The notes below the pieces were generated by a model. The model searched no databases, was not told where the DNA came from, and worked only from the letters and a program-made list of their open reading frames with translations. Positions 1 through 64,000 of a DNA stretch of 64,000 nucleotides are shown one piece after another. This DNA is from a virus. The stretch spans positions 41,564 to 105,563 of IMG/VR virus record IMGVR_UViG_3300021961_000042, one strand, 5' to 3'. The position numbers and the translations under genes are program-made. Each line of letters begins with the position of its first letter. Within the stretch, counting starts at the first letter, position 1.

Positions 1-3000
1 TTAAATTTAATATTTGATATATTATTTGTTATCATAATTGGAATTTGTAATGCATTAAATTGGGTTAGAAGAAAATTTAATTTAAGTGAATTAAATTGTC
101 CTGATAGTAACCCAATTAGATTAGATGATAGGACATTTCCTAGATTATCATTACCTATGATGGGTTATCCTGATTGTGAGGCGTGTACTTGTGAAACATA
201 TGAAATGGCGCAGGATTTAAGCGACCCAATATATGCGGTTGAAAGAATAAATTATAGCGTTTTAATTGATAGTAATAGTGCTGGTGAATATACTTGGACA
301 GAACTACAAGAATATCAAAAATTAATATCACCTGCATACTGTAATACATTTGATACTTGTGAAATTGACGAACAATCATTCTTTTTTGGAATAAACCAAG
401 GATTTGCCGGATATAGTGGACCATATACACAATTATCAAAAACAAATGTAGTTGTTTGGCCAAAACAAGATAGTAGAGTCGGGGCTTTAGGTTATACACC
501 AAATTGGTCACACATTTTAAATAAATTAAATTCAAGAGGTGCTTATTTTGAAAACGGTACTTTTATAAAAACCACCGTGAAAAATATAAATCCTCAAACA
601 AACGTAGAACAACCATCAGAACCATTTTTAGACCTACCATTAATATTAATTTGTGATGAAGGGACTTTACAACAACTAGGGGGTGCGGGACAGTTATTGA
701 CTTTTACAGATATTACAAAAATAAATGACCCAAATTTAACAGGAGCAACATTAAATCAATTTGGTACTTTAGGAGTTACTGGAACAACCTCAAATAATCA
801 AAGTAATTTAATAACAATAAATGAAAGTTTTATAACACCAGGTCTACAACTTTCAGCAGCAACCCTTCACCTCAAATTAACAGAACAAACTAAAGATTAC
901 AAGTTTCCTGCTGGTGTCGAATACTTTCAAATAATAACAGGAGGAACCTTAAATCAATTTGAACAAATAGCAGATATATACTCACAGTATGGGGTATTAA
1001 GAAATTTTGTTTATGAAACAGGGATTAAATTTAGATGGGGTAATGGGTATTTCACTGCAGAAGATTGGGGTGGAAGGTTCAGTAACCAAGTGACATCAAT
1101 AGACGTTGATTTAAATAATAATATAATAGTTGGAGGTCAATTTGAATATTACTCACAATCCACAACAAACTTCAATAATGGAAACTTAACGTCAGGTATA
1201 GTAAAACTAAGTAATAGTGATGGAAGTGTAGACGCCGATTTTGGTAACGGATCGGGGTACGGTAGCTACGATAGTGGGTTTGGTACAGGTGTGGTTATGG
1301 CACTTGAAACCCAAAGTGATGGTAAAGTTGTTGTTGGTGGTGGTTTTGATACATATTGGGACGCAGGTAATCAATCAACAGGATTAGGTAGTATTGTTAG
1401 GTTAAATGACCCTTATGGTGAAATTGACACCACATTTAATTTTGGTGGGTCTGGATTTCAAGGACCATTTATACTTAACGTTAAGGCAATTAAAATACAA
1501 CCTGCGGATCAAAAAATATTAGTTGGTGGTAGTTTTGCATCGTATAATGGAACACTTATAAATGGATTGATAAGACTAGAAACTGATGGTAGTATTGATA
1601 GTACATTCGTATCTAACTTAGGATCAGGTATATCAGGAGCTGAAGGTGTATGGTCAATAGATTTATTAAGTGATGGTAGGATTGTTGTTGGTGGTGATTT
1701 TACAACAGTTAACAGTAACTCTTATAATAATATAGTTGTTTTGAATCCTAACGGAACAATAGATACAAACTTTATTGTAGGTAGTGGTTTTGACGTTAAA
1801 GTTTTTTCAGTTAAAGTGGATAGTAATGATAATATTTTTGTAGGTGGAGAATTTACAACATATAATGGAAATTTAGCACCTAAACTTACAAAATTATTAT
1901 CCACAAATGGAAATATAGATTCATCATTTGTTTTGGATCCGTCAATAAACACTGCATTATCAAACAACACAAACTTTTTAATTAAAACAATTGAGTTAGA
2001 TACATTTAATAATAATATTTTAATTGGTGGGTTATTTTCTATTGAGGGAAGAAATAATATAATGAGAATAACCAATAATGGAGGAACAGACCCAACGTTT
2101 AATTCCAATTTTAACTGGGGTACTTTAGTTTCTGTTATTAAATTTCTTCCTGACAACTCAATTTGTGTTGGGGGTAATTTTGGACCAAATGTTAATGAAA
2201 ACACGGCAAATATTAGAAGAATAACAAATAGTGGTACTAAATTTACAACAATAAATATAAATAACCAAATACCATTCAATACTTGGCATAACGTGGCACA
2301 AGGTTATAATGCTTATCCAAAATTCTTTTTTGAAAATTTTGGAAATAAAGAAATAATATTTTTAACAAGAGGCACTGACCCTTATACTCAAAAACAAACA
2401 ATAGAGTACGATTTGTCTGTATTATTTGGTTTATCGTATGACACAGTAAAGGTTAAGGGGGAATATTATTTAAATGTTCCAATAAAACCTAATTTTGTTA
2501 ATCAGTCAGGGCAGAATGCTTCCACCACTAATCTACCTTGGCAAGAACCTGGAATATCAAACTCATTATGGTATGGAGGAGGAACAACACCCGAAAGTCA
2601 CGATGTTATAAACAATAACAATCCTATATTATTCCATAAACCATATAATAATTTTAATATACCAACCAGCTCTTGGACCGCCTTCACAAATAACTCTTTG
2701 AAATATTATAACTCAACTGATAAATCTAGAGTAAATCACGTTGCGTTTCCTGGTGACAGTAAAAATATAGGAAATTTTACCCAAAATTTTGGAAGAGAAT
2801 CGACGGTTAGTTATCAATATGTAAACGGTAAAAACACTATAGGTATTCAGTGGTCTCAGGGAGACCCACCAAGCACTATACCAACAACACCTGATTATTA
2901 TGTTAACTCTAATGTTGGGGATCCTGTTTATAAACAAGGTAATATTGAAGGTGCTTCATTTTTGGCTGCTGACTTTTCACCAGGTGAAATATTTGATTTA

Positions 3001-4698
3001 GAAGATTCGTCAAAATTCGCTAGGGTTTTTTCACCTGCATATCATTTAGATTATTTAACAGATAATGTTATGATAAACAAACAAAGATTAGTTTTTAGAA
3101 GTGACAGATTACCAACATCTACTACAACAGAAGTTAATGGAAACACTTCTTATTCACTTTTCTTAAATGATAATTTTGCAATATATAGAATTTCAGATCA
3201 AGGCATATTGGAAGGTCTTACTTATCAAATAAACCAACAAACAGACACTACAAACAATTTTCAAGATTTTGCTGATGATAACTCAAGTCAAGTTAATGAT
3301 GCGATTCTTAATACTTTGACATGTGAAGGTTTAAAACCACTTGATTGTTATGTTGGACAAGGAACCTCTTTTTCTGTTTCAGACCCATGTCCGACAAATG
3401 AAGACACTAGTTTATCAACACAAAGAGTTATTGGTGGTTGTTATTATTTTGTACAAGAACCATTTTTTAAAGTTGAGAGCATTAAAAAAGACATTAACTT
3501 TTTTGCTGAATGGAAAGCAAGATTTAGATTTACATATGCGGCATGTAGAGGTGTTATAAGTCATGTATTTCAAAATAATTGGGTCAATGGAAGTCTATAT
3601 ATGTTCCCAATAAAAAAACAAACAATATTTGATATACAAGGAAACCCAACAAAAAGAATACATTGTGGATCAAAAGATACTTTTTACAGTGATCAAGGAC
3701 CAGTTTACTACAACGAAGATTATAACGGATATTTTTATAGAGCAACACCGTATAATCAAACAAATGGTTTCATAGGTCAAAAACCTAAATATTTTGATAC
3801 CACAACAATAACATGGATAGATGCTGAACCTAAGTTTAAGGGAATGAATAAAAGAAATATCCATTTCCCAACAACAATAATGGATTTAGGGGCTAGAGAT
3901 CAATTCGCAAAAGAAATATGTTTTAATCCTGAACTTGAAGGGTATTTAATAGAAACAATAAAATCCACATCATTTAATGAAACTTCAGACATACTTCTAT
4001 TTTTTATTTTATCAAGACTACTTAGCTCAACTAACGGACAAAGATTGATAGGTTCTGGAGACGCGTCAATTAATACTATATTTAGTAGAAGTGAAAATAG
4101 AATAGACGGAGATTTGGCCCAATTATTCAGTATAAATTCAGAGTATGGTATTGTACCATTTAATGATCAATTTTATGATGATTTTGATATATATTTAGAT
4201 TCTCAAGGTAGTGCATTAATTGGAATTTTCTTTAGTGCCGATACCAAAAATAGAATACTTTTAACTCCTGGCATTAATACGTTTGGCGCCGTACAACAAC
4301 TCATACCATATCCAAAAACACAAGAAGTACCTTTTTACAAATGGAGAAAAGTTGACCCACAAGCGTCAACACCTAGTGACCCACAACCCGCACCAACAAT
4401 TTTTGGATCTGAATTAAATGATTGGAATACCGATTTACAAACAACTAATAACTTGTATTCGGTAAAATACCAAACAATGTCATTTAATGGTACGCCTTAT
4501 TTTCAATCAACTAATGGAAATAACACCGGATATATAATTAACTATGGAGTTAATGGACAACCAACACCAACACCTTCTCAAAATCAAGCAACTGATTCAT
4601 TTATTGTTGGTGCCCCTTACCATTTTTATTTTGGGTTAAATAAAGGAAAAAGTGCAATGAACAGGTACATATCAAAATATATAGTAGGTCAAGAATAA
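1..4698 (+). CDS. Large virion structural protein, 5'-truncated, with internal Delta-60-like beta-propeller repeats
   Basis: Frame is open from base 1, upstream of the called ATG at 157. About 7 repeats of the type DGK(I/V)VVGGxF...G.(I/L)D.(T/S)F at ~1070-2240. Translationally coupled to the structural block. Confidence 0.7.
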   Translation, partial: LNLIFDILFVIIIGICNALNWVRRKFNLSELNCPDSNPIRLDDRTFPRLSLPMMGYPDCEACTCETYEMAQDLSDPIYAVERINYSVLIDSNSAGEYTWTELQEYQKLISPAYCNTFDTCEIDEQSFFFGINQGFAGYSGPYTQLSKTNVVVWPKQDSRVGALGYTPNWSHILNKLNSRGAYFENGTFIKTTVKNINPQTNVEQPSEPFLDLPLILICDEGTLQQLGGAGQLLTFTDITKINDPNLTGATLNQFGTLGVTGTTSNNQSNLITINESFITPGLQLSAATLHLKLTEQTKDYKFPAGVEYFQIITGGTLNQFEQIADIYSQYGVLRNFVYETGIKFRWGNGYFTAEDWGGRFSNQVTSIDVDLNNNIIVGGQFEYYSQSTTNFNNGNLTSGIVKLSNSDGSVDADFGNGSGYGSYDSGFGTGVVMALETQSDGKVVVGGGFDTYWDAGNQSTGLGSIVRLNDPYGEIDTTFNFGGSGFQGPFILNVKAIKIQPADQKILVGGSFASYNGTLINGLIRLETDGSIDSTFVSNLGSGISGAEGVWSIDLLSDGRIVVGGDFTTVNSNSYNNIVVLNPNGTIDTNFIVGSGFDVKVFSVKVDSNDNIFVGGEFTTYNGNLAPKLTKLLSTNGNIDSSFVLDPSINTALSNNTNFLIKTIELDTFNNNILIGGLFSIEGRNNIMRITNNGGTDPTFNSNFNWGTLVSVIKFLPDNSICVGGNFGPNVNENTANIRRITNSGTKFTTININNQIPFNTWHNVAQGYNAYPKFFFENFGNKEIIFLTRGTDPYTQKQTIEYDLSVLFGLSYDTVKVKGEYYLNVPIKPNFVNQSGQNASTTNLPWQEPGISNSLWYGGGTTPESHDVINNNNPILFHKPYNNFNIPTSSWTAFTNNSLKYYNSTDKSRVNHVAFPGDSKNIGNFTQNFGRESTVSYQYVNGKNTIGIQWSQGDPPSTIPTTPDYYVNSNVGDPVYKQGNIEGASFLAADFSPGEIFDLEDSSKFARVFSPAYHLDYLTDNVMINKQRLVFRSDRLPTSTTTEVNGNTSYSLFLNDNFAIYRISDQGILEGLTYQINQQTDTTNNFQDFADDNSSQVNDAILNTLTCEGLKPLDCYVGQGTSFSVSDPCPTNEDTSLSTQRVIGGCYYFVQEPFFKVESIKKDINFFAEWKARFRFTYAACRGVISHVFQNNWVNGSLYMFPIKKQTIFDIQGNPTKRIHCGSKDTFYSDQGPVYYNEDYNGYFYRATPYNQTNGFIGQKPKYFDTTTITWIDAEPKFKGMNKRNIHFPTTIMDLGARDQFAKEICFNPELEGYLIETIKSTSFNETSDILLFFILSRLLSSTNGQRLIGSGDASINTIFSRSENRIDGDLAQLFSINSEYGIVPFNDQFYDDFDIYLDSQGSALIGIFFSADTKNRILLTPGINTFGAVQQLIPYPKTQEVPFYKWRKVDPQASTPSDPQPAPTIFGSELNDWNTDLQTTNNLYSVKYQTMSFNGTPYFQSTNGNNTGYIINYGVNGQPTPTPSQNQATDSFIVGAPYHFYFGLNKGKSAMNRYISKYIVGQE

Positions 4699-6407
4699 TG
4701 AGTGGAGAAAAACAAATATCATATATTTTAGGTAATAAAAGATTTGCGGGTAGTACAATAACGCCACAACAAATACCGTTAAACCTACAAAGTAATTACA
4801 GAAACTATGTTCAAGGAGATAGAAGTACACTGGTTGATTTACCACAAATTTTTGATTTTGAAAGACAAAACTCATCTACATTTAGAATAAGTGGTAAAAT
4901 TATAAACATATTCGATAATTCAATATCAGGAAAAACCAATTATACACCATTCAAAAATAATTTATATTATTTAGATTCGGCAAATTCAGTAAATACTAAC
5001 GTATGGAAAGGTTACCCACAATATGACGAGTTTTCTTTTATAAGAAATTTAGCAGTTACTTCACATATAGATTTTGTTTCTAAAAGTGCGACAACATATA
5101 ATTGGGGTGTTTATGCTAGTTATGCGTATAGTAGTACTACTGCTCAAACTATGACATATTATAGTGAAAAGTTTGGTGTAAATAATACTTTTTCTGTTAG
5201 TGATGGAATTCCTTTTGTTATTGATACAGGAACAATTGATGGTAAATCTTTAGTTTTCTTTTATTGTGCCACAGACCATAACTTAAAAGAAAATGATTAC
5301 GTTAAATTAAATATATCAATTAATAATAAAGATTTATATAGTGTTTATTCTTTAGGTGATGGAACCTATAGGTCAGAAAAAAGAGTATTTGCAATATACA
5401 ATTTAAAATTTAATACAAGTGATATTGTATCAGGAAGAGTCGGTAACTTTAAAAGAGTAACAGACATTTCTAATACCGCAGAAACAACATCTAACTATTA
5501 TGTTAGGCTTCATAAGATTTTAAAAACACCAAAAGACATTTTTTTAGTTAATAGCGGTTATGAAAATAACCCATTCCCAATAAAAAAGAAACTTGAATTT
5601 TCTGGATTAACACCAAATAGTGTTCAAAGAATTTCAGTAAAAGACGGATCCCAAACTTATGGGTTTTCGGTTAATTCTGATATAGATATTGAGAATTTAC
5701 TTGATTGTAACGGAAGACCAATTACCGAACTGTTTATAACTATAGTTAATCGAGGTTATATGGGTTGGTTTAACCAACCTAGCGGTAATGGAACAAGAGC
5801 GATCGATGTTGGATGGGAGTTTAACTTTTCAAAGGACTTTTATGATAATTGGTGGAATCATAATTCGACAGATAATAAAGATAACATTTTTGTTGATTCT
5901 TATAATAGGTCCAACCAAACATTTTACTATAACAAACTTTTAAATGAGGGTGATGTAATAAAAGGCGATTTTTGCGAATATAATAATATTGAACAAATAG
6001 AAAAAGTACTTTCACCTATTTATCACAAATACTCTTATAATCCTAATATTTTTTTAGATGATCAAACGATAAACGCACCACAATATCCTTCAGGTTATTT
6101 ATATAAACCACATTATAGTGTGCCGGTAAGAACGTTTAGTGATTATCAAGAAAGATCAGGTCTAAATGAAATCGATAATGCTCCATTTTATGCTTATTAC
6201 TCTAACTATTTTGAAAAATTTATATGGAGAGATATCTATGATTATGGGTTTATTGATAATGATGGAAATGGTTTAAATGTTCCATTTGTAAATGGAGCTC
6301 ATTATCCCTATAAAAATATAGTATTTTTACATCACCCTGTATTTAGAAACACAGAAACAATTGATACAATACTAATAAACCCAATAGAAGTAGACGAGTG
6401 TGAGTAA
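4698..6407 (+). CDS. Putative virion structural protein
   Basis: 569 aa, TAATG-coupled to upstream gene, N/Y/F-rich, in structural cluster. Confidence 0.55.
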   Translation: MSGEKQISYILGNKRFAGSTITPQQIPLNLQSNYRNYVQGDRSTLVDLPQIFDFERQNSSTFRISGKIINIFDNSISGKTNYTPFKNNLYYLDSANSVNTNVWKGYPQYDEFSFIRNLAVTSHIDFVSKSATTYNWGVYASYAYSSTTAQTMTYYSEKFGVNNTFSVSDGIPFVIDTGTIDGKSLVFFYCATDHNLKENDYVKLNISINNKDLYSVYSLGDGTYRSEKRVFAIYNLKFNTSDIVSGRVGNFKRVTDISNTAETTSNYYVRLHKILKTPKDIFLVNSGYENNPFPIKKKLEFSGLTPNSVQRISVKDGSQTYGFSVNSDIDIENLLDCNGRPITELFITIVNRGYMGWFNQPSGNGTRAIDVGWEFNFSKDFYDNWWNHNSTDNKDNIFVDSYNRSNQTFYYNKLLNEGDVIKGDFCEYNNIEQIEKVLSPIYHKYSYNPNIFLDDQTINAPQYPSGYLYKPHYSVPVRTFSDYQERSGLNEIDNAPFYAYYSNYFEKFIWRDIYDYGFIDNDGNGLNVPFVNGAHYPYKNIVFLHHPVFRNTETIDTILINPIEVDECE

Positions 6408-7287
6408 TTATAGATTTCCAATATCAAGTAATAGTAAATATATTAATATCCCTATTGATATGAATTTTGATTTTGAGGGTAGAGATAATGCGATACAAAA
6501 ATACGAAACGGAAATAAAAAATAAATTAATTAATCCAATAATTGATTTTGATACGACTAAATTCTCACATTCAGCGTATACTCAATTAATCAATACTGTC
6601 ATAACAACAACAACACCATTAGGTTTACAATTAACAATACCGATAACCGTACCTAATGTAGAAACTTCTATAAATTATGAGTTTTACTTTTTTGATTTTT
6701 TAACAAATGTAACGGCATCTACTATTAACAATTGGGCGACAGACTATGAAAACGCCAGTTTTACAGATGCCGAAATATATTATTTTGCAAACTCATTTAA
6801 GGGTAGTTTTTTTAAATTAGATTTTTATGACACAAATAATTCACAAAATCAATTGTTATTATTTACCGTTATTATACCAACACAGCAAGGACTTAAAGAA
6901 CCAGGTACGATAGGTCCCGTGACTAATCAAACAAATGTTGAAGTAAAAAAACCAAAATTTATTTTAGATTCAATAGGAAAAGATAAGGAGGGTTATTTTT
7001 TATATTGGTTGAAAAATAAAGATTACTTACTTACAAATGAAATTTATTGTTCAGTAAAATTCTTTAACGCAAAAAAAGGTGAATTTATAAGAATGATAAA
7101 TAAACCACAGTCCGATTTTTCAGGAATAAACATGTTAAACTTGGAACAAGAAATATATTTCTATTTGAAATATAAATTGGATTACGACACAAATGAGTAC
7201 GTTGTTTTTCAAGAAAACAATAACACAACAATAAGGGTTGGAACTACTAACGAACCCATAAAATGGTATGAATACGTTAACCCATAA
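6400..7287 (+). CDS. Putative virion structural protein
   Basis: 295 aa, GTG start overlapping previous stop. Confidence 0.5.
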   Translation: MSNYRFPISSNSKYINIPIDMNFDFEGRDNAIQKYETEIKNKLINPIIDFDTTKFSHSAYTQLINTVITTTTPLGLQLTIPITVPNVETSINYEFYFFDFLTNVTASTINNWATDYENASFTDAEIYYFANSFKGSFFKLDFYDTNNSQNQLLLFTVIIPTQQGLKEPGTIGPVTNQTNVEVKKPKFILDSIGKDKEGYFLYWLKNKDYLLTNEIYCSVKFFNAKKGEFIRMINKPQSDFSGINMLNLEQEIYFYLKYKLDYDTNEYVVFQENNNTTIRVGTTNEPIKWYEYVNP

Positions 7288-8369
7288 TGTCTAATAGTGT
7301 TTTAAAATATAGAATTAGTCCTGAGTTTCTTAAAACTGATATTTTTGAAGAAACATATAATGGAGTAGATTTTGGGGTCTATTCATCTATAACTGAAATA
7401 GTTAGCGGAGGAACTAATGGTAATTCATATTTAACCGGTTTAACTATACCTATTGTTTTAAATCAGTCATATAATGATATTGGTTATTATTCTGAGTTTA
7501 GTGGTTTTATTGATCAAAAAGATATTGTTGGAAATTTTGTTATTTCAGGTAATAGTCAAAACCCGTATACTGTAACCGTTTATAATTCAAGTTCTTTTGT
7601 GTTCAACAGTTACTTGCAATTGGCTAATTACACAATAGATTGGGGAGACGGATCTGTGTCAGGGCAATTATCTACAACTAATGGACAACAATCACACACA
7701 TATCAAAACTCACCAGGTAATTATATTATTACATTATCGCAATTAAATCCTTTTGGATTAACAACAATCCAAAAACCAATATTTTTACCATTTACGGGGG
7801 TAACCATAGATAACCAATTAGGTGAAGTTTTTTTTACACAACAAGGTGGTTCTTGGTCAGGGATACCGATTTCATATAACTACATTTTCACAGGTGATTC
7901 TGTTAATGACGCCCAATATCACGTATCAAGTAACTATACACAAGTACCTTTTAATATTGTTGGTAAAACAAAATCTAAGTTGAGACTTCTTAAATTATGG
8001 GGACCACAAGAATACATTCCTGGTTTTTTTGTGCAAATAAGTGATAACAGTATTGGTGTTGTTGATGAAATTGAGACTGATTATATTGCATACACTATCG
8101 ATGGAATACACTATATAGATTATTTTAGTGGGACAACTTTCTTTTCTTTTGAATCGTCAGGGTTTACTATTAATGATTTAGCGTCATCTGGTTTAACAAA
8201 AGACGAATTACTTTTAGATTTTGTTATGGCACCTGAAGTTCAGACAGACGTTTTTGTAGAAAGAGGTAAATACTCTCCTTTTGAATATACACAAAGACTT
8301 GGTGAGGTGGATAATGTAGGGGATTTACAAAGGTACGGATATGGTTTTTTTAAAATTAACACCACCTAA
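7287..8369 (+). CDS. Structural protein with PKD-like domain
   Basis: YTIDWGDGS...SHTY..PGNYIITL PKD signature. Confidence 0.6.
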   Translation: MSNSVLKYRISPEFLKTDIFEETYNGVDFGVYSSITEIVSGGTNGNSYLTGLTIPIVLNQSYNDIGYYSEFSGFIDQKDIVGNFVISGNSQNPYTVTVYNSSSFVFNSYLQLANYTIDWGDGSVSGQLSTTNGQQSHTYQNSPGNYIITLSQLNPFGLTTIQKPIFLPFTGVTIDNQLGEVFFTQQGGSWSGIPISYNYIFTGDSVNDAQYHVSSNYTQVPFNIVGKTKSKLRLLKLWGPQEYIPGFFVQISDNSIGVVDEIETDYIAYTIDGIHYIDYFSGTTFFSFESSGFTINDLASSGLTKDELLLDFVMAPEVQTDVFVERGKYSPFEYTQRLGEVDNVGDLQRYGYGFFKINTT

Positions 8370-8385
8370 AAAAAGGTACATAAAC

Positions 8386-8393
8386 TATTTATA
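8386..8393 (+). promoter_or_regulatory. TATTTATA putative phage late promoter (type copy of a recurrent motif)
   Basis: TATTTAT(A/T) lies a short distance upstream of ATGs at 8386, 15669, 19577, 24059, 26888, 31738, 33299, 39777, 43276, 48872, 54115, 58062, 62585, and on the minus strand upstream of 39746, 47950, 54041. Confidence 0.65.
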
Positions 8394-8406
8394 AAATAAA
8401 AAAAAT

Positions 8407-9315
8407 ATGGCACTTGGTTCATATGGTACAATAAGACCCGCAGACGTTTCACCGGCTGACGTAGAGATAATTTTACATTATACTCCGTCTAGAGATGTTA
8501 CAGCAAACTTTACGCTTAAAAAATTAAACTCAACACAAATTTTAACACCTTATTTCCATAATGGAAACACAGGTGGTAATACTAATATTGAAGTGTTAGG
8601 TGGTTTATATAATTTAAAACTACCAGCAGAAGAGTTTAATGCGATAGGTGTTTACACGGTGTATTTAAGACCTGCACAAATAAGAACAAGAATTAGCGAT
8701 TGTGGTACTCTATCCGCCTTACCAAACGTTAAAGGGATTATAGTGGACATAAGTAATGTACCTCAAAATTTTAGAAACAAATTCGTTAATCAAGGACTTG
8801 TTGGTTACAGAGTAGAATATTTGAATAATGACGGAAGTAAAATTCCTAACTTTTTTAGAATTATAACATCTTCATTTTTTTGTGAACCAACATTAACTGA
8901 TCAGGTTAATAGTTCTCAAAAAACATTAAGATATAGATATGTTGAAACTGGAAGCAATTTAATATTTTGTACATTATCACCATCGTCATCACCAACCAAC
9001 AAACCAAACGCAACTCCTTTTATAGGGCAACCCAATCAAAATATCATTATAACAAATACTTTTTTTAATCCAATATCAGTGGATATTGAAATCGGCGAGT
9101 ATGACTTAGATACTTTAGGAATTGCACTTTATGGTAACCAAACTAAGAGTATTGATGACGGGATTTATACTTTATATGATAGAGCAGGAAACATATATAA
9201 ACAATATAACTTATTTGAAGTTAGGGATAATTTCAACGAATTACTATACGAAGTTAGACAAGATAGAGGTAGTAATATTGATTTTACTAAAAACTTTACA
9301 AATATAATTACTTAA
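8407..9315 (+). CDS. Putative virion/baseplate protein
   Basis: 302 aa, TATTTATA upstream, structural cluster. Confidence 0.55.
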   Translation: MALGSYGTIRPADVSPADVEIILHYTPSRDVTANFTLKKLNSTQILTPYFHNGNTGGNTNIEVLGGLYNLKLPAEEFNAIGVYTVYLRPAQIRTRISDCGTLSALPNVKGIIVDISNVPQNFRNKFVNQGLVGYRVEYLNNDGSKIPNFFRIITSSFFCEPTLTDQVNSSQKTLRYRYVETGSNLIFCTLSPSSSPTNKPNATPFIGQPNQNIIITNTFFNPISVDIEIGEYDLDTLGIALYGNQTKSIDDGIYTLYDRAGNIYKQYNLFEVRDNFNELLYEVRQDRGSNIDFTKNFTNIIT

Positions 9316-12305
9316 TGGCTAAAACTAAATTTTTATGTCCACCAATTGCGGCCACAGGTTCTGCAACTTTTTCCGACAATTTAGTCGGATTTCAAGTTGT
9401 GGACGGTGGAGGATTAACCCAAGGAAATTTTCAATTTACAACATCATCTTTTGAAAAAGTAAATAGAAGTTTTTCTCTTGGGGTTTTTTCACAACCATAC
9501 ACTCTTGAAACATTAAAAATTGATAATATAGAGCAAAGTAAATTATTTGTTGAAAAGAACTTTCAAGTAGTACCAAACTTTGATTTATCACAAGTAACTA
9601 GTTTTTCACTATATGGTTCTTTTAGTAAAAGAATTTCTTCATCTATTACAAAAATTATAAGTAATTTTCCCGCAGCATTACAAATTGATTTTAAAAATTT
9701 TTCACAGTTTACGGGAAATACCGCTTTTAATATACAATACGATAGTATTGAAAATGAAACTAGTTTTGATGTAAATATTTCATTAATAAAAAACCCATTT
9801 GATATTGATTACTCTATAAATGCAACATCGAATTTAGCGACAAGACCAATAAAGGTTAGTGAATATAGAAACCTTACAGTAAATTATACAAAATTTTCTT
9901 TATACGTTTCAAATTTAAATACACAATACAAAGTACTTGATTTTACCCCATCAACATTTATAAGTGCAGGAACTTTAAGTTTTATTGTTGAAGGTAATCC
10001 TTTTTCTTCACAAACAGCAACAACGGATACTTTAATTATAAAACCAAATGATGAAAAAACAGAAGAAATTTTTAATACAAATTTTGATTATGTTGAAAAA
10101 TATATTTTAAATAGACAAAGTTTTCCATTATATACTTCTGTTTATGAATATCCTGAATATAACGATAACGGAGAGTTAACTATGTATTCACAAAAATTAT
10201 CATGGGGTTTAGACGGACTTTGGAATTTAGATATATTCAGCAATAATTTTGAGACATACTTACAAGATTTAAGTAATATAACGGAAAATATAGATAGCTA
10301 CAGAACCAATTTAATAAGTAGATTTTTAACTTCAGGTTCAATAAAAGAATTTGATACTAACGATCAGAAAGTAGAAAAAGTATTACAGTTATACGGAAGA
10401 AGTTTCGATGAAACAAAAAAGTTTATTGATTCTTTAGCTTATATGACATCGGTTAATTATAAGGTGGGTAACGACATACCCTCACAGTTGTTAGTGAATT
10501 TGGCAAACACTTTAGGGTTTGATACTAAAACAACACCAATCACTAATGATGATTTAATGAATTCTATTTTTACAACATCAAAAGAACAAATTTATTCGGG
10601 ACAGGCTGTTCAAAAAACACCACAAGAACTAAATTATCAGTTTTATCGAAATTTAATTTTAAATGCTTCATATCTTTTTAGGTCTAAAGGTACTAGGAAA
10701 TCAATTGAATATATTTTAAGATTTATTGGTGCACCCGAACAATTAATAGAATTTAACGAGTACATTTATTTGGCCGATAGTAGAATCCCTATTGAAGATT
10801 TTGATTCCCAATATGCGACAATTTCTGGAGGTACTAAGTTTTTTACAAGACCTTCTTTAGATTCAAACAATACTTTTAAAATTAGAGGTGTAAAATACAC
10901 TGCGTTTACTACTGACGGGTTTATACAAAGTACCATAATAGATGAAACAGATTACCCAATAAATTTGATAACAGGATATCCTGAAGTTCCTGTTTTTACT
11001 GCTGATTATTATTTCCAAAAAGGATCAGGTTGGTTTGAAGTAACAACACAACATAGGTCTCAGGAAGTGGTTGATTTTGAGTTATCTAATTTTACGGTAA
11101 CACCATCTATTGTTAGGACTAAACTGGCTCCATTTACATATGGAAAAGAATATTTAGATAGGTTTGAAAATTTTCCATATATGGAACTTGGATATAATTT
11201 ATATAGGACTATTGATAACAAAAAATCTTGGAGAAAAGATGAGGTTGGTAGACGAAAATATACTAATGGCCTTGGATCAACACTTTATGAAACTAGTGAT
11301 GATAGGTTAGTTATTAATAGTAAAAACATGGAGATATATTTAAATATGGGACAAGGATTGACATACGATGTATGGAATACTTCAGTACAATATAATTACC
11401 CTATACCGAATAGTGGATTATCAGGTAATTATCCATCACCAGGTTTAAATGATTGGACAGTTATAAATCCAAAACCAAAAGAAAAAACATTTTTTGAGTT
11501 TGCTCAAACTTTTTATAATAACATGATTAATGTTAGAAATAGACAAACAATATCTGATGGTAAAACAGGAGGGTACCCAACACTACAGTCTATTTTTTGG
11601 AAATATCTTCAATCACAACAAACTGTAAATATACCAACAAATAATTACACTTATCAAAAAATGATAGATTATACACTTGGTTTAGGTGATTATTGGGTTA
11701 GACTTGTAGAGCAATTTGTACCCGCAACTGCGTTGTGGATGACGGGACAAAAAATGGATAACTCCGCATTTCATAGGCAAAAAGTCGTTTGGAGAAGACA
11801 AAGAGGGTGTTCATTTATTGAAAGCATATGTCCTCCTTGTGAATATAATGGAGAACCATTTACATATGATTGTATCGATCAAACAACAACATGTAACATA
11901 CCAAGCTTTAATCCAGCAACTGTTTTAAATAATAAAATTAATCAGTTAATAACAAGTAGTGGATATACAACCAACCAGTGTAACTTTAATACAATTTTAT
12001 CTGATTGGTATGTTGATTTAAGATTAAAGGATATTTTAACAAATACTGAACAAAGTTTAATATTAGAAAAATTTTATACAGGTTATGGTCAAAATGCTTC
12101 AAATTTAACTACAGGTTTACCTTTAACTTATTATGATATAATAAATGCGATAGACGATAAACTAGAGTTATTGTACCAAGATGGGTTGAATTACTATTTA
12201 TCGGGAGGAAATCTTATAATAAGTAATTCTAGTTGTTATGATGATTTCAATAATAAACAAATCAAATTATATATTGGTTTGGACGTACAAATTAATTGTG
12301 GATAA
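9315..12305 (+). CDS. Putative baseplate wedge-like protein
   Basis: 996 aa; YLFRSKGTRKSIEYILRFIG resembles the KGT motif of baseplate wedge/P2 gpI-type proteins. Confidence 0.55.
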   Translation: MAKTKFLCPPIAATGSATFSDNLVGFQVVDGGGLTQGNFQFTTSSFEKVNRSFSLGVFSQPYTLETLKIDNIEQSKLFVEKNFQVVPNFDLSQVTSFSLYGSFSKRISSSITKIISNFPAALQIDFKNFSQFTGNTAFNIQYDSIENETSFDVNISLIKNPFDIDYSINATSNLATRPIKVSEYRNLTVNYTKFSLYVSNLNTQYKVLDFTPSTFISAGTLSFIVEGNPFSSQTATTDTLIIKPNDEKTEEIFNTNFDYVEKYILNRQSFPLYTSVYEYPEYNDNGELTMYSQKLSWGLDGLWNLDIFSNNFETYLQDLSNITENIDSYRTNLISRFLTSGSIKEFDTNDQKVEKVLQLYGRSFDETKKFIDSLAYMTSVNYKVGNDIPSQLLVNLANTLGFDTKTTPITNDDLMNSIFTTSKEQIYSGQAVQKTPQELNYQFYRNLILNASYLFRSKGTRKSIEYILRFIGAPEQLIEFNEYIYLADSRIPIEDFDSQYATISGGTKFFTRPSLDSNNTFKIRGVKYTAFTTDGFIQSTIIDETDYPINLITGYPEVPVFTADYYFQKGSGWFEVTTQHRSQEVVDFELSNFTVTPSIVRTKLAPFTYGKEYLDRFENFPYMELGYNLYRTIDNKKSWRKDEVGRRKYTNGLGSTLYETSDDRLVINSKNMEIYLNMGQGLTYDVWNTSVQYNYPIPNSGLSGNYPSPGLNDWTVINPKPKEKTFFEFAQTFYNNMINVRNRQTISDGKTGGYPTLQSIFWKYLQSQQTVNIPTNNYTYQKMIDYTLGLGDYWVRLVEQFVPATALWMTGQKMDNSAFHRQKVVWRRQRGCSFIESICPPCEYNGEPFTYDCIDQTTTCNIPSFNPATVLNNKINQLITSSGYTTNQCNFNTILSDWYVDLRLKDILTNTEQSLILEKFYTGYGQNASNLTTGLPLTYYDIINAIDDKLELLYQDGLNYYLSGGNLIISNSSCYDDFNNKQIKLYIGLDVQINCG

Positions 12306-15073
12306 TGGCGGGAATATCGGGTAAAACGTTAGGTGGTTATTATAGTTATGTGGACTCTTGTGGTAATGCCCAACAAGGTTTTGCATTTGCAGATGTTTCC
12401 GTTTGTATTGATCAAACATATTCAGCAAGTACTGTTGGTTTAATTATTGATAGTGGTGCCACTTGTAATTTAAACTGTAATCAGGGACCAATAAGTTATA
12501 CGTATAGTGTAACCGGTACTTGTGATAATGTCAGTGGAGGGACTATTAATTTACAAGTTTTTGGTGGTATTGCGCCATACACGATAACAAATACACAACC
12601 TGGTAGTGTTCCTGTACAAACTAGTTCGAGTTTATTTTCATATACAGGTTTAAGTGCTAGTACATACGTTTTTAGAATAAATGATTCATCTGCACCACAA
12701 AATAATGAATTATACTTTAATATTAACATATCTGAGTGTTTTGAAACAACAATAGATAACGTTTCAGGAACAACTTGCGGAGATAATGACGGATCTTTTT
12801 TCATTAATGCCAACTCCAATTCATCTCCTTATAATATAATACTTTATAAAAACGGGATTTATTATTCGTTATATCAAACAAACACACTACCTTATTTAAT
12901 TAATGGGTTGAGTTCTGGGATTTATAATGCGGTTGTTTATGATTATGGACTGACCACAGCTAATACTGAAAATGTAGTGATTAGTGCTAGTACCCCAATC
13001 GAATACGGAATTTGGAAAGTTAACACTTCTACATGTGTAATTAATACAGGTAAGTTGGCGGTAACTGGATTAACAGGAAATGGTCCTTTTACTATTCAGT
13101 GGTCTGACGGGCAGACAGGACAATTGGCTACAGGGTTAACAGAAGGTACATATAGTGTAACGGTTACTGATTATTACGGGTGCCAATCAACACAAACAGA
13201 AACAATCGGAGCGGCACTCCCTTTAGGGATTGTTGGATCAACATCAGTTAATCCAACAGGTTGTTTTTCTTCTGATGGTAGTATAACCGTAAATATTTCT
13301 GGAGGTACGGGACCTTATTATTACTCTGCAAATACAAACCAAGTTGGTTATACTTTGTCTGATACCTTTACTTTATCTAATATGCCTTCGGGTAATTATA
13401 CTGTTTTTATTAGAGATGCTAACTTTTGTTCTATAACAACAAACGTAAGTATTGGAGTACCATTTGGGTTCACATTTGTAGGGAATACAATAACAAATAG
13501 TCAATGTAATCAAAATTCAGGGTCTTTAACCACAACAATACAAGGGGCAAATGGTTCTGTATTTTATAGTCTTTCAGGATTAACAAACGGAACATTTTAT
13601 TCACAAAATTTACAATCAAATACTGCGACTTTTAATAATTTATCTCCCGATAATTACTTATTAACAATATCAGGACAATCTAGTTCTTGTAATTACACAG
13701 ATACGGTTTTAATACAATCTGTTGATAAGTTTAATGTATCATTAAGTGTTACGGGGGACACATGTAATTCAGGTAATGGAAAAGTTGCTATAAATGTGGG
13801 TACTGGATACACTAATTGGCAAACAAACGGACAATTGGATTATATTTTAAGTAATGGTCAATCTATTATAGATACACCACTAACTTCATATACATTTACC
13901 AACCTAACTTCAGGAAATTATACATTACAAGTTGTAGATGAAGATAATTGTTCTGTAACAAGAAACTTCACAATAGTACCGGGGGGTAATTTAAATAGTT
14001 TTGTAACAACCACAAATTTAATTAATGGAAATGATGGGTCTGCGACTGTTTTTATATTTGAAGGAGAACCTACGTTTACATACACTTGGAGTGATAACGT
14101 GCCCGCAGGAACAACAGGTAGTACCGCTACCGGATTAAGTGGTGGATCATATTCTGTTTTAGTTACAGATAGTAGTGGGTGTACAAATCAATTATCTTTT
14201 GAAATTATAAGCAATTCTAATAACCCAGGACTACCACCAGGTATTAGTCCGAGTATTGTTTCAAATTATGTGGTTTATGAAATATGTTCCTCAAACTTTA
14301 TAACAACATCGAACACAAAAAGAGGTATAAGTGAAATGCTTAATGAAGGTTATTTGGATTTGAGTAGTGGTTATACAAATTGTATATTAAACACAGTTTC
14401 TTTAGATTGTATAATAACTATAAGTGGTGTTTCATATACACAAACACTAACCGCACCAAACGACGAATCATGGAAAACCGCAATTGAAACAATTTTATCA
14501 TCAATACCTGAAATAAGTGATTATGACGTTGATTTATTTAATAACACACTCCAAATAAAATCAACATGTACAGATGGTGTTGATAGTTTAGGAGAAACCG
14601 ATTTTAAATTAGAGTTAGCAATAACATACGACATTAGTTGTTATGAACCGGTAACACCAACCCCAACAGTTACCGTGACACCAACACCTACACCAACCCC
14701 TACACCTACACCAACTCCTACACCTACACCAACACCTACACCAACTCCGACGGCAACACCGGTACCTCCTCCATCATTTATGTGGTTCACAAATGGTCAG
14801 ACATATCCGAGTACTGTTAATACTTACTGTACTGCGACTAACTGTGCAACATTTACTTTTTATACAACAGGCGCCACAATATCTCAAAACGATATAATTT
14901 ATGCGGATGTTGCACTTACACAAAATATTGGAGGATTAGCGACAAATTTTGGACCATCTGGTGGTGGATTTGGAAGAATGTTCCTATCTAATGATTGTCC
15001 AATAGTTGGTACAAGAATAATTGTACAAATAGATGGGACAGGAAAAGTAATAAGTCAACCATACTCTTGTTAA
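12305..15073 (+). CDS. SprB-repeat virion/tail appendage protein with Pro-Thr linker
   Basis: Repeats like DGSITVNISGGTGPYYY...GTYSVTVTDxxGC; long (TP)n run near the C-terminus; start placed at the coupled ATG 12305. Confidence 0.65.
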   Translation: MAGISGKTLGGYYSYVDSCGNAQQGFAFADVSVCIDQTYSASTVGLIIDSGATCNLNCNQGPISYTYSVTGTCDNVSGGTINLQVFGGIAPYTITNTQPGSVPVQTSSSLFSYTGLSASTYVFRINDSSAPQNNELYFNINISECFETTIDNVSGTTCGDNDGSFFINANSNSSPYNIILYKNGIYYSLYQTNTLPYLINGLSSGIYNAVVYDYGLTTANTENVVISASTPIEYGIWKVNTSTCVINTGKLAVTGLTGNGPFTIQWSDGQTGQLATGLTEGTYSVTVTDYYGCQSTQTETIGAALPLGIVGSTSVNPTGCFSSDGSITVNISGGTGPYYYSANTNQVGYTLSDTFTLSNMPSGNYTVFIRDANFCSITTNVSIGVPFGFTFVGNTITNSQCNQNSGSLTTTIQGANGSVFYSLSGLTNGTFYSQNLQSNTATFNNLSPDNYLLTISGQSSSCNYTDTVLIQSVDKFNVSLSVTGDTCNSGNGKVAINVGTGYTNWQTNGQLDYILSNGQSIIDTPLTSYTFTNLTSGNYTLQVVDEDNCSVTRNFTIVPGGNLNSFVTTTNLINGNDGSATVFIFEGEPTFTYTWSDNVPAGTTGSTATGLSGGSYSVLVTDSSGCTNQLSFEIISNSNNPGLPPGISPSIVSNYVVYEICSSNFITTSNTKRGISEMLNEGYLDLSSGYTNCILNTVSLDCIITISGVSYTQTLTAPNDESWKTAIETILSSIPEISDYDVDLFNNTLQIKSTCTDGVDSLGETDFKLELAITYDISCYEPVTPTPTVTVTPTPTPTPTPTPTPTPTPTPTPTPTATPVPPPSFMWFTNGQTYPSTVNTYCTATNCATFTFYTTGATISQNDIIYADVALTQNIGGLATNFGPSGGGFGRMFLSNDCPIVGTRIIVQIDGTGKVISQPYSC
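14647..14772 (+). repeat. Pro-Thr coding hexamer repeat (ACNCCN)n
   Basis: Encodes PVTPTPTVTVTPTPTPT...PTATPVPPP with third-position variation. Confidence 0.9.
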
Positions 15074-15361
15074 ATGCCATATTCAATAGACATATTAAAT
15101 ATTTCAGGAGGTACACCACCTGTTTCATTATTTGCCTGTGATGAATTTGGTAATAATTGTACATTGTTAGGGACAACAACAGGCACTTATGTTTTACCCG
15201 CTCTTTTACAAACGGCAACTACTATTATGGTTAAAACGGTTGATAGTACGGGTTGTATTTACTTTAAGATATTAACTTGTGAAGAAGAAACATATTTTGT
15301 ATTAACAGAATTAGGAGACATTTTAGAAACTGAAAGTGGAGATTCATTAGTTTGGTCCTAA
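15074..15361 (+). CDS. Small Cys-containing tail adaptor-like protein (paralog 1)
   Basis: Shares GTxP...CD...C...KxVDxxGC pattern with 15377 and 21218; C-terminus VLTELGDILETESG. Confidence 0.55.
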   Translation: MPYSIDILNISGGTPPVSLFACDEFGNNCTLLGTTTGTYVLPALLQTATTIMVKTVDSTGCIYFKILTCEEETYFVLTELGDILETESGDSLVWS

Positions 15362-15376
15362 TCTATATTTATTATT

Positions 15377-15664
15377 ATGATAATTAATATTACTGGAGAA
15401 ACAGGAACTTTAGAACCTTTAGATATTTTTCTTTGTGACCCAACAAATACAGGATGTTTTTACATTTCAGGATTAACAAATATTCCAGCAACTGTTGTAA
15501 TAAACACTGAAAACTATTTCCCAAACGAAAATTTTTTATATTTAAGAATAGTCGATACTAATGGTTGCATTTACTCAACAATAATAGACTGTTTAGGTCA
15601 AAAGGCTTTCCAAGATGACATATACTTTAATTTTATGGACGGGTTTGGGTATATTTTTCAATAA
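15377..15664 (+). CDS. Small tail adaptor-like protein (paralog 2)
   Basis: Same N-terminal pattern; C-terminus FQDDIYFNFMDGFGYIFQ. Confidence 0.55.
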   Translation: MIINITGETGTLEPLDIFLCDPTNTGCFYISGLTNIPATVVINTENYFPNENFLYLRIVDTNGCIYSTIIDCLGQKAFQDDIYFNFMDGFGYIFQ

Positions 15665-15685
15665 TTAATATTTATAAAATAAAGT

Positions 15686-17527
15686 ATGCCAACATATCAA
15701 TTATTAACGGATAGAACATTAGCAGATGCGTCAGCAATAACGCCAACGACACTAATACATATAGTATATACAGGAGACCCATCTCAAAACCCTGCCGGAT
15801 CCTCATATAAAGCAGAATTAGGACAATTAGTTGGATTATTTAGTGGAGCATCTGACACTTTAGTGACGGGTGGAACATATAGTGCAGGAACAATTACTTT
15901 TACAAATAATAGTGGAGGAACATTTAATGTTTCAGGATTAACAGAACCATTTAGCGGAGGATCAGGAAACTGTATTGCAGATCTATATGTTACAAATATA
16001 CATGGATGTTCACCAATAACAATATACGATTCTATTAGATCTACAGGTTCTACGGTCTCAGGATTAACTTCATTTTCTTTTGGTTTTGAAACCTCCGCAA
16101 CTACTGATTATTCTTTTGCTACTGGAGCACAAACTTTGGCTTCGGGACCATACTCACACGCTGAAGGTATTTTGACAATATCTTCAGGTATATCTTCACA
16201 TGCAGAGGGAGTATTAACAGTTGCCGCTGAGTGGGGGTCCCATGCTGAGGGAGGATATTATAATGGTGCTAATTTTGCACCTGGAGGTAAGGCTCTTGCT
16301 TGGGGTTCACATGCTGAAGGAACATTAACTATCGCTTCGGGTGTTTCATCACATTCTGAAGGTGTTTATACTGTTGCCTTAGGATGGGGTTCACATGCAG
16401 AAGGAGGGTATGTAGATGGCGGTTTATATTCTGGTGGTACCGCTGTTGGTTTGGGTTCACATGCTGAAGGACAAGAAACAATATCATCGGGAACATCTTC
16501 ACATTCAGAAGGTTGGTTAACAAATTCTAGTGGTTCTTATTCACATGCGGAAGGGCAACTAACACTATCTTTGGGACAATCTTCACATGCCGAAGGACAA
16601 ACCACAATATCTTCAGGTGATTGGTCACATGCGGAAGGAAGTTCTACAATTGCATCAGGTAATTGGTCACATGCTGAAGGAAGTCAAACAGTCGCTAGTG
16701 GTGATTTTTCACATGCGGAAGGTTTTGGAACATTAGCAGATGGCAAGGGTTCACATGCGGAAGGAGGTTATTTCCTACACCCAACATACGTAAGTGGAGG
16801 TACCGCATTGGGTAGGGCTTCACATGCTGAAGGGGTAAAAACTACGGCTTATGGGATAGCATCCCATGCGGAAGGTGACGAGACATACTCTTTTGGTTTT
16901 GGGTCTCACGCCGAAGGTAATGGGACGTACACTTCAGGAACATACCAACACGCAACAGGAAAATGGAATTTGACTGCGGACACCAGTTCAGGTGCATTTA
17001 TCATTGGTAATGGAACAAGTAATTTAAATAGAAGTAATTTACTATTTGCGGCAAATTCAGGTGTTACAATTTATGGTAATTTTACTGCAAACACGGTATC
17101 TGCCACAACATATTATAATTTACCACCAAAAGAGGTTTTTTATAAATCTTCAGGACCTGGTTTTGCATATCTTGGTGAATTTTATGAACCATATTGTAGT
17201 GGTAGTTCCGATAAGGTTTATGTTAGCGGAACAATACCTTATGATTTTGATAGTTTAATTAGTAGTAAACTAATAACTATTTCAGACTTCACGGCAAGTG
17301 AATTGACTGATTTGAGAATAAATTATAACCAAACGGGAGGTATTTTTAGTGCTAACACGGCCTTTACTCAAACATCAATTAGTTACACCACCGAAGAATT
17401 TACTGAAGTTGATATACTACCAATTTTTTCAGGTTTATCCGCTAACGATAACTTTTCTGTTAGTATATTTCAAAATAACACTAACTTATTAGTCTTAGGT
17501 TTAAAAATGAAATATAATAGATTGTAA
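15686..17527 (+). CDS. Tail fibre/receptor-binding protein with SHAEG beta-roll repeats
   Basis: More than 15 14-aa repeats xxSHAEGxxTxAxG (YadA-head-like); N-terminus nearly identical to 21527. Confidence 0.75.
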   Translation: MPTYQLLTDRTLADASAITPTTLIHIVYTGDPSQNPAGSSYKAELGQLVGLFSGASDTLVTGGTYSAGTITFTNNSGGTFNVSGLTEPFSGGSGNCIADLYVTNIHGCSPITIYDSIRSTGSTVSGLTSFSFGFETSATTDYSFATGAQTLASGPYSHAEGILTISSGISSHAEGVLTVAAEWGSHAEGGYYNGANFAPGGKALAWGSHAEGTLTIASGVSSHSEGVYTVALGWGSHAEGGYVDGGLYSGGTAVGLGSHAEGQETISSGTSSHSEGWLTNSSGSYSHAEGQLTLSLGQSSHAEGQTTISSGDWSHAEGSSTIASGNWSHAEGSQTVASGDFSHAEGFGTLADGKGSHAEGGYFLHPTYVSGGTALGRASHAEGVKTTAYGIASHAEGDETYSFGFGSHAEGNGTYTSGTYQHATGKWNLTADTSSGAFIIGNGTSNLNRSNLLFAANSGVTIYGNFTANTVSATTYYNLPPKEVFYKSSGPGFAYLGEFYEPYCSGSSDKVYVSGTIPYDFDSLISSKLITISDFTASELTDLRINYNQTGGIFSANTAFTQTSISYTTEEFTEVDILPIFSGLSANDNFSVSIFQNNTNLLVLGLKMKYNRL

Positions 17528-17571
17528 TATTTTTAATTTACAAAAAATACTATAACATTTATTATAACTAT

Positions 17572-18768
17572 ATGAAAATATTTGTTCAAATCGCATCATA
17601 TAGAGATCCAGAGCTTCTACCAACAATTAGAGATTGTATTAATAAGGCAAAACACCCTGAAAATTTAACTTTTGGTATATGTTGGCAAAAAGACGAAACA
17701 GAATCTTTAGAAGAATTTTATACCGATGATAGATTTAGAATTTTAGAATATCATTGGTCAGAAAGTAAAGGTTTATGTTGGGCACGTTCAGAAATACAAA
17801 AACTTTGGAAAGGAGAAGAATATACCTTACAACTAGATTCACATCATAGATTTTTACAAAATTGGGATGAAGAATTAATCAATATGATGGGTATGGTTGA
17901 CTCTGAAAAACCAATTATCACATCATATGCTGGAATGTACCGACCAAGTAATAATGAGTTATTAAATGTTGAACCATATAAAATGGTTGCTACAAATTTC
18001 ACAGAAAGTGGAACAATTATGTTCAGACCACACTCAATACCAAATTGGGAAACATTAGAAAAACCAATACCTGCTAGATTTGTTAGTGGACATTTTTTCT
18101 TCACATTAGGAAAACATTGTGAAGAATACAAATACGACCCAAACATTTATTTTGCCGGTGATGAAATTAGTTTATCAATTCGTTCCTATACATTAGGGTA
18201 TGATTTGTTTCACCCTCATAAAACAGTTGTGTGGCATGAATATACAAGAGAAGGTAGAACAAAACATTGGACAGATTTTAATCAGGAAAATAAAACAAAA
18301 GGGGTTGTTGAAAAACAATGGTGGGAAATGGATAATGAATCCAAAAGAAGACTAAGACATATGTTACAAGAAGAAGATAATAACATAGACTTAGGAATAT
18401 ATGGATTAGGTAGTGTTAGAACACATAAAGAATATGAAGACTACGCAGGAATAAATTTTAAGTATAGGAAACTTCACCAAGAAACACTCAAAGGAACCAA
18501 TCCACCAATTAATGATTCATCAGAATGGTATTTTAGTGAAGAAAAAGAATATAACTTGGAATTAGAAATACCAATTACCGAAGACTTTAAATTTATTTAT
18601 GTTGGTATTGAAGATGATAAAAATAATGTTATCTACCGTAATGATCTAACCACTTACCAAGAAAAAATAACAGCATGTTTCAAGTCATTTTCTCAACCAT
18701 ATAAATGGGTATATTGGGTTTATGATAATACAGACAATTGGATAAACAGACAAGATTTTTTATTATGA
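17572..18768 (+). CDS. GT60-like (GlcNAc family) polypeptide HexNAc transferase
   Basis: IFVQIASYRDPEL, SKGLCWAR, LQLDSHHRFxxxWD (DxH), FVSGHFFF, YFAGDEISLSIRSYTxGYDLFHP, WHEY. Confidence 0.8.
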   Translation: MKIFVQIASYRDPELLPTIRDCINKAKHPENLTFGICWQKDETESLEEFYTDDRFRILEYHWSESKGLCWARSEIQKLWKGEEYTLQLDSHHRFLQNWDEELINMMGMVDSEKPIITSYAGMYRPSNNELLNVEPYKMVATNFTESGTIMFRPHSIPNWETLEKPIPARFVSGHFFFTLGKHCEEYKYDPNIYFAGDEISLSIRSYTLGYDLFHPHKTVVWHEYTREGRTKHWTDFNQENKTKGVVEKQWWEMDNESKRRLRHMLQEEDNNIDLGIYGLGSVRTHKEYEDYAGINFKYRKLHQETLKGTNPPINDSSEWYFSEEKEYNLELEIPITEDFKFIYVGIEDDKNNVIYRNDLTTYQEKITACFKSFSQPYKWVYWVYDNTDNWINRQDFLL

Positions 18769-19562
18769 ATATAGGTGTATTTTACCAATCGGGACATAAA
18801 TTAGTGGCATGCTACAAGGCGTTAGAACAATTAAGAAAAATCTACCCTAATGTACCTGTCGCATTATTTGAAGATGGATCTGATATTTTAGAACCCGTTG
18901 CAAAAAAGTTTAACTGTGATTACACTTGGTTAGAACAACAAGGAGTGAATAATCCAACATCGGGGAGAGTTTTTGTAAAAGAAAACGGACAACTTGATTG
19001 GTTAAAAAGAATATATGATGCCTGTACTACAACATTAAAAGATGTTGATTGGGTTTTACATTATGAGGATGATGTTTGGTGTCGATTTGAAATAACAAAA
19101 CCACCTAAGTTTGATATTTCAGGGGCAAATGGTCCATTATATACTAAAGAACTTTATCAATATTTAAAAAATAAATTTAACGTATTGGACGAATCTAGAC
19201 ATCATTGGAGTCATTTAGGTTCATTAGAAAGTTATGGTGCTTGTGGAGGAACTATATTTAATAGAGAAAAATTTATTGAAATTTATAATAGATTAGATGA
19301 AGTACCGTGGAGTGAAATTTATAAATTAGATTCAAGACCTATTGAATGGTGCGACGCAACACTATCATTTTTGTTTCAGTTTTTTGGTTATACTAGTGGT
19401 GTTTGGGAGGATTGGGCACAATACGATTCAAAAAATATAGGTAATTGGTGGGATAAAACAGGGTGGTCAGTACCTATGGAAGAACAACCAAATGTTGCTT
19501 TTTTACACGCATATAAACATTTTTATAATTATAAACCTGAAGAAGTAATTTTAGATTTATAA
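18765..19562 (+). CDS. Putative GT-A glycosyltransferase
   Basis: DWVLHYEDDV (DxD-like) and ACGGTIFNREKF motifs; ATGA-coupled to the GT60 gene. Confidence 0.6.
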   Translation: MNIGVFYQSGHKLVACYKALEQLRKIYPNVPVALFEDGSDILEPVAKKFNCDYTWLEQQGVNNPTSGRVFVKENGQLDWLKRIYDACTTTLKDVDWVLHYEDDVWCRFEITKPPKFDISGANGPLYTKELYQYLKNKFNVLDESRHHWSHLGSLESYGACGGTIFNREKFIEIYNRLDEVPWSEIYKLDSRPIEWCDATLSFLFQFFGYTSGVWEDWAQYDSKNIGNWWDKTGWSVPMEEQPNVAFLHAYKHFYNYKPEEVILDL

Positions 19563-19599
19563 AACAAAAGTTAGATTATTTATATAATATAAAAATTAG

Positions 19600-21216
19600 A
19601 TGGCAGATTTAAGATTTCAAGGTTGTTGTTATGACGCTTATCAATATGTGACGGACGATACCGCTTGGGTAGCGACTGGTGGTACTGCAACAACAGGTTT
19701 AACATATCATTTTTCGGGAGACCCTATTGTACCTGATGGGTGTTATACTATTGTATCGGCTTTTACTTCAGGGTTTACTGCAACAACATTTACAAATTTA
19801 GATGGAACTTATACTTTACAAACCGATTGTTCAGATACGTTATGTGCTACTGGTGATTGTTGTAGTAATGAAGTTTGTATTTCGATAAACTTTAGTGGAT
19901 ACACAGCAATAACCGGAAATTATAATGTTTCTGGATATAATAATGGATATCCATTTTGGACAGGAGGAACAAATCCGGGTTACCTTTTTTATGATAACAC
20001 TAAATGGTGTTTATCTACAGGACTTACAGGTAATTGTTTTTTTTATGGATCACAACCAACAACACAAACTTGTCCTGATTTAGACTCAACAATTTTAAAC
20101 AATGGTGTTTGTCCTTCAGGATCTACACCATCTGACCCATGTTCATTATTAGATTTTGATATTTTATTGGAATGTGAAATACCAACACCTACACCAACAC
20201 CTACACCCACACCCACTCCTACACCCACTCCTACACCCACACCAACTCCAAACCTATGCTCAGGTTTTACGGTTTCCATTTCAATATCAGGATCACCAGC
20301 ACCTTTACCCCCACCCACACCTACACCTACACCCACACCAACCATGTATCCAATTTTATCATCGGTTACTTACGTAGTGGATAGTGGGTTATTTGATTGT
20401 GCAAATGTTAAGCAATTAGTAGACTGTGATACAGGTTTAAGTTATTATGTAACAGGACCTATAACATTTTCAGGATCAGGAGTTACAACAGGGACAACAT
20501 TTTTGGCGGTTATTAATGGAACTTATAAATGCGTGACATACCAAAATGATATATTTGGTAGTGTTTCAAATTATTTGAATTCAGTTCAAGCCATTTATAT
20601 ATCGGGATGTACGTCTTGTATTGCACCTACACCCACACCAACCGCAACACCTACACCTACACCTACTCCGACACCTACTCCGACACCTACACCTACTCCG
20701 ACATTTCCGGTAAATGCTCAATTTATATTTACATCTTGTACAAATAACAGTATGATCATTCAATACACATATCCAGGATCTACTGTTGATGTTGGAGATG
20801 TTTTAAAATCTTCTTCAGGTAGTTGTTATACCTATATTGGTAACTTTGTTGGTTATACGCCACCTGCTGGGTTTATATGGTCACAACAAGAGGTATTTAC
20901 AGGTACTTCTTTTACGGTGTTTAAATCATGTGAGGCATGTTTGTTACCAACACCAACACCAACACCGACAGTCACTTCTTGGAATGTAAAGGGCGAATTT
21001 AGTTTGAATTGTCCTGTTTGTGAATTAACAAATGGAGGTACAACACAAACAATATACGCTGACGGATTATTGTTAGAAGATGGTGTTTATGTTTATGAAG
21101 ATGTTGGATTAACAATTCCGGTATTTGTAACCTACATAAAATACGGAACCAAAATATTTGAGGTGAGTTCAACAGGGTTATTAACTGAATATTGTAATGT
21201 AAACGGAAATTGTTAA
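19600..21216 (+). CDS. Cys-rich virion appendage protein with four Pro-Thr linkers
   Basis: Small Cys-rich domains separated by (PT)n runs; TATTTATA upstream. Confidence 0.6.
20181..20973 (+). repeat. Four Pro-Thr coding tracts (~20181-20250, 20305-20343, 20625-20703, 20946-20973)
   Basis: ACACCN/ACTCCN hexamer runs. Confidence 0.85.
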
Positions 21217-21217
21217 T

Positions 21218-21502
21218 ATGGCACAAATTGTAACATTAAATTCAACAACAGGTACATTCCCATTAGATGTTTGGGTATGTGATGGGTGTGTTTCCACATC
21301 TACTTGTTTATATATTGGAACAACATCTTCATTACCTTATAATTTTACATTACCATCTTTTTTTGAAGAAAGTCCATCGTACTCAATAAAAGTTATTGAT
21401 GCAAATGAATGTGAATATTGTTTAACCGACAGTTCATTTAAAGAGTTTATGGATGACGATATTTTTATATTTATGGACGATACACCATATGAATTTCAAT
21501 AA
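21218..21502 (+). CDS. Small tail adaptor-like protein (paralog 3)
   Basis: Same N-terminal pattern; C-terminus FMDDDIFIFMDDTPYEFQ matches 15377. Confidence 0.55.
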   Translation: MAQIVTLNSTTGTFPLDVWVCDGCVSTSTCLYIGTTSSLPYNFTLPSFFEESPSYSIKVIDANECEYCLTDSSFKEFMDDDIFIFMDDTPYEFQ

Positions 21503-21526
21503 ACTTATATATATTATATAAAAGAC

Positions 21527-22387
21527 ATGGCAAAATTAACTGATAAAACATTAGCACAAGCAACAGCAATAACACCAACGACGTTGATACATATTGTGTA
21601 TACAGGAGATCCTTCGCAGAATGCTGCAGGATCTTCGTATAAAGCGGAATTAGGTCAATTAACTACGATATTTGGTAGTGGTGGTAATTATTGGACATCG
21701 GGATCAAGTGGTACAGACTCTGTAGTCATAATAAATTCAAGTGGGGCTGACGCCACCGCAAATAGAGCATTGGCTTGGGGTAATCAAACACTGGCTTCAG
21801 GTTCTGATTCCACCGCTAGCGGATTTCAGACACAAGCGACTGGGTCAACATCGACCGCTCAAGGATATGAAACAATTGCTGGGGGCAGTAGATCACATGC
21901 GGAAGGGTTCCAAACTAGAGCGATAGGAACTAATTCACATGCCGAAGGAAATGCCTGTGAGGCGAATGGAAACACGTCACACGCAGAAGGTTGGGTATGT
22001 TTGGCGAACGGAGATTTTTCACACGCAGAAGGTTGGACAACTACTGCGGATGGAGATAGGTCCCATTCCCAAGGATATCTAACCGTTGCTAGTGGTAATA
22101 AATCACACGCGGGTGGAGATTCCTCAATTGCATCAGGGGAGACATCATTCATTCATTCAACTAATTCATTAGTCACTGGTACAAGAAGTGTATTATTGGG
22201 AGGACAGAATTTAACAGGAACAACAGACGATACCGTTTATGTACCTAATTTTATTATAAAAACATCTTATACACCAACTAGTACCGCTGATGTTGCTGGT
22301 GAACCCGGTTCTATAACATGGGACGATGATAATTTTTATTATAAAACTAATAATGGTTGGTTTATAGTTACAGGATCTACTTTCTAA
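21527..22387 (+). CDS. Second, shorter SHAEG-repeat tail fibre
   Basis: AITPTTLIHIVYTGDPSQNxAGSSYKAELGQL shared with 15686; SHAEG repeats; C-terminal GSITWDDDNFYYKT. Confidence 0.75.
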   Translation: MAKLTDKTLAQATAITPTTLIHIVYTGDPSQNAAGSSYKAELGQLTTIFGSGGNYWTSGSSGTDSVVIINSSGADATANRALAWGNQTLASGSDSTASGFQTQATGSTSTAQGYETIAGGSRSHAEGFQTRAIGTNSHAEGNACEANGNTSHAEGWVCLANGDFSHAEGWTTTADGDRSHSQGYLTVASGNKSHAGGDSSIASGETSFIHSTNSLVTGTRSVLLGGQNLTGTTDDTVYVPNFIIKTSYTPTSTADVAGEPGSITWDDDNFYYKTNNGWFIVTGSTF

Positions 22388-22388
22388 A

Positions 22389-24038
22389 ATGGTTAATTAT
22401 AGTGCAAATACATGTGATATTATTACTTTATACCCTTTAGGTGTTGAGTGTATAGTTACAGACGCATATAGTCCTTTCACTACCGATGGTGCGATTTCAT
22501 TATTTATCACAGGTGGCACTTCACCGTATTATGTTAATTGGTCAAGTGGTTCACAATTACAATCCATATCAAATCTAGCACCAGGAGAATATACGGCAAC
22601 AGTTACAGATTTTTTTGGTGATTTTACCGCAACTACAACATGTGAAGTAGGTTTTGAAACATTTTATATAGAATCTTTTTTTAATTGTAATGATCCTGAA
22701 AGTTATTTATATTACACCGCCGATTTAGAAAATCAAATCACAACAGGAAAAACATATATATTAGCATCTCAAACAGGATGTTGGGTTAGTGACGGATTGG
22801 TTTTGTACACAGGACAAACGTATTATCAATTTACCGCAACAACGACTTCAGGTCCTTTTGATAATTGTACAGAATGTTTACCAGTCACACCTGAATTTGA
22901 AAATACAGAAACACTTTGTTTAAATTCTAAAATTTATACAGCAACACCAACATTACCACCAGTTGTAACAGTTACAAATAATCAATTTCAATTCTACTCT
23001 GCATCAACAATAAATGGGTATCCATCTTGGACAAGTAGTACTAAAACCATTTATTATAATGCAAATTCATTACAGTGGATGGTTTCAGGTTGGACTTTAG
23101 CAGGTCAACCTGTTTTACAATCGAACATATCACCACCTATTGGTATTTGGACGTTTAACGGTGTTAGCGGAACAATAAATGTAACACAAGGATTATGTGA
23201 AGATAATATTGTTTTAAATACTACCCAATCACAAGCAACCTGTAATAATTCAAATAACGGATTAATACAAGTGACATCAGTTGTTGGAGGAATAGCACCA
23301 TATACGTACTCATTAACAAATAACCCATTAGACTACCAAAGCTCACCATTTTTTTTAAATTTAGATACAGGTACATATACAGTTTATGTTAAAGACATTA
23401 TTGGAAATATTGGAAGTAAGTTAGCAACAATCACCCCACAAACATCGGTAGCAAATTATCAAATAACATTAAATTTTGTACCCTCAACACCAACAATAAC
23501 CGACACTCAGTCATATAAAGAAACGACCTTTGATTGGCAAGTTAGCATTCAACCACCATTACCACCTAATAAAACTATTACGTTTGATATTATTCACACA
23601 ACAAATATTTCAGGAGGTACTTATACAACAAGTTCACCAATATTATTACACTCCTCAACAACAGGACAAACAGGTGGAGGTCAATATTTAACAAGTGGAA
23701 TTACAAATAGTTTCAATAACTCAACAACAACTTTTTGTGCTGGGTCAACTAACTTTACTAATTTTAATGTAACTGCAACAACAAGAACATATTCTGCAAA
23801 AATAACAGGACCTGGTACTGTTGGAGGTCAAATATTTAAAAAAATAACAACTAATAATTCTACAGTATGTCCAACAAAGGGAGTTATTAGAGATAGTTTT
23901 TCGGTGATTAATGCAACTATAGTTAATCAAAATGTTTGTGAAACTTTAAACATACCTGCTAACCCAATAACAAATACATTAGATAAAGAAGGACTATTAA
24001 CTGTTGCACCAACCGGTGGTGGAGGTATCGGAGGATAA
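22389..24038 (+). CDS. SprB-repeat-containing structural protein
   Basis: DGAISLFITGGTSPYYVNWS...LAPGEYTATVTD; GGIAPYTYSL...GTYTVYVKD. Confidence 0.6.
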   Translation: MVNYSANTCDIITLYPLGVECIVTDAYSPFTTDGAISLFITGGTSPYYVNWSSGSQLQSISNLAPGEYTATVTDFFGDFTATTTCEVGFETFYIESFFNCNDPESYLYYTADLENQITTGKTYILASQTGCWVSDGLVLYTGQTYYQFTATTTSGPFDNCTECLPVTPEFENTETLCLNSKIYTATPTLPPVVTVTNNQFQFYSASTINGYPSWTSSTKTIYYNANSLQWMVSGWTLAGQPVLQSNISPPIGIWTFNGVSGTINVTQGLCEDNIVLNTTQSQATCNNSNNGLIQVTSVVGGIAPYTYSLTNNPLDYQSSPFFLNLDTGTYTVYVKDIIGNIGSKLATITPQTSVANYQITLNFVPSTPTITDTQSYKETTFDWQVSIQPPLPPNKTITFDIIHTTNISGGTYTTSSPILLHSSTTGQTGGGQYLTSGITNSFNNSTTTFCAGSTNFTNFNVTATTRTYSAKITGPGTVGGQIFKKITTNNSTVCPTKGVIRDSFSVINATIVNQNVCETLNIPANPITNTLDKEGLLTVAPTGGGGIGG

Positions 24039-24070
24039 TAACAAAAAAATAAAATAGATATTTATAACAT

Positions 24071-26263
24071 ATGTCTTATATAAACAAAACAACTGATGGT
24101 TTAGTAAATACAATTCTTACGGATGCGGGAAGAAGAAGATTGTCTCAGGGTAATTTTAATATCTCGTATTTTCAAGTAGGTGATAGTGAGGTTTGTTATA
24201 ATTTTAATGGTGAAAATGTAATTAACACATTTAACGTATTAAGACCACAATACAATTCACAAAATCTTACACCTGTTCCTGAATTTAACAAAATGAATAT
24301 AAAATATCCTATTTTTGTTGATGCAAATTCAGGATCAACATACGGTATACCATATGACGCATCTTTTGTTGATGACATATTTAATTCTGCAGCACCAAGA
24401 GGATTTTTTACAGGATCCACACTATATACTAGTTCTGCATATACTGTAAATCCAAATTTTGTTATTTTAAATAGTAACCTATCTTCAGGAACTGTAATCA
24501 CAATATCAGCAAATACAATTAATGCATCCGTATCAGGAGTTGCAACCCCTGGTATGTTTGTAACTTTATTTAGTACGAACTCAGTAACCCCTTTGAGTGG
24601 CAATTCTTCTATATTCACCTATAAAGTAATTAACATTACTGGTGACACATCATCAGCAACCACAGTTACAATAGAATTAGATAGACAATTACCTGATTTT
24701 TTAAATATGGGTTATTCAGGACAAAGTAGAGTTGTATTTTACCCTTCAGGAATGACTGAATTATATGATTCTATTACTCCCGAACCATATTGGGCGACAA
24801 ACGTATTTAATTTTGAAACAAATTGTGATGTCTCACAAACAGATGTAAAAGTTTGGAACATGAATATTCCTTGGACAGAAAACCCTGCTGGTGTTTTTCC
24901 AACAACAGTCCAAGGTTATTTAAATTATGAATCATCGGGTTATGTTGGTACAAAAGAATATTTAGGTTACAACACAAATACAGGTCAAAAAGATACAAGT
25001 AGTGTATTTTATTATAATTCATTAGGTGAAAAAATCACTGTAAACCCCTCAGAACAAAAAGCAATTGCAATTGTACATTATACAAACCAATCAATAGATA
25101 ATTTTTATGGAGAAAAATTTGCGCAAGAACCTTTTGATGTTGCAAATTCAGGAAATACCGGACAAGCAAGAAATTTAAAAATATCAATACCTTGGTTGAT
25201 GTGGCATAAAAATCCAAACGGAACAATAGGTGAAGATTTTTACACCGACCCTGATGGGTTTTCTTCTCTTAATTTATTAACCCCTTATTATATTAAATCA
25301 TTAAAAAGTGCTGATTTTAACAAACCAGGTATAAGATACTATCACTTATGGGACACCCATGCAAATGTTAATGGATACCCTAATAGAGTTGGTAAAGTTT
25401 TTCCTGATTTAAAAATGATAGTTTTTGATGATGATGAAATTGTTGCAACATTAAATAATAAATCAAACAGATCTTGGACTTTACCGGCACCTAAAGTAGG
25501 GACAATAATTCCTAACGCTTGTGATGGTATATTAGGTCAAGACGAAGGGTTAATAAGTGCAAATACAGAAAGTTTATTTGTAACTTATAGGTTTAATAAC
25601 TCAGCATTTACAAACTCACTTCACTGTAATTATTATACTCAAGTAACGCCAACACTTATCGATCCATCACAAACAACTTATAATGTATTTTTAAAATTTG
25701 GAAACGAGTTTCCGTTTTTAATATCTAATAATAATACAATACCTACAGGTTTTACTGCAAATGAAATGAAAGTGATTGCTCAAAAAGTGGCTTCAGGGCA
25801 AACAAGACCGTTAAGTACTTCTTGGGTTGAAATAGATGTTATGGAACAATTGTCGGCTAAAACAACAAATGGTTTTATAACTCTTAGTGGTTTAACTGGC
25901 ACAACCATACAAATTACAAAAGACATGTATGATAATGGCGTTTCTTATGATTTAAGTGATTATATTAATCTTCCTGTTGTAAATCAAACAGGTTTGACCA
26001 TGAATTTTGGTGGAGAATATTACTTTTTTGGTAACATTCAAACAGATATTGCTGCAACCATATATGTTATGAATTTCCTATGTAATTTAGGTCAAACACA
26101 GTTTTTAAAATCAACAAACCCAACATGGGATAATGTAACACCACCATACATAACAGAGGTTGGACTTTACAATGCCGAAAAAGAACTTATGGTTGTTTCT
26201 AAGATACAATCCCCACAAAAAAGACAAGGGATCCAACAGTATCCGGTTAAACTTGATTTTTAA
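24071..26263 (+). CDS. Baseplate/tail-fibre attachment protein
   Basis: N-terminal ILTDAGRRRLS..F.ISYFQVGDSEV and C-terminal YITEVGLYNxxxELMVVSKxxxP, typical of fibre-collar/baseplate proteins. Confidence 0.55.
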   Translation: MSYINKTTDGLVNTILTDAGRRRLSQGNFNISYFQVGDSEVCYNFNGENVINTFNVLRPQYNSQNLTPVPEFNKMNIKYPIFVDANSGSTYGIPYDASFVDDIFNSAAPRGFFTGSTLYTSSAYTVNPNFVILNSNLSSGTVITISANTINASVSGVATPGMFVTLFSTNSVTPLSGNSSIFTYKVINITGDTSSATTVTIELDRQLPDFLNMGYSGQSRVVFYPSGMTELYDSITPEPYWATNVFNFETNCDVSQTDVKVWNMNIPWTENPAGVFPTTVQGYLNYESSGYVGTKEYLGYNTNTGQKDTSSVFYYNSLGEKITVNPSEQKAIAIVHYTNQSIDNFYGEKFAQEPFDVANSGNTGQARNLKISIPWLMWHKNPNGTIGEDFYTDPDGFSSLNLLTPYYIKSLKSADFNKPGIRYYHLWDTHANVNGYPNRVGKVFPDLKMIVFDDDEIVATLNNKSNRSWTLPAPKVGTIIPNACDGILGQDEGLISANTESLFVTYRFNNSAFTNSLHCNYYTQVTPTLIDPSQTTYNVFLKFGNEFPFLISNNNTIPTGFTANEMKVIAQKVASGQTRPLSTSWVEIDVMEQLSAKTTNGFITLSGLTGTTIQITKDMYDNGVSYDLSDYINLPVVNQTGLTMNFGGEYYFFGNIQTDIAATIYVMNFLCNLGQTQFLKSTNPTWDNVTPPYITEVGLYNAEKELMVVSKIQSPQKRQGIQQYPVKLDF

Positions 26264-26268
26264 TTTTT

Positions 26269-26871
26269 ATGGCAAAAACAGATTTAAAAAACTCCCCAAA
26301 AGTTTTGGGTTTGGACATATCCACCAAAACTATAGGTTGGAGTTTATTTGATATCAAATCACAAGAGTTATTAGAATTAACACATTTCTCACCCATTATT
26401 AAACCAAAAGTTGATGATAAAATACAAGAACTTTTATTAAAAGTTAAAGCTTTTGAAGATAAATTGATAGGGTATCAAAATTTAGGTATTACTAGTGTTG
26501 TGATTGAAGAACCATTACTTAATTCAAATAATGTTTGGACAGTAGGTACACTTTTAAGATACAACTCGATGATTACTAAATCCATTTATGATATTTTAGG
26601 GATAGTGCCAAATTTTATATCAACATATAATTCAAGAAAATTTGCTTGGCCAGATTTAACTCAACAAAACGATAAAGGAAAATACGTTTTATTTGGTGGG
26701 TTACCAAAAGACGTTGATAAAAAAGAATTAATTTGGAAAAGAGTATCCGACAAAGAACCGCAAATCACATGGTTATACACAAAAAATAACACATTAAAAA
26801 AGGAGTGTTATGATATGGCCGATTCTTACACATGTGTTCTTGGTTATATGAAACAAGAAAATATATGGTAA
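26269..26871 (+). CDS. RuvC-like Holliday junction resolvase
   Basis: VLGLDISTKTIGW, VVIEEP, DMADS acidic catalytic set. Confidence 0.75.
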   Translation: MAKTDLKNSPKVLGLDISTKTIGWSLFDIKSQELLELTHFSPIIKPKVDDKIQELLLKVKAFEDKLIGYQNLGITSVVIEEPLLNSNNVWTVGTLLRYNSMITKSIYDILGIVPNFISTYNSRKFAWPDLTQQNDKGKYVLFGGLPKDVDKKELIWKRVSDKEPQITWLYTKNNTLKKECYDMADSYTCVLGYMKQENIW

Positions 26872-26908
26872 TTTTATATTTAACTAATATTTATAAATAA
26901 AAAAGATT

Positions 26909-27532
26909 ATGAAAAAAATAATAAGACTTACGGAAAGGGATTTAACAAGAATAGTTAGAAGAGTATTAAATGAAGAACCAATGACTAATCCTGAAGAAGA
27001 AATGCCAACATTACCAATGCAAGAAATACCTAGTAATATACCTAATAGTATACATTCAGATATCGATGATTTATATGAAAAAAGAGATGAATTGGCTAAA
27101 GAGTTTATGAAGTTGGAACGTAGAAGTGGTGGTTTAATGGGTAGATTGAAAAATAAAGTAGGAGATAAAATGGGTGAGTTGGAAGATAGCGCAAAAGAAG
27201 AAATTGAAGAAATTAGAGTAAATGTATTAATGATACTTGATGACATCAAAAGAAAATTACAATCTTTGAAGTTAAACGCTAAAAAAAGAAAAGAGGAAAG
27301 AATGAATAGAAGACATAAAGAAAGATTAGAAAGAGAAATTGACATATATGAAAAAAGCATTCAAGATATTAAAGATAAAAAAATAATAACTGCTAGAGAT
27401 TTACAAAACTTAAAAGATATTCTATCAATCAGTGGTATATACATAACCATGATCGGAAGTATAATTGCAAGATTTATATACATGCATAATGATGAATCAA
27501 ATTCAGAAATTAATCCTCATCTAAGAGACTAA
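26909..27532 (+). CDS. Coiled-coil protein with LTExDL-type leader and C-terminal hydrophobic segment
   Basis: MKKIIRLTERDLTRIVRRVLNEE; TATTTATA upstream; own terminator. Confidence 0.65.
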   Translation: MKKIIRLTERDLTRIVRRVLNEEPMTNPEEEMPTLPMQEIPSNIPNSIHSDIDDLYEKRDELAKEFMKLERRSGGLMGRLKNKVGDKMGELEDSAKEEIEEIRVNVLMILDDIKRKLQSLKLNAKKRKEERMNRRHKERLEREIDIYEKSIQDIKDKKIITARDLQNLKDILSISGIYITMIGSIIARFIYMHNDESNSEINPHLRD

Positions 27533-27542
27533 ATAATAACTT

Positions 27543-27570
27543 AACCCACCCCAAAAAGGTGGATTTTTTG
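27543..27570 (+). terminator. Intrinsic terminator (copy 1 of a repeated terminator-TTGACA module)
   Basis: CCACC-loop-GGTGG followed by T tract. Confidence 0.75.
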
Positions 27571-27608
27571 TTGTTTGACAATTCCTCCTTATTTCTTATC
27601 TTTTATGT

Positions 27609-28529
27609 ATGAAAGAAGAGTCACTATTAGTTGACCTTATCGAGAATATTTTTGGTGAACCTAAAAACGTAAATGAATATAGTGGTCAAATATCTGTTGA
27701 CTGTCCCGTTTGTTCCTACGAGATAAAAGGTTTATCAAAAACCGATGGTAAGGGAAATTTAGAAATAAATTATATTAATCATGTTTATAAATGTTGGGCG
27801 TGTTCTGAAACACACGACACTCACGGACATTTGGGTAGGTTAATTGAACAATTTGGGTCAAAAAAAGATAAAAAAACATATAATCTCATAAGACCCGATA
27901 AGGTAGAAAAAAAACAAAAAGAATATAAAAAACTTGAACTACCAAAAGAATATAAAAGATTTGAAGAAATACACCCCTTACATTTACCAAGAAAAGAGGC
28001 TTGGAACTATCTAAAAAAAAGAGGAATAACTCAAGAAACAATAGATAAGTATAAAATCGGTTTATGTATTGAAGGTGAGTATGCTGGTCGTATTATTGTC
28101 CCATCATTTAATAAAAAAGGTGAATTAAATTTTTTTGTTTCAAGATCATGGAATCCAAGAGCGAAGTTAAAATACAAAAACCCTGAAGCGGCTAAAGACT
28201 TTCTTATTTTTAATGAAAGTTTAATTGATTGGAAAAAAGACATTTATTTAGTTGAAGGAGTATTTGACTCATTCTTTTTAGATAATTCAATAGCGTTACT
28301 TGGAAAGTATGTGAATGATAATTTATGGGAAAAATTATATGAAAAGGCAAAAAAAGATATAATAGTTTGTTTAGATGGTGACGCATTTAATGATGCTAAA
28401 AATATATATGACAAACTTAATGGAGGGACACTATATGGTAGAGTTAAATTAATGAAACTACCAAAAGATAAAGACGTTTGCGATCTTAGAGGTCAAATAA
28501 ACGAATATATGATACAAGAAAAAGAATGA
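27609..28529 (+). CDS. DNA primase (Zn finger + Toprim)
   Basis: CPVC...CWAC, GRIIVP, LVEGVFD, LDGDA, KDVCD. Confidence 0.85.
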   Translation: MKEESLLVDLIENIFGEPKNVNEYSGQISVDCPVCSYEIKGLSKTDGKGNLEINYINHVYKCWACSETHDTHGHLGRLIEQFGSKKDKKTYNLIRPDKVEKKQKEYKKLELPKEYKRFEEIHPLHLPRKEAWNYLKKRGITQETIDKYKIGLCIEGEYAGRIIVPSFNKKGELNFFVSRSWNPRAKLKYKNPEAAKDFLIFNESLIDWKKDIYLVEGVFDSFFLDNSIALLGKYVNDNLWEKLYEKAKKDIIVCLDGDAFNDAKNIYDKLNGGTLYGRVKLMKLPKDKDVCDLRGQINEYMIQEKE

Positions 28530-29383
28530 ATTTAAAAGAAGTTGCAAAAGAAATAAGAGATATCTTATTAAAAAGACAAAATGAGCTACATTTAACTTTT
28601 GAAGAAGAGAAACATAGATACACCATGAAAGATGTTGATGGAACCATCAGAGATGATTTTCCATCAGTATCGAAAGTAATGAAGTTATTTTATGATGAAT
28701 TTCCTACCGAAGAGGCTGCAAGAAATAAGGCAAAAGGGGACCCATATATTATGCAAACACTACTTGCTGAATGGGACGAGGCTGGTAAAACATCAACAAA
28801 CATGGGAAGTCGTGTTCATTATGAGTTAGAAATTGAAACAATCAAAAGACACGGAATTAAAAAAGAAGTGAGACAACCACTTTATGAGTGTGATATGGAA
28901 ATGATCATGAAAGGTGATCGTATGATTAAGGCCGGATATAAGTTTTTGAAACTAATGGAAGAAAGAGGTGCGGTTTTATTAGATACTGAGATTGTTTTGG
29001 GAGATCCCGAACTTGGTTACACGGGACAACCCGATAAAGTTTGGTTAATGTTTAATAAACAAAGGACGGGTTTTGGAATAGTAATTACCGATTGGAAAAC
29101 TAACAAAAAGAAAAACATGGAAAGTAATGATTACACAAAACCCATGAGAGAACCATTCAAGTTTTTACCAAACACTGCTCTTGGTCACTATAACACACAA
29201 TTACCACTTTATGGTAAATTACTTTTAAAAATGTTAAAAGGTAGTAAATATGAAAACGTACCATTTTATGGTTGTGTTATTGTTCATTTAACTGAAGAAC
29301 AAGAATTTACTGAATATAGAGTTGAAAGAAAAGTAATTGACACCATTATGAACATGGATATTAAACAACGTTTGACAAAATAA
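28526..29383 (+). CDS. PD-(D/E)XK exonuclease
   Basis: PSVS, GSRVH, GQPDK, ITDWKTN, QLPLY. Confidence 0.75.
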   Translation: MNLKEVAKEIRDILLKRQNELHLTFEEEKHRYTMKDVDGTIRDDFPSVSKVMKLFYDEFPTEEAARNKAKGDPYIMQTLLAEWDEAGKTSTNMGSRVHYELEIETIKRHGIKKEVRQPLYECDMEMIMKGDRMIKAGYKFLKLMEERGAVLLDTEIVLGDPELGYTGQPDKVWLMFNKQRTGFGIVITDWKTNKKKNMESNDYTKPMREPFKFLPNTALGHYNTQLPLYGKLLLKMLKGSKYENVPFYGCVIVHLTEEQEFTEYRVERKVIDTIMNMDIKQRLTK

Positions 29384-29411
29384 ATAAAATAAAAAATTTT
29401 AAAAAAAAGAA

Positions 29412-30233
29412 ATGGAAGAAAATATGAAATTGATGAATGGAGATTGTTTAGAACTAATGAAAACAATTCCAAATAATTCGGTAGATTTAATTTGTTGTGA
29501 TTTACCATATGGTACTACTGATAGATATGGCGGTAAAAAAACTAAGTCTAATAGGTTTATGGAATGGGACAATATAATACCATTAGATAAATTATGGGTT
29601 GAGTATAAAAGGATCTTAAAACCAAACGGTGTCGTTTGTTTAACTGCGGACCAACCCTTTACCTCCCAATTAGTGATGTCCAACTTAGATTGGTTTAAAT
29701 ATGAATTTATTTGGAAAAAAAACATAACCACTGGATTTCTTTTGGCTAATTACAGACCTATGAAACAAACCGAGGACGTTCTGATTTTTTCAGAAGGAGG
29801 TGCTTCCGCGGCATCCGCAAAGGCGGGTAATAATATGACCTATAACCCCCAAGGGTTAGAGCCTAAAGTAGTTGTTCGAAAAAATGGTAAAAATAGACTC
29901 GGTAAATTTTTATCTAATGAAGAATTCTTAGGTAAAAATAATTCTTTACTTGGTGATAAAGAATATAGTCAAAAATTTACAAATTACCCTAAAGAGATTA
30001 TAGAATTTGGTATGGATATCGACACTATACACCCAACACAAAAACCAGTCTCTTTAATGGAGTATCTAATAAAAACCTACTCAAATGAAGGGGAAGTTGT
30101 TTTAGATAATGCAATGGGATCGGGGTCTACGGGAGTTGCGTGTATGAACACTAATCGTAAATTTATAGGTATTGAATTAAATGTGGACTATTTTAACTCC
30201 GCTAGTGAAAGAATTAAAAAACTAAAAAAATAA
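29412..30233 (+). CDS. Amino (N6A/N4C) DNA methyltransferase, beta class
   Basis: GDCLE, DLPY, HPTQKP, DNAMGSGSTG, FIGIE. Confidence 0.9.
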   Translation: MEENMKLMNGDCLELMKTIPNNSVDLICCDLPYGTTDRYGGKKTKSNRFMEWDNIIPLDKLWVEYKRILKPNGVVCLTADQPFTSQLVMSNLDWFKYEFIWKKNITTGFLLANYRPMKQTEDVLIFSEGGASAASAKAGNNMTYNPQGLEPKVVVRKNGKNRLGKFLSNEEFLGKNNSLLGDKEYSQKFTNYPKEIIEFGMDIDTIHPTQKPVSLMEYLIKTYSNEGEVVLDNAMGSGSTGVACMNTNRKFIGIELNVDYFNSASERIKKLKK

Positions 30234-30284
30234 TTTTTTAATTAAAAAAAATTATATATTTGTAAAATATAAAAAGATAGAAAG

Positions 30285-30767
30285 ATGAGAAAAGTAAAAT
30301 TAACTGAAAATGAAAAACAAAACTATGTTAAATATATCGGAGTACCTAAGTTTATGAGTGCGCAAGAAGAGTTTGAATGGGCGGATTCTCAGGAAAAAGA
30401 ATGTAATAAATGTCATAAACATTTACCACTTACTTGTTTTGGTTTTAGTACTTCAGGTAGATTTCCTTTTAATAAAGAAGGATTGAGATATCGTCGAGGA
30501 GAATGTTTAGAATGTGGATCAAAAATCTCTAATGGTAAAAAAAGGGCTAAAAAAATTTCTGAAAACTTAGGTAATAATATAGAAGCATCTGAAGAGAATA
30601 AATGTGAGCTTTGTGGTTGTAAACAAAAATTGGTATTTGACCACAATCATCAGACAGAAACTTTCAGAGGTTGGTTATGTGATCCTTGTAATAGATCTTT
30701 AGGTACTATTGAAAGTCGATTAGGGGCAAATTGGCTAAATTTAATTAAAGATTACGTTAATAAGTAA
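30285..30767 (+). CDS. His-Me finger endonuclease (EndoVII/Hpy99I-like)
   Basis: CNKC, CLEC, CELC, DHNH...RGWLCDPCNRSLG; TATATTTG at 30255. Confidence 0.8.
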   Translation: MRKVKLTENEKQNYVKYIGVPKFMSAQEEFEWADSQEKECNKCHKHLPLTCFGFSTSGRFPFNKEGLRYRRGECLECGSKISNGKKRAKKISENLGNNIEASEENKCELCGCKQKLVFDHNHQTETFRGWLCDPCNRSLGTIESRLGANWLNLIKDYVNK

Positions 30768-30903
30768 TGACGGACTCAACTATTTGACAAACTAAACAAA
30801 ATAAATTATATTATAGTATGAAACCAGAAATTACAATTGCTTGGTGGTATAATACCACTTGGGACACAAAGGAAAGTAAAATAAAAGTAAAATATAAAAC
30901 AAA

Positions 30904-31119
30904 ATGGAAGAAATCATCAAACCAAAAATCAATCTAAGAGATCAACCAACAGTTGAATGTGAAAAGTGTAAATCTGTTTACTTCAAAGAGGTCACAATAT
31001 TAAAAAAAGTATCAAAAATTTTAACAGGGAGTCCTGAAGATACGATCGTACCATTTCCAACTTACATGTGTAATGAGTGTGGAAACGTAAATGAAGATTT
31101 TAAATTATTTGATAAGTAA
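30904..31119 (+). CDS. Small zinc-ribbon protein
   Basis: CEKC...CNECG. Confidence 0.65.
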   Translation: MEEIIKPKINLRDQPTVECEKCKSVYFKEVTILKKVSKILTGSPEDTIVPFPTYMCNECGNVNEDFKLFDK

Positions 31120-31265
31120 TGGAAGTAGGTAAAATGACTATAAGCAAAGCGTACCCACACCTTAGAAGTATCGCACTTGCTTATGGATTAAAATTAAATA
31201 TTGCAAAAGATTTCAAATTCGCAAGAATTATTTTAGTAAATCTTTATAATCGTGAATTAATATAA
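31119..31265 (+). CDS. Hypothetical 48-aa protein (not in ORF track)
   Basis: TAATG-coupled; MEVGKMTISKAYPHLRSIALAYGLKLN... Confidence 0.5.
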   Translation: MEVGKMTISKAYPHLRSIALAYGLKLNIAKDFKFARIILVNLYNRELI

Positions 31266-31271
31266 ATAAAA

Positions 31272-31472
31272 ATGGGAAAAAAATTAGTATGGTTTGAATC
31301 TTACACAACAATTTGTAAGTATTCTACCGAGTTAACAGATGAAGAAGCAAAACTTTTTGAAGAAGATGAAGAAAAGTTTTATGAAGAAGTGGATTTTAGA
31401 GGTGACCAAGAATTAGAGTGGGACAAGATAGAAAACGAAGACGAATACGACTTTAGTGTAGAGGAGGACTAA
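31272..31472 (+). CDS. Acidic hypothetical protein
   Basis: 66 aa, operonic. Confidence 0.55.
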   Translation: MGKKLVWFESYTTICKYSTELTDEEAKLFEEDEEKFYEEVDFRGDQELEWDKIENEDEYDFSVEED

Positions 31473-31474
31473 AT

Positions 31475-31708
31475 ATGACACATAAAGAATTTTATATTTG
31501 GTTAGAAGGTTATCTTTATGGTAAACTAGAAAACAAACATATAGATATTTCACCAATTGTTGAAAAAATGGGACAAGTTAAAGATGAAATAAAATTTGGT
31601 ATTGCCGAACCGTACAGAGCACCATTACCAATAAACCCATTCCCAAATAATAATGATCCATATAAACCACCGTATGAAGTTTACTGCGGTGATAAACAAA
31701 AATTGTAA
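31475..31708 (+). CDS. Hypothetical protein
   Basis: 77 aa, F..WLEGY motif, operonic. Confidence 0.55.
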   Translation: MTHKEFYIWLEGYLYGKLENKHIDISPIVEKMGQVKDEIKFGIAEPYRAPLPINPFPNNNDPYKPPYEVYCGDKQKL

Positions 31709-31758
31709 TGTAAAATTTGTTTTTTTTTTGATTGATATATTTATTAATAAAAAACATT

Positions 31759-32388
31759 ATGAAAAATATTTTATCAAGTTTAAATGAATCTGAAAAAGTA
31801 AGGATTCTTGAAATGCACAAAAATGCAACAAGAAAAAATTATCTTAAAGAACAAGATAAAAACCCATTGGCATTTGCTACTGATCCTAACTATATGGATT
31901 ATTCTGGATTCAACAAGTCTAGTGAACCTGATGAGGAGGTTAAAAAATTATCAGAAGTTACATTATCCGCTTGGTTACCATTTGATGCGGCAAAACAAAG
32001 AGCGTCAAAAAAGGGTGGAGATATATTAGTATACTTCTATAACGATGGTTGTCATTATTGCGAAAATTTTACAAAAAATATAATGTCAAACGAAACGATA
32101 AGAAAAAAAATAGTTGAAAATAATTTAACTCTATGTAAAATAGTCATGTGTGTAGAGAAAGGTAAAGAAAAAGTGAATTGGCAAGGAAAAGAAATTACTT
32201 ACACTACTTGTGACGATAGTCAAAGGGAAGTTTGGGAACGTTTTGAAGATCAAGTCACTGGTGTTCCTAGTATGGTAATTGTAGATAGTAGTGGAGATAA
32301 AGTTAAGGCTGAATCTACAATAGCAGGTGACCCAAGAATTGCAACCAATGCTCAAGCTATGGCGTTATCACTGATGGATAAAATATAA
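31759..32388 (+). CDS. Thioredoxin-like protein with N-terminal leader
   Basis: LVYFYNDGCHYC and VTGVPSMVIVD; leader MKNILSSLNESEKVRILEMH...YLKEQ; TATTTATT at 31738. Confidence 0.7.
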   Translation: MKNILSSLNESEKVRILEMHKNATRKNYLKEQDKNPLAFATDPNYMDYSGFNKSSEPDEEVKKLSEVTLSAWLPFDAAKQRASKKGGDILVYFYNDGCHYCENFTKNIMSNETIRKKIVENNLTLCKIVMCVEKGKEKVNWQGKEITYTTCDDSQREVWERFEDQVTGVPSMVIVDSSGDKVKAESTIAGDPRIATNAQAMALSLMDKI

Positions 32389-32418
32389 AATAGTTAAAAA
32401 TTTATAATAGTTGTTTCA

Positions 32419-32446
32419 AACCCACCCCAAAAAGGTGGGTTTTTTG
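32419..32446 (+). terminator. Intrinsic terminator (copy 2 of the repeated module)
   Basis: AACCCACC-loop-GGTGGGTT plus T tract. Confidence 0.8.
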
Positions 32447-32485
32447 TTAATTGACATTTTAATCAAATTTGACTATATTTAGTCT

Positions 32486-33265
32486 ATGATTAAAAAACTT
32501 GTACACTTTTCTGATTTACACATCAGATTATTTAAAGACCACGACCTTTACCGGTCAATACTTGAAGACGCTATTAATCAATGGAAAGAAATTAAACCTG
32601 ATAGAATTGTTTTTACCGGTGACCTTGTACATTCTAAAAATCAAATGACACCTGAACTTATTGAAATGGTAAGTTGGATATTAAAAGAATGTTCAAATAT
32701 TGCAAAAACAATTATAATTCCTGGTAACCACGACGCTAATTTAAGAAATGAAGATAGATTAGATAGTATTACACCAATTGTAGATTCATTAAATAATGAA
32801 AATATTTTTTATCATAAAAATCGTGGGATATACGAGGATGAAAATGTTAGTTGGTGTGTATTTTCACAATTTCAAGGAAACATTCCACCAGATTTAAATG
32901 TTGCAACCGGAATTAAAGTTGGTTTATTTCACGGACCAATTCAAGGAATGAAAACAGATTTAGGTTTTGATTTTGGTGAAGAAGCTTATGATGTTGAAAA
33001 GTTTAACGGACTTGATATTGTATTATGTGGCGATATCCATAAAAGACAAGAATTTAAGTTCAAAACCGGAAAAGGATATATGATTGGATCACCAATCCAA
33101 CAGAATATTGGTGAAAGTATTAGAAATCATGGTTTCGGGATTTATGATTTGGAAAGAAATGAATATAAATATATTGATTTACATAATCCAAGACCCTTCT
33201 TAAAATTTTCAATAAAATCGTTTGAGGATATTGAAAACGGAACAGAAAAATTATTAAATATTTAA
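32486..33265 (+). CDS. Mre11/SbcD-like metallophosphoesterase (gp47-like)
   Basis: SDLH, TGDLVH, PGNHD, FHG, GDIHK, GSPIQQ. Confidence 0.85.
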   Translation: MIKKLVHFSDLHIRLFKDHDLYRSILEDAINQWKEIKPDRIVFTGDLVHSKNQMTPELIEMVSWILKECSNIAKTIIIPGNHDANLRNEDRLDSITPIVDSLNNENIFYHKNRGIYEDENVSWCVFSQFQGNIPPDLNVATGIKVGLFHGPIQGMKTDLGFDFGEEAYDVEKFNGLDIVLCGDIHKRQEFKFKTGKGYMIGSPIQQNIGESIRNHGFGIYDLERNEYKYIDLHNPRPFLKFSIKSFEDIENGTEKLLNI

Positions 33266-33312
33266 TTACTATTATTCACACTTTTTAATTTATTGAGATA
33301 TTTATATTATAT

Positions 33313-33474
33313 ATGGGAAGATTGAAAATAAAAGATGAAGATAAAAAAACTAAAGTGTCTGTTGCACTTGATCCTGAATTATTAAAATTTTATCGGTCAT
33401 TACATATTAATTTATCTTCTTTGGTAAATAAACTTCTTAAAGATTATAAAGATGAAAGATACAAAAACTTGTAA
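33313..33474 (+). CDS. Small ribbon-helix-helix-like protein (not in ORF track)
   Basis: MGRLKIKDEDKKTKVSVALDPELLKFYRSLHINLSSLVNKLLKDY; TATTTATA at 33299. Confidence 0.55.
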   Translation: MGRLKIKDEDKKTKVSVALDPELLKFYRSLHINLSSLVNKLLKDYKDERYKNL

Positions 33475-34078
33475 TGTTTGTTTTATTGAAAAAGAAATAA
33501 TTGACTTCCATATTAGGAAAGATTCAAAAGACGGTCTTAGAAATGAATGTAAAGTTTGTACCAGAATTAAAATTAACAAATATCGTAAAACAAATAAAGA
33601 AAAAACTAATAAGTGGAATAGGGAAACTTATTACAGAAATATTGAAAAACATAAAGAAACAAAGAAAAAATATAGAGAAAATAATACAGAAAAACAAAAA
33701 ATAAGAATTAAAAAATGGAAAGAAAATAATGAAGAAAAAGTAAAAAATTATGCTAAAGAAAGAAAAAAGTATGATATCGTATTCAAAATTAGGTGTAATG
33801 TTAGAAGTAGGGTTAAAAATTTTCTGAAAAGTAAAAATATAATCAAAAAAAACAAAACTTTTGAAATTGTTGGGTGTGAACCAATAAAATTAAAAGAACA
33901 TATTGAAAAACAATTTAAAGACGGAATGAATTGGGAAAATTATGGATTAAATGGTTGGCACATAGATCATATAATTCCGCTAGTAAGTGGTAAAACTGAA
34001 GATAAAATTTATAAGTTATGTCATTTTACAAATTTACAACCACTTTGGTGGTATGAAAATTTAGAAAAAAGATATTGA
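33452..34078 (+). CDS. HNH homing-type endonuclease
   Basis: CNVC...CKVC, WHIDHIIP...LCHFTNLQPLW..EN. Confidence 0.8.
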   Translation: MKDTKTCNVCFIEKEIIDFHIRKDSKDGLRNECKVCTRIKINKYRKTNKEKTNKWNRETYYRNIEKHKETKKKYRENNTEKQKIRIKKWKENNEEKVKNYAKERKKYDIVFKIRCNVRSRVKNFLKSKNIIKKNKTFEIVGCEPIKLKEHIEKQFKDGMNWENYGLNGWHIDHIIPLVSGKTEDKIYKLCHFTNLQPLWWYENLEKRY

Positions 34079-34080
34079 AA

Positions 34081-34803
34081 ATGGAACAGAAGTACTCAGA
34101 AATCTTTGATAAAAAGATAATGCAGGCGGTGTCTGCATATTGTAAACTCAATAGTATTGAAGATATTAATGGGTTTATTAAAAAATGTTTTGAATCGGGA
34201 TTTAATATAGAAAAATACGGGCTTTTAGGAAAAACACTTAATGGAGATGAAAAAGACTTAAAAACAAGTAATGTTGAAGAAAAACAGTTAATAAAGGAAG
34301 TTATTGTCGAGAAAAGAGTGGAAGTACCGGTTGAAGTTATTAAGGAGGTTGAGAAAATTGTTGAAGTGGTAAAAGAAATTGTTGTTGAAAAAGAAGTAAT
34401 TAAAGAGGTACCTGTTGAGGTAGTTAAAGAAGTTGAAAAAGTAGTTACAATAACTAATAATAAGGAATTAGAAGAAAAAATTTTCCATTTAAACCAACAA
34501 ATTGAGTCAGAAAGCAAAATTTTTTCCACTAAGACACAAGAAATGGAAAATAATTTCCAAAAAGAAATGTCTAAAAAAGATGAAGAATTAGCTAAACTTA
34601 GACAAACTTTAGACGTTTCAGTAGACGATAATAAGGTAAAAATGCTTCAACAAACCATTCAAAACCTTAATACTGAAATAAGAGAATTAAAAAAGAAAAA
34701 CGAAGAATTAAATAAAAAACTGTTAGAACAACCAAAACAACTTGGCGATATTCCCGCCAAGTTTCATGGAAGTTCTAACCTAAACGATGATTTATACAAA
34801 TAA
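34081..34803 (+). CDS. Coiled-coil protein with V/E/K-rich (EVPVEVIKEVEK) repeats
   Basis: Repeat block followed by heptads. Confidence 0.65.
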   Translation: MEQKYSEIFDKKIMQAVSAYCKLNSIEDINGFIKKCFESGFNIEKYGLLGKTLNGDEKDLKTSNVEEKQLIKEVIVEKRVEVPVEVIKEVEKIVEVVKEIVVEKEVIKEVPVEVVKEVEKVVTITNNKELEEKIFHLNQQIESESKIFSTKTQEMENNFQKEMSKKDEELAKLRQTLDVSVDDNKVKMLQQTIQNLNTEIRELKKKNEELNKKLLEQPKQLGDIPAKFHGSSNLNDDLYK

Positions 34804-34804
34804 T

Positions 34805-35155
34805 ATGAATTTAGTAATTTGGGCAATGGTTGCCTACGGAATGACAAACATTTTGGTCTATGGATCAATATTTAACGGATTAAGACAATCCATACATAAT
34901 TGGGGTAATAATCCTTTATCCCTATTTAACTTTTTAGGTCAGTTTTTATCTGGTCTTATATCATGCGTTTTATGTACATCAACATGGGTCGGATTTTTTC
35001 TATCTCTAGTTTATTTTTCACCAAATGTAGAATTAGTTGGACTTAATAAAATTTTATCAGTATTTTTTGATGGTATGTTGTCTGCTGGTTTTGTGTGGTC
35101 AATAAACGCAATAATAGAATGGTTTGAAGAAAATAGACCAAGTAATAAGAACTAA
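34805..35155 (+). CDS. Membrane protein (DUF1360-like CxxC.S.W motif)
   Basis: Hydrophobic helices, LISCVLCTSTWVG. Confidence 0.55.
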   Translation: MNLVIWAMVAYGMTNILVYGSIFNGLRQSIHNWGNNPLSLFNFLGQFLSGLISCVLCTSTWVGFFLSLVYFSPNVELVGLNKILSVFFDGMLSAGFVWSINAIIEWFEENRPSNKN

Positions 35156-35200
35156 TAACAAGTAATAACAAGTAATAATAACTAATAATAACTAATAATG
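35141..35200 (+). repeat. Six tandem 10-bp units A(G/C)TAATAAnn
   Basis: agtaataaga actaataaca agtaataaca agtaataata actaataata actaataatg. Confidence 0.85.
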
Positions 35201-35443
35201 GGTAAAGCGGCTAAAGCACACAGAAAAAAAGTAGCAAAAAGAAATGCTAATTTGAAACAAACAGAAAAAAGAATGCAAAAACTTTGGCAAGAGGCGTTTG
35301 AAGAACAAATGAACGCGATGAAAGAGAAGTTCGCTGCGATGTCAGGTGAAACAATGTCAGGTTTAACCGAATCAATTGAAAATGAGACAGAAGAAACAAT
35401 ACAAGAAGAATCCGAACCAACTGAACCTGTTTCAGGAGAGTAA
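35198..35443 (+). CDS. Hypothetical protein, basic N-terminus and acidic C-terminus
   Basis: 81 aa. Confidence 0.6.
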   Translation: MGKAAKAHRKKVAKRNANLKQTEKRMQKLWQEAFEEQMNAMKEKFAAMSGETMSGLTESIENETEETIQEESEPTEPVSGE

Positions 35444-35462
35444 ACTATTCAATTATAATATA

Positions 35463-37796
35463 ATGACTAAAGACATTGATTTTTCAAAATATGATAATCC
35501 CACTATTCAAGTGGTGTGGGAAGACTATAATGAAAACTTTACACAAGACAAAATTAAAAGTGTTAAACATTACTTTCAAAAAAAGTATAACACAACAAAT
35601 GTTAATGTCATAACAAAGGCGAAAGTAGAAAAAGAAGAGGGTGAGCAAACTGTAGATGTGTCTGTGAATATCATGGACACAAACTACCAAATTGAACTAC
35701 TTAGACAGTTTTTAACAAGTAAAAATTATGACAAACACTTGGATGATATTTTAAATCATAATAAGATGGTTGAAAATAAAATGCAAGAAACTGAAACAGA
35801 AACTGCGGTATTTAAAAAGTGGTTCATTAAAAATATTGAGTTTTCAAACTTCTTATCTTACGGAGAAAATCAGAAAGTTGATTTTGAAAAAACAGGAGGA
35901 CTTACAGTAATTGAATCAAACCCACCAAACTTTGGAGGTAAAACCGTACTGTCTGTTGATCTTCTATTATTTTTATTCTTTAATGAGACAACAAAAACAA
36001 CAAAAGCTGAAGAAATATTTAATAGGTTTACTGATAAAGATAAAGTAACAGTAAAGGGTGAAATTGTTATTGATGGTGAAGAATATATCATTGTAAGAAA
36101 CATTGAAAGAAAGATGTCTAAAAAAGGTGAATGGAATGTAAAAACTGAATTAGATTTTTTTAAAAAACTATCTGACGGTACACTTCAAAACTTTACAGGT
36201 GAGCAAAGAAGAGAGACTGAAAAATTCATTAAAGAATCTATAGGAACAAAAGAAGATTTCTTAATGACAATTCTTACAACCGCAACAAACCTTGAAGAAC
36301 TAATTGATTCAAAACCAACCGCAAGAGGTCAGGTACTTTCAAGGTTTATGGGTCTTGATTTCTTGAGAAGAAAAGAAGATGTTGCAAAATCAATATACTC
36401 TGACTTTTCAAAATCCATGTTATCAAACATTTATAACACGGAACAGTTGAAAACCGATAATGAAAATAGTGAAACAAAAATAACAGAGTTAAATACCAAT
36501 ATTGAGAGTTATAGACTTGAGTTAATTAATATTGATTCAAACTTAACAAAAGGTAGACAATATCGTGATGACATGCTAAGAAAAAAACATACAGATATTG
36601 ATGTTGAATTAAGTAGATTGAACCCAAGTCAAGTTAAACAAGAAATTGAAGGTCACGAGTCTCAAATTGAACAAACAAAGTTAAAATTAAATGAACTTAA
36701 CGTTGTTGAACCAAAAGAGTACTACAAAGAAGATGAACACGATAAGGTAAAAGAAGAATACAAGATTGTGTTTAAAGAAAAGATTGAACTTGATACTAAA
36801 ATATCAGAAATTGAAAAATTAGCAAGTTCTGTTAGTGGTGGTATTAAATGCGAACACTGTGGAATTGATTTGATGAATGCTAGTATTACCCAACAAAAAA
36901 TATCTGAACTTGATGGTTATATTAGTCAAAAAGAGGAAAAAGAGGGGTTAATGACTATTTTAACAAGCAAAGAAAAAGAATTTGTTGAAACAAAAAGACT
37001 ATTTGATGAGTATGAAAAAAACAAACTCATTAAAGAAAAATATGAAGCAACGATTGAAAATTACGAGTTAAAAATTAATGGACTTCAAACAAAATTGACT
37101 GAATACGATAAGATGTTGGATAAGATCAAAGAAAATGAGCATATTGATTCAATGTTAATTAAGGCTAATTTGAGGTTGGAAGATCTTGATAGACAAAAGA
37201 CACAAAAACAAAATCAGATTAATAGTGACGAGTACTCAATTAAAACACTACAAGAAAAAATTAAAACAAACTTAAATAACATTATTAAAATTTCTGAAGA
37301 AGAAGAAAAAGAAAAAATATATAAAATATACTTGGAGGCCTACGGTAAAAATGGTATTTCTAAAATCATAATGAAAACAATGATCCCGCTTATTAATTCA
37401 GAACTACAAAGATTGATGGAAGAAAGTGCTTACTTTAAACTTCAAATCCAAATTAATGATAAAAATGAGGTTGAATTTAGTATGATTGATAATGGTACCG
37501 GTGTTGAAAAGTTAATGTCTTCTGGAAGCGGATATGAACGTACAATTGCATCACTTGCTTTACGTTCAGTACTGAGTAAGATATGTAGTTTACCAAAACC
37601 AAACTTAATCGTTTTTGATGAGGTGTTTGGTAAAATTTCAAATGAAAACTTAGAAATGGTCCATAATTTCTTCATGGGGATCAAAGACTTCTTTCCGACC
37701 ATTTTACTAATAAGCCACAACCCAATTGTCAATGCCTGGAGTGATAACACAATAAGAATTTCAAAAGAAGATAATATTTCAAAAGTTTTTCAATAA
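35463..37796 (+). CDS. Rad50/SbcC-like ATPase (gp46-like)
   Basis: NFLSYG, Walker A NFGGKT, CEHC hook, SGSGYE signature, VFDEVFG Walker B, ISH. Confidence 0.9.
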   Translation: MTKDIDFSKYDNPTIQVVWEDYNENFTQDKIKSVKHYFQKKYNTTNVNVITKAKVEKEEGEQTVDVSVNIMDTNYQIELLRQFLTSKNYDKHLDDILNHNKMVENKMQETETETAVFKKWFIKNIEFSNFLSYGENQKVDFEKTGGLTVIESNPPNFGGKTVLSVDLLLFLFFNETTKTTKAEEIFNRFTDKDKVTVKGEIVIDGEEYIIVRNIERKMSKKGEWNVKTELDFFKKLSDGTLQNFTGEQRRETEKFIKESIGTKEDFLMTILTTATNLEELIDSKPTARGQVLSRFMGLDFLRRKEDVAKSIYSDFSKSMLSNIYNTEQLKTDNENSETKITELNTNIESYRLELINIDSNLTKGRQYRDDMLRKKHTDIDVELSRLNPSQVKQEIEGHESQIEQTKLKLNELNVVEPKEYYKEDEHDKVKEEYKIVFKEKIELDTKISEIEKLASSVSGGIKCEHCGIDLMNASITQQKISELDGYISQKEEKEGLMTILTSKEKEFVETKRLFDEYEKNKLIKEKYEATIENYELKINGLQTKLTEYDKMLDKIKENEHIDSMLIKANLRLEDLDRQKTQKQNQINSDEYSIKTLQEKIKTNLNNIIKISEEEEKEKIYKIYLEAYGKNGISKIIMKTMIPLINSELQRLMEESAYFKLQIQINDKNEVEFSMIDNGTGVEKLMSSGSGYERTIASLALRSVLSKICSLPKPNLIVFDEVFGKISNENLEMVHNFFMGIKDFFPTILLISHNPIVNAWSDNTIRISKEDNISKVFQ

Positions 37797-37870
37797 TATT
37801 TATTTTAAATAACATGCTAAGAATATCAAAAAAAATATATAACTTTGTACTATATATAAAAAGTAAATTA

Positions 37871-38452
37871 ATGAGAAAAAGACAACCAAAACAAGATCCC
37901 TCTTATATGTTATTTATTTTTGGAGATTTTGACGAACAAGAAAACTTGGCAACAAATTTGTCGTCTCAGTTATTGACAGTCGTATCTTCACCATTTTTAA
38001 AATTTACATATGGTGAGTACGGAGTCGTTTTTCATTTTAGAAGTAAAGAAGTTTTTTCTGACCTAAAAGAGTATATCGATATGGGTATGTCAGAAATCAC
38101 CGAACAATACTTTTTAATGGAAGTAACTAAGAACATGGACATAAAAATGCCAAGAAAACTAAAGAAAGATTTTTTGAATATTGACGGAGAAGAAAAAAAG
38201 AAAGAAACAAAAACAGGAGAAATAAATGTAGAAAGTAAATTAAAAGAAAGAAGAGAAGAATTAAGAAATTTTACGTTTGAGTTTTTAATGCCAACGGACT
38301 TTAATCAAATGGTTCAAAAGAACGAACCGGATTACTTACCAACGGTAGATGAAATATTAGACAAAATATCAGAGAATGGAATTGAATCATTAACAGAGAA
38401 AGAAAAAGAGATTTTAGACAATTATGGAAAGAGAAAAGATGGAGGACATTAA
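37871..38452 (+). CDS. Hypothetical protein with C-terminal DUF6576-like motif
   Basis: VDEILDKISENGIESLTEKEKEIL; TAACTTTG at 37840 supports start 37871. Confidence 0.6.
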   Translation: MRKRQPKQDPSYMLFIFGDFDEQENLATNLSSQLLTVVSSPFLKFTYGEYGVVFHFRSKEVFSDLKEYIDMGMSEITEQYFLMEVTKNMDIKMPRKLKKDFLNIDGEEKKKETKTGEINVESKLKERREELRNFTFEFLMPTDFNQMVQKNEPDYLPTVDEILDKISENGIESLTEKEKEILDNYGKRKDGGH

Positions 38453-39239
38453 GTCGTCAAACCCTTTGAATCAAGATGAGATTCAAATTTATTTAAAAGA
38501 CATTAGAAAATTGAAGGTGATGACACCTGATAGAGAAAAGTATTTAGCTGAACGTATAATGTCTAGTGACTGTACGGAAAGAGAAAAAGAACAAATACAA
38601 AAAGAAATGTTGGAAGGTAATTTACGTTTTGTAATTACTGTGGCGAAACAGTATCAAAATCAAGGAATTGATTTATCAGATTTAATTGCTGAAGGTAACT
38701 TTGGATTGATGAAAGCAATTAAAAACTTCGATTGGAGCAAAAACAACCGTTTTATTTCATATGCGGTATGGTGGATTAAACAATCAATCCTTCAATCCCT
38801 CAATGAAAATTCACGAACTATAAGACTTCCGGTTAATGTTGTTCAAGATATGCAAAAAGAGAAGAAAGAAAATGAAAAAACAAATAAAGATCTTTCCGAA
38901 AAGTTTGCAACACTTCCAAGAATGATTGATCTTGATATGCATATTAATGAAGATGGAGATACCCTTATAGATATCATTAAAAACGATAACGTAGAATCAC
39001 CAGATGAGATATTTTCAACTAAAGATCTTCTGAAAGAAAAAATGATGAAAATTATGAGTGTATTAGACATTAGAGAAAGAACTATAGTTGAAGATTACTA
39101 CGGAATAACCGGCACACCAAGAACATTAGAAGATATTGGGACAGACTTTGGACTTACAAAAGAAAGGGTTAGACAAATTAAAGAAAAGGCTCTTCGTAAG
39201 TTAAGAAATGAATGTTCAGATTTATTTGAATATTTATGA
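38424..39239 (+). CDS. RNA polymerase sigma70-family factor (RpoD-like, region 3 shortened)
   Basis: YLKDI (1.2), NLRFVITVAKQY, DLIAEGNFGL, FISYAVWWIKQSI (2), TLEDIG..FGLTKERVRQIKEKALRKLR (4.2). Confidence 0.9.
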   Translation: MEREKMEDIKSSNPLNQDEIQIYLKDIRKLKVMTPDREKYLAERIMSSDCTEREKEQIQKEMLEGNLRFVITVAKQYQNQGIDLSDLIAEGNFGLMKAIKNFDWSKNNRFISYAVWWIKQSILQSLNENSRTIRLPVNVVQDMQKEKKENEKTNKDLSEKFATLPRMIDLDMHINEDGDTLIDIIKNDNVESPDEIFSTKDLLKEKMMKIMSVLDIRERTIVEDYYGITGTPRTLEDIGTDFGLTKERVRQIKEKALRKLRNECSDLFEYL

Positions 39240-39246
39240 TAAAAAG

Positions 39247-39278
39247 TTTGGTAGATTAAAAAAAACTACATATCTTTG
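39247..39278 (+). promoter_or_regulatory. Bacteroidota sigma-A-type promoter TTTG-N20-TATCTTTG
   Basis: Matches -33/-7 consensus; similar elements at 47974/47998, 60694/60718, 61759/61782, and -7 boxes at 30255, 37840, 48861, 50293, 63728. Confidence 0.75.
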
Positions 39279-39283
39279 TATTA

Positions 39284-39352
39284 ACAAAAAAAAGTTCTTC
39301 TTGTCAGAATACATTAAGAACAACCACAGTCAGAATACTGTGGTTTTTTTTT
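39284..39352 (+). ncRNA. Candidate small RNA with two CAGAAU-loop hairpins, the second being a terminator
   Basis: Promoter immediately upstream, no ORF; GTCAGAATAC at 39303 and 39329; AACCACAGT/ACTGTGGTT stem plus T tract. Confidence 0.55.
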
Positions 39353-39746
39353 AAACGAAAATTTGGAGTTGTCCTTTACTTACGGTAAACCCTTCTTTTT
39401 TCATTACTGTTATTATTATCAAATCCCAGTGATTTATATAATTTTTTTTTGGCTCAATAACTATATTAAGTTGATCTCCTTTTAACCTACTTACAATAAA
39501 TCTTTTACCATTTCTGATTTTACCTTCAATAATGTTATAAACTATATCATCTTTTGCGTCCTCTAATAATTTTACAATATTTAAATCGTAAATTTTATTT
39601 CCCGATCCATGTCTCCATTTTCTGTCATTGGTATGACCCCATTCATCGTGGTAAAGATCAAAATCAAAAGTCACATCATTACTAATTTCATGAAATTTTT
39701 GTTCTTGTAATAAAGTTTTTTTAATTATGTTATTTAAACCTATCAT
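39351..39746 (-). CDS. Hypothetical protein with leader
   Basis: MIGLNNIIKKTLLQEQ; TATTTATT upstream on the minus strand. Confidence 0.65.
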   Translation of the reverse strand: MIGLNNIIKKTLLQEQKFHEISNDVTFDFDLYHDEWGHTNDRKWRHGSGNKIYDLNIVKLLEDAKDDIVYNIIEGKIRNGKRFIVSRLKGDQLNIVIEPKKNYINHWDLIIITVMKKEGFTVSKGQLQIFV

Positions 39747-39801
39747 CTTAATAAATATGATATTCTTTATTATAAGTATTTATTAACTATAATAATATAA
39801 T

Positions 39802-40932
39802 ATGAAAGAAAAGTTTTTACCTTGGTTTTTGTTATTTTGTGCTCTTGGGTTATCAGGAACTGCGGCATACTATAGTGTTGTTGGTTTAGCCGTTGTTTTT
39901 GCGGGTGTTGCAATTCCGGTAATAATCATGGGCGCATTTTTAGAGATATCTAAAATCGCAATTGCAACTTATTTACATGACAAATGGAAAGAAACATACG
40001 GAGTTTTAAAGATATATATGACAATTGCATTAGTTACGTTGTCAATAATAACCTCTTTAGGTATATATGGATTGTTAAGTACGGGATTTCAAGAAAATAT
40101 TGCAAAACTTGAAATAGGAGAGAAACAAGTAAAAAATGTCGAAGTAAAAAAGAAAAGATTTGAAGACATTAAAACTGAACTAACAAAAGAAAAAACAATA
40201 CTTGACGGCGACATAACAAAATTAAGAGACGGACTTTCAAATAATACAACCACCCAAACTGTCGATAGAAGAACAGGTCAGATAATTACAAGAGCAAATA
40301 ATGCAAATAGAAAAACATTTGAAAATCAACTAAAAGAAGCACAAGTTAGAAGAGATACAATATCTAAAAAAATAGATGCATTTAATGACAGTATAACAAA
40401 GTTAAATGTAGACATACTGAATATGGAGTCCAAAGAAATTGGTGGAGGAGAACTTGGAACTATTAAATATTTGAGTGAGTTATTAGGTTGGGACATTAAA
40501 AAAACTGCAAACTTTTTTATTCTAATTTTAATATTTGTTTTTGATCCATTAGCTATCACTTTAGTAATTGCAACAAATCAAGCATTTAAAAATACAAGAA
40601 AAGAAGAAACCATACAAGTACCGACTAACCACCGACCAAGTACCGACCAAGTAGAACCTGTAATTATTGAAAAGATAGTTGAGGTACCTGTTGAAGTTAT
40701 TAAAGAAGTTGAAAAGGTTGTTGAGGTACCGGTAAATAATAAAAAAAATATTACACCGATTGAAGAATTATTTGAAACCGAACAAATATTTGATTTACAG
40801 ATGCAAAATCAAATAAAAGAAGAAGAGATTCAAAATACCAAAATAAATAATGTACAAGTAGTTCAACAAGAACCTAAACGACTTTCTTATTCAAATAGAA
40901 ATGGTGGATCTTTCAGAATTAACAGAGTTTAA
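39802..40932 (+). CDS. Multi-TM membrane protein with coiled coil
   Basis: Three N-terminal TM helices, coiled coil, ILIFVFDPLAITL helix, EKIVEVPV repeats. Confidence 0.7.
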   Translation: MKEKFLPWFLLFCALGLSGTAAYYSVVGLAVVFAGVAIPVIIMGAFLEISKIAIATYLHDKWKETYGVLKIYMTIALVTLSIITSLGIYGLLSTGFQENIAKLEIGEKQVKNVEVKKKRFEDIKTELTKEKTILDGDITKLRDGLSNNTTTQTVDRRTGQIITRANNANRKTFENQLKEAQVRRDTISKKIDAFNDSITKLNVDILNMESKEIGGGELGTIKYLSELLGWDIKKTANFFILILIFVFDPLAITLVIATNQAFKNTRKEETIQVPTNHRPSTDQVEPVIIEKIVEVPVEVIKEVEKVVEVPVNNKKNITPIEELFETEQIFDLQMQNQIKEEEIQNTKINNVQVVQQEPKRLSYSNRNGGSFRINRV

Positions 40933-41503
40933 ACCTTTGGGTTCATCTAAAAACAAAAAACAAATAATTCTTTGTGAAACCAAAAGGAATGTAAAAAATT
41001 ATATTAACTCTTTAAAATATAGATACAACGGAGAAAATAAAAACCTACCAAATTTTATCATATCTAGAGATGGTGAAATTTATAAAATAATGGAACCATT
41101 ATCTTATGCTAATTATATGAACGATTCTGTTTTAGATAAAAAATCTATTATAATATGTATGGAAAATTTGGGTTGGTTAGAAAGAAAACCACTTAGTTCT
41201 ATATACATAAATTGGATTGGTGATATTTATAAAAAAGAAGCGTTTGAAAAAAGATGGAGGGATAGAGTTTTTTGGCAACCATACGACGAATATAAACAAA
41301 TTGAAAGCTTAAAAAAACTTTTAAAAAATTTGTGTGATGAGTATAAAATACCAAAAATTTGTCCTGAATCTAATGTTAGACAAGAAGGTGTAGAGAACTT
41401 TTCAGGTATTATATCTAAAAGTTCTTATGATTTCAGGTCAAAAGATTTAAACCCATCTTTTAACTTTAAACATTTGAAAAAATTTTTAGAAAATGATGAA
41501 TGA
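40901..41503 (+). CDS. Amidase_2 (N-acetylmuramoyl-L-alanine amidase)-fold protein, probably degenerate
   Basis: PNFIISRDGEIY, SIIICMENLG, QIESLKKLL, KDLNPSFNF; Zn-ligand His residues absent. Confidence 0.55.
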   Translation: MVDLSELTEFKPLGSSKNKKQIILCETKRNVKNYINSLKYRYNGENKNLPNFIISRDGEIYKIMEPLSYANYMNDSVLDKKSIIICMENLGWLERKPLSSIYINWIGDIYKKEAFEKRWRDRVFWQPYDEYKQIESLKKLLKNLCDEYKIPKICPESNVRQEGVENFSGIISKSSYDFRSKDLNPSFNFKHLKKFLENDE

Positions 41504-42020
41504 TTATGATGAAATAAAAAATCTTATTAAGAGAAGTAAAATGCTTTTTGAGCAAAAGGGCCCTTTAAATTTGGCAAAAAGTATCGAATCAGATATTGAA
41601 CAAGCGGATCCTGAAGAGGTTAAAAAAGAAAAAAGTAAAACATATAGAATTTCTGGAGGACTTTTAACTATCCATGCTAAAGATAAGAAAGAATTAGACT
41701 TAACCACAGATGAAAAAACAAATTTCCAACAAACAATGGACGAATTTGTTGCGGAAGTTTCAGATTTGGCGGAATTTGGAGTATTAAACATATATGAAAA
41801 CGAAGTTCAATGGAGTGGAAAAATAATGGATTTTGACATTGAATTTTTCTATTCGATAGGTGAAAACAATGGTGTATATGTGAATGGTGATATGATTAAA
41901 TTAGATGAAAAATTGACAGAATTAGTAACAAAACTAACAACATATTACGAAAAATTTAAAGCAAAGTGGGCTAAAGTAATTGCATTAAGAAAAAAAACAA
42001 AAATGAAAAAAGAAAAATGA
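41493..42020 (+). CDS. Hypothetical protein
   Basis: 175 aa; N-terminus YDEIKNLIKRSKMLFEQ. Confidence 0.6.
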   Translation: MMNDYDEIKNLIKRSKMLFEQKGPLNLAKSIESDIEQADPEEVKKEKSKTYRISGGLLTIHAKDKKELDLTTDEKTNFQQTMDEFVAEVSDLAEFGVLNIYENEVQWSGKIMDFDIEFFYSIGENNGVYVNGDMIKLDEKLTELVTKLTTYYEKFKAKWAKVIALRKKTKMKKEK

Positions 42021-42370
42021 TAAATTTTTTAAAAAAATATTTTAAAGAGATATTGTTAGTATTAACAATTGGCGTTGTAATTTTTTTGTTGGTAAAAATA
42101 TTCACACCAGCACCTGACAAAAGTGAATTGTTGAAATACAAATTAAAACAATTGGACGACAAAATTAATGGTTTGAAGCAACAACAAAAACAGTTGGACG
42201 ACTCTATTTCAATGTATAAAAAAGACATCGAGAGAATTGATGAAAACATTGAAAATATAAGATCTCAAAAAACCACCATAAATAACTATTATGAAGAAAA
42301 AGACAAAGACATCAAGGGATGGTCTAATAAACAAATTGATAGTTCATTAAGAAAAAGATACAAATTTTAG
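42017..42370 (+). CDS. N-terminal TM + coiled-coil protein (possible spanin-like)
   Basis: ILLVLTIGVVIFLLV followed by heptads. Confidence 0.55.
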   Translation: MINFLKKYFKEILLVLTIGVVIFLLVKIFTPAPDKSELLKYKLKQLDDKINGLKQQQKQLDDSISMYKKDIERIDENIENIRSQKTTINNYYEEKDKDIKGWSNKQIDSSLRKRYKF

Positions 42371-42373
42371 ATT

Positions 42374-42787
42374 ATGAAAAACATTTTAATTCTTATTTTA
42401 TTTTTACTTCCTTTAACTTTATTATCACAAAAAGATATAAAAAAAGACACAACACAGATATGTTTTCCAACTGAGGTAGGTAGACAAATCGAATCTGATT
42501 TAAATGAACTCGATAAGTTAAGAGAATTAAAAAAACTGACTGATTTTGAAATTAAAGAATTAGAAAAAAAGATAGTTAAACAAGATTCAATAATTTCTAA
42601 ACTTGAACAAAAAGATGTTAATAACCAATTGATTGTTGCTGGGGTTGAAGAAAAATTTAAGTTGGTAGAAAACGACAATAAGGACCTTAGAGGTAAATTA
42701 AAATGGGCTGGAATAAAATCTAACATAATTGAAATAGCATCAGGTGCGTTAATGGCAACTTTTGTTTATATACAATTATTTAAATAA
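42374..42787 (+). CDS. Signal peptide + coiled coil + C-terminal TM protein
   Basis: MKNILILILFLLPLTLLS; hydrophobic C-terminus. Confidence 0.55.
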   Translation: MKNILILILFLLPLTLLSQKDIKKDTTQICFPTEVGRQIESDLNELDKLRELKKLTDFEIKELEKKIVKQDSIISKLEQKDVNNQLIVAGVEEKFKLVENDNKDLRGKLKWAGIKSNIIEIASGALMATFVYIQLFK

Positions 42788-43254
42788 TGATAACAAAAAA
42801 ACAAATATATAAGTTTCTAAACGAAAAAGAAACTAAAGAAGCCACGGGAGCCGCATCTGCGGGTGGTTTTTCGGCACCTCTTTTTAGTATGTGGTCTGAT
42901 GATGAAGAGGCAAAAGAAGAATATAAAAAAATGGAGGGTGAATTTAAAGAAGCGACTTCATCTTCTTCAGTTGGTGCGTACGACACACCTGGTTTTGATG
43001 ATGTAAAAATGAAAGGTAATAACCCAGTTGGTAGAGGAAAACAATTTAAAAAACCATTATATAAAGGTGGTGGTTTTGTAAAATTAAATAAAAAATGTAA
43101 AACATTTCCATATTGTAGCCAAGGTAATAGTAAAGACAAACCAGTAAAAGTTTCTACGTCTTTATCGCCTTTGAGCGAAGCAATACAAAATGTATCAAAC
43201 AAAACAGGTTTAAGTGTTGATGAAATAAAAAAAATATTACTTTCTAAAATGTAA
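42787..43254 (+). CDS. Hypothetical protein with duplicated KEAT...S.G motif
   Basis: KEATGAASAGGFSAP / KEATSSSSVGAYDTP; CKTFPYC. Confidence 0.6.
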   Translation: MITKKQIYKFLNEKETKEATGAASAGGFSAPLFSMWSDDEEAKEEYKKMEGEFKEATSSSSVGAYDTPGFDDVKMKGNNPVGRGKQFKKPLYKGGGFVKLNKKCKTFPYCSQGNSKDKPVKVSTSLSPLSEAIQNVSNKTGLSVDEIKKILLSKM

Positions 43255-43287
43255 GGTAATTTATAAATCTAAAGATATTTATATGGT

Positions 43288-44448
43288 ATGGACAGAAAAA
43301 TTTTAAATATAGTAAACAGAGTTCTTGGAGGAAAAAACTCTAACAGAAGATTATTCGAATCAAAAAAAGAAATGTGTTCTGAGTGTGGTAGTGGTGGAAT
43401 GTATGAAGGTGAATGTAACGAATGTGGATACATGAAAGAAAATAAAGGTATGTGTTCAGAATGTGGTGGTAGAATGATGGAAGGTAAATGTTCTGAGTGC
43501 GGACACAGTAAAGAAAGTGAATTAGGCGAAAGACTTCATGGTAAACAATACAAATTAGACAAAAACAAAAATGGAAGATTGGACAGAGAAGATTTTAAAA
43601 TGATTAGAAGAAAAACTGAGGTCAAAGAAAAATTATATGGTAGACAACACGTTCTAGATAAAAATAATAATAAAAAAATAGACGCCGAGGACTTCAAAAT
43701 GATAAGAAAAGAGTCTGTTTATGGTATTCAGATAGATAATAAAACACATTACTTTAAAGAGAATGAAGTTATTAATATAATTGAAAATATTGTTTTAGAA
43801 GAAAAGAAAAAAAGTAAAACAAAAACACCAAATGTAACTAAATCATCTTTAGAAAAATCTAAAAAAGAAAACGATGATTATATTGCAAGTGTTGTTAAAA
43901 AAATGAAAGATTACCTTAAAGATGGTTCAAAAGGCGATTATGACATGATGCCAAAAGATTTTCCTAAAGGTAATGGTCAATTAGAAAAAATGAAAAAAAT
44001 GGCTTATACACCATCTAACACTGCTCAAGAATATATTGATAATTTTACGGCAGCCGGATTAGAAAATTTAGATTATGATGAGATACACCCTAACGATGAA
44101 TGGGTGACGGACAATTTAGTTGGTAGTTCAAGAACAGGTAACAACTCAGAATGGGCAAATGCTGTTGAAACAAATGTCGGTGAAAAAAGAAATAAGATTA
44201 GACAAAACAATTTATTGGCAAAAGTAAAAAGAAAGGCATATCAAAAAGACGACCAACCAGTAAAAATAGATTCTTCGGGTGAAGATTTTGGTGATACTGT
44301 CGACGATCTTTTAAAAAAATATAGTAGTAACCCTAAAAATAGTAAGAAAGTCACTAAAGAGTCTACTAACACAAAACAAGATAATGTTTTAAACGAAGAT
44401 TTGGTCAAAATGAAAAAATTAATTGAGTACGGAAAAAAGACTCAATAA
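43288..44448 (+). CDS. Protein with CxECG repeats and two EF-hand-like loops
   Basis: 4x C(S/N)ECG; DKNKNGRLDRED and DKNNNKKIDAED; C-terminal LNEDLVKMKKLIEY. Confidence 0.65.
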   Translation: MDRKILNIVNRVLGGKNSNRRLFESKKEMCSECGSGGMYEGECNECGYMKENKGMCSECGGRMMEGKCSECGHSKESELGERLHGKQYKLDKNKNGRLDREDFKMIRRKTEVKEKLYGRQHVLDKNNNKKIDAEDFKMIRKESVYGIQIDNKTHYFKENEVINIIENIVLEEKKKSKTKTPNVTKSSLEKSKKENDDYIASVVKKMKDYLKDGSKGDYDMMPKDFPKGNGQLEKMKKMAYTPSNTAQEYIDNFTAAGLENLDYDEIHPNDEWVTDNLVGSSRTGNNSEWANAVETNVGEKRNKIRQNNLLAKVKRKAYQKDDQPVKIDSSGEDFGDTVDDLLKKYSSNPKNSKKVTKESTNTKQDNVLNEDLVKMKKLIEYGKKTQ

Positions 44449-44491
44449 TTAGTATTTCGTTTTTAATCTTATCGCTTTATAATTAGTTATT

Positions 44492-44983
44492 ATGAGCGGA
44501 GAAAACTTCAAAGGATTTTTTGATTGGTTAGCAAAACCTATGGAACAAGAAGATATTGATGCTTGGTATCTTGCTAATAACATCATACCGGAATACACTG
44601 AGTTATTTAGAGATTTTTGTATATCTTTTTTAAATTTATTGACTAAAACTTATTTAGGTGACGACAAACAAACAAATAATGAAACAAAAGTTGTTATGTC
44701 CGAAAAACAAAAAAAAGAACATTTCCTTTGGTGTTGGAACAAAACAATTGATAATTTTAAAAAAGAAAACATAACTTTTGTTTTTGAAGAAATCGATTAT
44801 AATTATTTTGAATCGTTCTTTTATGAAATATTTTATAATCAAGAAGAAGAAAAAATAAAATTATCATTAAATACATTTTTTGATCACCTATTTAATGATA
44901 ATATTAAAAAAACAAAGGCAGATATTGAAATATTCACTGACATATATAAAAAATTAGAGAGATCGCTTAATTTTGAACATTAG
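44492..44983 (+). CDS. Hypothetical protein
   Basis: 163 aa ORF. Confidence 0.6.
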   Translation: MSGENFKGFFDWLAKPMEQEDIDAWYLANNIIPEYTELFRDFCISFLNLLTKTYLGDDKQTNNETKVVMSEKQKKEHFLWCWNKTIDNFKKENITFVFEEIDYNYFESFFYEIFYNQEEEKIKLSLNTFFDHLFNDNIKKTKADIEIFTDIYKKLERSLNFEH

Positions 44984-45047
44984 TATTTACTATCGATACT
45001 CAAACATTTAATTTTTTATAAAAATAAAGAAAATTAATAATAAAAAC

Positions 45048-45227
45048 ATGGAAACTTTAGAACAAATTAAATCACTAACAGAAACTTTGACTTCAGAAAC
45101 TAATAAATTTTTTGAAAAAGGAAATCAATCTGCAGGTACAAGAGCAAGAAAAGCTGCTCAAGAACTAAAAGAACTCATGCAAGTGTTAAGAAAGGAAATT
45201 TTAAATCATAACAAAAAAGATAAATAA
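45048..45227 (+). CDS. Hc1-like (histone H1-like) small protein (not in ORF track)
   Basis: 59 aa; FFEKGNQSAGTRARKAAQELK matches the KGNKAAGTRARK family signature. Confidence 0.75.
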   Translation: METLEQIKSLTETLTSETNKFFEKGNQSAGTRARKAAQELKELMQVLRKEILNHNKKDK

Positions 45228-45418
45228 TGTTAGGAATAATTTATCCCTTACTCACTTTCATTTTTATTTTATCAATTTCAATTGTAATAAAATTTATAGT
45301 AAGTTTACTTTTATCGGCGTTATCAAATCCACCAAAAAAGTATGAATTTAAAAACTATGAACAAACATTATATGTTATTTTGATAAGCTACATAATAACT
45401 TTTTTAATATACCTTTAA
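45227..45418 (+). CDS. Small two-TM membrane protein
   Basis: 63 aa hydrophobic, TAATG-coupled. Confidence 0.55.
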   Translation: MLGIIYPLLTFIFILSISIVIKFIVSLLLSALSNPPKKYEFKNYEQTLYVILISYIITFLIYL

Positions 45419-45419
45419 A

Positions 45420-45833
45420 ATGACTTTTTATCCTTTTATAGAAAAAACAAACAAATACCTTAAAACGGTAAGAATCATAAAAAATTACGTAAGTTTTGAT
45501 ATGATTTTTCCTGAAAGTTGGGTCATGATAAAAAAAGCACCGGATAATGTTGAAATTTTACAGACTGAGACATCTGAAGGACAAACATTAACATCTTTTG
45601 TTTGTCAAAATAATAGAGATTTTATAAATTCTTTGGAACAAACGCTTGATTTAGTTGTTAAAAGTAATATCGAAAGAGAAGAAAAAGAAAGACTATTTAA
45701 AATGAAGGTAAAAGAATTACAGAATATTTTTGAGAAAGAAAAACTAGATAGTTTAAAATCATTAAAATTTGATTTAGAAGAATATAGAAATATAATTGAA
45801 GATGAAAAAACCGTTAACGAGGGATCTAAGTAA
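45420..45833 (+). CDS. Hypothetical protein
   Basis: 137 aa, operonic. Confidence 0.6.
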   Translation: MTFYPFIEKTNKYLKTVRIIKNYVSFDMIFPESWVMIKKAPDNVEILQTETSEGQTLTSFVCQNNRDFINSLEQTLDLVVKSNIEREEKERLFKMKVKELQNIFEKEKLDSLKSLKFDLEEYRNIIEDEKTVNEGSK

Positions 45834-46011
45834 AGAAATTGATAGATTAAGTTCAGAAATAAAAAAAAATGAATTAGAGAACGAAATCTACAAAAAAAAT
45901 ATCTCAGAGCAATTAAAAAAGTTAGATAAAAATTCACTAATAAATACAGATAAAAAAACTGTAAATTTAACTTTATGGCAGAGAATAATGAAAGTTTTGG
46001 GGATGAGCTAA
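45802..46011 (+). CDS. Hypothetical protein
   Basis: Short ORF ending LTLWQRIMKVLGMS. Confidence 0.5.
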   Translation: MKKPLTRDLSKEIDRLSSEIKKNELENEIYKKNISEQLKKLDKNSLINTDKKTVNLTLWQRIMKVLGMS

Positions 46012-46193
46012 TAAAATTAGCAAACATCGTAGAAATAATAGAAAATAGTTTTATTGGGAGCGAATTTAGTGATGTGGAATTCAAAATAACAGAAGAAAAA
46101 ATGAACTTCTTATCTAAAAATTTAAATTATCAAAAAAATGATAAGATAACTATTAATATTGGTAATATTAATTTTATCTTTTCGAAAAAGTAG
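45975..46193 (+). CDS. Hypothetical protein
   Basis: 72 aa overlapping ORF. Confidence 0.5.
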   Translation: MAENNESFGDELIKLANIVEIIENSFIGSEFSDVEFKITEEKMNFLSKNLNYQKNDKITINIGNINFIFSKK

Positions 46194-46818
46194 TTTTCAA
46201 CCGATATAATCTTTTTTTATCAAACCCCTTATTAATTAAAACACTGTAAATCCATTTTCTTTGTACTAAAGACGTGTCATAAACAAATATTGCATCCATT
46301 CTACCGTTATCTATAAAATAATCTTCTAAAACCCCTAAAAATCTTTTAGATTCGTCTTTGTTTTTTAATGAAAATAAATAAAAGTTTTCATTTTCTTGAA
46401 CAAATATTTTATTGTTGACTATTGAAATATTTTTAAGATCGGTACTTTTTAAGTAATTTATTAAAAATTCTGAAAGAGTTATTTTTTTTTCTGTTTGCCA
46501 ATCATAAATTTTTTCTTCAATCCTATATGATTTTAATTCTAAAAAAACATATTCTGAATTATTTAAATTAACAGGAATATTCCTACCTAAATCATCTGTC
46601 AAATAAATAGAATCTTGAATTTTTTTTTCATTTGATATCAAACCCAAAAAAAAACTACAATTATCAAAATTTTGAACTTGTTTTTCAAATAATATTTTTT
46701 TATTATCACTTAACAAAGTATTATACTTTTTGATTGCTTTTTCTAAAGTATTATACTTTTTAATAAGTTTTTTTTTCTTATTATTTTCAAATAAAATTAT
46801 ATTATATTTCCCGTACAA
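46174..46818 (-). CDS. Hypothetical protein
   Basis: 214 aa; strand switch visible in A/T skew. Confidence 0.6.
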   Translation of the reverse strand: MYGKYNIILFENNKKKKLIKKYNTLEKAIKKYNTLLSDNKKILFEKQVQNFDNCSFFLGLISNEKKIQDSIYLTDDLGRNIPVNLNNSEYVFLELKSYRIEEKIYDWQTEKKITLSEFLINYLKSTDLKNISIVNNKIFVQENENFYLFSLKNKDESKRFLGVLEDYFIDNGRMDAIFVYDTSLVQRKWIYSVLINKGFDKKRLYRLKTTFSKR

Positions 46819-46819
46819 A

Positions 46820-47800
46820 ATGAAAAATTATTACGATATTTTAGGTGTTACTGAAACCGCAACACAAGATGAAATAAAAAAATCATATAGAAAATTAAGT
46901 AAACAATATCACCCAGATGTAAACCCTGACGGAGATGAAAAATTTAAAGAAATTGCAGAAGCCTACGAAAATATTGGCGATGAAAATAAAAGACAAGATT
47001 ACGACATAAAAAGAAAAAACCCATTTGCAGGAATGTCTGGAGGGTTTGACATGAACTCAATGTTTGAACAGATGATGAACATGGGTAGACAACAAAAGAA
47101 AAAAGCACCAGACAAAGTCATTCAATTAGATGTCACTATAAATGAAACTTTTTTTGGAACAAATAAAGAATTGAATTATACTTGTGGTGTTAAATGTAAT
47201 CCTTGTAATGGTGAAGGTGGAAGTAAAAAAACTTGTGAAACTTGTAGAGGTAAAGGGATAGTTATTCAGGTGTTTGGTACAGGACTATTCAACCAACAAA
47301 TCCAATCCACATGTCCTTCATGTAATGGTACTGGTAGTAAAATAATAGTTGCTTGTAATAAATGTAATGGAAAAGGACTAAATTTTGAGAATCAAAAAAT
47401 ACAAGTTTCAATACCTAGTGGTGTTGATAGTGGCGATTTTTTAAGGGTTTTAAATAAAGGGGATTATAATACACAAGTTAAAACCTACGGAGACTTAATA
47501 TTAAAAGTTAATCTATTGAATGATGAAAAGTTTCAAAAAATTGGAAATGATTTGGTTTATACAAAAATATTAGATCCTTTAACCCTATTATTAGAAAAAA
47601 ATGTAATAATAGAACATCCCGAAGGTGAATTATCTATTAAAATACCTTATACGTTAAGTACTGAAAAACCATTAAGAATAATGAATAAAGGTTTTAAAAA
47701 TAAAGAATCTATTGGTAACTTTTTTATAAAAATAGTTGTAGAAAAAACAGAAGAATTAGATCAAAATAAAATAGAAAAAATTAAATCTATTTTAAAATAA
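46820..47800 (+). CDS. dnaJ: DnaJ co-chaperone
   Basis: NYYDILGV...YHPD J-domain, 4x CxxCxGxG, C-terminal domain; start at ATG 46820. Confidence 0.9.
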   Translation: MKNYYDILGVTETATQDEIKKSYRKLSKQYHPDVNPDGDEKFKEIAEAYENIGDENKRQDYDIKRKNPFAGMSGGFDMNSMFEQMMNMGRQQKKKAPDKVIQLDVTINETFFGTNKELNYTCGVKCNPCNGEGGSKKTCETCRGKGIVIQVFGTGLFNQQIQSTCPSCNGTGSKIIVACNKCNGKGLNFENQKIQVSIPSGVDSGDFLRVLNKGDYNTQVKTYGDLILKVNLLNDEKFQKIGNDLVYTKILDPLTLLLEKNVIIEHPEGELSIKIPYTLSTEKPLRIMNKGFKNKESIGNFFIKIVVEKTEELDQNKIEKIKSILK

Positions 47801-47950
47801 TTCTAAAAATTTTTGAACCAAAACAACAGTACCATAGATAGATGTCAATAACATATATATTGAAAAAACCACCATCCATGATTGTACTTTACTTAGTCCT
47901 TTTTTACATGTGTTACATCCTGTTACCTGTGTTGTCTTTTTTTCTTCCAT
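47792..47950 (-). CDS. Small membrane protein with CxxC (not in ORF track)
   Basis: MEEKKTTQVTGCNTCKKGLSKVQSWMVVFSIYMLLTSIYGTVVLV...; TATTTAT upstream on the minus strand. Confidence 0.55.
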   Translation of the reverse strand: MEEKKTTQVTGCNTCKKGLSKVQSWMVVFSIYMLLTSIYGTVVLVQKFLELF

Positions 47951-48009
47951 GATTATATTTTAATAAAGTTCGGTTTGAAAATAAATATTTAAATTCTTAT
48001 ATTTGTATT

Positions 48010-48849
48010 ATGTTAAGTTATATCGGTGGTAAAAGTAAGATTGGAAAGTGGATAGTTCCTTTCTATGATAAAAACATGGAGATTTATTTAGAGACCTTTG
48101 GAGGTATGTATTGGTGTTTTTATAACATGGACCTAAAACAATACCCAAACCTAAAGAAAGTTGTTTATAACGACTTTAATCCATTAAATTATAATTTGTT
48201 TAAATGTGTGCAGAACCCATCTGAATTATTAATGGCGATTAATTCAATAGATTGCCAAAAACAAGGGGTCGATCTTACTCCTGAAATATATAAAGAACAA
48301 TTTATAAGCTTTCAGGCTGAAATTTTTAATCAAGGTTTCAGCGTAGAACCTGGCGATTATGAAGTGGCAGCCAAATACGTTTATATTCTTACACAAGTAT
48401 TTAGTGGGTCAAAACCTGAGACATCTAATTTTATTGATCTTAAAGGTAAGTACAAGTCAAAGTATCTAACATTTAGAGATAAGTTATCTAAACCTGATTG
48501 GGTTGATCATTTTTTAAAAATAACTGATGTTGAAAACATGGATTTTTCAGACGTGATCGATAAATACGACTCACCATCCACATATACCTATTTAGATCCA
48601 CCGTATTGGAAAACAGAAAACTACTATTCAAATCACGATTTTGATAGACAAGACCACGAAAGGTTAGCAAATGTTTTACATAATGTTAAAGGTAAATTTA
48701 GTTTGTCTTATTATGATTTTGAATTATTACATGAATGGTTTCCTGAAGATAAGTACCGTTGGGTCAAAAAAGAGTTCGCTAAGGCCGCATCTGCTAAGAA
48801 AGGAGAAAAACAAAATATGGGAGAAGAGTTATTGATTATGAATTATTAA
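48010..48849 (+). CDS. Dam-like DNA adenine methyltransferase (D12 class)
   Basis: YIGGKS, ETFGG, VYNDFN, YLDPPY, ELLIMNY. Confidence 0.9.
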   Translation: MLSYIGGKSKIGKWIVPFYDKNMEIYLETFGGMYWCFYNMDLKQYPNLKKVVYNDFNPLNYNLFKCVQNPSELLMAINSIDCQKQGVDLTPEIYKEQFISFQAEIFNQGFSVEPGDYEVAAKYVYILTQVFSGSKPETSNFIDLKGKYKSKYLTFRDKLSKPDWVDHFLKITDVENMDFSDVIDKYDSPSTYTYLDPPYWKTENYYSNHDFDRQDHERLANVLHNVKGKFSLSYYDFELLHEWFPEDKYRWVKKEFAKAASAKKGEKQNMGEELLIMNY

Positions 48850-48895
48850 AATATTTTTCTTATATTTGTGATATTTATTAATAAAAACTTTAATT

Positions 48896-50272
48896 ATGGC
48901 TATTAGATTTACGAGTATTTTAAGAGATTTAATTGTTGAGAGCTCAAGATTCCAAGTACTATTTGACAAATACGTTAAACCAAATAAAGAAACAAGAAAA
49001 GGTATAATGCCTTTTCATGTGTTATTTGAAATAATTGCCGCAGACCCAACATCAAGAGTTCCTGAAGGAATGGAAGCGGTTAATGCAAAACCAGAAGACA
49101 TGGAAAAAGTAAAAATTGGAAAATATACCCAATGGATACTTAAAAATTATGTAACACCAAAATTCGAATTAAGTAGTGGTATTACGGATCCTAATAGCCC
49201 CGCGGTTAAACAAGCAATTAAAGAATACCAAGCATTATTTTTAGAGGATCTTTATAAAGTTACAGGTGACTTAATGAAGTTTGAAAGATTCAAAAATAGA
49301 TTACCCCAAGAATATAGAGATATTAATAAATTAACACCCGAAACACTTTACGATCAAGTTAAAGATTTCAGTTTAGAAAAAACTAAGGCGACCGCTGACG
49401 AGAAAAAAGAGGCATCAACGTCATACCAACATCCAGGAGCTGAAGAAGTTAAAAGATTTGGTGAATGGACTGTTGTTAAAATTTCAAATACAGGACAAAT
49501 AGGTAAAGACGCGGCATGTTTTTATGGTGGATATTATTTAGAACCACAAAAAGGTGAAACAAGATGGTGTACATCATCGCCAGGTTTAACATGGTTTGAT
49601 AGATACATTAAAGATGGTCCTTTATATGTTGTTATCCCTAATTCACCACGTAAATTTACAGGAAGTATGGAAGTTGGCGAAAAAACAGGTCTTCCAGCAT
49701 TAAGATATCAATTTCACTTCCCATCTAATCAATTTATGGACCCTGCGGATAGAAATATTGACTTGGTTAAATTTTTACAAGATAGTGAAGAAGGTTTAAG
49801 AGAATACTTTAAACCTCAATTCATGAAAGGTTTGTCTCAAAATAACGGTGAAAAAGTATCAGTTAACTATCCGGGTGATTCGGCATCTAAATTCATCGCA
49901 CTTTATGGTTTTGAAGAGTTCTTTGATACATTACCTGAAAATATTAAAAGATTGGAATTTACACACAAAGGAGGAGGTGAATCGTTTAATTTACCATTAC
50001 CTGAAAGAATTGGAGATTTCAAACAACTAAGTGCTTTACACCTCGTTGGTTGTGTTTCTAAAATACCTGATAGTATTTGTAATTTAAAAGAATTGAAGTT
50101 CTTATCATTACCTGATAATCCAAACTTACAACCTTTACCGGCATGTTTGGCTGAATTACCAAAATTATCAATTGTTAATATTAAAGGTAGTACTGGTCAA
50201 AACGTAGTACCTGAAGCATTAAAACAGAGAGCAGAAAGAGATAATTCATTCTTTATTTTTGACACAAAGTAA
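48896..50272 (+). CDS. Leader-bearing protein with C-terminal leucine-rich repeats
   Basis: MAIRFTSILRDLIVES; TRWCTS...YQFHF..QFMD domain; LPERIGDFKQLSALHL/IPDSICNLKELKFLSL LRRs. Confidence 0.75.
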   Translation: MAIRFTSILRDLIVESSRFQVLFDKYVKPNKETRKGIMPFHVLFEIIAADPTSRVPEGMEAVNAKPEDMEKVKIGKYTQWILKNYVTPKFELSSGITDPNSPAVKQAIKEYQALFLEDLYKVTGDLMKFERFKNRLPQEYRDINKLTPETLYDQVKDFSLEKTKATADEKKEASTSYQHPGAEEVKRFGEWTVVKISNTGQIGKDAACFYGGYYLEPQKGETRWCTSSPGLTWFDRYIKDGPLYVVIPNSPRKFTGSMEVGEKTGLPALRYQFHFPSNQFMDPADRNIDLVKFLQDSEEGLREYFKPQFMKGLSQNNGEKVSVNYPGDSASKFIALYGFEEFFDTLPENIKRLEFTHKGGGESFNLPLPERIGDFKQLSALHLVGCVSKIPDSICNLKELKFLSLPDNPNLQPLPACLAELPKLSIVNIKGSTGQNVVPEALKQRAERDNSFFIFDTK

Positions 50273-50325
50273 AAAGTATAGAAAAAATTTCTTATCTTTG
50301 TTTATTGAAATTAAAAAATGAAGTT

Positions 50326-50607
50326 ATGAGAAATTTAGATATAGACATTTACATGACAAACTTCAAGGGGTTCTTTGATAAAAACCCCGAACAATTGACA
50401 CAACTGATAGGTTTAATAGACTCAGAAAAGTTTTTTGATGGTGTTAGAAGTATTGTAGAAGAAAATTCTAAGGATGAAGAAAAGGCACTTGAACCAACAA
50501 GAAAGCAACTTATAGATTTAATAGTAAAACTTAATGGTAACAAAACAGGCGTTGATAAAGTAATGCCATATATGCAACACCACATGGGTTTAATTTGTAT
50601 GAATTAG
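50326..50607 (+). CDS. Hypothetical protein
   Basis: ATG downstream of TATCTTTG box. Confidence 0.55.
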   Translation: MRNLDIDIYMTNFKGFFDKNPEQLTQLIGLIDSEKFFDGVRSIVEENSKDEEKALEPTRKQLIDLIVKLNGNKTGVDKVMPYMQHHMGLICMN

Positions 50608-50629
50608 TAACATTTAAATAAATTTTATT

Positions 50630-52339
50630 ATGTCAGATATGACAGTCCTTTTTAAAAAGGAATTCAAAGAGTATAATACATTTTTTTATAAAGATTTTAA
50701 TAAAATTGATTACTCAAATAATCATGATGAGTTATTCAATTCAGAAATGTATTGGGTACCAAAAAATCCACCTAGAGGATGGGTTGGTAATTTTACCTCA
50801 ATTAAAGGTGATAGTGGTGTTGCAAAAGATGAAGAAACATATGTAAAAAATTATGGTAATCCTTTAACTGAAACACATTTAAAAAGAATATTATTTGTTA
50901 TTGAAGAAAATGAAGACAAAATAAGTTTTAAAGTTTTCAGATATGTAAGTATGAGAGGTGTAGGTAAAAAATATTTTAAAGTTAGAAAACAAATTTATTT
51001 TCTAACATTTAACTATAAGAGAAAGTTATTTTATACCGGAGAATCTACATTCAAAAGGAAACAAAAATTAGGGTTCAGATGTAAAGTTAATGTTCCCGAC
51101 ATTGAGGTGACATCAATCATGAATGAACTGAATTATTATTTTACAGTTCATGAAAGATATGATGTAATCCATATGTTTTTAAATAAAATAATTGAAAAAA
51201 CTAATGCCAAAGTTTCAACAAATAATTTCAACACAATACAAGAAAAGTATTATGAAATTATTCTTCAAAATTCAAAAATAAAATACCCAAATGCTTTTTT
51301 GAAGTTTTCTAAAATGTTTGCACCAACTAAAGAAGTAAGAAAGTATGATGCCAATTTGGTTACTTGGTTTATGAAAAAAAATAATCTGAAAGGTGTAAAA
51401 ATAAGACAACTTTTAAATAACTATAATTATTTGGACATTGATGGTGTTGTTGAGTTATATAGATTTTTAGGACAAGACTTATTTAATAAAATTAAAGAGG
51501 AGGTTTTTTTTACAACAGAAATGTATTCAGTTTATAATCCGGTATCGGATGGTGGTATATATTATGAAAATATGGAATCACTTATTACAAAAAAAGAAAA
51601 AGAAAATATACTTAACATTTTGAATGAAACAAAATCTAAAAATTTTTTAGGCACATTAAGGGACCATTTAAGATTTAAACATAAACTTTTGAATTATGGT
51701 GAGGAAGTTAAAATAGTTGCAAAGAATTTAGAAGAGTTCGGCCAAGAACACGTAGAATGGTCAACATTACTTGAATCATATAGTAATGGTCACGTCACTA
51801 GATTTTACGGAGAAGATACCGTTTTGGTTGAAGATCCAATCTACACTTCAGACGAAACCTATTTTCCAATACTTTTAAAAACAACAGAAGATTATCAGGG
51901 AGAATCTGCTCATCAACATAATTGTGTAAGAACATATTCGGAAAAGGCCCATTGTTTTATTGTGTCACTTAGAAAAGGATGTAAAGATAGTAATGATAGA
52001 GCAACAATTGAATATCAATTCACGCAAAATGGAATAAGAAGAACACAAACTTTAGGTAAATATAACAAGATGTTGACAGACGAATGGATTGAGGCTGTTG
52101 ATGATTTAGATAAAAGACTAGATTATCTTTTCAAAAAAGGTTTTATAAAATTACCGGTAATGACTAAAAAGTATAAAAATGGAAGGATTAATAGAATGTT
52201 TGCTAAATTTAAGGAGTATGACGAAACAAAATCTGTTTATGATATTTATCCGAGATGGGTTAATGAAATAAATGATGAAATTAATATAAGTTTTGATTTC
52301 AATTATGGTTATGACGAACTATTTATAGACTTACCATGA
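50630..52339 (+). CDS. PcfJ-like domain protein
   Basis: C-terminal ESAHQHNCVRTY...IVSLR...RATIE...QTLGKYN. Confidence 0.7.
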   Translation: MSDMTVLFKKEFKEYNTFFYKDFNKIDYSNNHDELFNSEMYWVPKNPPRGWVGNFTSIKGDSGVAKDEETYVKNYGNPLTETHLKRILFVIEENEDKISFKVFRYVSMRGVGKKYFKVRKQIYFLTFNYKRKLFYTGESTFKRKQKLGFRCKVNVPDIEVTSIMNELNYYFTVHERYDVIHMFLNKIIEKTNAKVSTNNFNTIQEKYYEIILQNSKIKYPNAFLKFSKMFAPTKEVRKYDANLVTWFMKKNNLKGVKIRQLLNNYNYLDIDGVVELYRFLGQDLFNKIKEEVFFTTEMYSVYNPVSDGGIYYENMESLITKKEKENILNILNETKSKNFLGTLRDHLRFKHKLLNYGEEVKIVAKNLEEFGQEHVEWSTLLESYSNGHVTRFYGEDTVLVEDPIYTSDETYFPILLKTTEDYQGESAHQHNCVRTYSEKAHCFIVSLRKGCKDSNDRATIEYQFTQNGIRRTQTLGKYNKMLTDEWIEAVDDLDKRLDYLFKKGFIKLPVMTKKYKNGRINRMFAKFKEYDETKSVYDIYPRWVNEINDEINISFDFNYGYDELFIDLP

Positions 52340-52689
52340 CAAATGAAATAGAAAAAAATATTGTACCAGATCATGTAGTTGATATTTTTAATAAAAAATA
52401 TGAATTATATCCTTGTTTTACCCAAACAAGGAATGTAACATTAGAAGCAATTGATGTATTGACAAAAAAAAATAAAATATTATGGTTTTACAAGATACAT
52501 AATGATAATTTTTTAATAAGAGAAGCTTTAATAGATTACAGTAGTCTTTACAAAATAATGATCTATGTTGAATCTAAAAAAAATGAAAAAGTCTATAAAT
52601 TAGTTATACTTTCACCAAGCGAAGTGACAACTAACATTGACTTACTAATAAAAGGATTAAATAAATTTTTTACAATTGATAAAATATGA
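52336..52689 (+). CDS. Hypothetical protein
   Basis: ATGA-coupled, 117 aa. Confidence 0.55.
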   Translation: MTNEIEKNIVPDHVVDIFNKKYELYPCFTQTRNVTLEAIDVLTKKNKILWFYKIHNDNFLIREALIDYSSLYKIMIYVESKKNEKVYKLVILSPSEVTTNIDLLIKGLNKFFTIDKI

Positions 52690-52970
52690 AAGTAAGTGTA
52701 GTTTTTACAATGAAAGGTTGCCCACATTGTACAACAATAAAAGAAGAATTAAATAAACAAAATATACCTTTTATTGAAAGAGATATTGACGAATATCAAG
52801 AAGAATATGAAGAATTTTCAAAGGCAACACAAAATGATTATGTACCTGCACTTATGTTACTTACTTTAGATGAAGAAGAAAATGCAACAAATATTAAATT
52901 ACTTGCGCCCGATAGAGACTTCAATGACATATATGAGGGTATTGAACTTATAAAAGAATACCTTTTATAA
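52686..52970 (+). CDS. Glutaredoxin-like protein
   Basis: FTMKGCPHC, YVP. Confidence 0.8.
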   Translation: MKVSVVFTMKGCPHCTTIKEELNKQNIPFIERDIDEYQEEYEEFSKATQNDYVPALMLLTLDEEENATNIKLLAPDRDFNDIYEGIELIKEYLL

Positions 52971-53834
52971 GAATATCAAATCTTTAGTGTTATGATAATT
53001 TTCCCAAATTTGGTTAGATCCATTTTTTAGATAATCAATCGTATCTATTTTTGATAAATCAAATTCTTTTTGTAATCCTCCGATTGTAAAATCAAAATTA
53101 TCTAAAATTAAACTTTCTAAAAAATCTTTTTTGGTAATATCATTTTGAATTTTAAAATTAATTGACTCATTATCTATCTTATCTAATTCTAAATTATTAG
53201 AAATTGATAATTTTATGTTATTACAAAAACCCCTATTGAAAAGATTATAAATAATTTTATTTGCTAAAACATAATAGTATTTAACACCATTATTAGATAA
53301 TCCATAAAATTTATCAGATTGATAAACCTCATATGAAAAATTACTCTTATAAAAAGAATAATTTTTTGTAAGATCACCAAAAATAGAGTCATCATATAAC
53401 TTAATAGACTCAACATCATAATGAACCGATTGATTGGTTTGGTCAACTTTCATAAACACATCATAACCATCTTTATTAAGTTGATTAGAAATACTTTGAA
53501 ATTTCTTTATACACCTAAATTCTTTTTTACCAAAGGAAAAATTAATGTGAAATGTTTCTGAATTTATGTTTTTAGAGTAAGTGATTAAATCAAAAACCTT
53601 TACACTTTGATCAGGTTTTCCACAATAATCTCTATAGAAATTTTTAAATACTTCAGATATTTCTATTATATTAGTTGATGATGTAAAACCTTTAACAATA
53701 AAAAAACTCCTGACGTTAATAACAGTAATTTCTGTTTTTGCGTCAGGAGATTTCTTATCAATTTCTTTTACAACTAATTCGGCTAAAATATTACATAAAT
53801 TTTTCCCTACTGAGAAACTTGAAACTTCAATCAT
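52965..53834 (-). CDS. Degenerate S-adenosylmethionine synthetase-like protein
   Basis: LCNILAELVV...SPDAKTEITV...FFIVKGFTSS resembles the MetK N-domain; no GHPDK. Confidence 0.4.
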   Translation of the reverse strand: MIEVSSFSVGKNLCNILAELVVKEIDKKSPDAKTEITVINVRSFFIVKGFTSSTNIIEISEVFKNFYRDYCGKPDQSVKVFDLITYSKNINSETFHINFSFGKKEFRCIKKFQSISNQLNKDGYDVFMKVDQTNQSVHYDVESIKLYDDSIFGDLTKNYSFYKSNFSYEVYQSDKFYGLSNNGVKYYYVLANKIIYNLFNRGFCNNIKLSISNNLELDKIDNESINFKIQNDITKKDFLESLILDNFDFTIGGLQKEFDLSKIDTIDYLKNGSNQIWENYHNTKDLIFL

Positions 53835-53900
53835 ACTTTTTTTTTATAAGTTTATTTTTAACAATCTTATAAAAAATAAAAATATGTCTAAATAGTTTTT

Positions 53901-54041
53901 TTATTTCTTATTGTAATACTTTTCTACTATGTGTTGTACTGCAGACTTAACCGATTCGTTATTTTGTTGTGTTGTCTGTTGAGTCTGAACAGGTTGTTGT
54001 GCCTGTTGACCATTGTTTTTATTTTTGCAACCGCATCCCAT
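53901..54041 (-). CDS. 46-aa MGCGCK peptide (not in ORF track)
   Basis: MGCGCKNKNNGQQAQQPVQTQQTTQQNNESVKSAVQHIVEKYYNKK; TATTTATA upstream on the minus strand. Confidence 0.6.
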   Translation of the reverse strand: MGCGCKNKNNGQQAQQPVQTQQTTQQNNESVKSAVQHIVEKYYNKK

Positions 54042-54126
54042 GACTAATATTTTTATAGGTTTATTTTATATATAAATATTTATAATGTATGATTATTCAT
54101 TTGTAAACATAAACTATTTATAAAAT

Positions 54127-55311
54127 ATGAGTTTAAATTCCTTAATTAAAAAAATAATAAAAGAAGAAACCGAAGAGTGGGTTGACGTTAGTCCTGAAGA
54201 ATATAAAGAACTTTTGGATTATGTTAATGGTGATGGTTCTATTATTAAAAGACTTCCTGATTATGCTGGTAAAAAAATTAGAATTACCGGTGAATTAGAT
54301 CTTAGAGGAAAAGAAAAAGTCACAAATATAGATAGTATTGATTTAGTACAAGGTGATTTAGACATCAGTTATACTAAAATTCCATTTTTTGATAAAAATA
54401 AAGTAAGAGGTAGGTTAGATTATTGGGGTTCTGAAATGCAAAGATTAGAAAAACAAAAAATATACGAAGAAAGAATTGCATATCAAAACGAATTAAGAGA
54501 AGATGGTGCTTGGAATGTTGAAAATGATGATAAAGAATCAAATGAAACTGAAGCAATTTTTTATTATCTTGAAGAAGGTGGGATTGTACAAGAAGGTGAA
54601 GATAAATATTTTTTAGTTAATACCAAATACAAACACTATGGCGATTCAAGTGTGTATATGTGGTTAGGATCAAAAAACTTTGAAAGTGAATATGTTGTTT
54701 ATGAAGGAGAAGATAATTTACATGAAGCTGCAAAAGAAAATTTAGAATCACTAATTGATGATGTTGGTTTTGATGCCTTTAATCAATACGTTTGGGAAAA
54801 CCATATTGATGAAAGATACGTGAGAGACTACCTTTATGAGGACTATAGTGAATACGTTAGACAAAGTCCCGAAGATTGGAATATAAAAAGAGAATTAACA
54901 AATCAACAAAAACAATATTTAGAAATTCACCAAGCAAATATTGATAGGTTAAATCAAAAACTTGAAGAAGGTGGTCTTACTGATGAAGAAGTTGAAGAAA
55001 TTGAAAACGACATTTACGACTACGAACAATTAATGGAAGACATTAAAGAAAATCCAGAAGGTGATTACGATGAAGAATCAATCGAAGAAGCTATAGAAAA
55101 CATGGTTGACGACAATGTTGATAATATTTTTGACCTTTTAAGAGATAGAGGTCTTGATAATAGTGCGCTTTTAGATTTTGTTGATGTAGATGCCGCTATT
55201 GAATACGTAATTAGAAGTGATGGTTACGGACACACGTTAAATAGTTATGACGGAACAGAAGACTCATATAACATCAACGGAGAAGATTATTATGTTATGA
55301 GAATGAACTAA
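54127..55311 (+). CDS. Highly acidic leader-bearing protein
   Basis: MSLNSLIKKIIKEE; D/E-rich; TATTTATA at 54115. Confidence 0.7.
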   Translation: MSLNSLIKKIIKEETEEWVDVSPEEYKELLDYVNGDGSIIKRLPDYAGKKIRITGELDLRGKEKVTNIDSIDLVQGDLDISYTKIPFFDKNKVRGRLDYWGSEMQRLEKQKIYEERIAYQNELREDGAWNVENDDKESNETEAIFYYLEEGGIVQEGEDKYFLVNTKYKHYGDSSVYMWLGSKNFESEYVVYEGEDNLHEAAKENLESLIDDVGFDAFNQYVWENHIDERYVRDYLYEDYSEYVRQSPEDWNIKRELTNQQKQYLEIHQANIDRLNQKLEEGGLTDEEVEEIENDIYDYEQLMEDIKENPEGDYDEESIEEAIENMVDDNVDNIFDLLRDRGLDNSALLDFVDVDAAIEYVIRSDGYGHTLNSYDGTEDSYNINGEDYYVMRMN

Positions 55312-55360
55312 TCATTTACACTCATTAAAAAAACATCTATTTTTTATCTAAAATATTTTA

Positions 55361-56110
55361 ATGAAAACTGACTGGTTATTTCAAGACCCGATTGATTTAG
55401 AGCACAAACAATTAGTACTTTTAGGTTATTTACAAAAATTAGATAAAAACTTAAATAGTTTTAAACTATATCCCCAGTTTCAAGAAATATCATTACATCT
55501 GGCGAGTATCAATCTTTTAATAGAAAAAGGTCAAATTCTAACACTTAATAGAACATTAAAAGATCCTGATGATGAAATTTTAATTTCAGACTTAATTCCG
55601 GTTGATTGTCCCTTATTAACAAAAGAAGAAATACTTGAAGTGTATCATGTATGTAGATACTCTTCAACAAAACTAACAGATTACTTCAATCATGCTAAAG
55701 CTATTTGGGATATCGTTAATGATACTGTATCAATAGATCCGGTACAGAACCCAAAAAATATTGAACCAAAACAAGGTCTTTTCTTTTTAGAACATAATAA
55801 TAAAACGTATCTATATGAGTTTATTATAAAACCAATTAAAAGAGGTGGTTTAGAAACAAAGTGTCACATAAAAAGAATATGTGAATGTCCAAAAGGAGAT
55901 TTTGATGAAAAATTACAAGAGGTTAAAAAACCACTTATTAAAAATCTTCAAGATCCCGATGTACATAGTAAATTGATTGTATTTACTATTAACCACAACA
56001 ATAACTACCCACTCAAAGAGACATTACTTCCTATTGCAAAAAGAAAGATAATGAACTACATGATTCAATCAAAAATTATCAAACACAAAAATTTGACAAA
56101 TAAGATATAG
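55361..56110 (+). CDS. Hypothetical protein
   Basis: DWLFQDPIDLEHKQLVLLGYLQ N-terminus. Confidence 0.65.
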   Translation: MKTDWLFQDPIDLEHKQLVLLGYLQKLDKNLNSFKLYPQFQEISLHLASINLLIEKGQILTLNRTLKDPDDEILISDLIPVDCPLLTKEEILEVYHVCRYSSTKLTDYFNHAKAIWDIVNDTVSIDPVQNPKNIEPKQGLFFLEHNNKTYLYEFIIKPIKRGGLETKCHIKRICECPKGDFDEKLQEVKKPLIKNLQDPDVHSKLIVFTINHNNNYPLKETLLPIAKRKIMNYMIQSKIIKHKNLTNKI

Positions 56111-56136
56111 TTTCTTATTTTTCAAATAAAAAAGTC

Positions 56137-56331
56137 ATGGTAGTAAAACAAAGATCATTAAACGAGTTAAGACAGGAAAAAGAGTTCGGGTATAAACATC
56201 CGGCAGTTCAAAAAAAAGAAATCAACATTGATTCAAAAGTAATACTTGAACTAGTAAAAAAATACCCTAACGACATGGAGTTAGGTAAAGAAGTTAGAAA
56301 ATATTTGATACAACTTGGAATTTATGAGTAA
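56137..56331 (+). CDS. Hypothetical protein
   Basis: YPNDMELGKEVR motif. Confidence 0.6.
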   Translation: MVVKQRSLNELRQEKEFGYKHPAVQKKEINIDSKVILELVKKYPNDMELGKEVRKYLIQLGIYE

Positions 56332-56545
56332 AGAACAAGTAAATCACCCTGATCATTATGGGGGTGAAAATAACCTTTATGAAGCAATCAAGGTTATTGA
56401 TGCTTGGGATCTTGGATTTAGTTTGGGAAATACCGTTAAGTATATCTCAAGAGCTGGTAAAAAAAATAAAGAAAAGGAGTTGGAGGATCTAAAGAAGGCT
56501 TTGTGGTATTTACAACATCATATTGATACGTTAGAGAAAAAATGA
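56324..56545 (+). CDS. DUF3310-like protein
   Basis: VNHPDHY...GNTVKYISRAGKK...EDLKKALWYL. Confidence 0.8.
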   Translation: MSKEQVNHPDHYGGENNLYEAIKVIDAWDLGFSLGNTVKYISRAGKKNKEKELEDLKKALWYLQHHIDTLEKK

Positions 56546-57192
56546 AATATTTTTATTTTTTATTAATACTACTTTTAACTTCTTGTATTGAAATAATAGA
56601 AGATTTAAAAATTAATTTAGATGGATCAGGGACTTTCAAGTATTCAGTAAACCTTAGTCAAAGTAAAACCAAAACCTCAGCAATACTTGCTCTTGATAGT
56701 TTGCATGGCGAAAAAGTTCCTAAAATCTCTGAAATAAAAGAAAAAATTAGTTTGTTTAAAAAAAAATTACAAGAACAAGAAGGTATAACAAATGTCATCA
56801 TCACCGAAGATTATGAAAACTATATTGTGAGAATTCAGTGCGATTTTAAAAATGTGGAATTATTAGAAAAAGGTTTAAAAAACACGGCATCAAAGATGTA
56901 CCAAACAAATGAATATAATTATGATTGGATATGTTATAAGGGAAAAACTTTAATTAGAAAAACACCCATATTTAATTTAGATGATATTAGAAAGTTTGGT
57001 GATAAAGATATTGATAAGTTAAAGACTGGTAATTATACTTCAATTACAAGGTTTGAAAGTAAAATAGATACATTTGAAAATATAAACTCAATTAGATCTA
57101 AAAGTAATATGGCACTTATGATTAAAGTAAGTCCTGATATGTTACTACTAAACCAAAACCTTTTAGATAATAAAATAACATTAAAAAAATGA
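56542..57192 (+). CDS. Putative lipoprotein
   Basis: Lipobox LLTSC, then INLDGSG. Confidence 0.65.
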   Translation: MKYFYFLLILLLTSCIEIIEDLKINLDGSGTFKYSVNLSQSKTKTSAILALDSLHGEKVPKISEIKEKISLFKKKLQEQEGITNVIITEDYENYIVRIQCDFKNVELLEKGLKNTASKMYQTNEYNYDWICYKGKTLIRKTPIFNLDDIRKFGDKDIDKLKTGNYTSITRFESKIDTFENINSIRSKSNMALMIKVSPDMLLLNQNLLDNKITLKK

Positions 57193-58037
57193 TAGAAACA
57201 GGAAAAATTATAAATGGTGATTGTGTTGAAGTGATGAAGACATTACCTGAAGGATGTATTGATTTAGTCGTAACTAGTCCACCATATGGTGTCGGTATTG
57301 ATTATGACGTACATGAGGATGATGTTGAATTTGAAGATTATAAAGAATTTGCAAAAAACTGGTTGTCTGAGACATATAGAGTTTTAAAAGATGATGGTAG
57401 AATCGCACTTAATATACCCTATGAAATAAACAGACAAAAAAAGGGTGGTAGAATTTTTTTTGTTTCTGAAATGTGGCAAATAATGAAAGATATTGGTTTT
57501 GGGTTCTTTGGTATTGTCGATTTAGAAGAGGATAGTCCACATAGAAGTAAAACAACTGCTTGGGGTTCATGGATGTCACCATCAAGTCCTTACATATATA
57601 ACCCAAAGGAGTGTGTAATTTTGGCCTATAAAAAACATCACATTAAAAAAGTTAAGGGTGAACCACAATGGAAAGGAACTCCGACAGATATTGAGCAGGA
57701 AGATGGGACGTTTAAGAAAAAAATGGTTTATGACGAAAAGGATAAGAAAGAGTTTATGGAACTTGTGTTTGGTCAATGGAATTATTTTGCAGATACAAAG
57801 TCTTTAACAAAGGCAACATTCTCAATGGATATTCCAACAAAGGCGATTAAGATATTGTCCTACAAGAACGATATAGTTTTAGACCCATTTGCTGGTAGTG
57901 GTACTAGTTTAGTTGCTGCAGAAGTATTAGGTAGGAGGTGGTTGGGAATAGAACTTTCACTAAACTATACTGAAGTTGCAAGAACAAGAGTAGAATATTT
58001 TAAAAAATTAGAAGAAGTTAAAGAAGACCAACAGTAA
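57189..58037 (+). CDS. DNA methyltransferase, beta class (probably N4C)
   Basis: TSPPY and DPFAGSGTS. Confidence 0.9.
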   Translation: MIETGKIINGDCVEVMKTLPEGCIDLVVTSPPYGVGIDYDVHEDDVEFEDYKEFAKNWLSETYRVLKDDGRIALNIPYEINRQKKGGRIFFVSEMWQIMKDIGFGFFGIVDLEEDSPHRSKTTAWGSWMSPSSPYIYNPKECVILAYKKHHIKKVKGEPQWKGTPTDIEQEDGTFKKKMVYDEKDKKEFMELVFGQWNYFADTKSLTKATFSMDIPTKAIKILSYKNDIVLDPFAGSGTSLVAAEVLGRRWLGIELSLNYTEVARTRVEYFKKLEEVKEDQQ

Positions 58038-58050
58038 TGTTGGTTTTTTT
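58027..58050 (+). terminator. Intrinsic terminator
   Basis: ACCAACA-GTAA-TGTTGGT plus T tract. Confidence 0.75.
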
Positions 58051-58073
58051 GTTTTAGTTCATATTTATTTAAT

Positions 58074-59888
58074 ATGAAAAAACTACTTAAAGAATCCGGT
58101 ATAAGGGACATAAAACAAATTGCCAAAAGATATAAAAAGGCTAAAATTTATTTTCACCAAGACTTAGATGGTGTAACAACCGCTTTGGCTATGAAAAACT
58201 ACCTTGAACAAAATGGGATCAATGTAGTTGATGCTGAGGTTATACAATACGGTGCTAAAGAATTTGCTATTAAAAAACCTGAAGGTGAAGGTGACGTGAT
58301 GCCGGTATTGGTTGATTTTGCTCACGGAAAACCGATGTTTGTTATCCATACCGATCACCACGATAGTCAAGCCGGTGTTGAGGGAGATACTGCAACAAGT
58401 TTTAGACACGCAAGATCTAATGTCGAAACAATATCACAGATATTATCACCAAAAGAAATTTTTACCGCAGACGACATATTATTAATCTCAACAGTTGACT
58501 CAGCAAACTTTGTTGCAAATAATATAACACCAGAAATGGTTATGAACTACCTTTTCAAATATGATAAAAATGAGTCTTTGAAAAGAAATAAAATGTTAAT
58601 GGGGCTTGTTGTTAATAAATTACTTTTAGCATATAAAGGAAAACCAAATTTTTTAGAAGAAATTGTTTTAAATGCAAAACCATCCCTTTTAAGTATTCTT
58701 AATTTTATAAAAAAAGTGGCATTAGAAAAAGGGTACGCAACCCCTGAAATGATGACAAAAAATACTGAAGATTATGTTCAAAGTAGAAAAGAATCTGGAG
58801 TTGAAAGAACAGGTAGCGTATTATCTCAATACGGTTTTGGTTCGGCAACAAAACCAGGATCATATGATAGATACACACCATTTAGAAATAATCCTGATGC
58901 CGACTTCTTAGTTACAGGAATGCCTTTTGGTAGTGTTCAAGCATCTTGTAACCCATTCAAAGAAAGTAGATCACTCAAAGGTATAAATTTAGGTGAAATA
59001 AAGGATCAAGTTTTATTAGACTTCAAACCAGAGTTAGAAAAACAAATATTAACATTTAGAACAATAAAAAGAATTGCAGAAAAAGAAGCAACAAAAGAAT
59101 CTGTAGGATTCACCTCAAAAGATATGATGGCCCTTTATGGTTCAATGCCATCTTACGATCCAAACACACAATCAATAAATGGTTATGATTTTTTAGTTGC
59201 AAACTCAGGAGGACATAAATGTATTACTAATATTTCAGGAATTAATTTTATGTATAGTGGTTACGACAAACCATACACTAAAGATTTACCAAAAGAAGCT
59301 ATACCTATTGCTTTTTATGAAGGAGATAATAACTTTATTAAAGATATTAAACAAAAACTTTTAAGATTTAGAAAGTTATCTGAAAAACAAATACAGGCGG
59401 CAATTAGTGGAATGAAAAGAGAGGGGATCAATACAGACTCATTAATGAATGTAAAACAAGAAAGAGGTTTTTTAGATTTAGTAAAAGAAATGAAAGACAG
59501 GTTTGTTGATATTTTAAATCAAAAAATGAATTCAGAAAATGAAAGTATTAATGAAAGTTATGATAAAAAAGATATTGCAACATTATTAAAAAAACACGTT
59601 AAAAAAGAAAAAACATTAAATGAAAACGATTGGAATTATATATTAAAAAAAGTTAATGGTGTTATTGATAATAGAGGACAGTGGGAACATCCCGGAAAAT
59701 GTACAATGATTGAAAGTAATACTATTACCATGAAAAATGTTGATTACCCTTTAGTTGGAATAGACAATACAGGACAAATGAAATTAATGTTACCAAACAT
59801 GAATTATGAATTTCCCGGAGAAAAAGTATTTGAAATACCTTGCATGGGTAAATATAAAAATCTTGCAATAGAACTATTAAGAATATGA
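58074..59888 (+). CDS. DHH-family phosphoesterase-like protein with leader and appended C-terminal module
   Basis: HQDLDG, VDFA, TDHHD, SGGH. Confidence 0.7.
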   Translation: MKKLLKESGIRDIKQIAKRYKKAKIYFHQDLDGVTTALAMKNYLEQNGINVVDAEVIQYGAKEFAIKKPEGEGDVMPVLVDFAHGKPMFVIHTDHHDSQAGVEGDTATSFRHARSNVETISQILSPKEIFTADDILLISTVDSANFVANNITPEMVMNYLFKYDKNESLKRNKMLMGLVVNKLLLAYKGKPNFLEEIVLNAKPSLLSILNFIKKVALEKGYATPEMMTKNTEDYVQSRKESGVERTGSVLSQYGFGSATKPGSYDRYTPFRNNPDADFLVTGMPFGSVQASCNPFKESRSLKGINLGEIKDQVLLDFKPELEKQILTFRTIKRIAEKEATKESVGFTSKDMMALYGSMPSYDPNTQSINGYDFLVANSGGHKCITNISGINFMYSGYDKPYTKDLPKEAIPIAFYEGDNNFIKDIKQKLLRFRKLSEKQIQAAISGMKREGINTDSLMNVKQERGFLDLVKEMKDRFVDILNQKMNSENESINESYDKKDIATLLKKHVKKEKTLNENDWNYILKKVNGVIDNRGQWEHPGKCTMIESNTITMKNVDYPLVGIDNTGQMKLMLPNMNYEFPGEKVFEIPCMGKYKNLAIELLRI

Positions 59889-60376
59889 ATCTTTACGAGA
59901 ATATATTAAGAATCAATCAATTAATAAAAGAAAACTCTACTATTGAAAACTTTATACAAAAAGGAGAGTTAAATATTGTGCCAGGTGTTAACATTACATT
60001 AGTAAAGGAGAAAGATGAAATAATTGGAGAAACAAATTTAATTGATATGGATAATGCGTATTTGAACGATTACTACTTGAATAATTTTCTTAAAAATGAT
60101 TCTAATAACATGAATGAAAGTAATGGCGACATTGTTATAAATAATTCTAATACTTTATATGTTCATGATGTGAATGTTGATGAAAGTTTTAGAGGAATGG
60201 GTTATGGTAAAAAAGTTATGACTAAATGCCATGAAGTTGCAAAAAAAATGGGTTATGACAACACTTGTTTAATAGTACAAAAAGAAAACACACCGGCGGT
60301 TTCTTTATATGAAGGTTTAGGGTATCTAACAATCAAAGAAGACAATTTAAGAAAATTTATGTTGAAAAAATTATAA
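59885..60376 (+). CDS. GNAT acetyltransferase with leader
   Basis: VNVDESFRGMGYG, NTPAVSLYEGLGY; MNLYENILRINQLIKE. Confidence 0.8.
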   Translation: MNLYENILRINQLIKENSTIENFIQKGELNIVPGVNITLVKEKDEIIGETNLIDMDNAYLNDYYLNNFLKNDSNNMNESNGDIVINNSNTLYVHDVNVDESFRGMGYGKKVMTKCHEVAKKMGYDNTCLIVQKENTPAVSLYEGLGYLTIKEDNLRKFMLKKL

Positions 60377-60531
60377 AATAAAAGTTTTTTTAATTTTACA
60401 ATGTATTTATAAAATACCTCTGACAAAATTCATTATTTTTTAATAAAAACAGTTGACAGTTTAGAATAAATGTTTTAGATTTGTTAAACAATTAGGAAAC
60501 GTCCTAATAATAATTTGAAAAATTGAAAAAA

Positions 60532-60675
60532 ATGAGTGAAGATCAAGTAACAGTAAACGAAATTTACGCTTACGTTAATGACAAAGGTCAGAAAGTGTAT
60601 ACACCTAATCTAGAGTTTGCTAAGATTATGAGTGATAAATACGGAACCGATAAGGTGTACGTAGAAAAAAACTAA
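60532..60675 (+). CDS. 47-aa hypothetical protein (not in ORF track)
   Basis: MSEDQVTVNEIYAYVNDKGQKVYTPNLEFAKIMSDKYGTDKVYVEKN; A-rich start. Confidence 0.55.
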   Translation: MSEDQVTVNEIYAYVNDKGQKVYTPNLEFAKIMSDKYGTDKVYVEKN

Positions 60676-60730
60676 AAAAAAGTTCACAAGGTACTTGTCT
60701 AATTAAAAAAAAAGACTTAACTTTGTAAAA

Positions 60731-61700
60731 GATTCGAAACCACAGGAGATGAAAGATACTCGTTGTCGAATTAGAGAAAACGTTCTTTGAAAAACTAAAA
60801 CCGACAGAAATAGTCGTCACAATTATGAAAAGCGAATTAACACCTCCCTTTCTTTAAGTGTGAAACTAAATTAAGTCATTGGGCCGTGTATGGTCCATTA
60901 AAATAAACCACGAAAGTGGGATAAAGTGAACCTAACGTGTAATAGGTTTGCGTCTTGGTGAGTCTTCGGACTTGTTGAGGTCGAGTACACAAGCGGGATA
61001 CCGTTTAACCTTTAGTACCGAGGGCAACGCTGTAGGGAAAGTGGTTAGATGAACTGGCAATGTGGGTTGTCAGTTTGAGGTGGGAACACCAAGAGGAATA
61101 ACCCGTAGGAACGATGCAAAAAATAAGGTTATCCAACTTTATCATTGCGTCCTCCATTATGATAGGGTACTTAAAACCGAAAGGTATGTTCGTGTACAGG
61201 TGGTGCTGTTACCAACCCTAATGATTCCTTACCAAAGGAATTGTTTTGAAGTAGTCTTGAAATATGGAAATGGGGACATTTCACGGAGTAGTTGAGTATC
61301 GACTCGTTCAAAAGATGGGTTGGCTCGGGTGACGGACCACTACTTCGACAATCCACAACACAAATACTTTATGGAAAGTAATGATTCTATTATTAACTAC
61401 AGAAAGGAAAAGTGTCCGTCAGGTTTGGATGAAAGGTGACTACATAGTAATGAGCCGTTCATTGCACACAAGGATCCCAAGTCTGAGTGTAATTATCCGA
61501 AAAACCTTTAGTCCCGCAAGGACGAACTGGGGAGGCATCCTCGGAAAGAGTCAAGTAAGGTGAGAGTAATCCAAACCTCAAGGAGTGATTCACCTAAATA
61601 ATCGTCACTGAGGAATACTTCTCAAAAGGAAGTGGATAAGAGTAGAATAAATAATGACTCTAAAGGTTCTCAATAACAGGTGTAATCTCAGCCTTTTTTT
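60731..61700 (+). ncRNA. Large structured noncoding RNA, GOLLD-like candidate
   Basis: Promoter CTTG-N20-TAACTTTG (60694-60725); ~1 kb without a credible ORF; visibly G+C-richer; GNRA/UUCG hairpins and long-range helices; ends in T tract. Confidence 0.75.
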
Positions 61701-61729
61701 AAAACATGATTACTGGTAAAAAAAATTGA

Positions 61730-61761
61730 ATGGATAGTAAAAAATTATTATCCATTTTTTT
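61730..61761 (+). terminator. Intrinsic terminator
   Basis: ATGGATAGTAA/TTATTATCCAT stem plus T tract. Confidence 0.65.
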
Positions 61762-61793
61762 GTGCATTAAAATTTTTTGTATATCTTTGTATC

Positions 61794-62177
61794 ATGAAAG
61801 AAGGAAAGGCAATCAGAGACAAACAAATAAAGGCAATCAAAACGGTTTTGAAAGAATCAAATTTTGAATTAAAACAGTTAGATAACACCGCGTATTCTGA
61901 ACTTGATAAGGCGGTTGTAAAAATTGTTAATGTAAGAAAATATAAAAGCGGTTGGGGTAGTAGTTTTTTGTATGAAGTTGACGTGGTTGTTGATATGAGA
62001 ATAGACGGTAGTTATTTTTACTCAAACAGATACTGTGAAAGATTTAAAGTAAGATGTAATGGTTATTATAGATACAAAATTGAAAAAGTAATAGCAAATG
62101 AGATTAAATATTTTGGTGTAGACACTCAATATGATAATGTATGTGTTAAAAAAATAACTTACAAACAAATTGTTTAA
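61794..62177 (+). CDS. Hypothetical protein
   Basis: 127 aa with TTTG-N19-TATCTTTG promoter. Confidence 0.65.
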   Translation: MKEGKAIRDKQIKAIKTVLKESNFELKQLDNTAYSELDKAVVKIVNVRKYKSGWGSSFLYEVDVVVDMRIDGSYFYSNRYCERFKVRCNGYYRYKIEKVIANEIKYFGVDTQYDNVCVKKITYKQIV

Positions 62178-62215
62178 TTCAAAATTTATTCTTAACTTTA
62201 CAATAAATAAAAAAT

Positions 62216-62482
62216 ATGGCAACACATAAACACGTAATGATAGTTCATCCTAAGTTCGGAGAAGTTTTAAATGAGACTTTCATGGATGAGGTACAGTTCA
62301 AAATATTTTTAAATATGGTCCACTCTTCAATAGAGTTGAACCAAAACCTCTCAACTTTCAACGGTAAGGACTTCTTAGTTCACATACCAAACTCAATACT
62401 TAAAGACTCTTTGGTTATCGGTAAGACAAAAGAGGTGTCTATGGCCGAGGTGGTACTTGCAAAATCTAAATTGGAGGGGTAG
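62216..62482 (+). CDS. Hypothetical protein
   Basis: 88 aa. Confidence 0.6.
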   Translation: MATHKHVMIVHPKFGEVLNETFMDEVQFKIFLNMVHSSIELNQNLSTFNGKDFLVHIPNSILKDSLVIGKTKEVSMAEVVLAKSKLEG

Positions 62483-62547
62483 TTTCTTTGTTAATCTTTA
62501 AAACAAAGTGGTGGCAGTTCGAACACATCTTGTGTCGACCCGAAAAT

Positions 62548-62573
62548 AGGTGAGGTAATACTCACCTTTTTTT
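62548..62573 (+). terminator. Intrinsic terminator
   Basis: AGGTGAG/CTCACCT stem plus T tract. Confidence 0.8.
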
Positions 62574-62595
62574 ATTCATTCATATATTTATTTAT

Positions 62596-62979
62596 ATGAA
62601 AATACAGTTAACGGAATCTGATTTAGTAATACTAATTAAAAAAATTATTTCTGAAACAAAAAACCAAACAATTTATGAGGATATGTATGGTTCCGTTGAG
62701 GATATTAATTTACTTAATGAGGCAGAATACCAAGGTAGAAAAGTACAACTTGGTAAAATAATGCAGGGAGACATTAAAAAATTTAAAGTATATGTAAAAA
62801 ATGACAAAGGAAAGGTTGTTAAAGTAAACTTTGGTTTTGGTGGTAAATCTGCTAAAGGTAAAAGAATGACAATCAAAAAAAACAACCCTGAAAGAAGAAA
62901 GTCATTTAGAGCAAGACATAATTGTGATAACCCTGGCCCAAGATGGAAACCAAGATATTGGGCTTGTAGAACATGGTAA
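62596..62979 (+). CDS. Leader-bearing basic protein
   Basis: MKIQLTESDLVILIKKIISE; VNFG...RRKSFRARHNCD...RYWAC. Confidence 0.7.
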   Translation: MKIQLTESDLVILIKKIISETKNQTIYEDMYGSVEDINLLNEAEYQGRKVQLGKIMQGDIKKFKVYVKNDKGKVVKVNFGFGGKSAKGKRMTIKKNNPERRKSFRARHNCDNPGPRWKPRYWACRTW

Positions 62980-62980
62980 T

Positions 62981-63283
62981 ATGGGAAAAATATTAATAAC
63001 AGAAAAACAGTTTAAAAAAATGGTCAGAGACCTTAAAGAACATGAAGACGATGGTGGTTCTTATATGGCAAAACAACAATTGTTTACAATTGCCACATTG
63101 GCGTATAAAATGTGGGAAATGATGGAAGATGGAGAACAACTTGAAGATTGGATGGAAACTAAAATTGCACAATCAGAACAGTCTGTCACATCAGTTGTTA
63201 AATCTTTTATGTATGATGAGGCTGAAGATAAAATCAAAGGTGCGAATGATATCGATTTTAACGATTTAATAATAGGTCGATAA
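62981..63283 (+). CDS. Leader-bearing hypothetical protein
   Basis: Start at ATG 62981: MGKILITEKQFKKMVRDLKE; MAKQQL...LEDWMETKI. Confidence 0.65.
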   Translation: MGKILITEKQFKKMVRDLKEHEDDGGSYMAKQQLFTIATLAYKMWEMMEDGEQLEDWMETKIAQSEQSVTSVVKSFMYDEAEDKIKGANDIDFNDLIIGR

Positions 63284-63302
63284 AATAAATTTATTAAAAG
63301 AT

Positions 63303-63339
63303 ATCCCTCAGTTAATTGACTGGGGGATTTTTATTTTTT
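63303..63339 (+). terminator. Intrinsic terminator
   Basis: ATCCCTCAGT/ACTGGGGGAT stem plus T-rich tail. Confidence 0.7.
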
Positions 63340-63345
63340 ATAATT

Positions 63346-63537
63346 ATGAAAAAAAGAATGTACGTAATTATTAAACACATCAAAATGAATGATAACAAAA
63401 AAAGAGTTCCTGTTATCATATTAAATAGTGAGTCCGAAATTTTGGAATTTGATACCCTCGAAAACGCTGAAAAAATGAGAGAAATTTTTGAATTAAATTC
63501 AGATTCAGGTCACGTTTACGAGGTTAAGAAAATATAA
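63346..63537 (+). CDS. Hypothetical protein
   Basis: ATG downstream of the terminator. Confidence 0.55.
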   Translation: MKKRMYVIIKHIKMNDNKKRVPVIILNSESEILEFDTLENAEKMREIFELNSDSGHVYEVKKI

Positions 63538-63543
63538 CAATAT

Positions 63544-63617
63544 GGTCCCGTAGCTCAGCTGGATAGAGCAACTGCCTTCTAAGCAGTAGGTCAATGGTTC
63601 GAATCCATTCGGGATCA
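63544..63617 (+). tRNA. tRNA-Arg(UCU)
   Basis: GGTCCCG/CGGGATC acceptor, GCTC/GAGC D arm, ACTGC-CTTCTAA-GCAGT anticodon arm, AATGG-TTCGAAT-CCATT T arm; CCA not encoded. Confidence 0.95.
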
Positions 63618-63749
63618 CAAATAAATTAACATGGAAGACATTCACCAACTACTACATGAAGAATTTATAAACAGCGAGGAGTTTATAAAATATCTTAAAG
63701 AACTTAACGAGTATTCAGAAAATTATGTATCTTTGTAAAAATAAAACAT

Positions 63750-64000
63750 ATGAACAAAGAACTTGTCACCCTATTTTTCTCTATGGAACACGAAACCGAT
63801 GAATTAATAGACGTGTTCAATAAAAAACAACTTTTAGACCTTTACATTGGTGGATGCGAGTTAAGATTACGTATGGAAGGTAGATTTAATGACTTCAATA
63901 AGTTTCATAAAGAAACGGGAATAACTTTAGGTGATTTATTAGTTAACAAGTATAATGTTGCAAGACAACTCCACGTATTAAAACTGGCACTTTATAAACT
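63750..64000 (+). CDS. Hypothetical protein, 3'-truncated
   Basis: ATG after TATCTTTG (63728); open to the window end. Confidence 0.55.
   Translation, partial: MNKELVTLFFSMEHETDELIDVFNKKQLLDLYIGGCELRLRMEGRFNDFNKFHKETGITLGDLLVNKYNVARQLHVLKLALYK

Follow-up and report, generated by a model that had tools for sequence, protein, structure and literature searches.

The characterised enzymes of glycosyltransferase (GT) family GT60 act on polypeptide acceptors, Thr/Pro-rich mucin-like repeats, and, unlike GT27, have no ricin-type lectin domain (PMC8724618). In phages, mycobacteriophages Che8, Rita and others encode GTs that act in the cytoplasm of the bacterium and O-glycosylate structural proteins of the phage itself (Freeman et al. 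2023, Cell Host Microbe 31:1216, as related in PMC11256854 and PMC12582341), and virions of the Xanthomonas jumbo phage XacN1 contain at least two PAS/Schiff-stained glycoproteins, which the authors attributed to the two glycosyltransferases of this phage, naming no GT family, acceptor proteins or Pro-Thr (PT) tracts (PMC5852040).

Here we analyse a 64-kb window (the whole stretch of DNA under study, 64,000 nt) of the 105,563-bp contig of a large uncultured phage. The initial annotation had placed in it a coupled two-gene GT unit (17572–19562), within the tail gene block and between proteins carrying five (Pro-Thr)n tracts, one of them reading PTPTVTVTPT. An ORF check of the window located all of the annotated ORFs, and the ATGA overlap of the two GT genes and their fibre and baseplate surroundings agree with the described arrangement. 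We consider it probable that the locus is a late-expressed, cytoplasmic protein O-glycosylation cassette with which the phage decorates its own fibre proteins before assembly.

The tail-fibre module and its Pro-Thr linkers

The GT pair and the PT proteins sit in the middle of a tail-fibre gene module, with a baseplate wedge gene 19 kb upstream and a tail sheath gene beyond it. All features discussed below are on the plus strand, and the GT genes are co-oriented and closely packed inside the late structural operon. A profile search detected YadA-head-like and SprB repeats in the proteins neighbouring the GT pair. The first of the two PT proteins, the fibre-like PTa (12305–15073, ATG at 12305, ~922 aa), is a candidate acceptor with SprB/Y_Y_Y-type repeats and 25 Cys. 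It is followed at its 3' end by two paralogous proteins of ~95 aa (15074–15361 and 15377–15664), candidate adaptors or chaperones, for which Pfam and PHROG profile searches returned no family match and whose homologues hold the same position in every syntenic locus. Next come a 613-aa fibre protein with YadA-head-like 'SHAEG' repeats (15686–17527; PF05658, 1.9e-8; phrog_25468, 8e-52), the two GT genes and, directly 3' of these, the 538-aa fibre-like PTb (19600–21216), the prime candidate acceptor. The remainder of the module comprises a 94-aa protein paralogous to the ~95-aa pair (21218–21502), a YadA-like fibre of 286 aa (21527–22387) and a 549-aa SprB-repeat protein (22389–24038). All fibre-module proteins contain 11–17% Thr. 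Fibre modules attract accessory genes, and this alone could bring GTs and low-complexity fibre proteins together.

Allowing V/A interruptions, we counted exactly the five linkers of the initial annotation, one in PTa and four in PTb, with ~49 Thr in total. The long PT linker of PTa (14672–14770, residues ~793–825, 15 Thr; TVTPTPT...PTATPVPP) precedes the C-terminal domain and includes the PTPTVTVTPT stretch. PTb consists of small Cys-rich globular modules strung on its four linkers (20182–20250, 20308–20343, 20623–20703 and 20947–20979; residues 195–217, 237–248, 342–368 and 450–460), which together hold 34 Thr; the protein as a whole is 17.5% Thr and 10% Pro, with 28 Cys. Across the 105,563-bp contig, (PT)n runs with n of at least 3 occur only in PTa and PTb, neither of which lies farther than 4 kb from the GT pair. 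The DNA of the tracts is an imperfect repeat (78–91% matching) with synonymous codon variation, so that it is the peptide that is conserved, and the tracts are not a recent slippage array.

The arrangement is stable in the phage's relatives: PTb lies directly 3' of GT60, or of GT60 plus the second GT, in 43 out of 43 syntenic loci, and PTa is kept in all of them, while the lengths of the PTb tracts vary among close relatives. Six lineage contigs continue past the baseplate wedge marker for long enough to include GT60, and all six also have PT tracts; those that stop short have neither, except for a single fragment of 16 kb in which a PT tract occurs on its own. Since we never found GT60 missing within the syntenic lineage, the lineage offers no natural GT60-minus control.

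The GT60 enzyme and the coupled second glycosyltransferase

The first GT gene (17572–18768) encodes a 398-aa, predicted soluble protein that matches PF11397, 'Glycosyltransferase (GlcNAc)', with E=1.1e-67 and 229.4 bits (cut-off 21), two stretches of the protein covering profile positions 2–44 and 92–350 of 352; it also matches phrog_24687 (4.7e-101). In an alignment of 22 homologues (44–92% identity) D89-S90-H91 (QLDSHHRF, nt 17836–17844) and H222 (WHEYTR) are invariant. The AF2 model comprises a GT-A catalytic domain and a six-stranded C-terminal beta-sandwich of ~80 aa (residues ~320–398) that is outside the PF11397 model; the N-terminal Rossmann-like part has a pLDDT of 83–93 and the middle is weak (below 50 at residues 190–228). 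No PDB chain matched the protein at the sequence level. The best 45 Foldseek matches of this moderate-quality model in the PDB are all GT27 ppGalNAc-transferases (GalNAc-T1, T2, T4, T7, T10, T12, PGANT9 and TgGalNAc-T3); their E values lie between 7e-8 and 5e-5, and the TM is only ~0.4. The score against PF00535, 19.4 bits, is under the cut-off of 23.3, and no ricin or lectin Pfam match was detected. The HMM search suggested by the initial annotation thus bears out its assignment of this gene to GT60, and the folds its kinship to GT27. We propose the protein as a candidate initiating polypeptide HexNAc-transferase. Neither GT has a predicted TM segment or signal peptide, and PTa and PTb have no predicted TM segment.

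The second GT (18765–19562, 265 aa), a candidate extender, has its true start at ATG 18765, and this start codon and the stop of GT60 (TGA, 18766–18768) run together as ATGA; as judged by this overlap, the gene is translationally coupled to GT60. Searches against Pfam, PHROG and the PDB sequences gave no match for it. Its residues E101-D102-D103 (nt 19065–19073), CGG160–162, H248 and K251 are invariant, with EDD and H248 invariant or nearly so across 39 sequences, and the AF2 model has a pLDDT of 93.5 and a pTM of 0.92. Foldseek returned 349 PDB matches at E≤1e-3, the matches listed being glycosyltransferases, with GT6/GfsA first (E~1e-7). A VIA-wide fold comparison returned mostly glycosyl- and nucleotidyl-transferases (Z 9.5–14.4), including CHSY3 (Z=14.4), Manic Fringe (12.6), C1GalT1 (12.5) and B3GalT5 (12.3). 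As modelled, then, the protein is a GT-A glycosyltransferase with a high-confidence fold, nearest to the GT31 type by VIA and to GT6 by Foldseek, in keeping with the earlier description of an EDD-type GT. With the GT31 beta-1,3 transferases (C1GalT1, Fringe, B3GalT5/6, CHSY3) it has in common the GT-A fold and an acidic DxD-type motif, here EDD, after beta-4 (Z=12–14 over ~190 residues), and C1GalT1 and Fringe extend the first O-linked protein sugar, matching the extender role proposed here. Sequence identity to GT31 is only 10–13%, however, and given this, the lack of a sequence match and the GT6 ranking by Foldseek, the similarity is that of a generic GT-A fold, from which stereochemistry is not inferable. 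The protein belongs to an unnamed viral GT-A family. It is facultative, being missing in ~14 of the 43 syntenic loci, and its homologues are always found within a GT60 operon wherever enough DNA is present.

Association of GT60 with PT tracts and the alternative acceptors

Co-occurrence of GT60 and PT tracts across related phages had been put forward as a check. Outside this phage's syntenic lineage we collected 30 non-syntenic GT60 clusters, dereplicated at 85%: a PT-tract ORF directly adjoins GT60 in 10 of them, as compared to 3.5 expected from a within-locus shuffle (p=0.00025). These adjacent ORFs are homologous neither to PTa or PTb nor to one another outside the tracts, leaving the tract as their sole common feature. 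In the reverse direction, of 43 viral contigs picked only on the (CCNACN)6 DNA pattern 8 carry PF11397, among them 7 of the 11 that are at least 60 kb long, versus 0 of 44 picked on a collagen-like pattern (Fisher p=0.0025); four of the eight positives carry a GT60 ~40% identical to that of the phage, and so represent other clades. The GT60/PT pairing exceeds both chance and shared ancestry. The check came out positive as regards co-occurrence and adjacency across unrelated phage lineages, but the pairing is not universal: 14 of the 30 clusters have no PT ORF within 8–10 kb, and in the larger contigs of such clusters PT tracts are at least 46 kb away, or there are none in the fragment. PT tracts are thus not the sole or obligatory context of GT60.

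The PT-less clusters are also what one would expect if the enzymes glycosylated virion proteins at other sites, such as Thr/Ser-rich surface regions on the fibres with YadA-like or SprB repeats, with the PT tracts serving as unglycosylated spacers. The high Thr content of every fibre-module protein would provide such sites, and the mycobacteriophage glycans are reportedly attached to capsid and tail-tube subunits at their C-termini rather than to PT linkers. While this explanation accommodates those observations, it leaves aside that the GT60-adjoining PT ORFs share the tract alone, that immediate adjacency is above the within-locus shuffle and that picking contigs by nothing but the PT pattern enriches for GT60, and we regard it as unlikely.

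GT60 is the first and constant gene of the cassettes, and the genes behind it vary: two GT4-like genes, GT25-like, GT11 and Glf in L062, GT2 and GT11 in L044, a GT8-like gene in L036 and a GT32-like gene in L517. This is the pattern expected of one initiator with interchangeable extenders. Some of these GT60-headed clusters of other lineages (with GT11, GT25-like, GT4-like, GT2 and UDP-galactopyranose mutase) also look like O-antigen/LOS clusters, as would be the case if the GTs were directed at the host, remodelling the envelope glycans of the infected cell (LPS, capsule or others), for instance as a block to superinfection, in a fibre module that merely tolerates insertions; GT clusters of jumbo cyanophages were so interpreted by Iyer et al. 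2021 (PMC7824862). Against host targets speak the polypeptide acceptors of the characterised GT60 enzymes (PMC8724618) and the polypeptide GalNAc-transferases as nearest solved folds. Within the 64-kb window, moreover, neither a membrane segment nor a gene for a flippase, polymerase or lipid-carrier transferase occurs in or between the GT genes, which are instead co-oriented and tightly packed in a late structural operon, and host targets leave the statistical link to PT proteins unexplained. We judge this possibility quite unlikely.

Hydroxyproline as the acceptor is very unlikely. Gnt1 is a soluble cytoplasmic enzyme with hydroxyproline, not Thr, as its acceptor, and PF11397 is a family constructed around this Skp1 Hyp-GlcNAc-transferase. 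On this reading, a prolyl hydroxylase would first act on Pro within the PT tracts, and the resulting Hyp would receive GlcNAc from GT60; however, no PF13640-type 2OG oxygenase is present in the 105-kb contig (~35% of the genome), and none lies between the fibre genes. Finally, while phage DNA-modifying glucosyltransferases are well known (PMC5852040), base glycosylation of the phage DNA against restriction is extremely improbable for enzymes that are encoded in a fibre module rather than with replication or nucleotide-metabolism genes, whose family and nearest folds are those of polypeptide transferases while the known DNA-glucosylating enzymes belong to other families, and whose PT association would be left unexplained.

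The proposed cassette and comparison with known systems

For fibre glycosylation on the PT linkers, we suggest the following course. The soluble GT60 would use a UDP-HexNAc donor, most likely UDP-GlcNAc, a metabolite of every bacterium, with a divalent metal held at D89-x-H91 and H222, and would attach the first sugar to the hydroxyl groups of Thr along the PT linkers of PTa and PTb. The second GT-A enzyme, with its EDD motif, would add a second sugar. Densely glycosylated, the PT linkers may form extended, stiff, protease-resistant spacers between the small globular fibre modules; the initial annotation also envisaged that the stalks might be camouflaged. Family, motifs, gene coupling, the lack of signal peptides and TM segments, the position in the fibre module and the recurrent GT60–PT adjacency are what the analysis shows; the acceptor residue, the sugars, their order and the benefit are inferred.

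The PT-ORF/GT60 junction recurs twice in other particle types, once in a Sphingomonas contractile-injection locus that encodes a CIS tape-measure protein and once in an element of the crAss-muzzle-like kind; the cassette is present in further bacteria, and many bacteria have close GT60 relatives. Tentatively, and with a little less than an even chance in our estimate, there may exist a widespread, modular, cytoplasmic 'mucin-type' cassette of prokaryotic particle-building systems, consisting of a PT-linker protein, a GT60 initiator and interchangeable extenders (one of them the unnamed viral GT-A family), and spanning several unrelated large aquatic myovirus lineages, crAss-like elements, bacterial secreted proteins and extracellular contractile injection systems. 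Phage fibres densely coated with O-glycans would then be common in nature, and prokaryotes and viruses would harbour a large, unstudied sister group of the eukaryotic GT60/GT27 mucin initiators.

With the protist GT60 enzymes (Dictyostelium Gnt2/pp-alphaGlcNAcT, Trypanosoma cruzi OGNT and Gnt1, which acts on Skp1-Hyp), the phage enzyme has in common the PF11397 family and the DxH metal motif, and like Gnt1 it is predicted to be soluble. It differs from them in being phage-encoded, in having no Golgi-type membrane anchor and in its extra ~80-aa C-terminal beta-sandwich, and it is known from sequence and model. The GT27 ppGalNAc-transferases, the animal mucin-type initiators whose structures are the nearest solved ones among the best 45, likewise have a DxH motif and dense Thr/Pro acceptors, but the phage GT60 lacks both their ricin lectin domain and sequence-level membership in their family.

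In XacN1, ORF334, one of the two glycosyltransferases to which the stained virion proteins were attributed, is a full-length GT60 homologue (37.7% identity, 98% query coverage, E=1e-89) located near baseplate genes and the giant ORF325 (3,313 aa), which holds one or more in-frame PT tracts. XacN1 differs in that its GT60 neighbours are a carbamoyltransferase and a GT9, with no homologue of the second GT adjacent. The mycobacteriophage type combines phage-encoded GTs with glycans on virion proteins; in the present phage the GT genes lie inside the structural module, and the one related wet-lab observation is the PAS staining of XacN1 virion proteins. The mycobacteriophage type differs in belonging to actinobacteriophages and in having capsid and tail-tube acceptors rather than PT-linker fibres, and the citing papers we draw on describe no GT60 in it. 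The novelty claimed in the initial annotation was overstated to the extent that virion O-glycosylation by phage GTs is already published, by way of the mycobacteriophages and the PAS-positive proteins of XacN1; what stands as new is the pairing of GT60 with PT linkers, undescribed so far.

The fibre module and its two glycosyltransferases

The cassette lies on a 105,563-bp IMG/VR contig, of which the window makes up the final 64 kb. This contig is ~35% complete as judged by CheckV, and the phage genome is therefore probably of the 300-kb class, with a GC content of ~30%. The phage is a myovirus: genes for the tail sheath and the baseplate wedge are located upstream, the latter 19 kb before the GT60/ORF2 region. 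Megablast of 10 kb of the region against GenBank phages produced no match; the lineage is without a close cultured relative. Our ORF map agrees with the gene positions proposed in the initial annotation. The fibre module, in which all genes are co-oriented, is bounded by a protein of 996 aa and, at the other end, a SprB-repeat protein of 549 aa (22389-24038). PTa (12305-15073, + strand) is followed by two ~95-aa proteins (15074-15361 and 15377-15664), a 613-aa fibre identified by a profile match to YadA head repeats, GT60 (17572-18768, +), ORF2 (18765-19562, +), PTb (19600-21216, +), which carries PT linkers, a 94-aa paralogue of the ~95-aa proteins (21218-21502), a 286-aa YadA-like fibre and, at the far border, the SprB-repeat protein. 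PHROG annotation of the large neighbouring ORFs was mostly empty. A 100-aa (GV)n ORF at 20043-20345 (-) was rejected as a shadow of the PT tracts and not a gene. The three ~95-aa paralogues each sit after a large fibre-like gene, a position kept in all syntenic relatives; they matched no known family and are candidate chaperones or adaptors of the fibres. SprB repeats are present in two fibre proteins (12296-15073 and 22389-24038), and low-GC contigs with GT60 have been binned with freshwater Bacteroidota (for example L468, a contig of a Sediminibacterium MAG), which together hint at a Bacteroidota host.

In the whole 105,563-bp contig, (PT)n runs with n≥3 are found in PTa and PTb only. When single V/A interruptions are permitted, there are exactly five linkers, as initially annotated – one in PTa and four in PTb, with ~49 Thr. 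The DNA that encodes them repeats imperfectly and varies at synonymous positions, hence selection acts on the PT peptide; the genome composition disfavours CCN and ACN codons.

The assignment of the first enzyme to GT60, suggested earlier on inspection, was borne out by HMM search (PF11397, 1.1e-67, 229 bits against a cut-off of 21). The protein also matches a PHROG annotated as glycosyltransferase (4.7e-101), and its score with the generic GT2 model PF00535 is below the cut-off. Aligning 22 homologues with identities as low as 44% showed the motifs QLDSHHRF (D89-x-H91) and WHEYTR (H222) to be invariant, and we take these residues to be the DxH...H metal site that characterizes GT27/GT60 enzymes. 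Sequence and profile searches of the PDB returned no meaningful chain match. The AF2 model has a pLDDT of 74.6, with both ends good and residues 190-228 poor; in a Foldseek search with this model, the best 45 matches listed are all polypeptide GalNAc-transferases. Beyond the Pfam model, residues ~320-398 form a confident six-stranded β-sandwich at the position that is held by the ricin lectin domain in GT27; protist GT60 enzymes also have no ricin lectin domain (review, PMC8724618). As no hydrophobic segment was detected, the phage GT60 is expected to be soluble, in contrast to the Golgi enzymes. Some homologues (L030:9716-11200, on another GT60 contig, and the protein P0208) carry an extra N-terminal Cys-rich domain of ~90 aa.

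The true start codon of ORF2, the ATG at 18765, forms an ATGA overlap with the stop codon of GT60. ORF2 has no match in Pfam, PHROG or the PDB (single-sequence and profile searches), none of its 137 homologues has a functional name, and its neighbours in the ESM Atlas are viral clusters. Conserved residues are E101-D102-D103, C160-G-G, H248 and K251, and the AF2 model is excellent (pLDDT 93.5). Foldseek ranks GT6 and GfsA first (E~1e-7); in a search that does not depend on Foldseek, the highest Z-scores go to GT31-type enzymes (CHSY3, 14.4; Manic Fringe, 12.6; C1GalT1, 12.5; B3GalT5, 12.3), with the best 50 matches mostly glycosyltransferases and some nucleotidyltransferases. On the basis of the conserved motifs, the model and the structure matches, we assign ORF2 to the GT-A glycosyltransferases by fold, in keeping with the EDD-type glycosyltransferase of the initial annotation; the family is unnamed and apparently viral, and the activity is predicted.

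Association of GT60 with Pro-Thr proteins

We collected 64 GT60 loci from IMG/VR, 43 of which belong to one syntenic lineage with this phage. In these 43 loci PTb always comes after GT60, with ORF2 between the two in about two thirds and absent from the rest. Using the baseplate wedge as lineage marker (at least 600 IMG/VR stretches matched, 595 of them confirmed relatives), we searched for relatives devoid of GT60 and found none: GT60 and PT tracts were both present in all contigs that extended sufficiently far. Co-occurrence within the lineage is uninformative because this control is absent, and the lineage counts as a single observation; we therefore turned to non-syntenic lineages. The remaining IMG/VR loci were combined with GT60 loci from PT-pattern and ORF2 searches, excluding bacterial loci, and dereplicated at 85% identity, yielding 30 clusters with GT60 24-78% identical to that of this phage. 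A PT ORF lies within 8-10 kb of GT60 in 16 of the 30 clusters, and is its immediate neighbour in 10, as compared to 3.5 expected upon within-locus shuffling of PT ORFs (p=0.00025). The PT proteins of these clusters are 286-1,703 aa long and have as many as 15 tracts; since outside the tracts they are non-homologous to PTa, PTb and each other, it is the PT tract that they share. The association has exceptions: 14 of the 30 clusters have no PT ORF nearby, and in the larger contigs scanned for such clusters the tracts were either far off or not found. Loosening the definition to Ser/Thr/Pro-rich tracts recovered only one of 15 loci lacking or nearly lacking PT tracts.

In the reverse direction, we sampled viral contigs by the pattern (CCNACN)6 alone. 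PF11397 was detected in eight of the 43 searchable contigs (7/11 among those of at least 60 kb) and in none of 44 control contigs picked by a collagen-like pattern of equal information (Fisher p=0.0025). Four of the eight positives lie outside the lineage of this phage, as their GT60 is only ~40% identical to that of this phage. The co-occurrence of GT60 and PT tracts across phages, as anticipated earlier, thus holds both by immediate adjacency and by reverse sampling.

Cassette composition in phages and bacteria

GT60 is the constant gene, usually the first after the PT protein, and the downstream genes vary by lineage. At L062:11236-16879, the genes downstream of a 43%-identity GT60 are a pair of GT4-like genes, one GT25-like gene and those for a GT11 fucosyltransferase (5e-26) and a UDP-galactopyranose mutase (1e-70), a gene content which implies that the predicted glycan of the L062 phage contains galactofuranose and fucose. 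GT60 is followed by GT2 and GT11 in locus L044 and by a GT8-like gene in L036. Divergent ORF2 homologues (38-44% identity) lie in operons headed by GT60, several of which sit behind PT proteins with 10-14 tracts; the single exception is L447, where GT60 is near the ORF2 homologue on the opposite strand. A constant initiator with exchangeable extenders is how a protein O-glycosylation pathway would be expected to look; taken alone, such an arrangement would fit a polysaccharide pathway as well.

With a threshold of E≤1e-5, PF11397/GT60 comprises over 7,000 protein clusters. A search of bacterial species genomes gave 282 stretches with a full-length homologue (36-56% identity), from taxa including Verrucomicrobiota, Acidobacteriota, Sphingomonas and Saprospiraceae; among the 80 bacterial loci examined, at least eight have a PT ORF ending at the GT60 start. 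In a Sphingomonas sp. RT2P30 contig (L524:4292-15536), this is a 1,233-aa PT protein with an Rv2525c-like glycoside-hydrolase domain; a gene for a contractile-injection-system tape-measure protein (PF19268, 8.5e-99) follows at a distance of 2 kb, which extends the occurrence of the cassette to an eCIS-like locus. In a 3-Mb contig of a Saprospiraceae MAG (L517:307-12475), a 1,844-aa PT protein (six tracts; likeness to the crAss muzzle at E=2.3e-6, with 26.5 bits falling slightly short of the cut-off of 27) is followed by a 672-aa PT protein (12 tracts that add up to 174 aa of PT), GT60 and a 747-aa GT32-like protein (Gly_transf_sug); the source is probably either a crAss-like prophage or a phage contig that was binned. 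Finally, in a Vicinamibacterales MAG (L480:6436-7980), the PT protein directly upstream of GT60 has an fn3 domain and an RRRF twin-arginine-like N-terminus, which hints that this protein is glycosylated in the cytoplasm and, in folded form, then exported by Tat.

Putative glycosylation of fibre linkers and known systems

The putative O-glycosylation of the fibre PT linkers passed every available computational test. Thr residues of the linkers would receive their first HexNAc from GT60, and ORF2 would extend it. Modification would take place in the cytoplasm before assembly, since the genes are part of an operon of late structural genes, and export signals and transmembrane segments are absent from both the enzymes (GT60, ORF2) and the proposed acceptors (PTa, PTb). 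The products may serve as rigid, protease-resistant spacers, as do the glycosylated linkers of mucins and cellulases. Hydroxyproline in the tracts, serving as the acceptor in place of Thr, is less likely: no PF13640 prolyl hydroxylase/2OG oxygenase is encoded in the 105,563-bp contig, which covers ~35% of the genome. Extra GT2 genes are likewise absent from this contig. Modification of DNA or of host glycans by the two enzymes, which sit among fibre genes, ranks low.

If GT60 does coat the fibre Pro-Thr linkers, a very abundant freshwater phage group would bear mucin-like glycan stalks, with consequences for virion persistence amid proteases, for adsorption and host range, and for recognition by grazers or immune systems. 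Virion proteomics would be affected, as glycosylated PT peptides escape standard searches. The enzyme would be a soluble polypeptide HexNAc-transferase compatible with the bacterial cytoplasm and using a simple (PT)n acceptor, of possible use in glyco-engineering, and the eukaryotic mucin-initiating GT60/GT27 enzymes would gain a much wider evolutionary frame.

Among GenBank phages, GT60 homologues are present in four jumbo phages only; cultured GT60 phages include XacN1, Xoo-sp13 and the Stenotrophomonas phages CM1 and RAS14. In one of these, Xanthomonas phage XacN1, the homologue (ORF334) lies near the genes for the baseplate wedge and near ORF325 (3,313 aa), which has an in-frame PT tract; further tracts are found in ORF384, ORF232, ORF236 and ORF237. 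To our knowledge, experimental proof of phage virion glycosylation is confined to actinobacteriophages, and such glycosylation has been considered rare elsewhere. Purified XacN1 virions contain at least two Schiff-stained glycoprotein bands, and the authors suggest that these are made by the phage glycosyltransferases, with neither the family nor the acceptors identified there (PMC5852040). The initial annotation had claimed that such a system is without precedent. This stands for the link itself, as we found no paper in the full-text literature in which phage structural proteins are connected with GT60 or PF11397 (in one preprint, GT60 is simply an entry in a list of viral CAZymes), but is too strong for the phenomenon: virion O-glycosylation by phage enzymes is established in mycobacteriophages, according to the passages of PMC11256854 and PMC12582341 that cite Freeman et al. 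2023. We class the putative GT60/PT system with phage virion glycosylation, and its proposed cytoplasmic operation would be shared with both Gnt1 and the mycobacteriophage systems.

What the first reader, a model, noticed from the sequence alone, without database searches (positions are those of the whole stretch)
26909..63283. Shared amphipathic N-terminal leader ending in [LI]-x-E on unrelated proteins: candidate capsid cargo-targeting system
Seen: MKKIIRLTERDLTRIVRRVLNEE (26909), MKIQLTESDLVILIKKIISE (62596), MGKILITEKQFKKMVRDLKE (62981), MSLNSLIKKIIKEE (54127), MIGLNNIIKKTLLQE (39746 minus), MNLYENILRINQLIKE (59885), MAIRFTSILRDLIVE (48896), MKNILSSLNESEKVRILEMH..YLKE (31759), MKKLLKE (58074), plus weaker cases at 41493, 42787 and 43288. 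The leaders are fused to thioredoxin, GNAT, DHH, LRR, acidic and basic domains. The nine listed genes all have TATTTAT upstream or follow a gene that does. Known: T4 internal proteins carry an N-terminal capsid targeting sequence removed by gp21 after [LI]-x-E. Inference: a portable tag that packs diverse effectors into the head for injection.
Basis: partly seen in the sequence, partly recalled or inferred. Interest (0 to 1): 0.8.

Follow-up and report, generated by a model that had tools for sequence, protein, structure and literature searches.

The report
Clip-off head-loading tags, jumbo phage
This fragment of an uncultured ~300-kb T4-related phage puts a short, almost invariant N-terminal peptide on otherwise unrelated late proteins. 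The same peptide heads thousands of unrelated proteins in related viruses and most likely loads them into the phage head before being cut off, but no experiment has shown loading or cutting.

Summary
Six of the nine listed genes carry a portable tag: 26909, 62596, 62981, 54127, 39746(-) and 31759. 48896 is plausible, 59885 is unsupported, and 58074 is rejected.

There are two interchangeable tag types, plus truncated forms. Type 1 contains LTESDL and RIVRRVI-x-E. Type 2 contains ITE-x-EK..RIL-x-MH and YL-x-EQ.

- **Spread.** Type 1 heads 8,754 cluster representatives (50% identity) in public data. It sits at the first Met in 158 of 179 local cases, on at least 91 unrelated bodies. It is almost absent from 185,579 cellular genomes.
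- **Level of selection.** Synonymous codons vary freely, so selection acts on the peptide.
- **Protease.** The contig is 35% of a jumbo phage syntenic with complete 290-304 kb relatives. All six relatives that are at least 90% complete encode a T4 gp21-type head protease. The one read in full has a T4-ordered head module.
- **Cut site.** T4's capsid-protein cut site LTE|A aligns with INE|A in the relative, the same kind of site that ends the tag.
- **Expression.** Tagged genes share the TATTTAT upstream element with virion genes.

Best reading (about 0.55): a greatly expanded analogue of T4's capsid-targeting sequence. Packaging and cleavage are inferred, not shown. Earlier reports of this scan describe such tags in at least eight other genomes described as this kind of phage.

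The parts
26909..26977 (+). Type-1 tag (23 codons) of gene 26909-27532. The body is a coiled-coil protein with a hydrophobic C-terminal helix.
   Evidence: 46-50 bits against tag models built from other phages. It is the most conserved part of the protein among orthologues at 55-90% identity. The AF2 model is low confidence: helix 9-21, no regular structure 22-47, then long helices.
62596..62655 (+). Type-1 variant tag of gene 62596-62979.
   Evidence: 16-23 bits. The body (residues 45-127) matches the full length of phrog_7595, a 96-position profile. In orthologues LTES is kept but the terminal hydrophobic-x-E is not.
62981..63040 (+). Divergent type-1-like tag (I-T-E-x-Q-[LF] ... L-K-E) of gene 62981-63283.
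   Evidence: Not significant by model. Three orthologues keep the same tag pattern, followed by an indel-rich junction.
54127..54165 (+). Truncated type-1 tag (second half only) of gene 54127-55311.
   Evidence: 7.4 bits at the N-terminus. Relatives of the same protein carry a full tag.
39702..39746 (-). Probable truncated tag of gene 39351-39746.
   Evidence: An orthologue at 63% identity keeps L..II[KR]K..L.EQ at its start. Not significant by model.
31759..31851 (+). Type-2 tag (31 codons) of the thioredoxin-like gene 31759-32388.
   Evidence: 46.6 bits against the type-2 model. The thioredoxin domains are above the Pfam cut-off.
31852..31932 (+). Conserved post-tag module of about 27 residues in the same gene.
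   Evidence: Nearly identical in P0039, P0041 and P0047. Those proteins carry a type-1 tag and a C-terminal part that does not align with this gene's.
48896..48940 (+). Possible short tag of the LRR-like gene 48896-50272.
   Evidence: The only support is a similar start in the partial relative h400. Not significant by model.
59885..59932 (+). Claimed tag of the GNAT gene 59885-60376. Unsupported.
   Evidence: Leave-one-out score of -2.6 bits, against 51 equal or better hits per shuffled proteome. No relative was found.
58074..58094 (+). Claimed tag MKKLLKE of the DHH-like gene 58074-59888. Rejected.
   Evidence: The orthologue aligns from residue 2, and the weak DHH match begins at residue 25.
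26888..26894 (+). TATTTAT upstream element of gene 26909. The same element lies at 31738-31744, 48872-48878, 54115-54121, 58062-58068, 62585-62595 and, on the minus strand, 39751-39757.
   Evidence: Coordinates are.

Best explanation
The tags are capsid-targeting propeptides of a T4-related jumbo-phage lineage.

Inferred mechanism:
1. Tagged proteins are made late, together with virion proteins.
2. The amphipathic tag helix docks them onto a conserved partner in the prohead core or on the inner shell.
3. The gp21-type head protease then cuts after Glu at one or both conserved sites: L-T-E|S near the start, and hydrophobic-x-E| at the end.
4. This frees small, fast-evolving proteins inside the head, from where they could leave with the DNA.

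What is shown:
- The tag is modular, conserved, positioned at the N-terminus and confined to viruses.
- The protease is present in complete relatives; G003, the one read in full, has a T4-ordered head module.
- The capsid protein has a homologous cut-site pattern.
- The upstream element is shared with virion genes.

What is inferred: late timing, docking, cleavage, packaging and ejection.
For: **Portable tag.**
- A search with residues 1-40 of an orthologue found 1,109 clusters of 108-347 aa. The listed ones share only the first ~23 residues.
- A profile search of 1.84 billion representatives found 8,754 hits at E<=0.001 and 1,239 at E<=1e-10. Of the 143 newly fetched proteins among the best 150, 136 carry a tag within their first three residues.
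- In 77 viral loci, 158 distinct tagged proteins fall into 91 body families, 62 of them singletons.

**Selection on the peptide.** 40% of identical-residue codon pairs use different codons, and third-position identity is 0.62.

**Interchangeable types.** A type-2 tag and a type-1 tag precede the same post-tag module. Full and truncated tags occur on relatives of one protein.

**Cut-site pattern.** Position 22 is Glu in 109 of 111 tags, position 20 is I/V/L/M, and position 21 is free. Type 2 ends in the same way.

**Protease and head module.**
- Peptidase_S77 is above its cut-off in 6 of 6 tagged genomes that are at least 90% complete.
- G003 has the T4 gene order: portal, two small genes, protease, scaffold-like gene, capsid protein.
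- T4 gp23's L-T-E65|A site aligns with I-N-E|A in G003. The 65-residue propeptide and the L/I-x-E rule are taken from PMC5694885 and PMC9026906.

**Link to this contig.** It is syntenic with G003; 80 of 111 genes match.

**Shared upstream element.**
- TATTTAT precedes the sheath, tube, baseplate wedge and adaptor genes here.
- In G003 it precedes TerL, the protease and the scaffold-like gene, but only 1 of 9 replication genes.
- Tagged genes carry it in 5 of 5 cases here and 13 of 22 in G003, against 27% and 23% of other genes (Fisher p = 0.002 and 0.0005).

**Virus-only.** Two tiny MAG contigs among 185,579 species genomes hold it.

**Precedent.** T-even internal proteins are diverse and share only a capsid-targeting sequence (PMC3012670).
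Against: - No virion proteomics, N-terminal sequencing or structure exists for any member.
- No cultured phage carries the tag. The cultured relative Flavobacterium phage immuto (about 38% portal identity) has none.
- This contig itself lacks the head module and the protease, being only 35% complete.
- The tag is 2-3 times longer than T4's 10-residue sequence, far more conserved, and shows no sequence similarity to it.
- The residue after the terminal Glu is mostly Gln. The capsid-protein sites aligned have Ala there, and T4 gp22 is cut at a Glu-Ala bond (PMC9026906).
- Thr8 is nearly invariant, although the middle position of the T4 motif is free. The conservation therefore reflects more than a cut site.
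- Internal copies without a Met exist.
- In the 62596 family the terminal hydrophobic-x-E is lost in orthologues.
- TATTTAT also precedes two helicase genes, so 'late' is not proven.
- All tagged genomes belong to one lineage, so co-occurrence with the protease is not independent evidence.
Confidence: 0.55

Rival explanations
1. The tag is an uncleaved docking helix. It plugs interchangeable small proteins onto a conserved site on the virion, on the capsid surface, neck or tail. The particle would then display varied binding modules rather than carry internal cargo.
For: - The upstream element is shared with virion genes.
- The few recognisable bodies are binding-type modules: LysM, PG_binding_1, and weak LRR and EF-hand matches.
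- Internal copies could add avidity.
- Invariant residues beyond a cut site suggest a specific docking interface.
- An earlier report of this scan reached this reading for a different tag in an E. coli giant phage (e1-158929).
Against: - This reading gives no reason for both tag types and the truncated forms to end in hydrophobic-x-Glu followed by a flexible, indel-rich junction.
- Seven to sixteen type-1 tags per genome, plus other types, would compete for one site.
- Known virion adaptors are usually folded domains, not 23-residue helices (from general knowledge, not tested here).
Confidence: 0.15
2. The tag is a recognition sequence for a phage-encoded protein machine other than the head protease. 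One candidate is the ClpB/ClpA-like double AAA+ ATPase with its chaperone neighbours. That machine would unfold, hold or modify the tagged proteins.
For: - The gene family most often found within 10 kb of tagged genes is a ClpB/ClpA-like AAA+ protein (21 of 77 loci).
- An M42/M20-like peptidase (17 loci) and an FKBP (11 loci) are also common neighbours. G003 has an Hsp20-like gene beside its Clp-like gene (by its sequence only).
- Another widespread phage N-terminal tag in this scan turned out to be linked to a radical-SAM enzyme rather than the capsid (e1-127136).
Against: - The linkage is weak: 21 of 77 loci.
- It can be explained by tagged genes lying near the conserved block upstream of the head module; TerL and the portal are neighbours in about 10 loci.
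- No radical-SAM gene is present in 5 of 5 complete genomes.
- No precedent is known to me for such a tag for ClpB-type proteins.
- This reading does not explain the Glu-terminated ends.
Confidence: 0.1
3. The similarity is a by-product of composition or of some generic property. In an AT-rich genome, Lys/Ile/Leu/Glu-rich N-termini could look alike. Alternatively the helix could be a generic membrane-binding or self-associating amphipathic helix with no common partner.
For:
- The helix is strongly amphipathic, with a hydrophobic moment of 0.65.
- Gene 26909 also has a hydrophobic C-terminal helix.
Against: - The core tag reaches 46-60 bits and E values down to 1e-20 against 1.84 billion proteins.
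- Polar residues T8, E9, D11 and E22 are nearly invariant while synonymous sites drift.
- Mean hydrophobicity is low (-0.38) and there is no hydrophobic core region.
- The tag is virtually absent from cellular genomes.
Confidence: 0.05

Closest known systems
Capsid targeting sequence (CTS) of phage T4 internal proteins IPI, IPII and IPIII and of Alt, removed by prohead protease gp21 at L/I-x-E (Mullaney and Black 1996, as reviewed in PMC9026906 and PMC3012670)
   Same: - A short N-terminal peptide is the only thing shared by otherwise diverse small proteins.
- It ends in hydrophobic-x-Glu.
- Complete relatives encode a gp21-family (Peptidase_S77) protease; G003 shows the T4 order of head genes.
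- Tagged genes are scattered outside the head module, often in arrays.
   Different: - 23-32 residues rather than 10, with no sequence similarity.
- Near-invariant across a whole lineage.
- Two or more interchangeable types plus truncated forms.
- 7-16 type-1 copies per genome (plus other types) rather than about four tagged proteins.
- Internal copies occur.
- Two candidate cut sites per tag.
- Function is untested.
Long N-terminal propeptides of head and ejection proteins of phiKZ-like giant phages (phiKZ, 201phi2-1, SPN3US), cut by gp21-related proteases at S/A-x-E (PMC5694885, PMC9026906)
   Same: Giant phages with a gp21-related protease, many processed head proteins, and several cut sites within one propeptide.
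   Different: Those propeptides are mostly over 100 residues, are protein-specific and are not a shared portable sequence. The lineage here is T4-like in its portal, capsid protein and gene order, and the site pattern is I/L/V-x-E.
Cargo-loading peptides of encapsulins (from general knowledge, not tested here)
   Same: A short conserved peptide joined by a flexible linker directs unrelated cargo into an HK97-fold shell.
   Different: Those peptides are usually C-terminal, are not cleaved, and belong to bacterial and archaeal compartments rather than phage heads.

Membership tests
T4-type capsid targeting sequence / gp21-processed propeptide | A short N-terminal peptide shared by otherwise unrelated proteins | tested here: met
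   158 of 179 matches start at the first Met. There are 91 unrelated body families in 77 loci and 8,754 cluster representatives overall.
T4-type capsid targeting sequence / gp21-processed propeptide | The peptide ends in the protease motif L/I-x-Glu | tested here: met
   Glu at position 22 in 109 of 111 tags, I/V/L/M at position 20, position 21 free. A second conserved L-T-E lies at positions 7-9. Type 2 ends in YL-x-E.
T4-type capsid targeting sequence / gp21-processed propeptide | The phage encodes a gp21-family (Peptidase_S77) prohead protease and a T4-like prohead core | tested here: met
   Present in 6 of 6 tagged relatives that are at least 90% complete. The T4 gene order is seen in G003. 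The window's own contig is 35% complete and lacks the head module, so for this genome it rests on synteny.
T4-type capsid targeting sequence / gp21-processed propeptide | The protease of this lineage cuts at such sites | tested here: inconclusive
   The only evidence is by homology: T4 gp23's L-T-E|A site aligns with I-N-E|A in G003 and V-S-E|A in phage immuto. There is no biochemical evidence.
T4-type capsid targeting sequence / gp21-processed propeptide | Sequence relationship to the T4 CTS | tested here: not met
   The tag is 23-32 residues against 10 and has no evident similarity by eye (no alignment was run). No T4-like cultured phage matched the tag by tblastn. The claim is therefore 'works like', not 'member of'.
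T4-type capsid targeting sequence / gp21-processed propeptide | Tagged proteins are physically packaged in the head and trimmed | not testable with these tools
   This needs virion mass spectrometry or reporter packaging.
RiPP-like leader served by a radical-SAM/SPASM enzyme | A co-encoded radical-SAM enzyme | tested here: not met
   PF04055 is absent from 5 of 5 complete tagged genomes, while the control genomes all score. No such family appears among the neighbours.
Sec/Tat-type signal peptide or generic membrane anchor | A hydrophobic core region, and use by cellular proteins | tested here: not met
   Mean hydrophobicity is -0.38 with many charged residues. The tag occurs in 2 tiny MAG contigs among 185,579 species genomes.
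AKAP-type amphipathic helix docking to an RIIa domain (a resemblance recalled from memory) | An RIIa-type docking domain encoded by the phage | tested here: not met
   PF02197 finds nothing in 5 complete genomes.

The most novel reading that the evidence does not exclude
The tag is a lineage-wide address code. Any protein that carries it is loaded into the prohead, released by the head protease and delivered with the DNA. If so, each of these jumbo phages injects dozens of fast-evolving, mostly unknown proteins, and the injected proteome of uncultured phages could be read from sequence alone. That would cover thousands of cargo families. Internal tag copies would then mark polyproteins that are cut into several cargoes inside the head.
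Probability: 0.4. Interest if true: 0.85.

Novelty: new variant of a known kind. Interest (0 to 1): 0.7.

Why it matters
If the tag is a head-loading signal, it gives a sequence-only way to list the packaged, and probably injected, proteins of a large uncultured phage lineage. That list would be thousands of families of small unknown proteins, and such proteins are where phages tend to keep counter-defence and host-takeover functions. It would also show that T4's three-protein trick can scale to a sizeable share of a jumbo phage's genes: about 7% of called genes in G003. Finally it would supply a compact, strongly conserved peptide for packaging foreign proteins in phage heads. If the reading is wrong, a 23-residue peptide kept almost unchanged on thousands of unrelated viral proteins still needs an explanation.

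Tried and rejected
- **Within-genome model only.** It was underpowered and circular, so I replaced it with models built from other phages.
- **'Leader swap on orthologous cargo' for gene 31759.** I first read P0039, P0041 and P0047 as orthologues. The alignment shows that only a ~27-residue post-tag module is shared, and I corrected the reading.
- **DNA- or RNA-level element, or recombination cassette.** Rejected because synonymous sites vary freely.
- **Known family.** Pfam and PHROGs find nothing for the tag itself. No paper in the library holds the string LTESDL.
- **Cultured phages.** There was no tblastn match to the tag and no megablast match to the fibre region. Flavobacterium phage immuto has none.
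- **Radical-SAM partner.** Absent.
- **RIIa-type docking domain.** Absent.
- **A single constant neighbouring gene.** None was found; the best is a ClpB/ClpA-like ATPase in 21 of 77 loci.
- **ADP-ribosyltransferase cargo in gene 62596.** The SidE_mART match is below the cut-off, and the body is phrog_7595, of unknown function.
- **AF2 model of gene 26909.** Low confidence (pLDDT 55), so I used it for secondary structure only.
Full report
**What the DNA is.** The window is the last 64 kb of a 105,563-bp, 30% G+C viral contig. IMG/VR and CheckV rate the contig linear and 35% complete. I called 111 genes. Of these, 80 have a counterpart in a 304,365-bp, 100%-complete IMG/VR genome, here called G003, in largely the same order. 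The contig is therefore about a third of a jumbo phage of roughly 300 kb. It carries tail sheath, tube, baseplate-wedge and head-tail adaptor genes. G003's portal is of the T4 gp20 type. Its closest cultured relatives by portal are Microcystis phage Mel-JY01 and Flavobacterium phage immuto, both at about 38% identity. A Bacteroidota host is likely but not shown.

**Checking the observation.** All quoted N-termini exist at the stated coordinates. In leave-one-out tests only 26909, 62596 and 54127 supported one another. I therefore looked outside the genome.
- Orthologues of 26909 at 55-90% identity keep the first 22 residues almost unchanged, and an indel-rich linker follows.
- A database search with residues 1-40 of one orthologue returned 1,109 protein clusters of 108-347 aa. 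The 120 listed share only the first ~23 residues; the sequence after that differs completely.
- The consensus is MKRIIRLTESDLTRIVRRVI-x-EQ, which I call type 1.

**How widespread and how positional.**
- A scan of IMG/VR for the tag hit more than 595 stretches. I fetched 77 loci.
- They hold 179 matches of at least 12 bits.
- Tagged proteins are small, with a median of 138 residues.
- The 158 distinct tagged proteins fall into 91 body families by BLASTP, and 62 of these are singletons.
- Only 3 of 90 representatives match any Pfam family: thioredoxin, LysM and PG_binding_1. PHROGs adds nothing more.
- A profile search of 1.84 billion 50%-identity representatives gave 8,754 hits at E<=0.001 and 1,239 at E<=1e-10.
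- Near-complete jumbo genomes carry 7-16 type-1 tags each by this search; a local scan of G003 gave 16.
- Among 185,579 cellular species genomes, only two MAG contigs of 3-4 kb hold the tag.
- No cultured phage holds it.

**At what level selection acts.** Among 109 distinct coding versions of the tag, Leu, Arg, Thr, Ser and Val codons vary freely. Forty per cent of identical-residue codon pairs differ, and third-position identity is 0.62. The constraint is therefore on the peptide, not on DNA or RNA.

**More than one tag.**
- A second N-terminal module, type 2, contains I-[ST]-E-x-E-K, then R-I-L-x-M-H, and ends Y-L-x-E-Q. It recurs in the same loci and in G003.
- In this genome, type 2 heads the thioredoxin-like gene at 31759 (46.6 bits) and a 360-aa gene upstream of the window (24 bits).
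- Types 1 and 2 share a start of the form M-K-basic-hydrophobic-hydrophobic-x-[LI]-[TS]-E, and both end in hydrophobic-x-E.
- The segment after the tag in 31759 is nearly identical to that of three database proteins. Those proteins carry a type-1 tag and a C-terminal part that does not align with that of 31759. The modules are therefore shuffled.
- Truncated tags also exist. 54127 keeps only the second half, while relatives of the same protein have the full tag.
- 62981 and 39746(-) carry divergent forms that their orthologues conserve.
- 48896 is plausible only.
- 59885 has no support.
- 58074 is part of the enzyme body.
- The tag is not strictly N-terminal. Among the top database hits, 44 of 143 proteins have a second, internal copy, and most of the 22 I inspected lack a Met.

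**Structure.** The tag is strongly amphipathic (hydrophobic moment 0.65, mean hydrophobicity -0.38). A low-confidence AF2 model of gene 26909 puts a helix at residues 9-21, an unstructured stretch at 22-47, then long helices.

**Link to the head protease.**
- The contig itself has no Peptidase_S77 gene.
- All six tagged genomes that are at least 90% complete have one above the Pfam cut-off. So do two of three fragments.
- In G003 the gene order is TerL, portal, two small genes, protease, a scaffold-like acidic protein, then the capsid protein. From the portal onward this is the order of T4 genes 20-67-68-21-22-23.
- T4 gp21 cuts after Glu in L/I-x-E, and T4's tags are 10-20-residue N-terminal propeptides (PMC9026906, PMC5694885).
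- Aligning the capsid proteins places T4 gp23's site L-T-E65|A opposite I-N-E|A in G003 and V-S-E|A in phage immuto. The lineage has probably kept the same specificity.
- The tag offers two such sites: L-T-E|S at residues 7-9 and hydrophobic-x-E at 20-22. In G003, proteins beside the head genes also start with short forms of the tag.

**Expression signal.**
- ATATTTAT lies within 50 nt upstream of 22 of 111 genes here, against 0.9 expected. In G003 it is 73 of 415, against 4.5 expected.
- TATTTAT precedes the sheath, tube, baseplate-wedge and adaptor genes here.
- In G003 it precedes TerL, the protease and the scaffold-like gene, among 9 of 15 virion-module genes examined. Only 1 of 9 replication-type genes has it.
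- Tagged genes have it in 5 of 5 cases here and 13 of 22 in G003, against 27% and 23% of other genes (Fisher p = 0.002 and 0.0005).
- Two helicase genes also have it, so 'late' remains an inference.

**Rivals.**
- A co-encoded modifying enzyme, as found for another phage tag in this scan, is not supported. No radical-SAM gene is present, and no neighbouring family is constant.
- The commonest neighbour is a ClpB/ClpA-like AAA+ ATPase in 21 of 77 loci, with a peptidase and an FKBP also frequent. I keep a chaperone-tag reading at about 0.1.
- An uncleaved virion-docking helix remains possible, at about 0.15.
- Composition or generic membrane binding is excluded for the core tags.

**Verdict.**
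I put it at about 0.55.
- It works like the T4 capsid targeting sequence but is not a sequence relative of it.
- I rate it a new variant of a known kind.
- Earlier reports of this scan describe such tags in at least eight other genomes described as this kind of phage. I checked their main claims independently here.

Noticed in passing
window 26888-26894, 31738-31744, 54115-54121 and others; genome-wide: TATTTAT (often ATATTTAT) sits 4-35 nt upstream of start codons. It is about 20 times enriched there and precedes most virion operons. It looks like this lineage's counterpart of the T4 late promoter TATAAATA, and would give very short 5' leaders.
   Followed up: partly
L089:2555-4612 (G003) and L006:5602-7818: Relatives encode a ClpB/ClpA-like double AAA+ ATPase. 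An M42/M20-like peptidase, a KTSC-domain protein and (by its sequence only) an Hsp20-like gene lie beside it, just upstream of the head module. An FKBP is also common near tagged genes. This is the most frequent neighbourhood of tagged genes (21 of 77 loci).
   Followed up: partly
L099:3051-3767 (genome 3051-3767, upstream of the window): This 238-aa gene, next to the head-tail adaptor, appears to be related to Fe/Mn superoxide dismutase. That is based on its sequence and on its relatives, not on a scan of the gene itself. It has a tag-like N-terminal extension and a TATTTAT element 4 nt upstream. In relatives the SOD part is fused behind a longer N-terminal region (L023:6644-8758; in G003 h322 that region holds an HExxH motif).
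   Followed up: no
window 31852-31932: A ~27-residue module follows the tag in the thioredoxin-like gene. It is almost identical in database proteins that have a different tag type and a different C-terminal part. It may be a second portable element.
   Followed up: partly
P0145-P0170 (database proteins); G003 h257 (L090:1671-2969): Many tagged proteins carry a second, internal copy of the tag, usually without a Met. This suggests two-body proteins that could be cut apart.
   Followed up: partly
L100:8358-9053 (genome 28358-29053): A gene after the 2,157-aa giant protein starts with a different conserved helix that ends in Y-I-x-N-E-Q, followed by a Pro/Ala-rich linker. The G003 orthologue keeps it. 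This may be a third tag type.
   Followed up: no
window 60694-61700: This stretch has no convincing ORF in my gene calls. I did not examine it.
   Followed up: no

Follow-up and report, generated by a model that had tools for sequence, protein, structure and literature searches.

What does a phage do with a predicted transcript that carries no gene and displays the same loop twice? This question is raised by a 111-bp gap in an A+T-rich phage genome (30% G+C), where a twin-hairpin element lies between two convergent genes, one for a sigma-70-like factor and one for a 131-aa protein that we call P0001. The source record, IMGVR_UViG_3300021961_000042, is 105,563 bp long with a CheckV completeness of ~35%, and the window discussed here is the whole 64,000-nt stretch of it that was analyzed. 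Because the genomes of relatives reach 270-297 kb, we regard it as a jumbo phage, and the group is probably one of freshwater jumbo phages with Bacteroidota hosts. Comparative analysis indicates that the element is a conserved structured RNA module made of a host-type promoter, two covarying hairpins, and a U-tract. Each hairpin displays a selected loop of the form GU-YAGAAN-AC, and hairpin 2 is predicted to double as an intrinsic terminator. We know of few phage-encoded small RNAs and of almost none from Bacteroidota phages. With its defined promoter, terminator, covariation, and selected loop motif, and with no Rfam family, the element is a clean small-RNA candidate.

An earlier sequence-only reading of the locus had described a consensus host promoter that drives a stand-alone RNA of ~65 nt. 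The promoter is indeed host-type, although it matches the sigmaA class of Bacteroidota and not the sigma-70 consensus. In Flavobacterium, the sigmaA -7 box has the consensus TAnnTTTG and lies at -12 to -5 (PMC9723704), which places the predicted start near 39283 and makes the RNA ~70 nt long. A stand-alone transcript with its own promoter and terminator is still predicted, at a slightly greater length than first proposed. We infer its 5' end from promoter geometry and its 3' end from the terminator. Relatives keep both promoter boxes, with a variable spacer between them. As the earlier reading had stated, no ORF follows the promoter: the predicted RNA holds no conserved ORF, and a 17-codon TTG frame in it is broken in relatives. 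The features of the locus are collected in Table 1.

Table 1. Coordinates of features at the twin-hairpin locus (window positions unless a contig is named) and of related elements in other phages.
Feature	Position	Strand	Details
Sigma-70-like factor, 271 aa	38424..39239	+	Pfam Sigma70_r2 8e-17, r4 1.6e-15, r1_2
Bacteroidota sigmaA-type promoter	39247..39278	+	-33 TTTG (39247-39250), 20-nt spacer, -7 box TATCTTTG (39271-39278)
Predicted small RNA, ~70 nt	39283..39352	+	A-rich 5' leader, hairpin 1, hairpin 2, U-tract
Hairpin 1	39294..39321	+	loop CAGAAU at 39305-39310, GU/AC closing
Hairpin 2 (terminator stem)	39322..39345	+	loop CAGAAU at 39331-39336
U-tract of predicted intrinsic terminator	39346..39352	+	about T9; last two bases in P0001 stop codon
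P0001, 131 aa	39351..39746	-	stop codon overlaps T-run of twin-hairpin RNA
TATTTAT motif, phage-type promoter-like	39751..39757	-	4 nt upstream of P0001 ATG
Type a RNA			twin hairpins; convergent, abuts P0001-family stop codon; displaced by insertion in two cases
Type b RNA	L012:3858-4006		upstream, on same strand as 178-179-aa homologues; terminator in between
Type c RNA, ~110 nt	L015:3822-3955		begins GGGTTGAACCGAG; convergent, abuts stop codon
Type d RNA, ~140 nt	L004:2834-2975		z -3.9; convergent, abuts stop codon
Type e RNA	L079		
PTm1 ORF-144/ORF-145	L322:1865-2562 (phage PTm1 108364-109061)		ORF-145 is the P0001 structural homologue in a cultured jumbo phage

Folding confirmed both hairpins, their identical CAGAAU loops, and the closing GU/AC pairs, all of which had been read from the letters. 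Hairpin 1 consists of a GTTCTT/AAGAAC outer stem, a 2x2 internal loop, and a TGT/ACA inner stem. Hairpin 2 has a 9-bp stem (AACCACAGT/ACTGTGGTT) with four G-C pairs and a 6-nt loop, and the U-tract follows it as in a rho-independent terminator; the T-run is kept in all relatives. The 121-nt gap region folds with an MFE of -24.4 kcal/mol (z -3.5), and the predicted 70-nt transcript reaches -19.3 kcal/mol compared with -8.8 for shuffled sequences (z -4.1), none of 200 shuffles being as good. Both hairpins contain the 10-mer GTCAGAATAC, at 39303 and 39329. These are its only two copies in the 105,563-bp record, where base composition predicts ~0.2 per genome. This 10-nt loop segment is all that the hairpins have in common, and TRF found no tandem array at the element.

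Two promoter classes meet at this locus, the host-type box of the RNA and the TATTTAT motif of P0001. TATTTAT stands 4-6 nt before the start of all P0001a homologues examined and, as a phage-type promoter-like element, precedes many other genes of the same phage; in the window, it is found 4-25 nt before many other start codons. Elsewhere in the window, the ORFs at 48010 and 61794 have a TAnnTTTG box (48005-48012 and 61789-61796) whose end lies 4 nt short of the ATG. Both promoter classes probably produce leaderless or near-leaderless mRNAs. A timing offset between RNA and protein is plausible from the two promoter types, and the host-type promoter, taken by itself, would suggest that the RNA is expressed early.

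Is the loop itself under selection? The earlier reading had proposed so, since the two stems differ while loop and closing pairs are identical. We compared 80 loci anchored on the sigma gene (protein identity 69-94%), which show a conserved promoter past the sigma stop codon, and added more distant phages that carry the element by pattern scans of IMG/VR. A covariance model, R1, was built from 23 sequences. It recovers the double hairpin in 9 of the 80 sigma-anchored loci and finds a single site in the window, the twin hairpins (86.7 bits, E 3e-16). In the 23-sequence alignment, 90% of cells are paired, compared with 35-56% in slid-partner controls, and both-sided compensatory changes occur at 10 of 20 base pairs. 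They affect 7 of 11 pairs in hairpin 1 and 3 of 9 in hairpin 2, which is paired in 100% of cases and includes swaps of A-U for G-C.

The loops behave differently from the stems. Hairpin 1 has at least four unrelated stem versions (GTTCTTnnTGT, TTAATTGT, TTTTGGTGT, and TTGATCGT), and its loop is CAGAAU across them, or UAGAAU in two (YAGAAU). Because one earlier scan had required the loops, we rescanned with the hairpin-2 stem fixed and the loop unconstrained. All 26 loops recovered were CAGAAU, CAGAAC, or CAGAAA. The corresponding pattern for hairpin 1 with a free loop returned nothing new apart from unrelated coding matches. Moreover, the 52-nt core is 90-94% identical at the nucleotide level in phages whose sigma genes are 65-82% and P0001 genes 70-76% identical. 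These comparisons indicate that selection acts on the loops while the stems differ, as originally proposed. One phage (L005) carries the only double hairpin with both loops changed, and its protein is 41% identical to P0001.

Conservation of the loop had been named as the point that would separate an RNA with a displayed loop from a mere bidirectional terminator. A plain back-to-back terminator, whose shared loop arose by chance or by recent local duplication, would be suggested by the A8 before hairpin 1 and the T9 after hairpin 2 in this window, as with these flanks each strand sees a hairpin and then a U-run. We consider this explanation extremely unlikely. The loop is kept across diverged phages with covarying stems, which contradicts it; the A8 tract is confined to this window and absent from all relatives; and some copies of the element have no convergent gene beside them. 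As a candidate bidirectional terminator the element was rejected, hairpin 1 and not an A-tract being what precedes hairpin 2.

Comparison with known classes gave the element no name. Rfam returned nothing at the element even at E <= 10 and nothing in 20 related loci at the gathering threshold; ARAGORN found no tRNA or tmRNA in the surrounding island; and the element contains no CRISPR-like or Csr-like motif. A BLASTN search with 1.6 kb of the locus against 50,697 phage records produced one weak 160-nt match, in the sigma gene. A limited literature search found no description of the element or of the P0001 family, and no annotated relative. That a small RNA can be paired with a small nuclease is an established concept, with type III and type I systems as precedents.

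The contexts in which the element occurs bear on whether it is simply a transcript end. It is found in four settings: with its promoter and a convergent P0001 homologue (this window, L008, L024, L056, L083-85, L086, L099, and L109); with its promoter and inserted genes between the element and P0001 (L102 and the L090 group); without a promoter directly at a stop codon, which in ten contigs ends an unrelated 98-aa ORF and in L003 and the decayed L054 ends the sigma gene; and downstream of the terminator of another small RNA (L026-28). A homologue of the 98-aa ORF, 93 aa long and with a host-type promoter, lies at 50326-50607 of the window, and the twin hairpins are absent from this copy. In a 272-kb genome estimated to be 93% complete (G004), the double hairpin stands past the unrelated 98-aa ORF, and no P0001-family gene was detected at E <= 0.01. 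The hairpins can therefore function without the protein.

These settings invite the explanation that the element is a specialized 3'-end module, in which a terminator and a stabilizing hairpin serve several transcript ends and the loop acts in cis on termination efficiency, exonuclease protection, or processing. Hairpin 2 with its U-tract has the form of a canonical terminator, and the placements right after the stop codons of the sigma gene and the 98-aa ORF and after an RNA terminator all agree with such a role; the promoter-proximal copy would then be a by-product, keeping the sigma gene insulated from its convergent neighbor. It is difficult, however, to call a by-product what is preceded by a conserved -33/-7 promoter placed 5-35 nt before the element alone. 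In addition, other terminators in the genome lack a partner hairpin, and their loops are unrelated. A natural control is provided by L102 and L090/L273, in which fibre-like genes were inserted between the RNA and P0001. The promoter-proximal RNA there retains both CAGAAY loops, whereas the hairpin at the far junction keeps the stem start AACCACAAT and has the loops TTTTA or TTAATG. As the loop motif is lost from the copies of this stem that serve as terminators at the new junctions, the loop is not needed for termination as such. We therefore view a purely 3'-end role as quite unlikely.

The inserted genes between RNA and P0001 amount to 0.9-2.5 kb, and the RNA is intact in these cases. In L102 and L273-L275, one to three fibre-like genes sit exactly between hairpin 2 and the P0001 stop codon, with a hairpin-2-like stem duplicated at the far junction of the insert. 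Terminator hairpins may thus serve as recombination points. Could the element itself be a DNA-level signal, a recombination or cassette-exchange site formed by its two direct GTCAGAAYAC repeats or by hairpins in single-stranded DNA? The element lies in an island that is a hot spot, holding alternative cassettes as well as methyltransferase and endonuclease-like genes; one phage (L003) carries a hybrid of two hairpin types, and the insertions are flanked by hairpin-2-like stems. Nevertheless, compensatory changes preserve pairing in the transcribed strand, where a promoter precedes and a U-tract follows the hairpins, and the cassette is not accompanied by any recombinase or HUH-type gene. A DNA-level role is for these reasons very unlikely.

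The island itself is hypervariable. It is bounded by the sigma gene, its conserved left anchor with 177 relatives among viral contigs, and by a conserved membrane-protein gene. Between them, relatives hold methyltransferases, an endonuclease-like gene, or nothing. In L006 and L079-L082, the island carries an endonuclease-like ORF (MSKRKTNEEF...) together with cytosine-methyltransferase-like genes (MNVLSLFDG...), as many as four in tandem; such genes mark it as an accessory-gene hot spot.

P0001-family genes in this island do not occur without an RNA. A small structured RNA adjoins all 65 distinct genes, 35 of 35 distinct proteins on viral contigs and 30 of 30 on metagenome contigs, although every case lies in the same island of a single phage group and the count is inflated by shared cassette ancestry. 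Each RNA belongs to one of four sequence types, with a variant hairpin pair in one phage (Table 1). The cassette moves as a unit, behind differing upstream genes. RNA type does not strictly follow the protein tree: the L020 and L061 proteins resemble partners of type c, yet carry type d. Types a and c are also found as orphans.

None of the other types matched a known family, Rfam searches on types b-e giving chance-level rows only. Type c, laid out as GGGTTGAACCGAGATTACCC...GGTGAAAATCCTCAAT... with a strong terminator and without an Rfam match, is the commonest island element and often occurs without a P0001-family gene; besides L015, it is present in L021, L040-49, and L056, and before the membrane gene in L008 and L024. 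Type d (also in L010, L019, L132-140, and L276-291) forms a multi-stem fold with an MFE of -40 kcal/mol. The helix that closes this fold on its 3' side extends into the final codons (IWVD*) of the convergent gene, and no terminator comes before that gene. Type b (also in L016, L029, L036, and L064) has the order RNA, terminator, gene and so resembles a type III toxin-antitoxin locus in which tandem repeats are absent; its cassettes have their own TATTTAT motif as well.

What kind of protein keeps such company? P0001 is basic (pI 8.8) and soluble, and proteins of its family are 125-151 aa long. They are marked by an N-terminal '..LLxE' helix, an H38-x3-R42 motif, and a C-terminal 'QLxIxV', with E15, H38, I68, and T113 nearly invariant and R42 likewise among the island homologues. 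A profile of the island homologues matched 227 cluster representatives, mostly of 125-150 aa, at E <= 1e-3 among 1.84 billion proteins. Named relatives were not found by sequence: there was no Pfam match to P0001 at E <= 1, no Pfam, PHROG, or PADLOC family for P0001 and three relatives, no PDB profile match below E 0.08, and no tblastn match in 50,697 phage records.

Predicted structure gives more direction. AF2 models of two subfamilies that are ~31% identical, each with pLDDT 81, both combine a four-stranded sheet with three helices, of which the N-terminal one is long. A Foldseek search of the PDB returned no match at E <= 1e-3, with HigB2, YoeB/ParE, and T4 RegB as its weak top rows, and the ESM Atlas gave unnamed viral clusters only, the nearest named family being DUF4258 at 0.79, a lead only. 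With VIA-align, model 1 matched a CdiA-CT RNase (Z 5.4), RelE (Z 4.3), ParE, and RegB (Z 4.0 over 93 residues). Model 2 matched the RelE/ParE-type toxin 7vd7 (Z 6.2), colicin E5 and BrnT (5.5), HigB2 (5.3), RelE (5.2), and RegB (4.8), and ~30 of its best 50 rows were toxins of the RelE/ParE-type fold. For both models, RelE/ParE-type toxins, BrnT, colicin E5, and T4 RegB dominate the top of the ranking. The RegB alignments cover 87-93 residues across both models. ParE-type members of this fold are not RNases. All of these Z values (4-6.2) are under the safe level of Z 8, and for this reason we call a RelE/RegB-like fold likely for P0001 and only infer from the models that the protein is a ribonuclease. 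The topology described for RegB, an extra first helix, two helices, and a four-stranded sheet, is the one predicted for P0001 (PMC3014915). RegB and RelE/YoeB are its closest structural matches, and P0001 is, like RegB, a small basic phage-encoded protein. In contrast to these similarities, P0001 has no sequence similarity to either protein and no Pfam RegB or RelE match, and the structural scores are weak.

In BFVD, a protein of Tenacibaculum phage PTm1 matched the P0001 model at E 3e-7; another match, at E 1.5e-3, was to a T4-like 'site-specific RNA endonuclease'. The PTm1 homologue, ORF-145 (pI 9.7), has no RNA module. Instead, it is translationally coupled, through an overlap (TAATG), to an upstream acidic 88-aa frame, ORF-144 (pI 4.1), which sits behind a TAtaTTTG promoter. 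By their arrangement, the two may form a protein toxin-antitoxin-like pair. This type II layout suggests that the P0001 family needs a neutralizer, a part that in the freshwater phages may perhaps be played by RNA.

Our preferred explanation, which we advance tentatively, is that the RNA is a partner of the putative RNase P0001, acting through its two loops as an inhibitor or pseudo-substrate. In this scheme, the strong host-type promoter would yield the RNA in excess, and P0001 would act as a RelE/RegB-like endoribonuclease or toxin. P0001, perhaps as a dimer, would bind and perhaps cut the two identical loops, and the nuclease would be held in check by the RNA as with a type III antitoxin or a pseudo-substrate. 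Orphan RNAs in other phages could provide immunity against related nucleases or be mere 3'-end modules. A point against this partnership is that promoterless copies stand right after stop codons (L003, L054, and group 2), like an ordinary 3' end.

The convergent layout raises the alternative that the RNA is a cis-antisense regulator transcribed toward P0001, similar to a type I antitoxin. Since the P0001 stop codon overlaps the T-run, the P0001 mRNA must run into the hairpins. They would exactly complement its 3' untranslated end, make a loop-loop kissing contact, and then form a duplex, leading to decay of the toxin-like mRNA or blocking its 3'-end formation. Convergent RNAs and toxin genes with a shared terminator region are known from Fst RNAI/RNAII of pAD1, TxpA/RatA, and BsrG/SR4, and loop-loop contact is the first step in convergent type I systems. 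Here, too, a small RNA and a toxin-like gene are transcribed toward each other and share a terminator region. This layout, with the stop codon in the T-run or in the RNA, recurs for three unrelated types (a, c, and d), and type d, without a terminator before the gene, must run antisense into it. Additionally, the RNA and the gene use promoters of different classes (host-type and TATTTAT, respectively), which fits an antisense pair, and the minus-strand loop AUUCUGA contains the YUNR-like sequence CUGA; YUNR has a role in antisense pairing.

We nevertheless regard antisense control as unlikely. Complementarity in cis needs no given loop sequence, which leaves two identical conserved loops unexplained. 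The RNA remains intact in phages with 0.9-2.5 kb of genes between it and P0001, it is kept where the convergent gene is absent (group 2 and L026), and type b RNAs share the strand of their gene and precede it. Conservation is also lacking for the A8/U8 at which a minus-strand mRNA would terminate past hairpin 1. Unlike type I toxins, which are short hydrophobic peptides, P0001 is soluble and basic, and the twin-hairpin RNA persists without any overlapping gene. Pairing of the loops with the P0001 start region was also considered as a candidate and rejected, as there is no conserved complement.

The sequence-only reading had favored a target in the host, with the loops acting early in infection as a decoy or sponge that would titrate an RNA-binding protein or a defence nuclease of the host. 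A host-type promoter, two identical displayed loops under selection, and orphan copies in genomes without the P0001 family would all be expected of such a decoy. Phage RNA mimics of antitoxins are known, with pseudo-ToxI as an example (PMC3475682). However, a decoy leaves unexplained the constant neighborhood with a phage gene family. A search for such hairpins in hosts had also been suggested at the outset, and a pattern scan gave no counterpart: among the at least 120 bacterial genome matches listed for the twin-loop pattern, none had stems around both loops, the matches being tandem repeats or chance. The loops lack the GGA of Csr/Rsm targets, and they are unlike an anticodon loop, having no U at position 33. 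An anticodon-loop mimic was accordingly rejected as a candidate (no U33, loop of 6 nt). We judge a host decoy to be improbable. Because the RNA is constantly linked to the phage's own RelE/RegB-like family, a pair internal to the phage is at least as likely as a host target.

Two other non-coding RNAs offer partial parallels. CsrB/RsmZ also repeat one short motif in the loops of their hairpins, but their loops contain GGA, occur in many copies, and bind CsrA/RsmA, whereas here there are two CAGAAU loops without GGA. The put RNA of phage HK022 consists of two adjacent hairpins just past a phage promoter, with no ORF, and acts in cis on RNA polymerase to suppress termination. Our element has the same order of promoter, two adjacent hairpins, and no ORF, but its second hairpin is itself a predicted terminator.

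How, then, does the proposed RNA-nuclease partnership compare with type III toxin-antitoxin systems (ToxIN, CptIN, TenpIN)? The similarities are a small structured RNA with its own promoter and a repeated motif beside an endoribonuclease-like protein, a setting of conflict between phage and bacterium, and the existence of orphan RNA copies in phages, as known for pseudo-ToxI. The type b cassettes of the island even share the order of promoter, RNA, terminator, and gene. ToxI is a tandem repeat array encoded ahead of its toxin gene and on the strand of that gene, whose product folds like MazF/Kid (PMC5086642). In contrast, the twin-hairpin element has no tandem array and its RNA is convergent with the gene, so that the upstream same-strand layout is met only by the related type b cassettes. 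Furthermore, the structural matches of P0001 are of RelE/ParE type, with no Kid/MazF match among those listed, and no ToxN-family match was found in Pfam or PADLOC.

A more far-reaching possibility is that the whole island is a polymorphic toxin-immunity locus of the phage, in which each cassette would pair a RelE/RegB-like nuclease with its cognate neutralizing RNA and orphan RNAs would give immunity against competitors. We consider this unlikely, but worth stating. Within such a locus, the '..LLxE' leader, which other proteins of this phage also have, may mark the nuclease for capsid packaging and injection. If true, this would be a new class of RNA antitoxin, with a RelE-fold toxin and a non-repetitive convergent hairpin RNA, used in conflict of phage against phage. 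The pairing of the RNAs with a diversifying toxin-like family, in cassettes that differ between close relatives, suggests RNA-based control of, or immunity to, nucleases. It is a long-standing question in T4 whether RegB has an 'anti-RegB' partner (PMC3014915). The cassettes make a question of this type directly testable with two small parts that can be synthesized. Should the partner model prove wrong, the two repeated loops still give a defined starting point in a search for the factor that recognizes them.

Finally, the window contains a set of otherwise unrelated proteins that share a type of N-terminus, a short amphipathic helix whose last residues are hydrophobic-x-Glu (for example, MIGLNNIIKKTLLQE). 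Such starts are found at 39702-39746 on the minus strand and at 26909, 48896, 54127, 58074, 59885, and 62596.

What the first reader, a model, noticed from the sequence alone, without database searches (positions are those of the whole stretch)
60694..61700. ~950-nt ornate noncoding RNA (GOLLD-like or a new class)
Seen: own promoter and T-tract end; tetraloop hairpins CCAC-GAAA-GTGG (60908), AGTC-TTCG-GACT (60961), GGTG-GGAA-CACC (61079), ACC-GAAA-GGT (61176), GAAATG-GGGA-CATTTC (61267); long-range helices GAAGTAGT/ACTACTTC (61248/61339) and AGGTTTGGAT/ATCCAAACCT (61421/61569); a tRNA 1.9 kb downstream. Known: GOLLD and ROOL are giant phage-associated RNAs of unknown function, often near tRNAs, that form RNA-only multimeric cages. 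Inference: size and context fit GOLLD best, but the family call is unverified.
Basis: partly seen in the sequence, partly recalled or inferred. Interest (0 to 1): 0.8.

Follow-up and report, generated by a model that had tools for sequence, protein, structure and literature searches.

The report
GOLLD cage RNA in large phage
The flagged stretch is a full-length copy of GOLLD, a known giant phage RNA that builds RNA-only cages and has no known job. Two things conserved beside it, a ribosomal-RNA-style leader signal and a tiny protein gene, may help in testing what it does.

Summary
Rfam's GOLLD model (RF02032) matches window 61284-61694 end to end at 323 bits against a threshold of 150. That model covers only the 3' half. 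The 5' half (about 60878-61283) is conserved in 20 distinct IMG/VR relatives at 71-91% identity, with strong covariation: 109 pairs, 97% paired, 56 with double changes. By eye it is the same 5' domain as GOLLD env-38, whose 14-mer cage structure is solved.

The seventh (61248/61339) is mispaired: ACTACTTC pairs with 61285-61292 instead. The host is probably a Bacteroidota bacterium, and the phage is large (105-kb record, about 35% complete).

Two extras were found in every leader examined. One is a Bacteroidota-type promoter. The other is an invariant GTTCTTTGA motif matching the boxA core of Flavobacteriia ribosomal RNA operons.

A 47-residue protein gene lies directly upstream. In all 21 metagenome loci found through that protein alone and long enough to judge, GOLLD follows it, though shared ancestry could explain this. 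The scan has met GOLLD before on other DNA.

This is a new member of a known family, and its function is still unknown.

The parts
60453..60483 (+). Bacteroidota-type promoter-like element (TTGACA...TAGATTTG) ahead of the small ORF
   Evidence: Matches TTG-N18-21-TAnnTTTG. It also scores 10/12 as a sigma-70-like site. Its function is inferred.
60532..60675 (+). SP47: 47-aa protein gene of unknown function, directly upstream of GOLLD
   Evidence: No Pfam or PHROG family. There are 284 hypothetical-protein clusters in metagenomes. Third-codon-position changes are about twice those at positions 1 and 2. It lies upstream of GOLLD in 13 of 20 relatives. In all 21 long-enough loci found through the protein alone, GOLLD follows it.
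60695..60725 (+). GOLLD promoter: -33 TTG (60695-60697) and -7 TAACTTTG (60718-60725). Predicted start is near 60731.
   Evidence: The same element is present 108-189 nt upstream of the RNA core in 20/20 IMG/VR relatives and 28/29 metagenome leaders, although the leader in between varies. The start site is inferred.
60731..60772 (+). Leader hairpin (GAUUCGA ... UCGAAUU)
   Evidence: Fold. Relatives carry a shorter hairpin (TCGGA-AACG-TCCGA) at the same place.
60781..60793 (+). boxA-like leader motif CGTTCTTTGAAAA (invariant core GTTCTTTGA)
   Evidence: The core is present in 20/20 and 29/29 leaders. The same core occurs in the 16S-23S spacers of two Flavobacteriia genomes, and a close variant (GTTCTTTACA) in one 16S leader. 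It also occurs in the mycoplasma rRNA spacer primer GTTCTTTGAAAACTGAAT (PMC4312986). Nus factor binding was not tested.
60878..61283 (+). GOLLD 5' domain (the cap of the cage in env-38)
   Evidence: 71-91% identical in 20 unique relatives. 109 pairs in 20 helices, 97.4% paired against 86.0% shuffled and 35-42% slid, with 56 pairs showing double changes. It aligns by eye with env-38 nucleotides 1-420.
60908..60919 (+). Hairpin with invariant GAAA loop (60912-60915). Counterpart of the env-38 loop that makes bridge B1.
   Evidence: covarying stem. (env-38 A34/A35 A-minor contact). Mapped by motif, so inferred.
61020..61028 (+). GAGGGCAAC motif. Counterpart of the env-38 G140-142/A145/C146 'daisy chain' bridge B2.
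   Evidence: Nearly invariant in A1. env-38 table and sequence. Inferred by motif.
61079..61090 (+). Hairpin with invariant GGAA loop. Counterpart of env-38 bridge B3 (A203/A204).
   Evidence: All four stem pairs covary.. Inferred by motif.
61176..61185 (+). ACC-GAAA-GGT. Probable counterpart of env-38 L11a, the conserved GAAA loop facing the inner circle.
   Evidence: Invariant in 21 sequences. env-38 has GGGGAAACCCC at this place. Paper text.
61267..61282 (+). Last 5'-domain hairpin, loop GGGA. Counterpart of the env-38 kissing loop B4, whose partner UCC lies at 61132-61134.
   Evidence: The stem covaries. GGGA and UCC are invariant. env-38 pairs GGGAU with AUCCC. Only about 3 pairs are possible here.
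61284..61694 (+). GOLLD 3' domain, the Rfam RF02032 match
   Evidence: 323.4 bits, model positions 1-416, E 7.6e-92. The same hit was found in the whole record.
61348..61410 (+). A/U-rich variable linker (disordered and inside the cage in env-38). It holds no tRNA here.
   Evidence: Poorly aligned columns 630-675 of A1. Low posterior probabilities in the Rfam alignment. Paper text. ARAGORN finds no tRNA there.
61309..61314 (+). CAAAAG loop with invariant As. Counterpart of env-38 bridge B6.
   Evidence: A466-A469 are invariant and flanked by a strongly covarying stem. Supplement text and table.
61515..61520 (+). Loop CGCAAG with the self-complementary GC (61516-61517). Counterpart of the symmetric kissing bridge B8.
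   Evidence: GC becomes AU, which is also self-complementary, in six relatives of the L006 group (columns 788-789). The paper reports a GC/CG switch.
61694..61700 (+). U-tract directly after the terminal GGUGUAAUCUCAGCC hairpin
   Evidence: A T-rich stretch follows the RNA in all relatives. The env-38 construct ends at the same position.
61728..61764 (+). Intrinsic terminator: 13-bp hairpin plus U7
   Evidence: Several relatives have a comparable hairpin within about 70 nt downstream.
63544..63618 (+). tRNA-Arg(TCT), the only tRNA in the 105.5-kb record

Best explanation
This is a GOLLD RNA gene of a large, uncultured phage that most likely infects a Bacteroidota host.

Shown:
- The 3' half is a full-length, high-scoring match to the GOLLD family model.
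- The 5' half is a conserved domain rich in covariation, of the same type as in GOLLD env-38.
- The conserved RNA runs from about 60878 to 61694 (about 817 nt), the limits of the env-38 construct used for cryo-EM.

Inferred:
- It is transcribed from its own Bacteroidota-type promoter, starting near 60731.
- Transcription passes through a leader of about 145 nt holding a hairpin and a boxA-like GTTCTTTGA motif. As in ribosomal RNA operons, this motif would recruit NusB/NusE and make RNA polymerase processive, helping a long structured RNA to be made in quantity.
- Transcription stops at the U-tract (61694-61700) or at the hairpin terminator (61728-61764).
- By homology with env-38, the RNA folds into two domains and self-assembles into a closed 14-mer cage. 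The 5' domains form the caps and the 3' domains form the rings. The loops that carry the inter-chain bridges in env-38 are present here.

What the cage does is not known for any GOLLD. My best guess is a container or scaffold made during lytic growth that holds or sequesters RNA or translation components. My odds: about 0.97 that it is a GOLLD member, about 0.7 that it forms a cage, about 0.45 that the leader motif acts as boxA, and at most 0.3 for any particular cellular role.
For: Family: RF02032 scores 323.4 bits against a gathering score of 150, over model positions 1-416.

Structure: RNAalifold gives 199 pairs, 97 with compensatory changes. The 5' domain is 97.4% paired with 56 double-change pairs; none of 500 shuffles reaches this and slid controls give 35-42%.

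Same type as the solved RNA: env-38 starts ATGGCCGCTATGGTCGTCAAATAAATACGAAAGTAGGATAAAGTG and ends GGTGTATTCTCAGCCT. These match the window at 60878 and at 61679-61694.

Contact motifs retained: GAAA (B1), GAGGG.AAC (B2), GGAA (B3), GGGA/UCC (B4), CAAAAG (B6), GC in CGCAAG (B8, which switches to AU in one clade), GC in GGCAU (B9).

Context: IMG/VR virus record, neighbours of phage type, a tRNA 1.85 kb downstream. Relatives have tRNA-Met directly after GOLLD, or tRNA islands nearby.

Promoter and leader: conserved in 20/20 relatives and 28-29/29 metagenome leaders. GTTCTTTGA occurs in Flavobacteriia rrn spacers, and a close variant in one 16S leader.
Against: - There is no expression data.
- Cage formation rests on homology to one solved member. 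I could not align env-38 formally; I compared it by eye with a sequence printed from a PDF whose numbering drifts by 1-4 nt.
- The B4 kissing pair would be shorter here, about 3 pairs instead of 5.
- The boxA-like motif shares only its 9-nt core with the Flavobacteriia rrn motif (GTTCTTTGACATATTG). Two Flavobacterium 16S leaders have a different sequence at that place.
- No leader-trailer helix like that of rRNA operons is present.
- The promoter pattern is only weakly enriched genome-wide: 13 found against 7.7 +/- 2.7 expected.
- Only one tRNA is nearby.
Confidence: 0.88

Rival explanations
1. The RNA works together with the 47-aa protein encoded directly upstream (SP47). The protein would be a dedicated partner, such as a cargo, an assembly or opening factor of the cage, or a regulator of the GOLLD promoter. 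On this reading the unit is a protein-RNA module and not an RNA-only device.
For: - SP47 homologues lie on the same strand 94-200 nt before GOLLD in 13 of 20 unique IMG/VR relatives.
- GOLLD follows in all 21 metagenome loci that were found through the protein alone and have at least 1100 nt downstream. It begins in 36 of 38 loci with at least 150 nt downstream.
- The two extra viral loci found through the protein also carry GOLLD.
- The gene is under purifying selection.
- No terminator separates it from GOLLD.
- The other neighbours of the window are shared only with its closest relatives.
Against: - The flanks of these loci are partly syntenic: three upstream groups of 26, 11 and 2, and six downstream groups. 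The linkage may therefore be inherited gene order in one phage lineage.
- 7 of 20 close GOLLD relatives lack the protein, and nothing suggests that env-38 or the Lactobacillales GOLLDs have it.
- env-38 assembles without any protein.
- The predicted beta-beta-alpha-beta fold (pLDDT 78.6) matches nothing informative.
Confidence: 0.2
2. GOLLD here is not a container. It acts directly on the host's translation or defence machinery, for example by binding ribosomes or by soaking up an RNA-binding host factor. The multimer would then serve only to raise valency and stability.
For: The cryo-EM paper cites pull-downs in which ribosomes bind GOLLD, and notes that the cage interior is empty apart from a disordered linker. 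The rRNA-like leader motif found here would fit an RNA made in ribosome-like amounts.
Against: Nothing in this window speaks directly for it. No ribosomal-protein or defence gene lies next to the RNA. The idea is not exclusive of the cage model.
Confidence: 0.25
3. The region is a new class of large RNA, or another known class (ROOL, group I or II intron, RNase P, tmRNA), that merely resembles GOLLD.
For: Only that the 5' 400 nt have no Rfam model, so they give no hit of their own.
Against: The GOLLD model is matched end to end at twice its threshold. No other family reaches its gathering score in the 64-kb window except one tRNA. The 5' part aligns with the 5' domain of GOLLD env-38.
Confidence: 0.01
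4. The stretch is protein-coding or a functionless spacer, and the hairpins are chance.
For: Mechanical ORFs of 42-77 aa overlap it on both strands.
Against: 56 (5' domain) to 97 (whole RNA) base pairs keep pairing through changes on both sides. Conservation is 71-91% at the nucleotide level with indels that are not multiples of three. G+C is raised by about 15 points. None of this fits coding or neutral sequence.
Confidence: 0.01

Closest known systems
GOLLD RNA env-38 (JCVI_SCAF_1096627009515/1239-410), cryo-EM 14-mer cage, Kretsch et al. 2025 (PMC12286853)
   Same: - Same family and same 5'-domain type.
- Same start and end points and nearly the same length (817 against 833 nt).
- Same order of elements: GAAA hairpin, variable arm, GAGGG.AAC, GGAA hairpin, GAAA loop, GGGA hairpin, CAAAAG hairpin, A/U linker, long-range helix, CGCAAG and GGCAU loops, terminal GGUGUA(A/U)UCUCAGCC.
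   Different: - Roughly a third of positions differ by eye.
- The arm at 60950-60990 ends in a UUCG hairpin here.
- The L11a region is a plain CCGAAAGG, where env-38 has a longer GGGGAAACCCC hairpin.
- The B4 kissing pair is shorter.
- env-38 comes from a marine sample next to tRNA-Met. This copy has five small ORFs before the nearest tRNA.
- Assembly of this copy is untested.
GOLLD family as in Rfam RF02032 (Weinberg et al. 2009; Lactobacillales prophages and lake metagenomes)
   Same: Full match to the conserved 3' domain, phage context, size over 800 nt, variable 5' domain and linker.
   Different: The Rfam model does not cover the 5' domain. This clade has Bacteroidota-type promoters rather than a Firmicutes setting. 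I found no paper holding both GOLLD and boxA or antitermination, nor any mention of an upstream small protein.
ROOL RNA (octameric phage RNA cage)
   Same: Large phage RNA near tRNAs that forms an RNA-only cage, with unknown function.
   Different: Unrelated sequence and fold. There is no ROOL match at threshold in the window.
Ribosomal RNA operon leaders with boxB-boxA antitermination signals (rrnTAC; PMC10250234)
   Same: Strong promoter (two in tandem in 11 of 20 relatives), then a hairpin, then a GTTCTTTGA motif identical to the core found in Flavobacteriia 16S-23S spacers, ahead of a long structured RNA.
   Different: The motif diverges after 9 nt. No boxC and no leader-trailer processing helix were found. 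Nus factor binding is untested.

Membership tests
GOLLD RNA (Rfam RF02032) | Covariance-model score above the curated gathering score over the conserved 3' domain | tested here: met
   323.4 bits against 150, model 1-416 of 416, E 7.6e-92. Repeated on the whole record.
GOLLD RNA (Rfam RF02032) | 3'-domain helices, including the long-range helix, kept by compensatory changes | tested here: met
   Helix 61421-30/61569-78 has 8 of 10 pairs with double changes. The first helix, 61285-92/61339-46, is 99.4% paired with 10 compensatory cells.
GOLLD RNA (Rfam RF02032) | Two-domain RNA of about 800 nt or more: structured 5' domain, variable linker, conserved 3' domain | tested here: met
   Conserved core 60878-61694 (817 nt). 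The 5' domain has 109 covariation-supported pairs. The A/U-rich unalignable linker is at about 61348-61410.
GOLLD RNA (Rfam RF02032) | 5' domain homologous to that of the structurally solved member (env-38) | tested here: met
   Motif-by-motif agreement with the printed env-38 sequence from first to last nucleotide. This was a comparison by eye, not a computed alignment, because the sequence could not be loaded.
GOLLD RNA (Rfam RF02032) | Phage or prophage location, often near tRNA genes | tested here: met
   IMG/VR virus record. tRNA-Arg lies 1.85 kb downstream. Relatives have tRNA-Met right after GOLLD, or tRNA islands.
GOLLD RNA (Rfam RF02032) | Loops that make the inter-chain bridges of the 14-mer are conserved | tested here: met
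   Counterparts of B1, B2, B3, B6, B8 and B9 are present and invariant in 21 sequences, apart from a self-complementary GC-to-AU switch at B8. B4 is only partly kept. B5, B7 and B10 were not mapped.
GOLLD RNA (Rfam RF02032) | Self-assembly into a D7 14-mer cage | not testable with these tools
   Needs in-vitro transcription plus mass photometry or cryo-EM.
GOLLD RNA (Rfam RF02032) | Expressed as a stable RNA, rising during lytic growth | not testable with these tools
ROOL, group I/II introns, RNase P, tmRNA (Rfam) | Covariance-model score at or above the gathering score | tested here: not met
   Only GOLLD and one tRNA pass threshold in the 64-kb window.
rrn-type boxA antitermination leader | boxA consensus shortly after the promoter, preceded by a hairpin | tested here: inconclusive
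   GTTCTTTGA is invariant in 49 of 49 leaders, about 25-50 nt after the predicted start and behind a hairpin. The same 9-mer occurs in Flavobacteriia rrn spacers, and a close variant in one 16S leader. The motif differs beyond the core, and two Flavobacterium leaders lack it.
rrn-type boxA antitermination leader | NusB/NusE binding and terminator read-through | not testable with these tools
   Biochemical or genetic assay needed.
rrn-type boxA antitermination leader | Leader-trailer helix flanking the mature RNA (RNase III processing stem) | tested here: not met
   Leader-trailer duplex energies are no better than with shuffled trailers in 17 loci (z from -1.0 to +2.1).

The most novel reading that the evidence does not exclude
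In this clade of Bacteroidota phages, GOLLD is made like a ribosomal RNA. Strong, often tandem promoters and a boxA-type antitermination leader drive it, and it works with a dedicated 47-residue protein encoded just upstream. That protein would be the first protein partner (cargo, assembly factor or gatekeeper) of an RNA cage.
Probability: 0.15. Interest if true: 0.7.

Novelty: new member of a known kind. Interest (0 to 1): 0.33.

Why it matters
GOLLD is one of the largest bacterial or phage non-coding RNAs. It is now known to build a 14-mer RNA-only cage, yet nobody knows what it is for.

This copy adds no new kind of object, and the scan has met GOLLD before on other DNA. It does show three useful things:
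- The structurally solved env-38 type is widespread in large freshwater and marine phages that carry Bacteroidota-style promoters.
- It gives a covariation-backed secondary structure for the 5' domain, which Rfam does not model.
- It points to two conserved neighbours that can be tested at the bench: an rRNA-like leader signal, bearing on how such an RNA is made and folded, and a tiny protein that always precedes GOLLD wherever it occurs, a possible partner.

Either neighbour, if confirmed, would be a first functional handle on this RNA class.

Tried and rejected
- **Neighbourhoods of distant SP47 homologues.** I used the search for related loci instead. The 12-sequence alignment was too diverse for it.
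- **Close relatives among deposited phages.** Only a 148-nt, 70% match in one 635-kb uncultured phage.
- **Prophage copies in GTDB genomes.** About 100 stretches matched the exact 16-mer of the 3' end, but none of the fetched loci resembles GOLLD by blastn. These are chance matches.
- **Host or relatives through the SbcC-like protein.** Only 22-26% identity to uncultured huge phages, a Microcystis phage and Bacillus phages, which is uninformative. PHROGs names almost nothing in the window.
- **Leader-trailer processing helix as in rRNA operons.** Not found.
- **Partner of the L20 loop (bridge B7) by column scanning.** Uninformative, because C/U changes pair with any invariant G.
- **SP47 fold.** No significant structural match: Foldseek best E 1.5, VIA-align best Z 3.7. 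No Pfam or PHROG family.
- **Genome-wide enrichment of the Bacteroidota promoter pattern.** Weak: 13 against 7.7 +/- 2.7. The promoter call rests on conservation, not on enrichment.
- **Literature.** No paper in the library holds both GOLLD and boxA or antitermination.
- **Formal alignment to env-38.** The comparison was by eye.
Full report
**What is there.** The window is the last 64 kb of a 105,563-bp IMG/VR virus record that CheckV rates about 35% complete, so the phage is large. The genome has about 30% G+C. Over about 60850-61700 the G+C rises to 40-46%, and no ORF longer than 77 codons crosses the stretch. A scan of the whole window against Rfam 15 at curated thresholds gives two hits only. 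One is GOLLD (RF02032) at 61284-61694 on the plus strand: 323.4 bits against a gathering score of 150, E 7.6e-92, model positions 1-416 of 416. The other is a tRNA at 63544-63617. ARAGORN calls this tRNA Arg(TCT), and it is the only tRNA of the whole record. No ROOL, intron, RNase P or tmRNA model reaches threshold.

**The half that Rfam does not model.** The Rfam model covers only the conserved 3' domain. I collected IMG/VR contigs sharing the 3'-terminal 16-mer. Of these, 34 loci (20 distinct sequences) align with the window from about 60861 to 61700 at 71-91% identity. On this 21-sequence alignment (A1), RNAalifold predicts 199 pairs, and 97 of them keep pairing through changes on both sides. 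For the 5' domain alone (109 pairs, 20 helices):
- 97.4% of cells are paired, against 86.0% in shuffles and 35-42% when partners are slid.
- 56 pairs show double changes, against 32.9 expected.
- None of 500 shuffles reaches any of the measures.

The supplement of Kretsch et al. 2025 (PMC12286853) prints the GOLLD env-38 sequence used for cryo-EM. It begins ATGGCCGCTATGGTCGTCAAATAAATACGAAAGTAGGATAAAGTG and ends GGTGTATTCTCAGCCT. These correspond to the window at 60878 and at 61679-61694, and the motifs in between follow in the same order. The window's RNA is therefore a full-length homologue of the solved molecule (817 against 833 nt), with the same 5'-domain type.

All seven elements are at the stated coordinates. 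Five are supported by covariation and one is invariant; details are in the observation check. The pairing GAAGTAGT (61248) with ACTACTTC (61339) is not supported: 85.7% paired, no compensatory change, and one pair broken in 13 of 21 sequences. ACTACTTC pairs with GGAGTAGT at 61285-61292: 99.4% paired, 10 compensatory cells, none of 500 shuffles as good. That is the first helix of the Rfam model. Part of GAAGTAGT pairs instead with ACUU at about 61170.

**Link to the cage structure.** In env-38 the 5' domain (1-420) forms the cap and the 3' domain (421-833) the ring of each half of a D7 14-mer. A disordered linker lies inside.
- B1: the GAAA loop at 60912-60915, an A-minor contact from the 5' domain to the 3' domain of a neighbouring chain.
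- B2: GAGGGCAAC at 61020-61028.
- B3: the GGAA loop at 61083-61086.
- L11a: the GAAA at 61179-61182, the conserved loop facing the inner circle.
- B4: the GGGA loop at 61273-61276 with UCC at 61132-61134, a kissing loop. It is shorter here than in env-38.
- B6: CAAAAG at 61309-61314.
- B8: the GC of CGCAAG at 61516-61517.
- B9: the GC of GGCAU at 61535-61536.

All are invariant in A1, with one exception. In six relatives the B8 dinucleotide is AU, which is again self-complementary. This fits the symmetric kissing contact for which the paper reported a GC/CG switch. These mappings go by motif and approximate position, because the numbering of the printed sequence drifts by 1-4 nt. They are inference. 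B5, B7 and B10 were not mapped.

**Transcription unit.** Upstream of the conserved core, the relatives differ in sequence and length but share two elements. The first is TTG-N18-21-TAnnTTTG, the -33/-7 promoter type of Bacteroidota (established knowledge). It is present in 20 of 20 IMG/VR relatives and 28 of 29 distinct metagenome leaders, and 11 of the 20 have two in tandem. In the window it lies at 60695-60725. The second is an invariant GTTCTTTGA, found in 20 of 20 and 29 of 29 leaders. It lies 49-100 nt before the core and just after a hairpin; in the window it is CGTTCTTTGAAAA at 60781-60793.

The same 9-mer occurs as AAGTTCTTTGACATATTG in the 16S-23S spacers of two Flavobacteriia genomes. 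A close variant, AAGTTCTTTACATATTG, lies in the 16S leader of one of them. These are the two places where rRNA operons carry boxA (PMC10250234). GTTCTTTGAAAACTGAAT is also the conserved mycoplasma spacer primer (PMC4312986).

The leader therefore looks like an rrn-type antitermination leader. The reading stays open for three reasons. The motif diverges after the core. Two Flavobacterium 16S leaders carry a different sequence. No leader-trailer helix exists.

At the 3' end the RNA runs straight into seven T residues (61694-61700). A 13-bp hairpin plus U7 follows at 61728-61764. No expression data could be obtained.

**A small protein that travels with GOLLD.** The 47-codon ORF at 60532-60675 ends 20 nt before the GOLLD promoter. 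It has no Pfam or PHROG family. Homologues lie at the same place in 13 of the 20 distinct relatives, whereas the window's other neighbours are shared only with its closest relatives. The family has at least 284 clusters in metagenomes, all unnamed. Third-codon positions change about twice as often as first and second, so it is a real gene.

I then searched metagenome contigs with the protein alone and obtained 43 loci. All 21 with at least 1100 nt downstream carry a near-full-length GOLLD on the same strand, 94-200 nt after the ORF. Of 38 loci with at least 150 nt downstream, 36 show its beginning.

There are caveats. The flanks of these loci fall into only a few syntenic groups, so the linkage may be inherited gene order. 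Seven close GOLLD relatives lack the gene. env-38 assembles without protein. The AlphaFold model (beta-beta-alpha-beta, pLDDT 78.6) matches no known fold. I give a functional partnership about 0.2.

**Context and host.** The neighbours are:
- an N6/N4 DNA methylase (57189-58037);
- a 604-aa protein of unknown function;
- a GNAT acetyltransferase (59885-60376);
- downstream, five small ORFs of unknown function and then the tRNA.

The promoter type and the rrn-like motif point to a Bacteroidota host. Protein searches gave no useful cultured relative. In relatives, tRNA-Met follows GOLLD directly, or tRNA islands lie within a few kb, which is the usual GOLLD setting.

**Verdict.** This is a new member of a known family, and the scan has met GOLLD before on other DNA. 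It belongs to the very subtype whose cage structure is solved. Its function remains unknown. My working model is an abundantly made, self-assembling RNA cage used during lytic growth. The leader signal and the upstream small protein are the parts worth a bench test.

Noticed in passing
window 60532-60675 (+); relatives e.g. L020:4109-4249, L007:2857-3009(-), L182-L223: A 47-58-aa protein family with no Pfam or PHROG match (conserved Y-x-Y, G, T-P-N, F-A, Y-G, V-Y-V-E-K) lies directly upstream of GOLLD wherever it was found. This includes 21 of 21 long-enough metagenome loci found through the protein alone. The flanks are partly syntenic, so the link may be ancestral gene order.
   Followed up: yes
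window 60781-60793; L002-L064 and L182-L223 leaders: The invariant GTTCTTTGA in all 49 GOLLD leaders examined is identical to the core of a motif in Flavobacteriia 16S-23S spacers, and a close variant (GTTCTTTACA) lies in one 16S leader. 11 of 20 relatives have two tandem promoters, as rRNA operons do.
   Followed up: partly
L006:3273-4100 (-), likewise L036, L043, L025: In GOLLD relatives that lack the small protein, the 700-1500 nt upstream of GOLLD hold no ORF of 35 codons or more on that strand and no ARAGORN tRNA. This may be a further non-coding RNA region; other agents of this scan reported tRNA-like arrays leading into GOLLD.
   Followed up: no
L006:362-778 (+), L017:3111-3521 (-), L013:2092-2294 (+): Phage contigs fetched with the 16-mer carry tmRNA genes (Rfam 78.6 and 104.4 bits) and a group I intron (65.7 bits). 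L019 has a run of more than 25 tRNA genes around a divergent GOLLD (185.9 bits), with one tRNA inside the GOLLD match.
   Followed up: no
window 61248-61255 versus 61285-61292: GAAGTAGT and GGAGTAGT are near-duplicates 37 nt apart, and both can pair with ACTACTTC at 61339. Only the second pairing covaries. The first is conserved in sequence and might compete during folding.
   Followed up: partly
window 62596-62979 (+): The 127-aa protein has a weak, sub-threshold Pfam match to the SidE mono-ADP-ribosyltransferase domain (E 8.6e-4, 18.8 bits against a cut-off of 27), and a PHROG of unknown function.
   Followed up: no
window 58074-59888 (+): The 604-aa protein has no PHROG match and only a faint DHH phosphoesterase N-terminal match (E 1.8e-3). 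It is conserved at 64% identity in the closest relative (L020).
   Followed up: no
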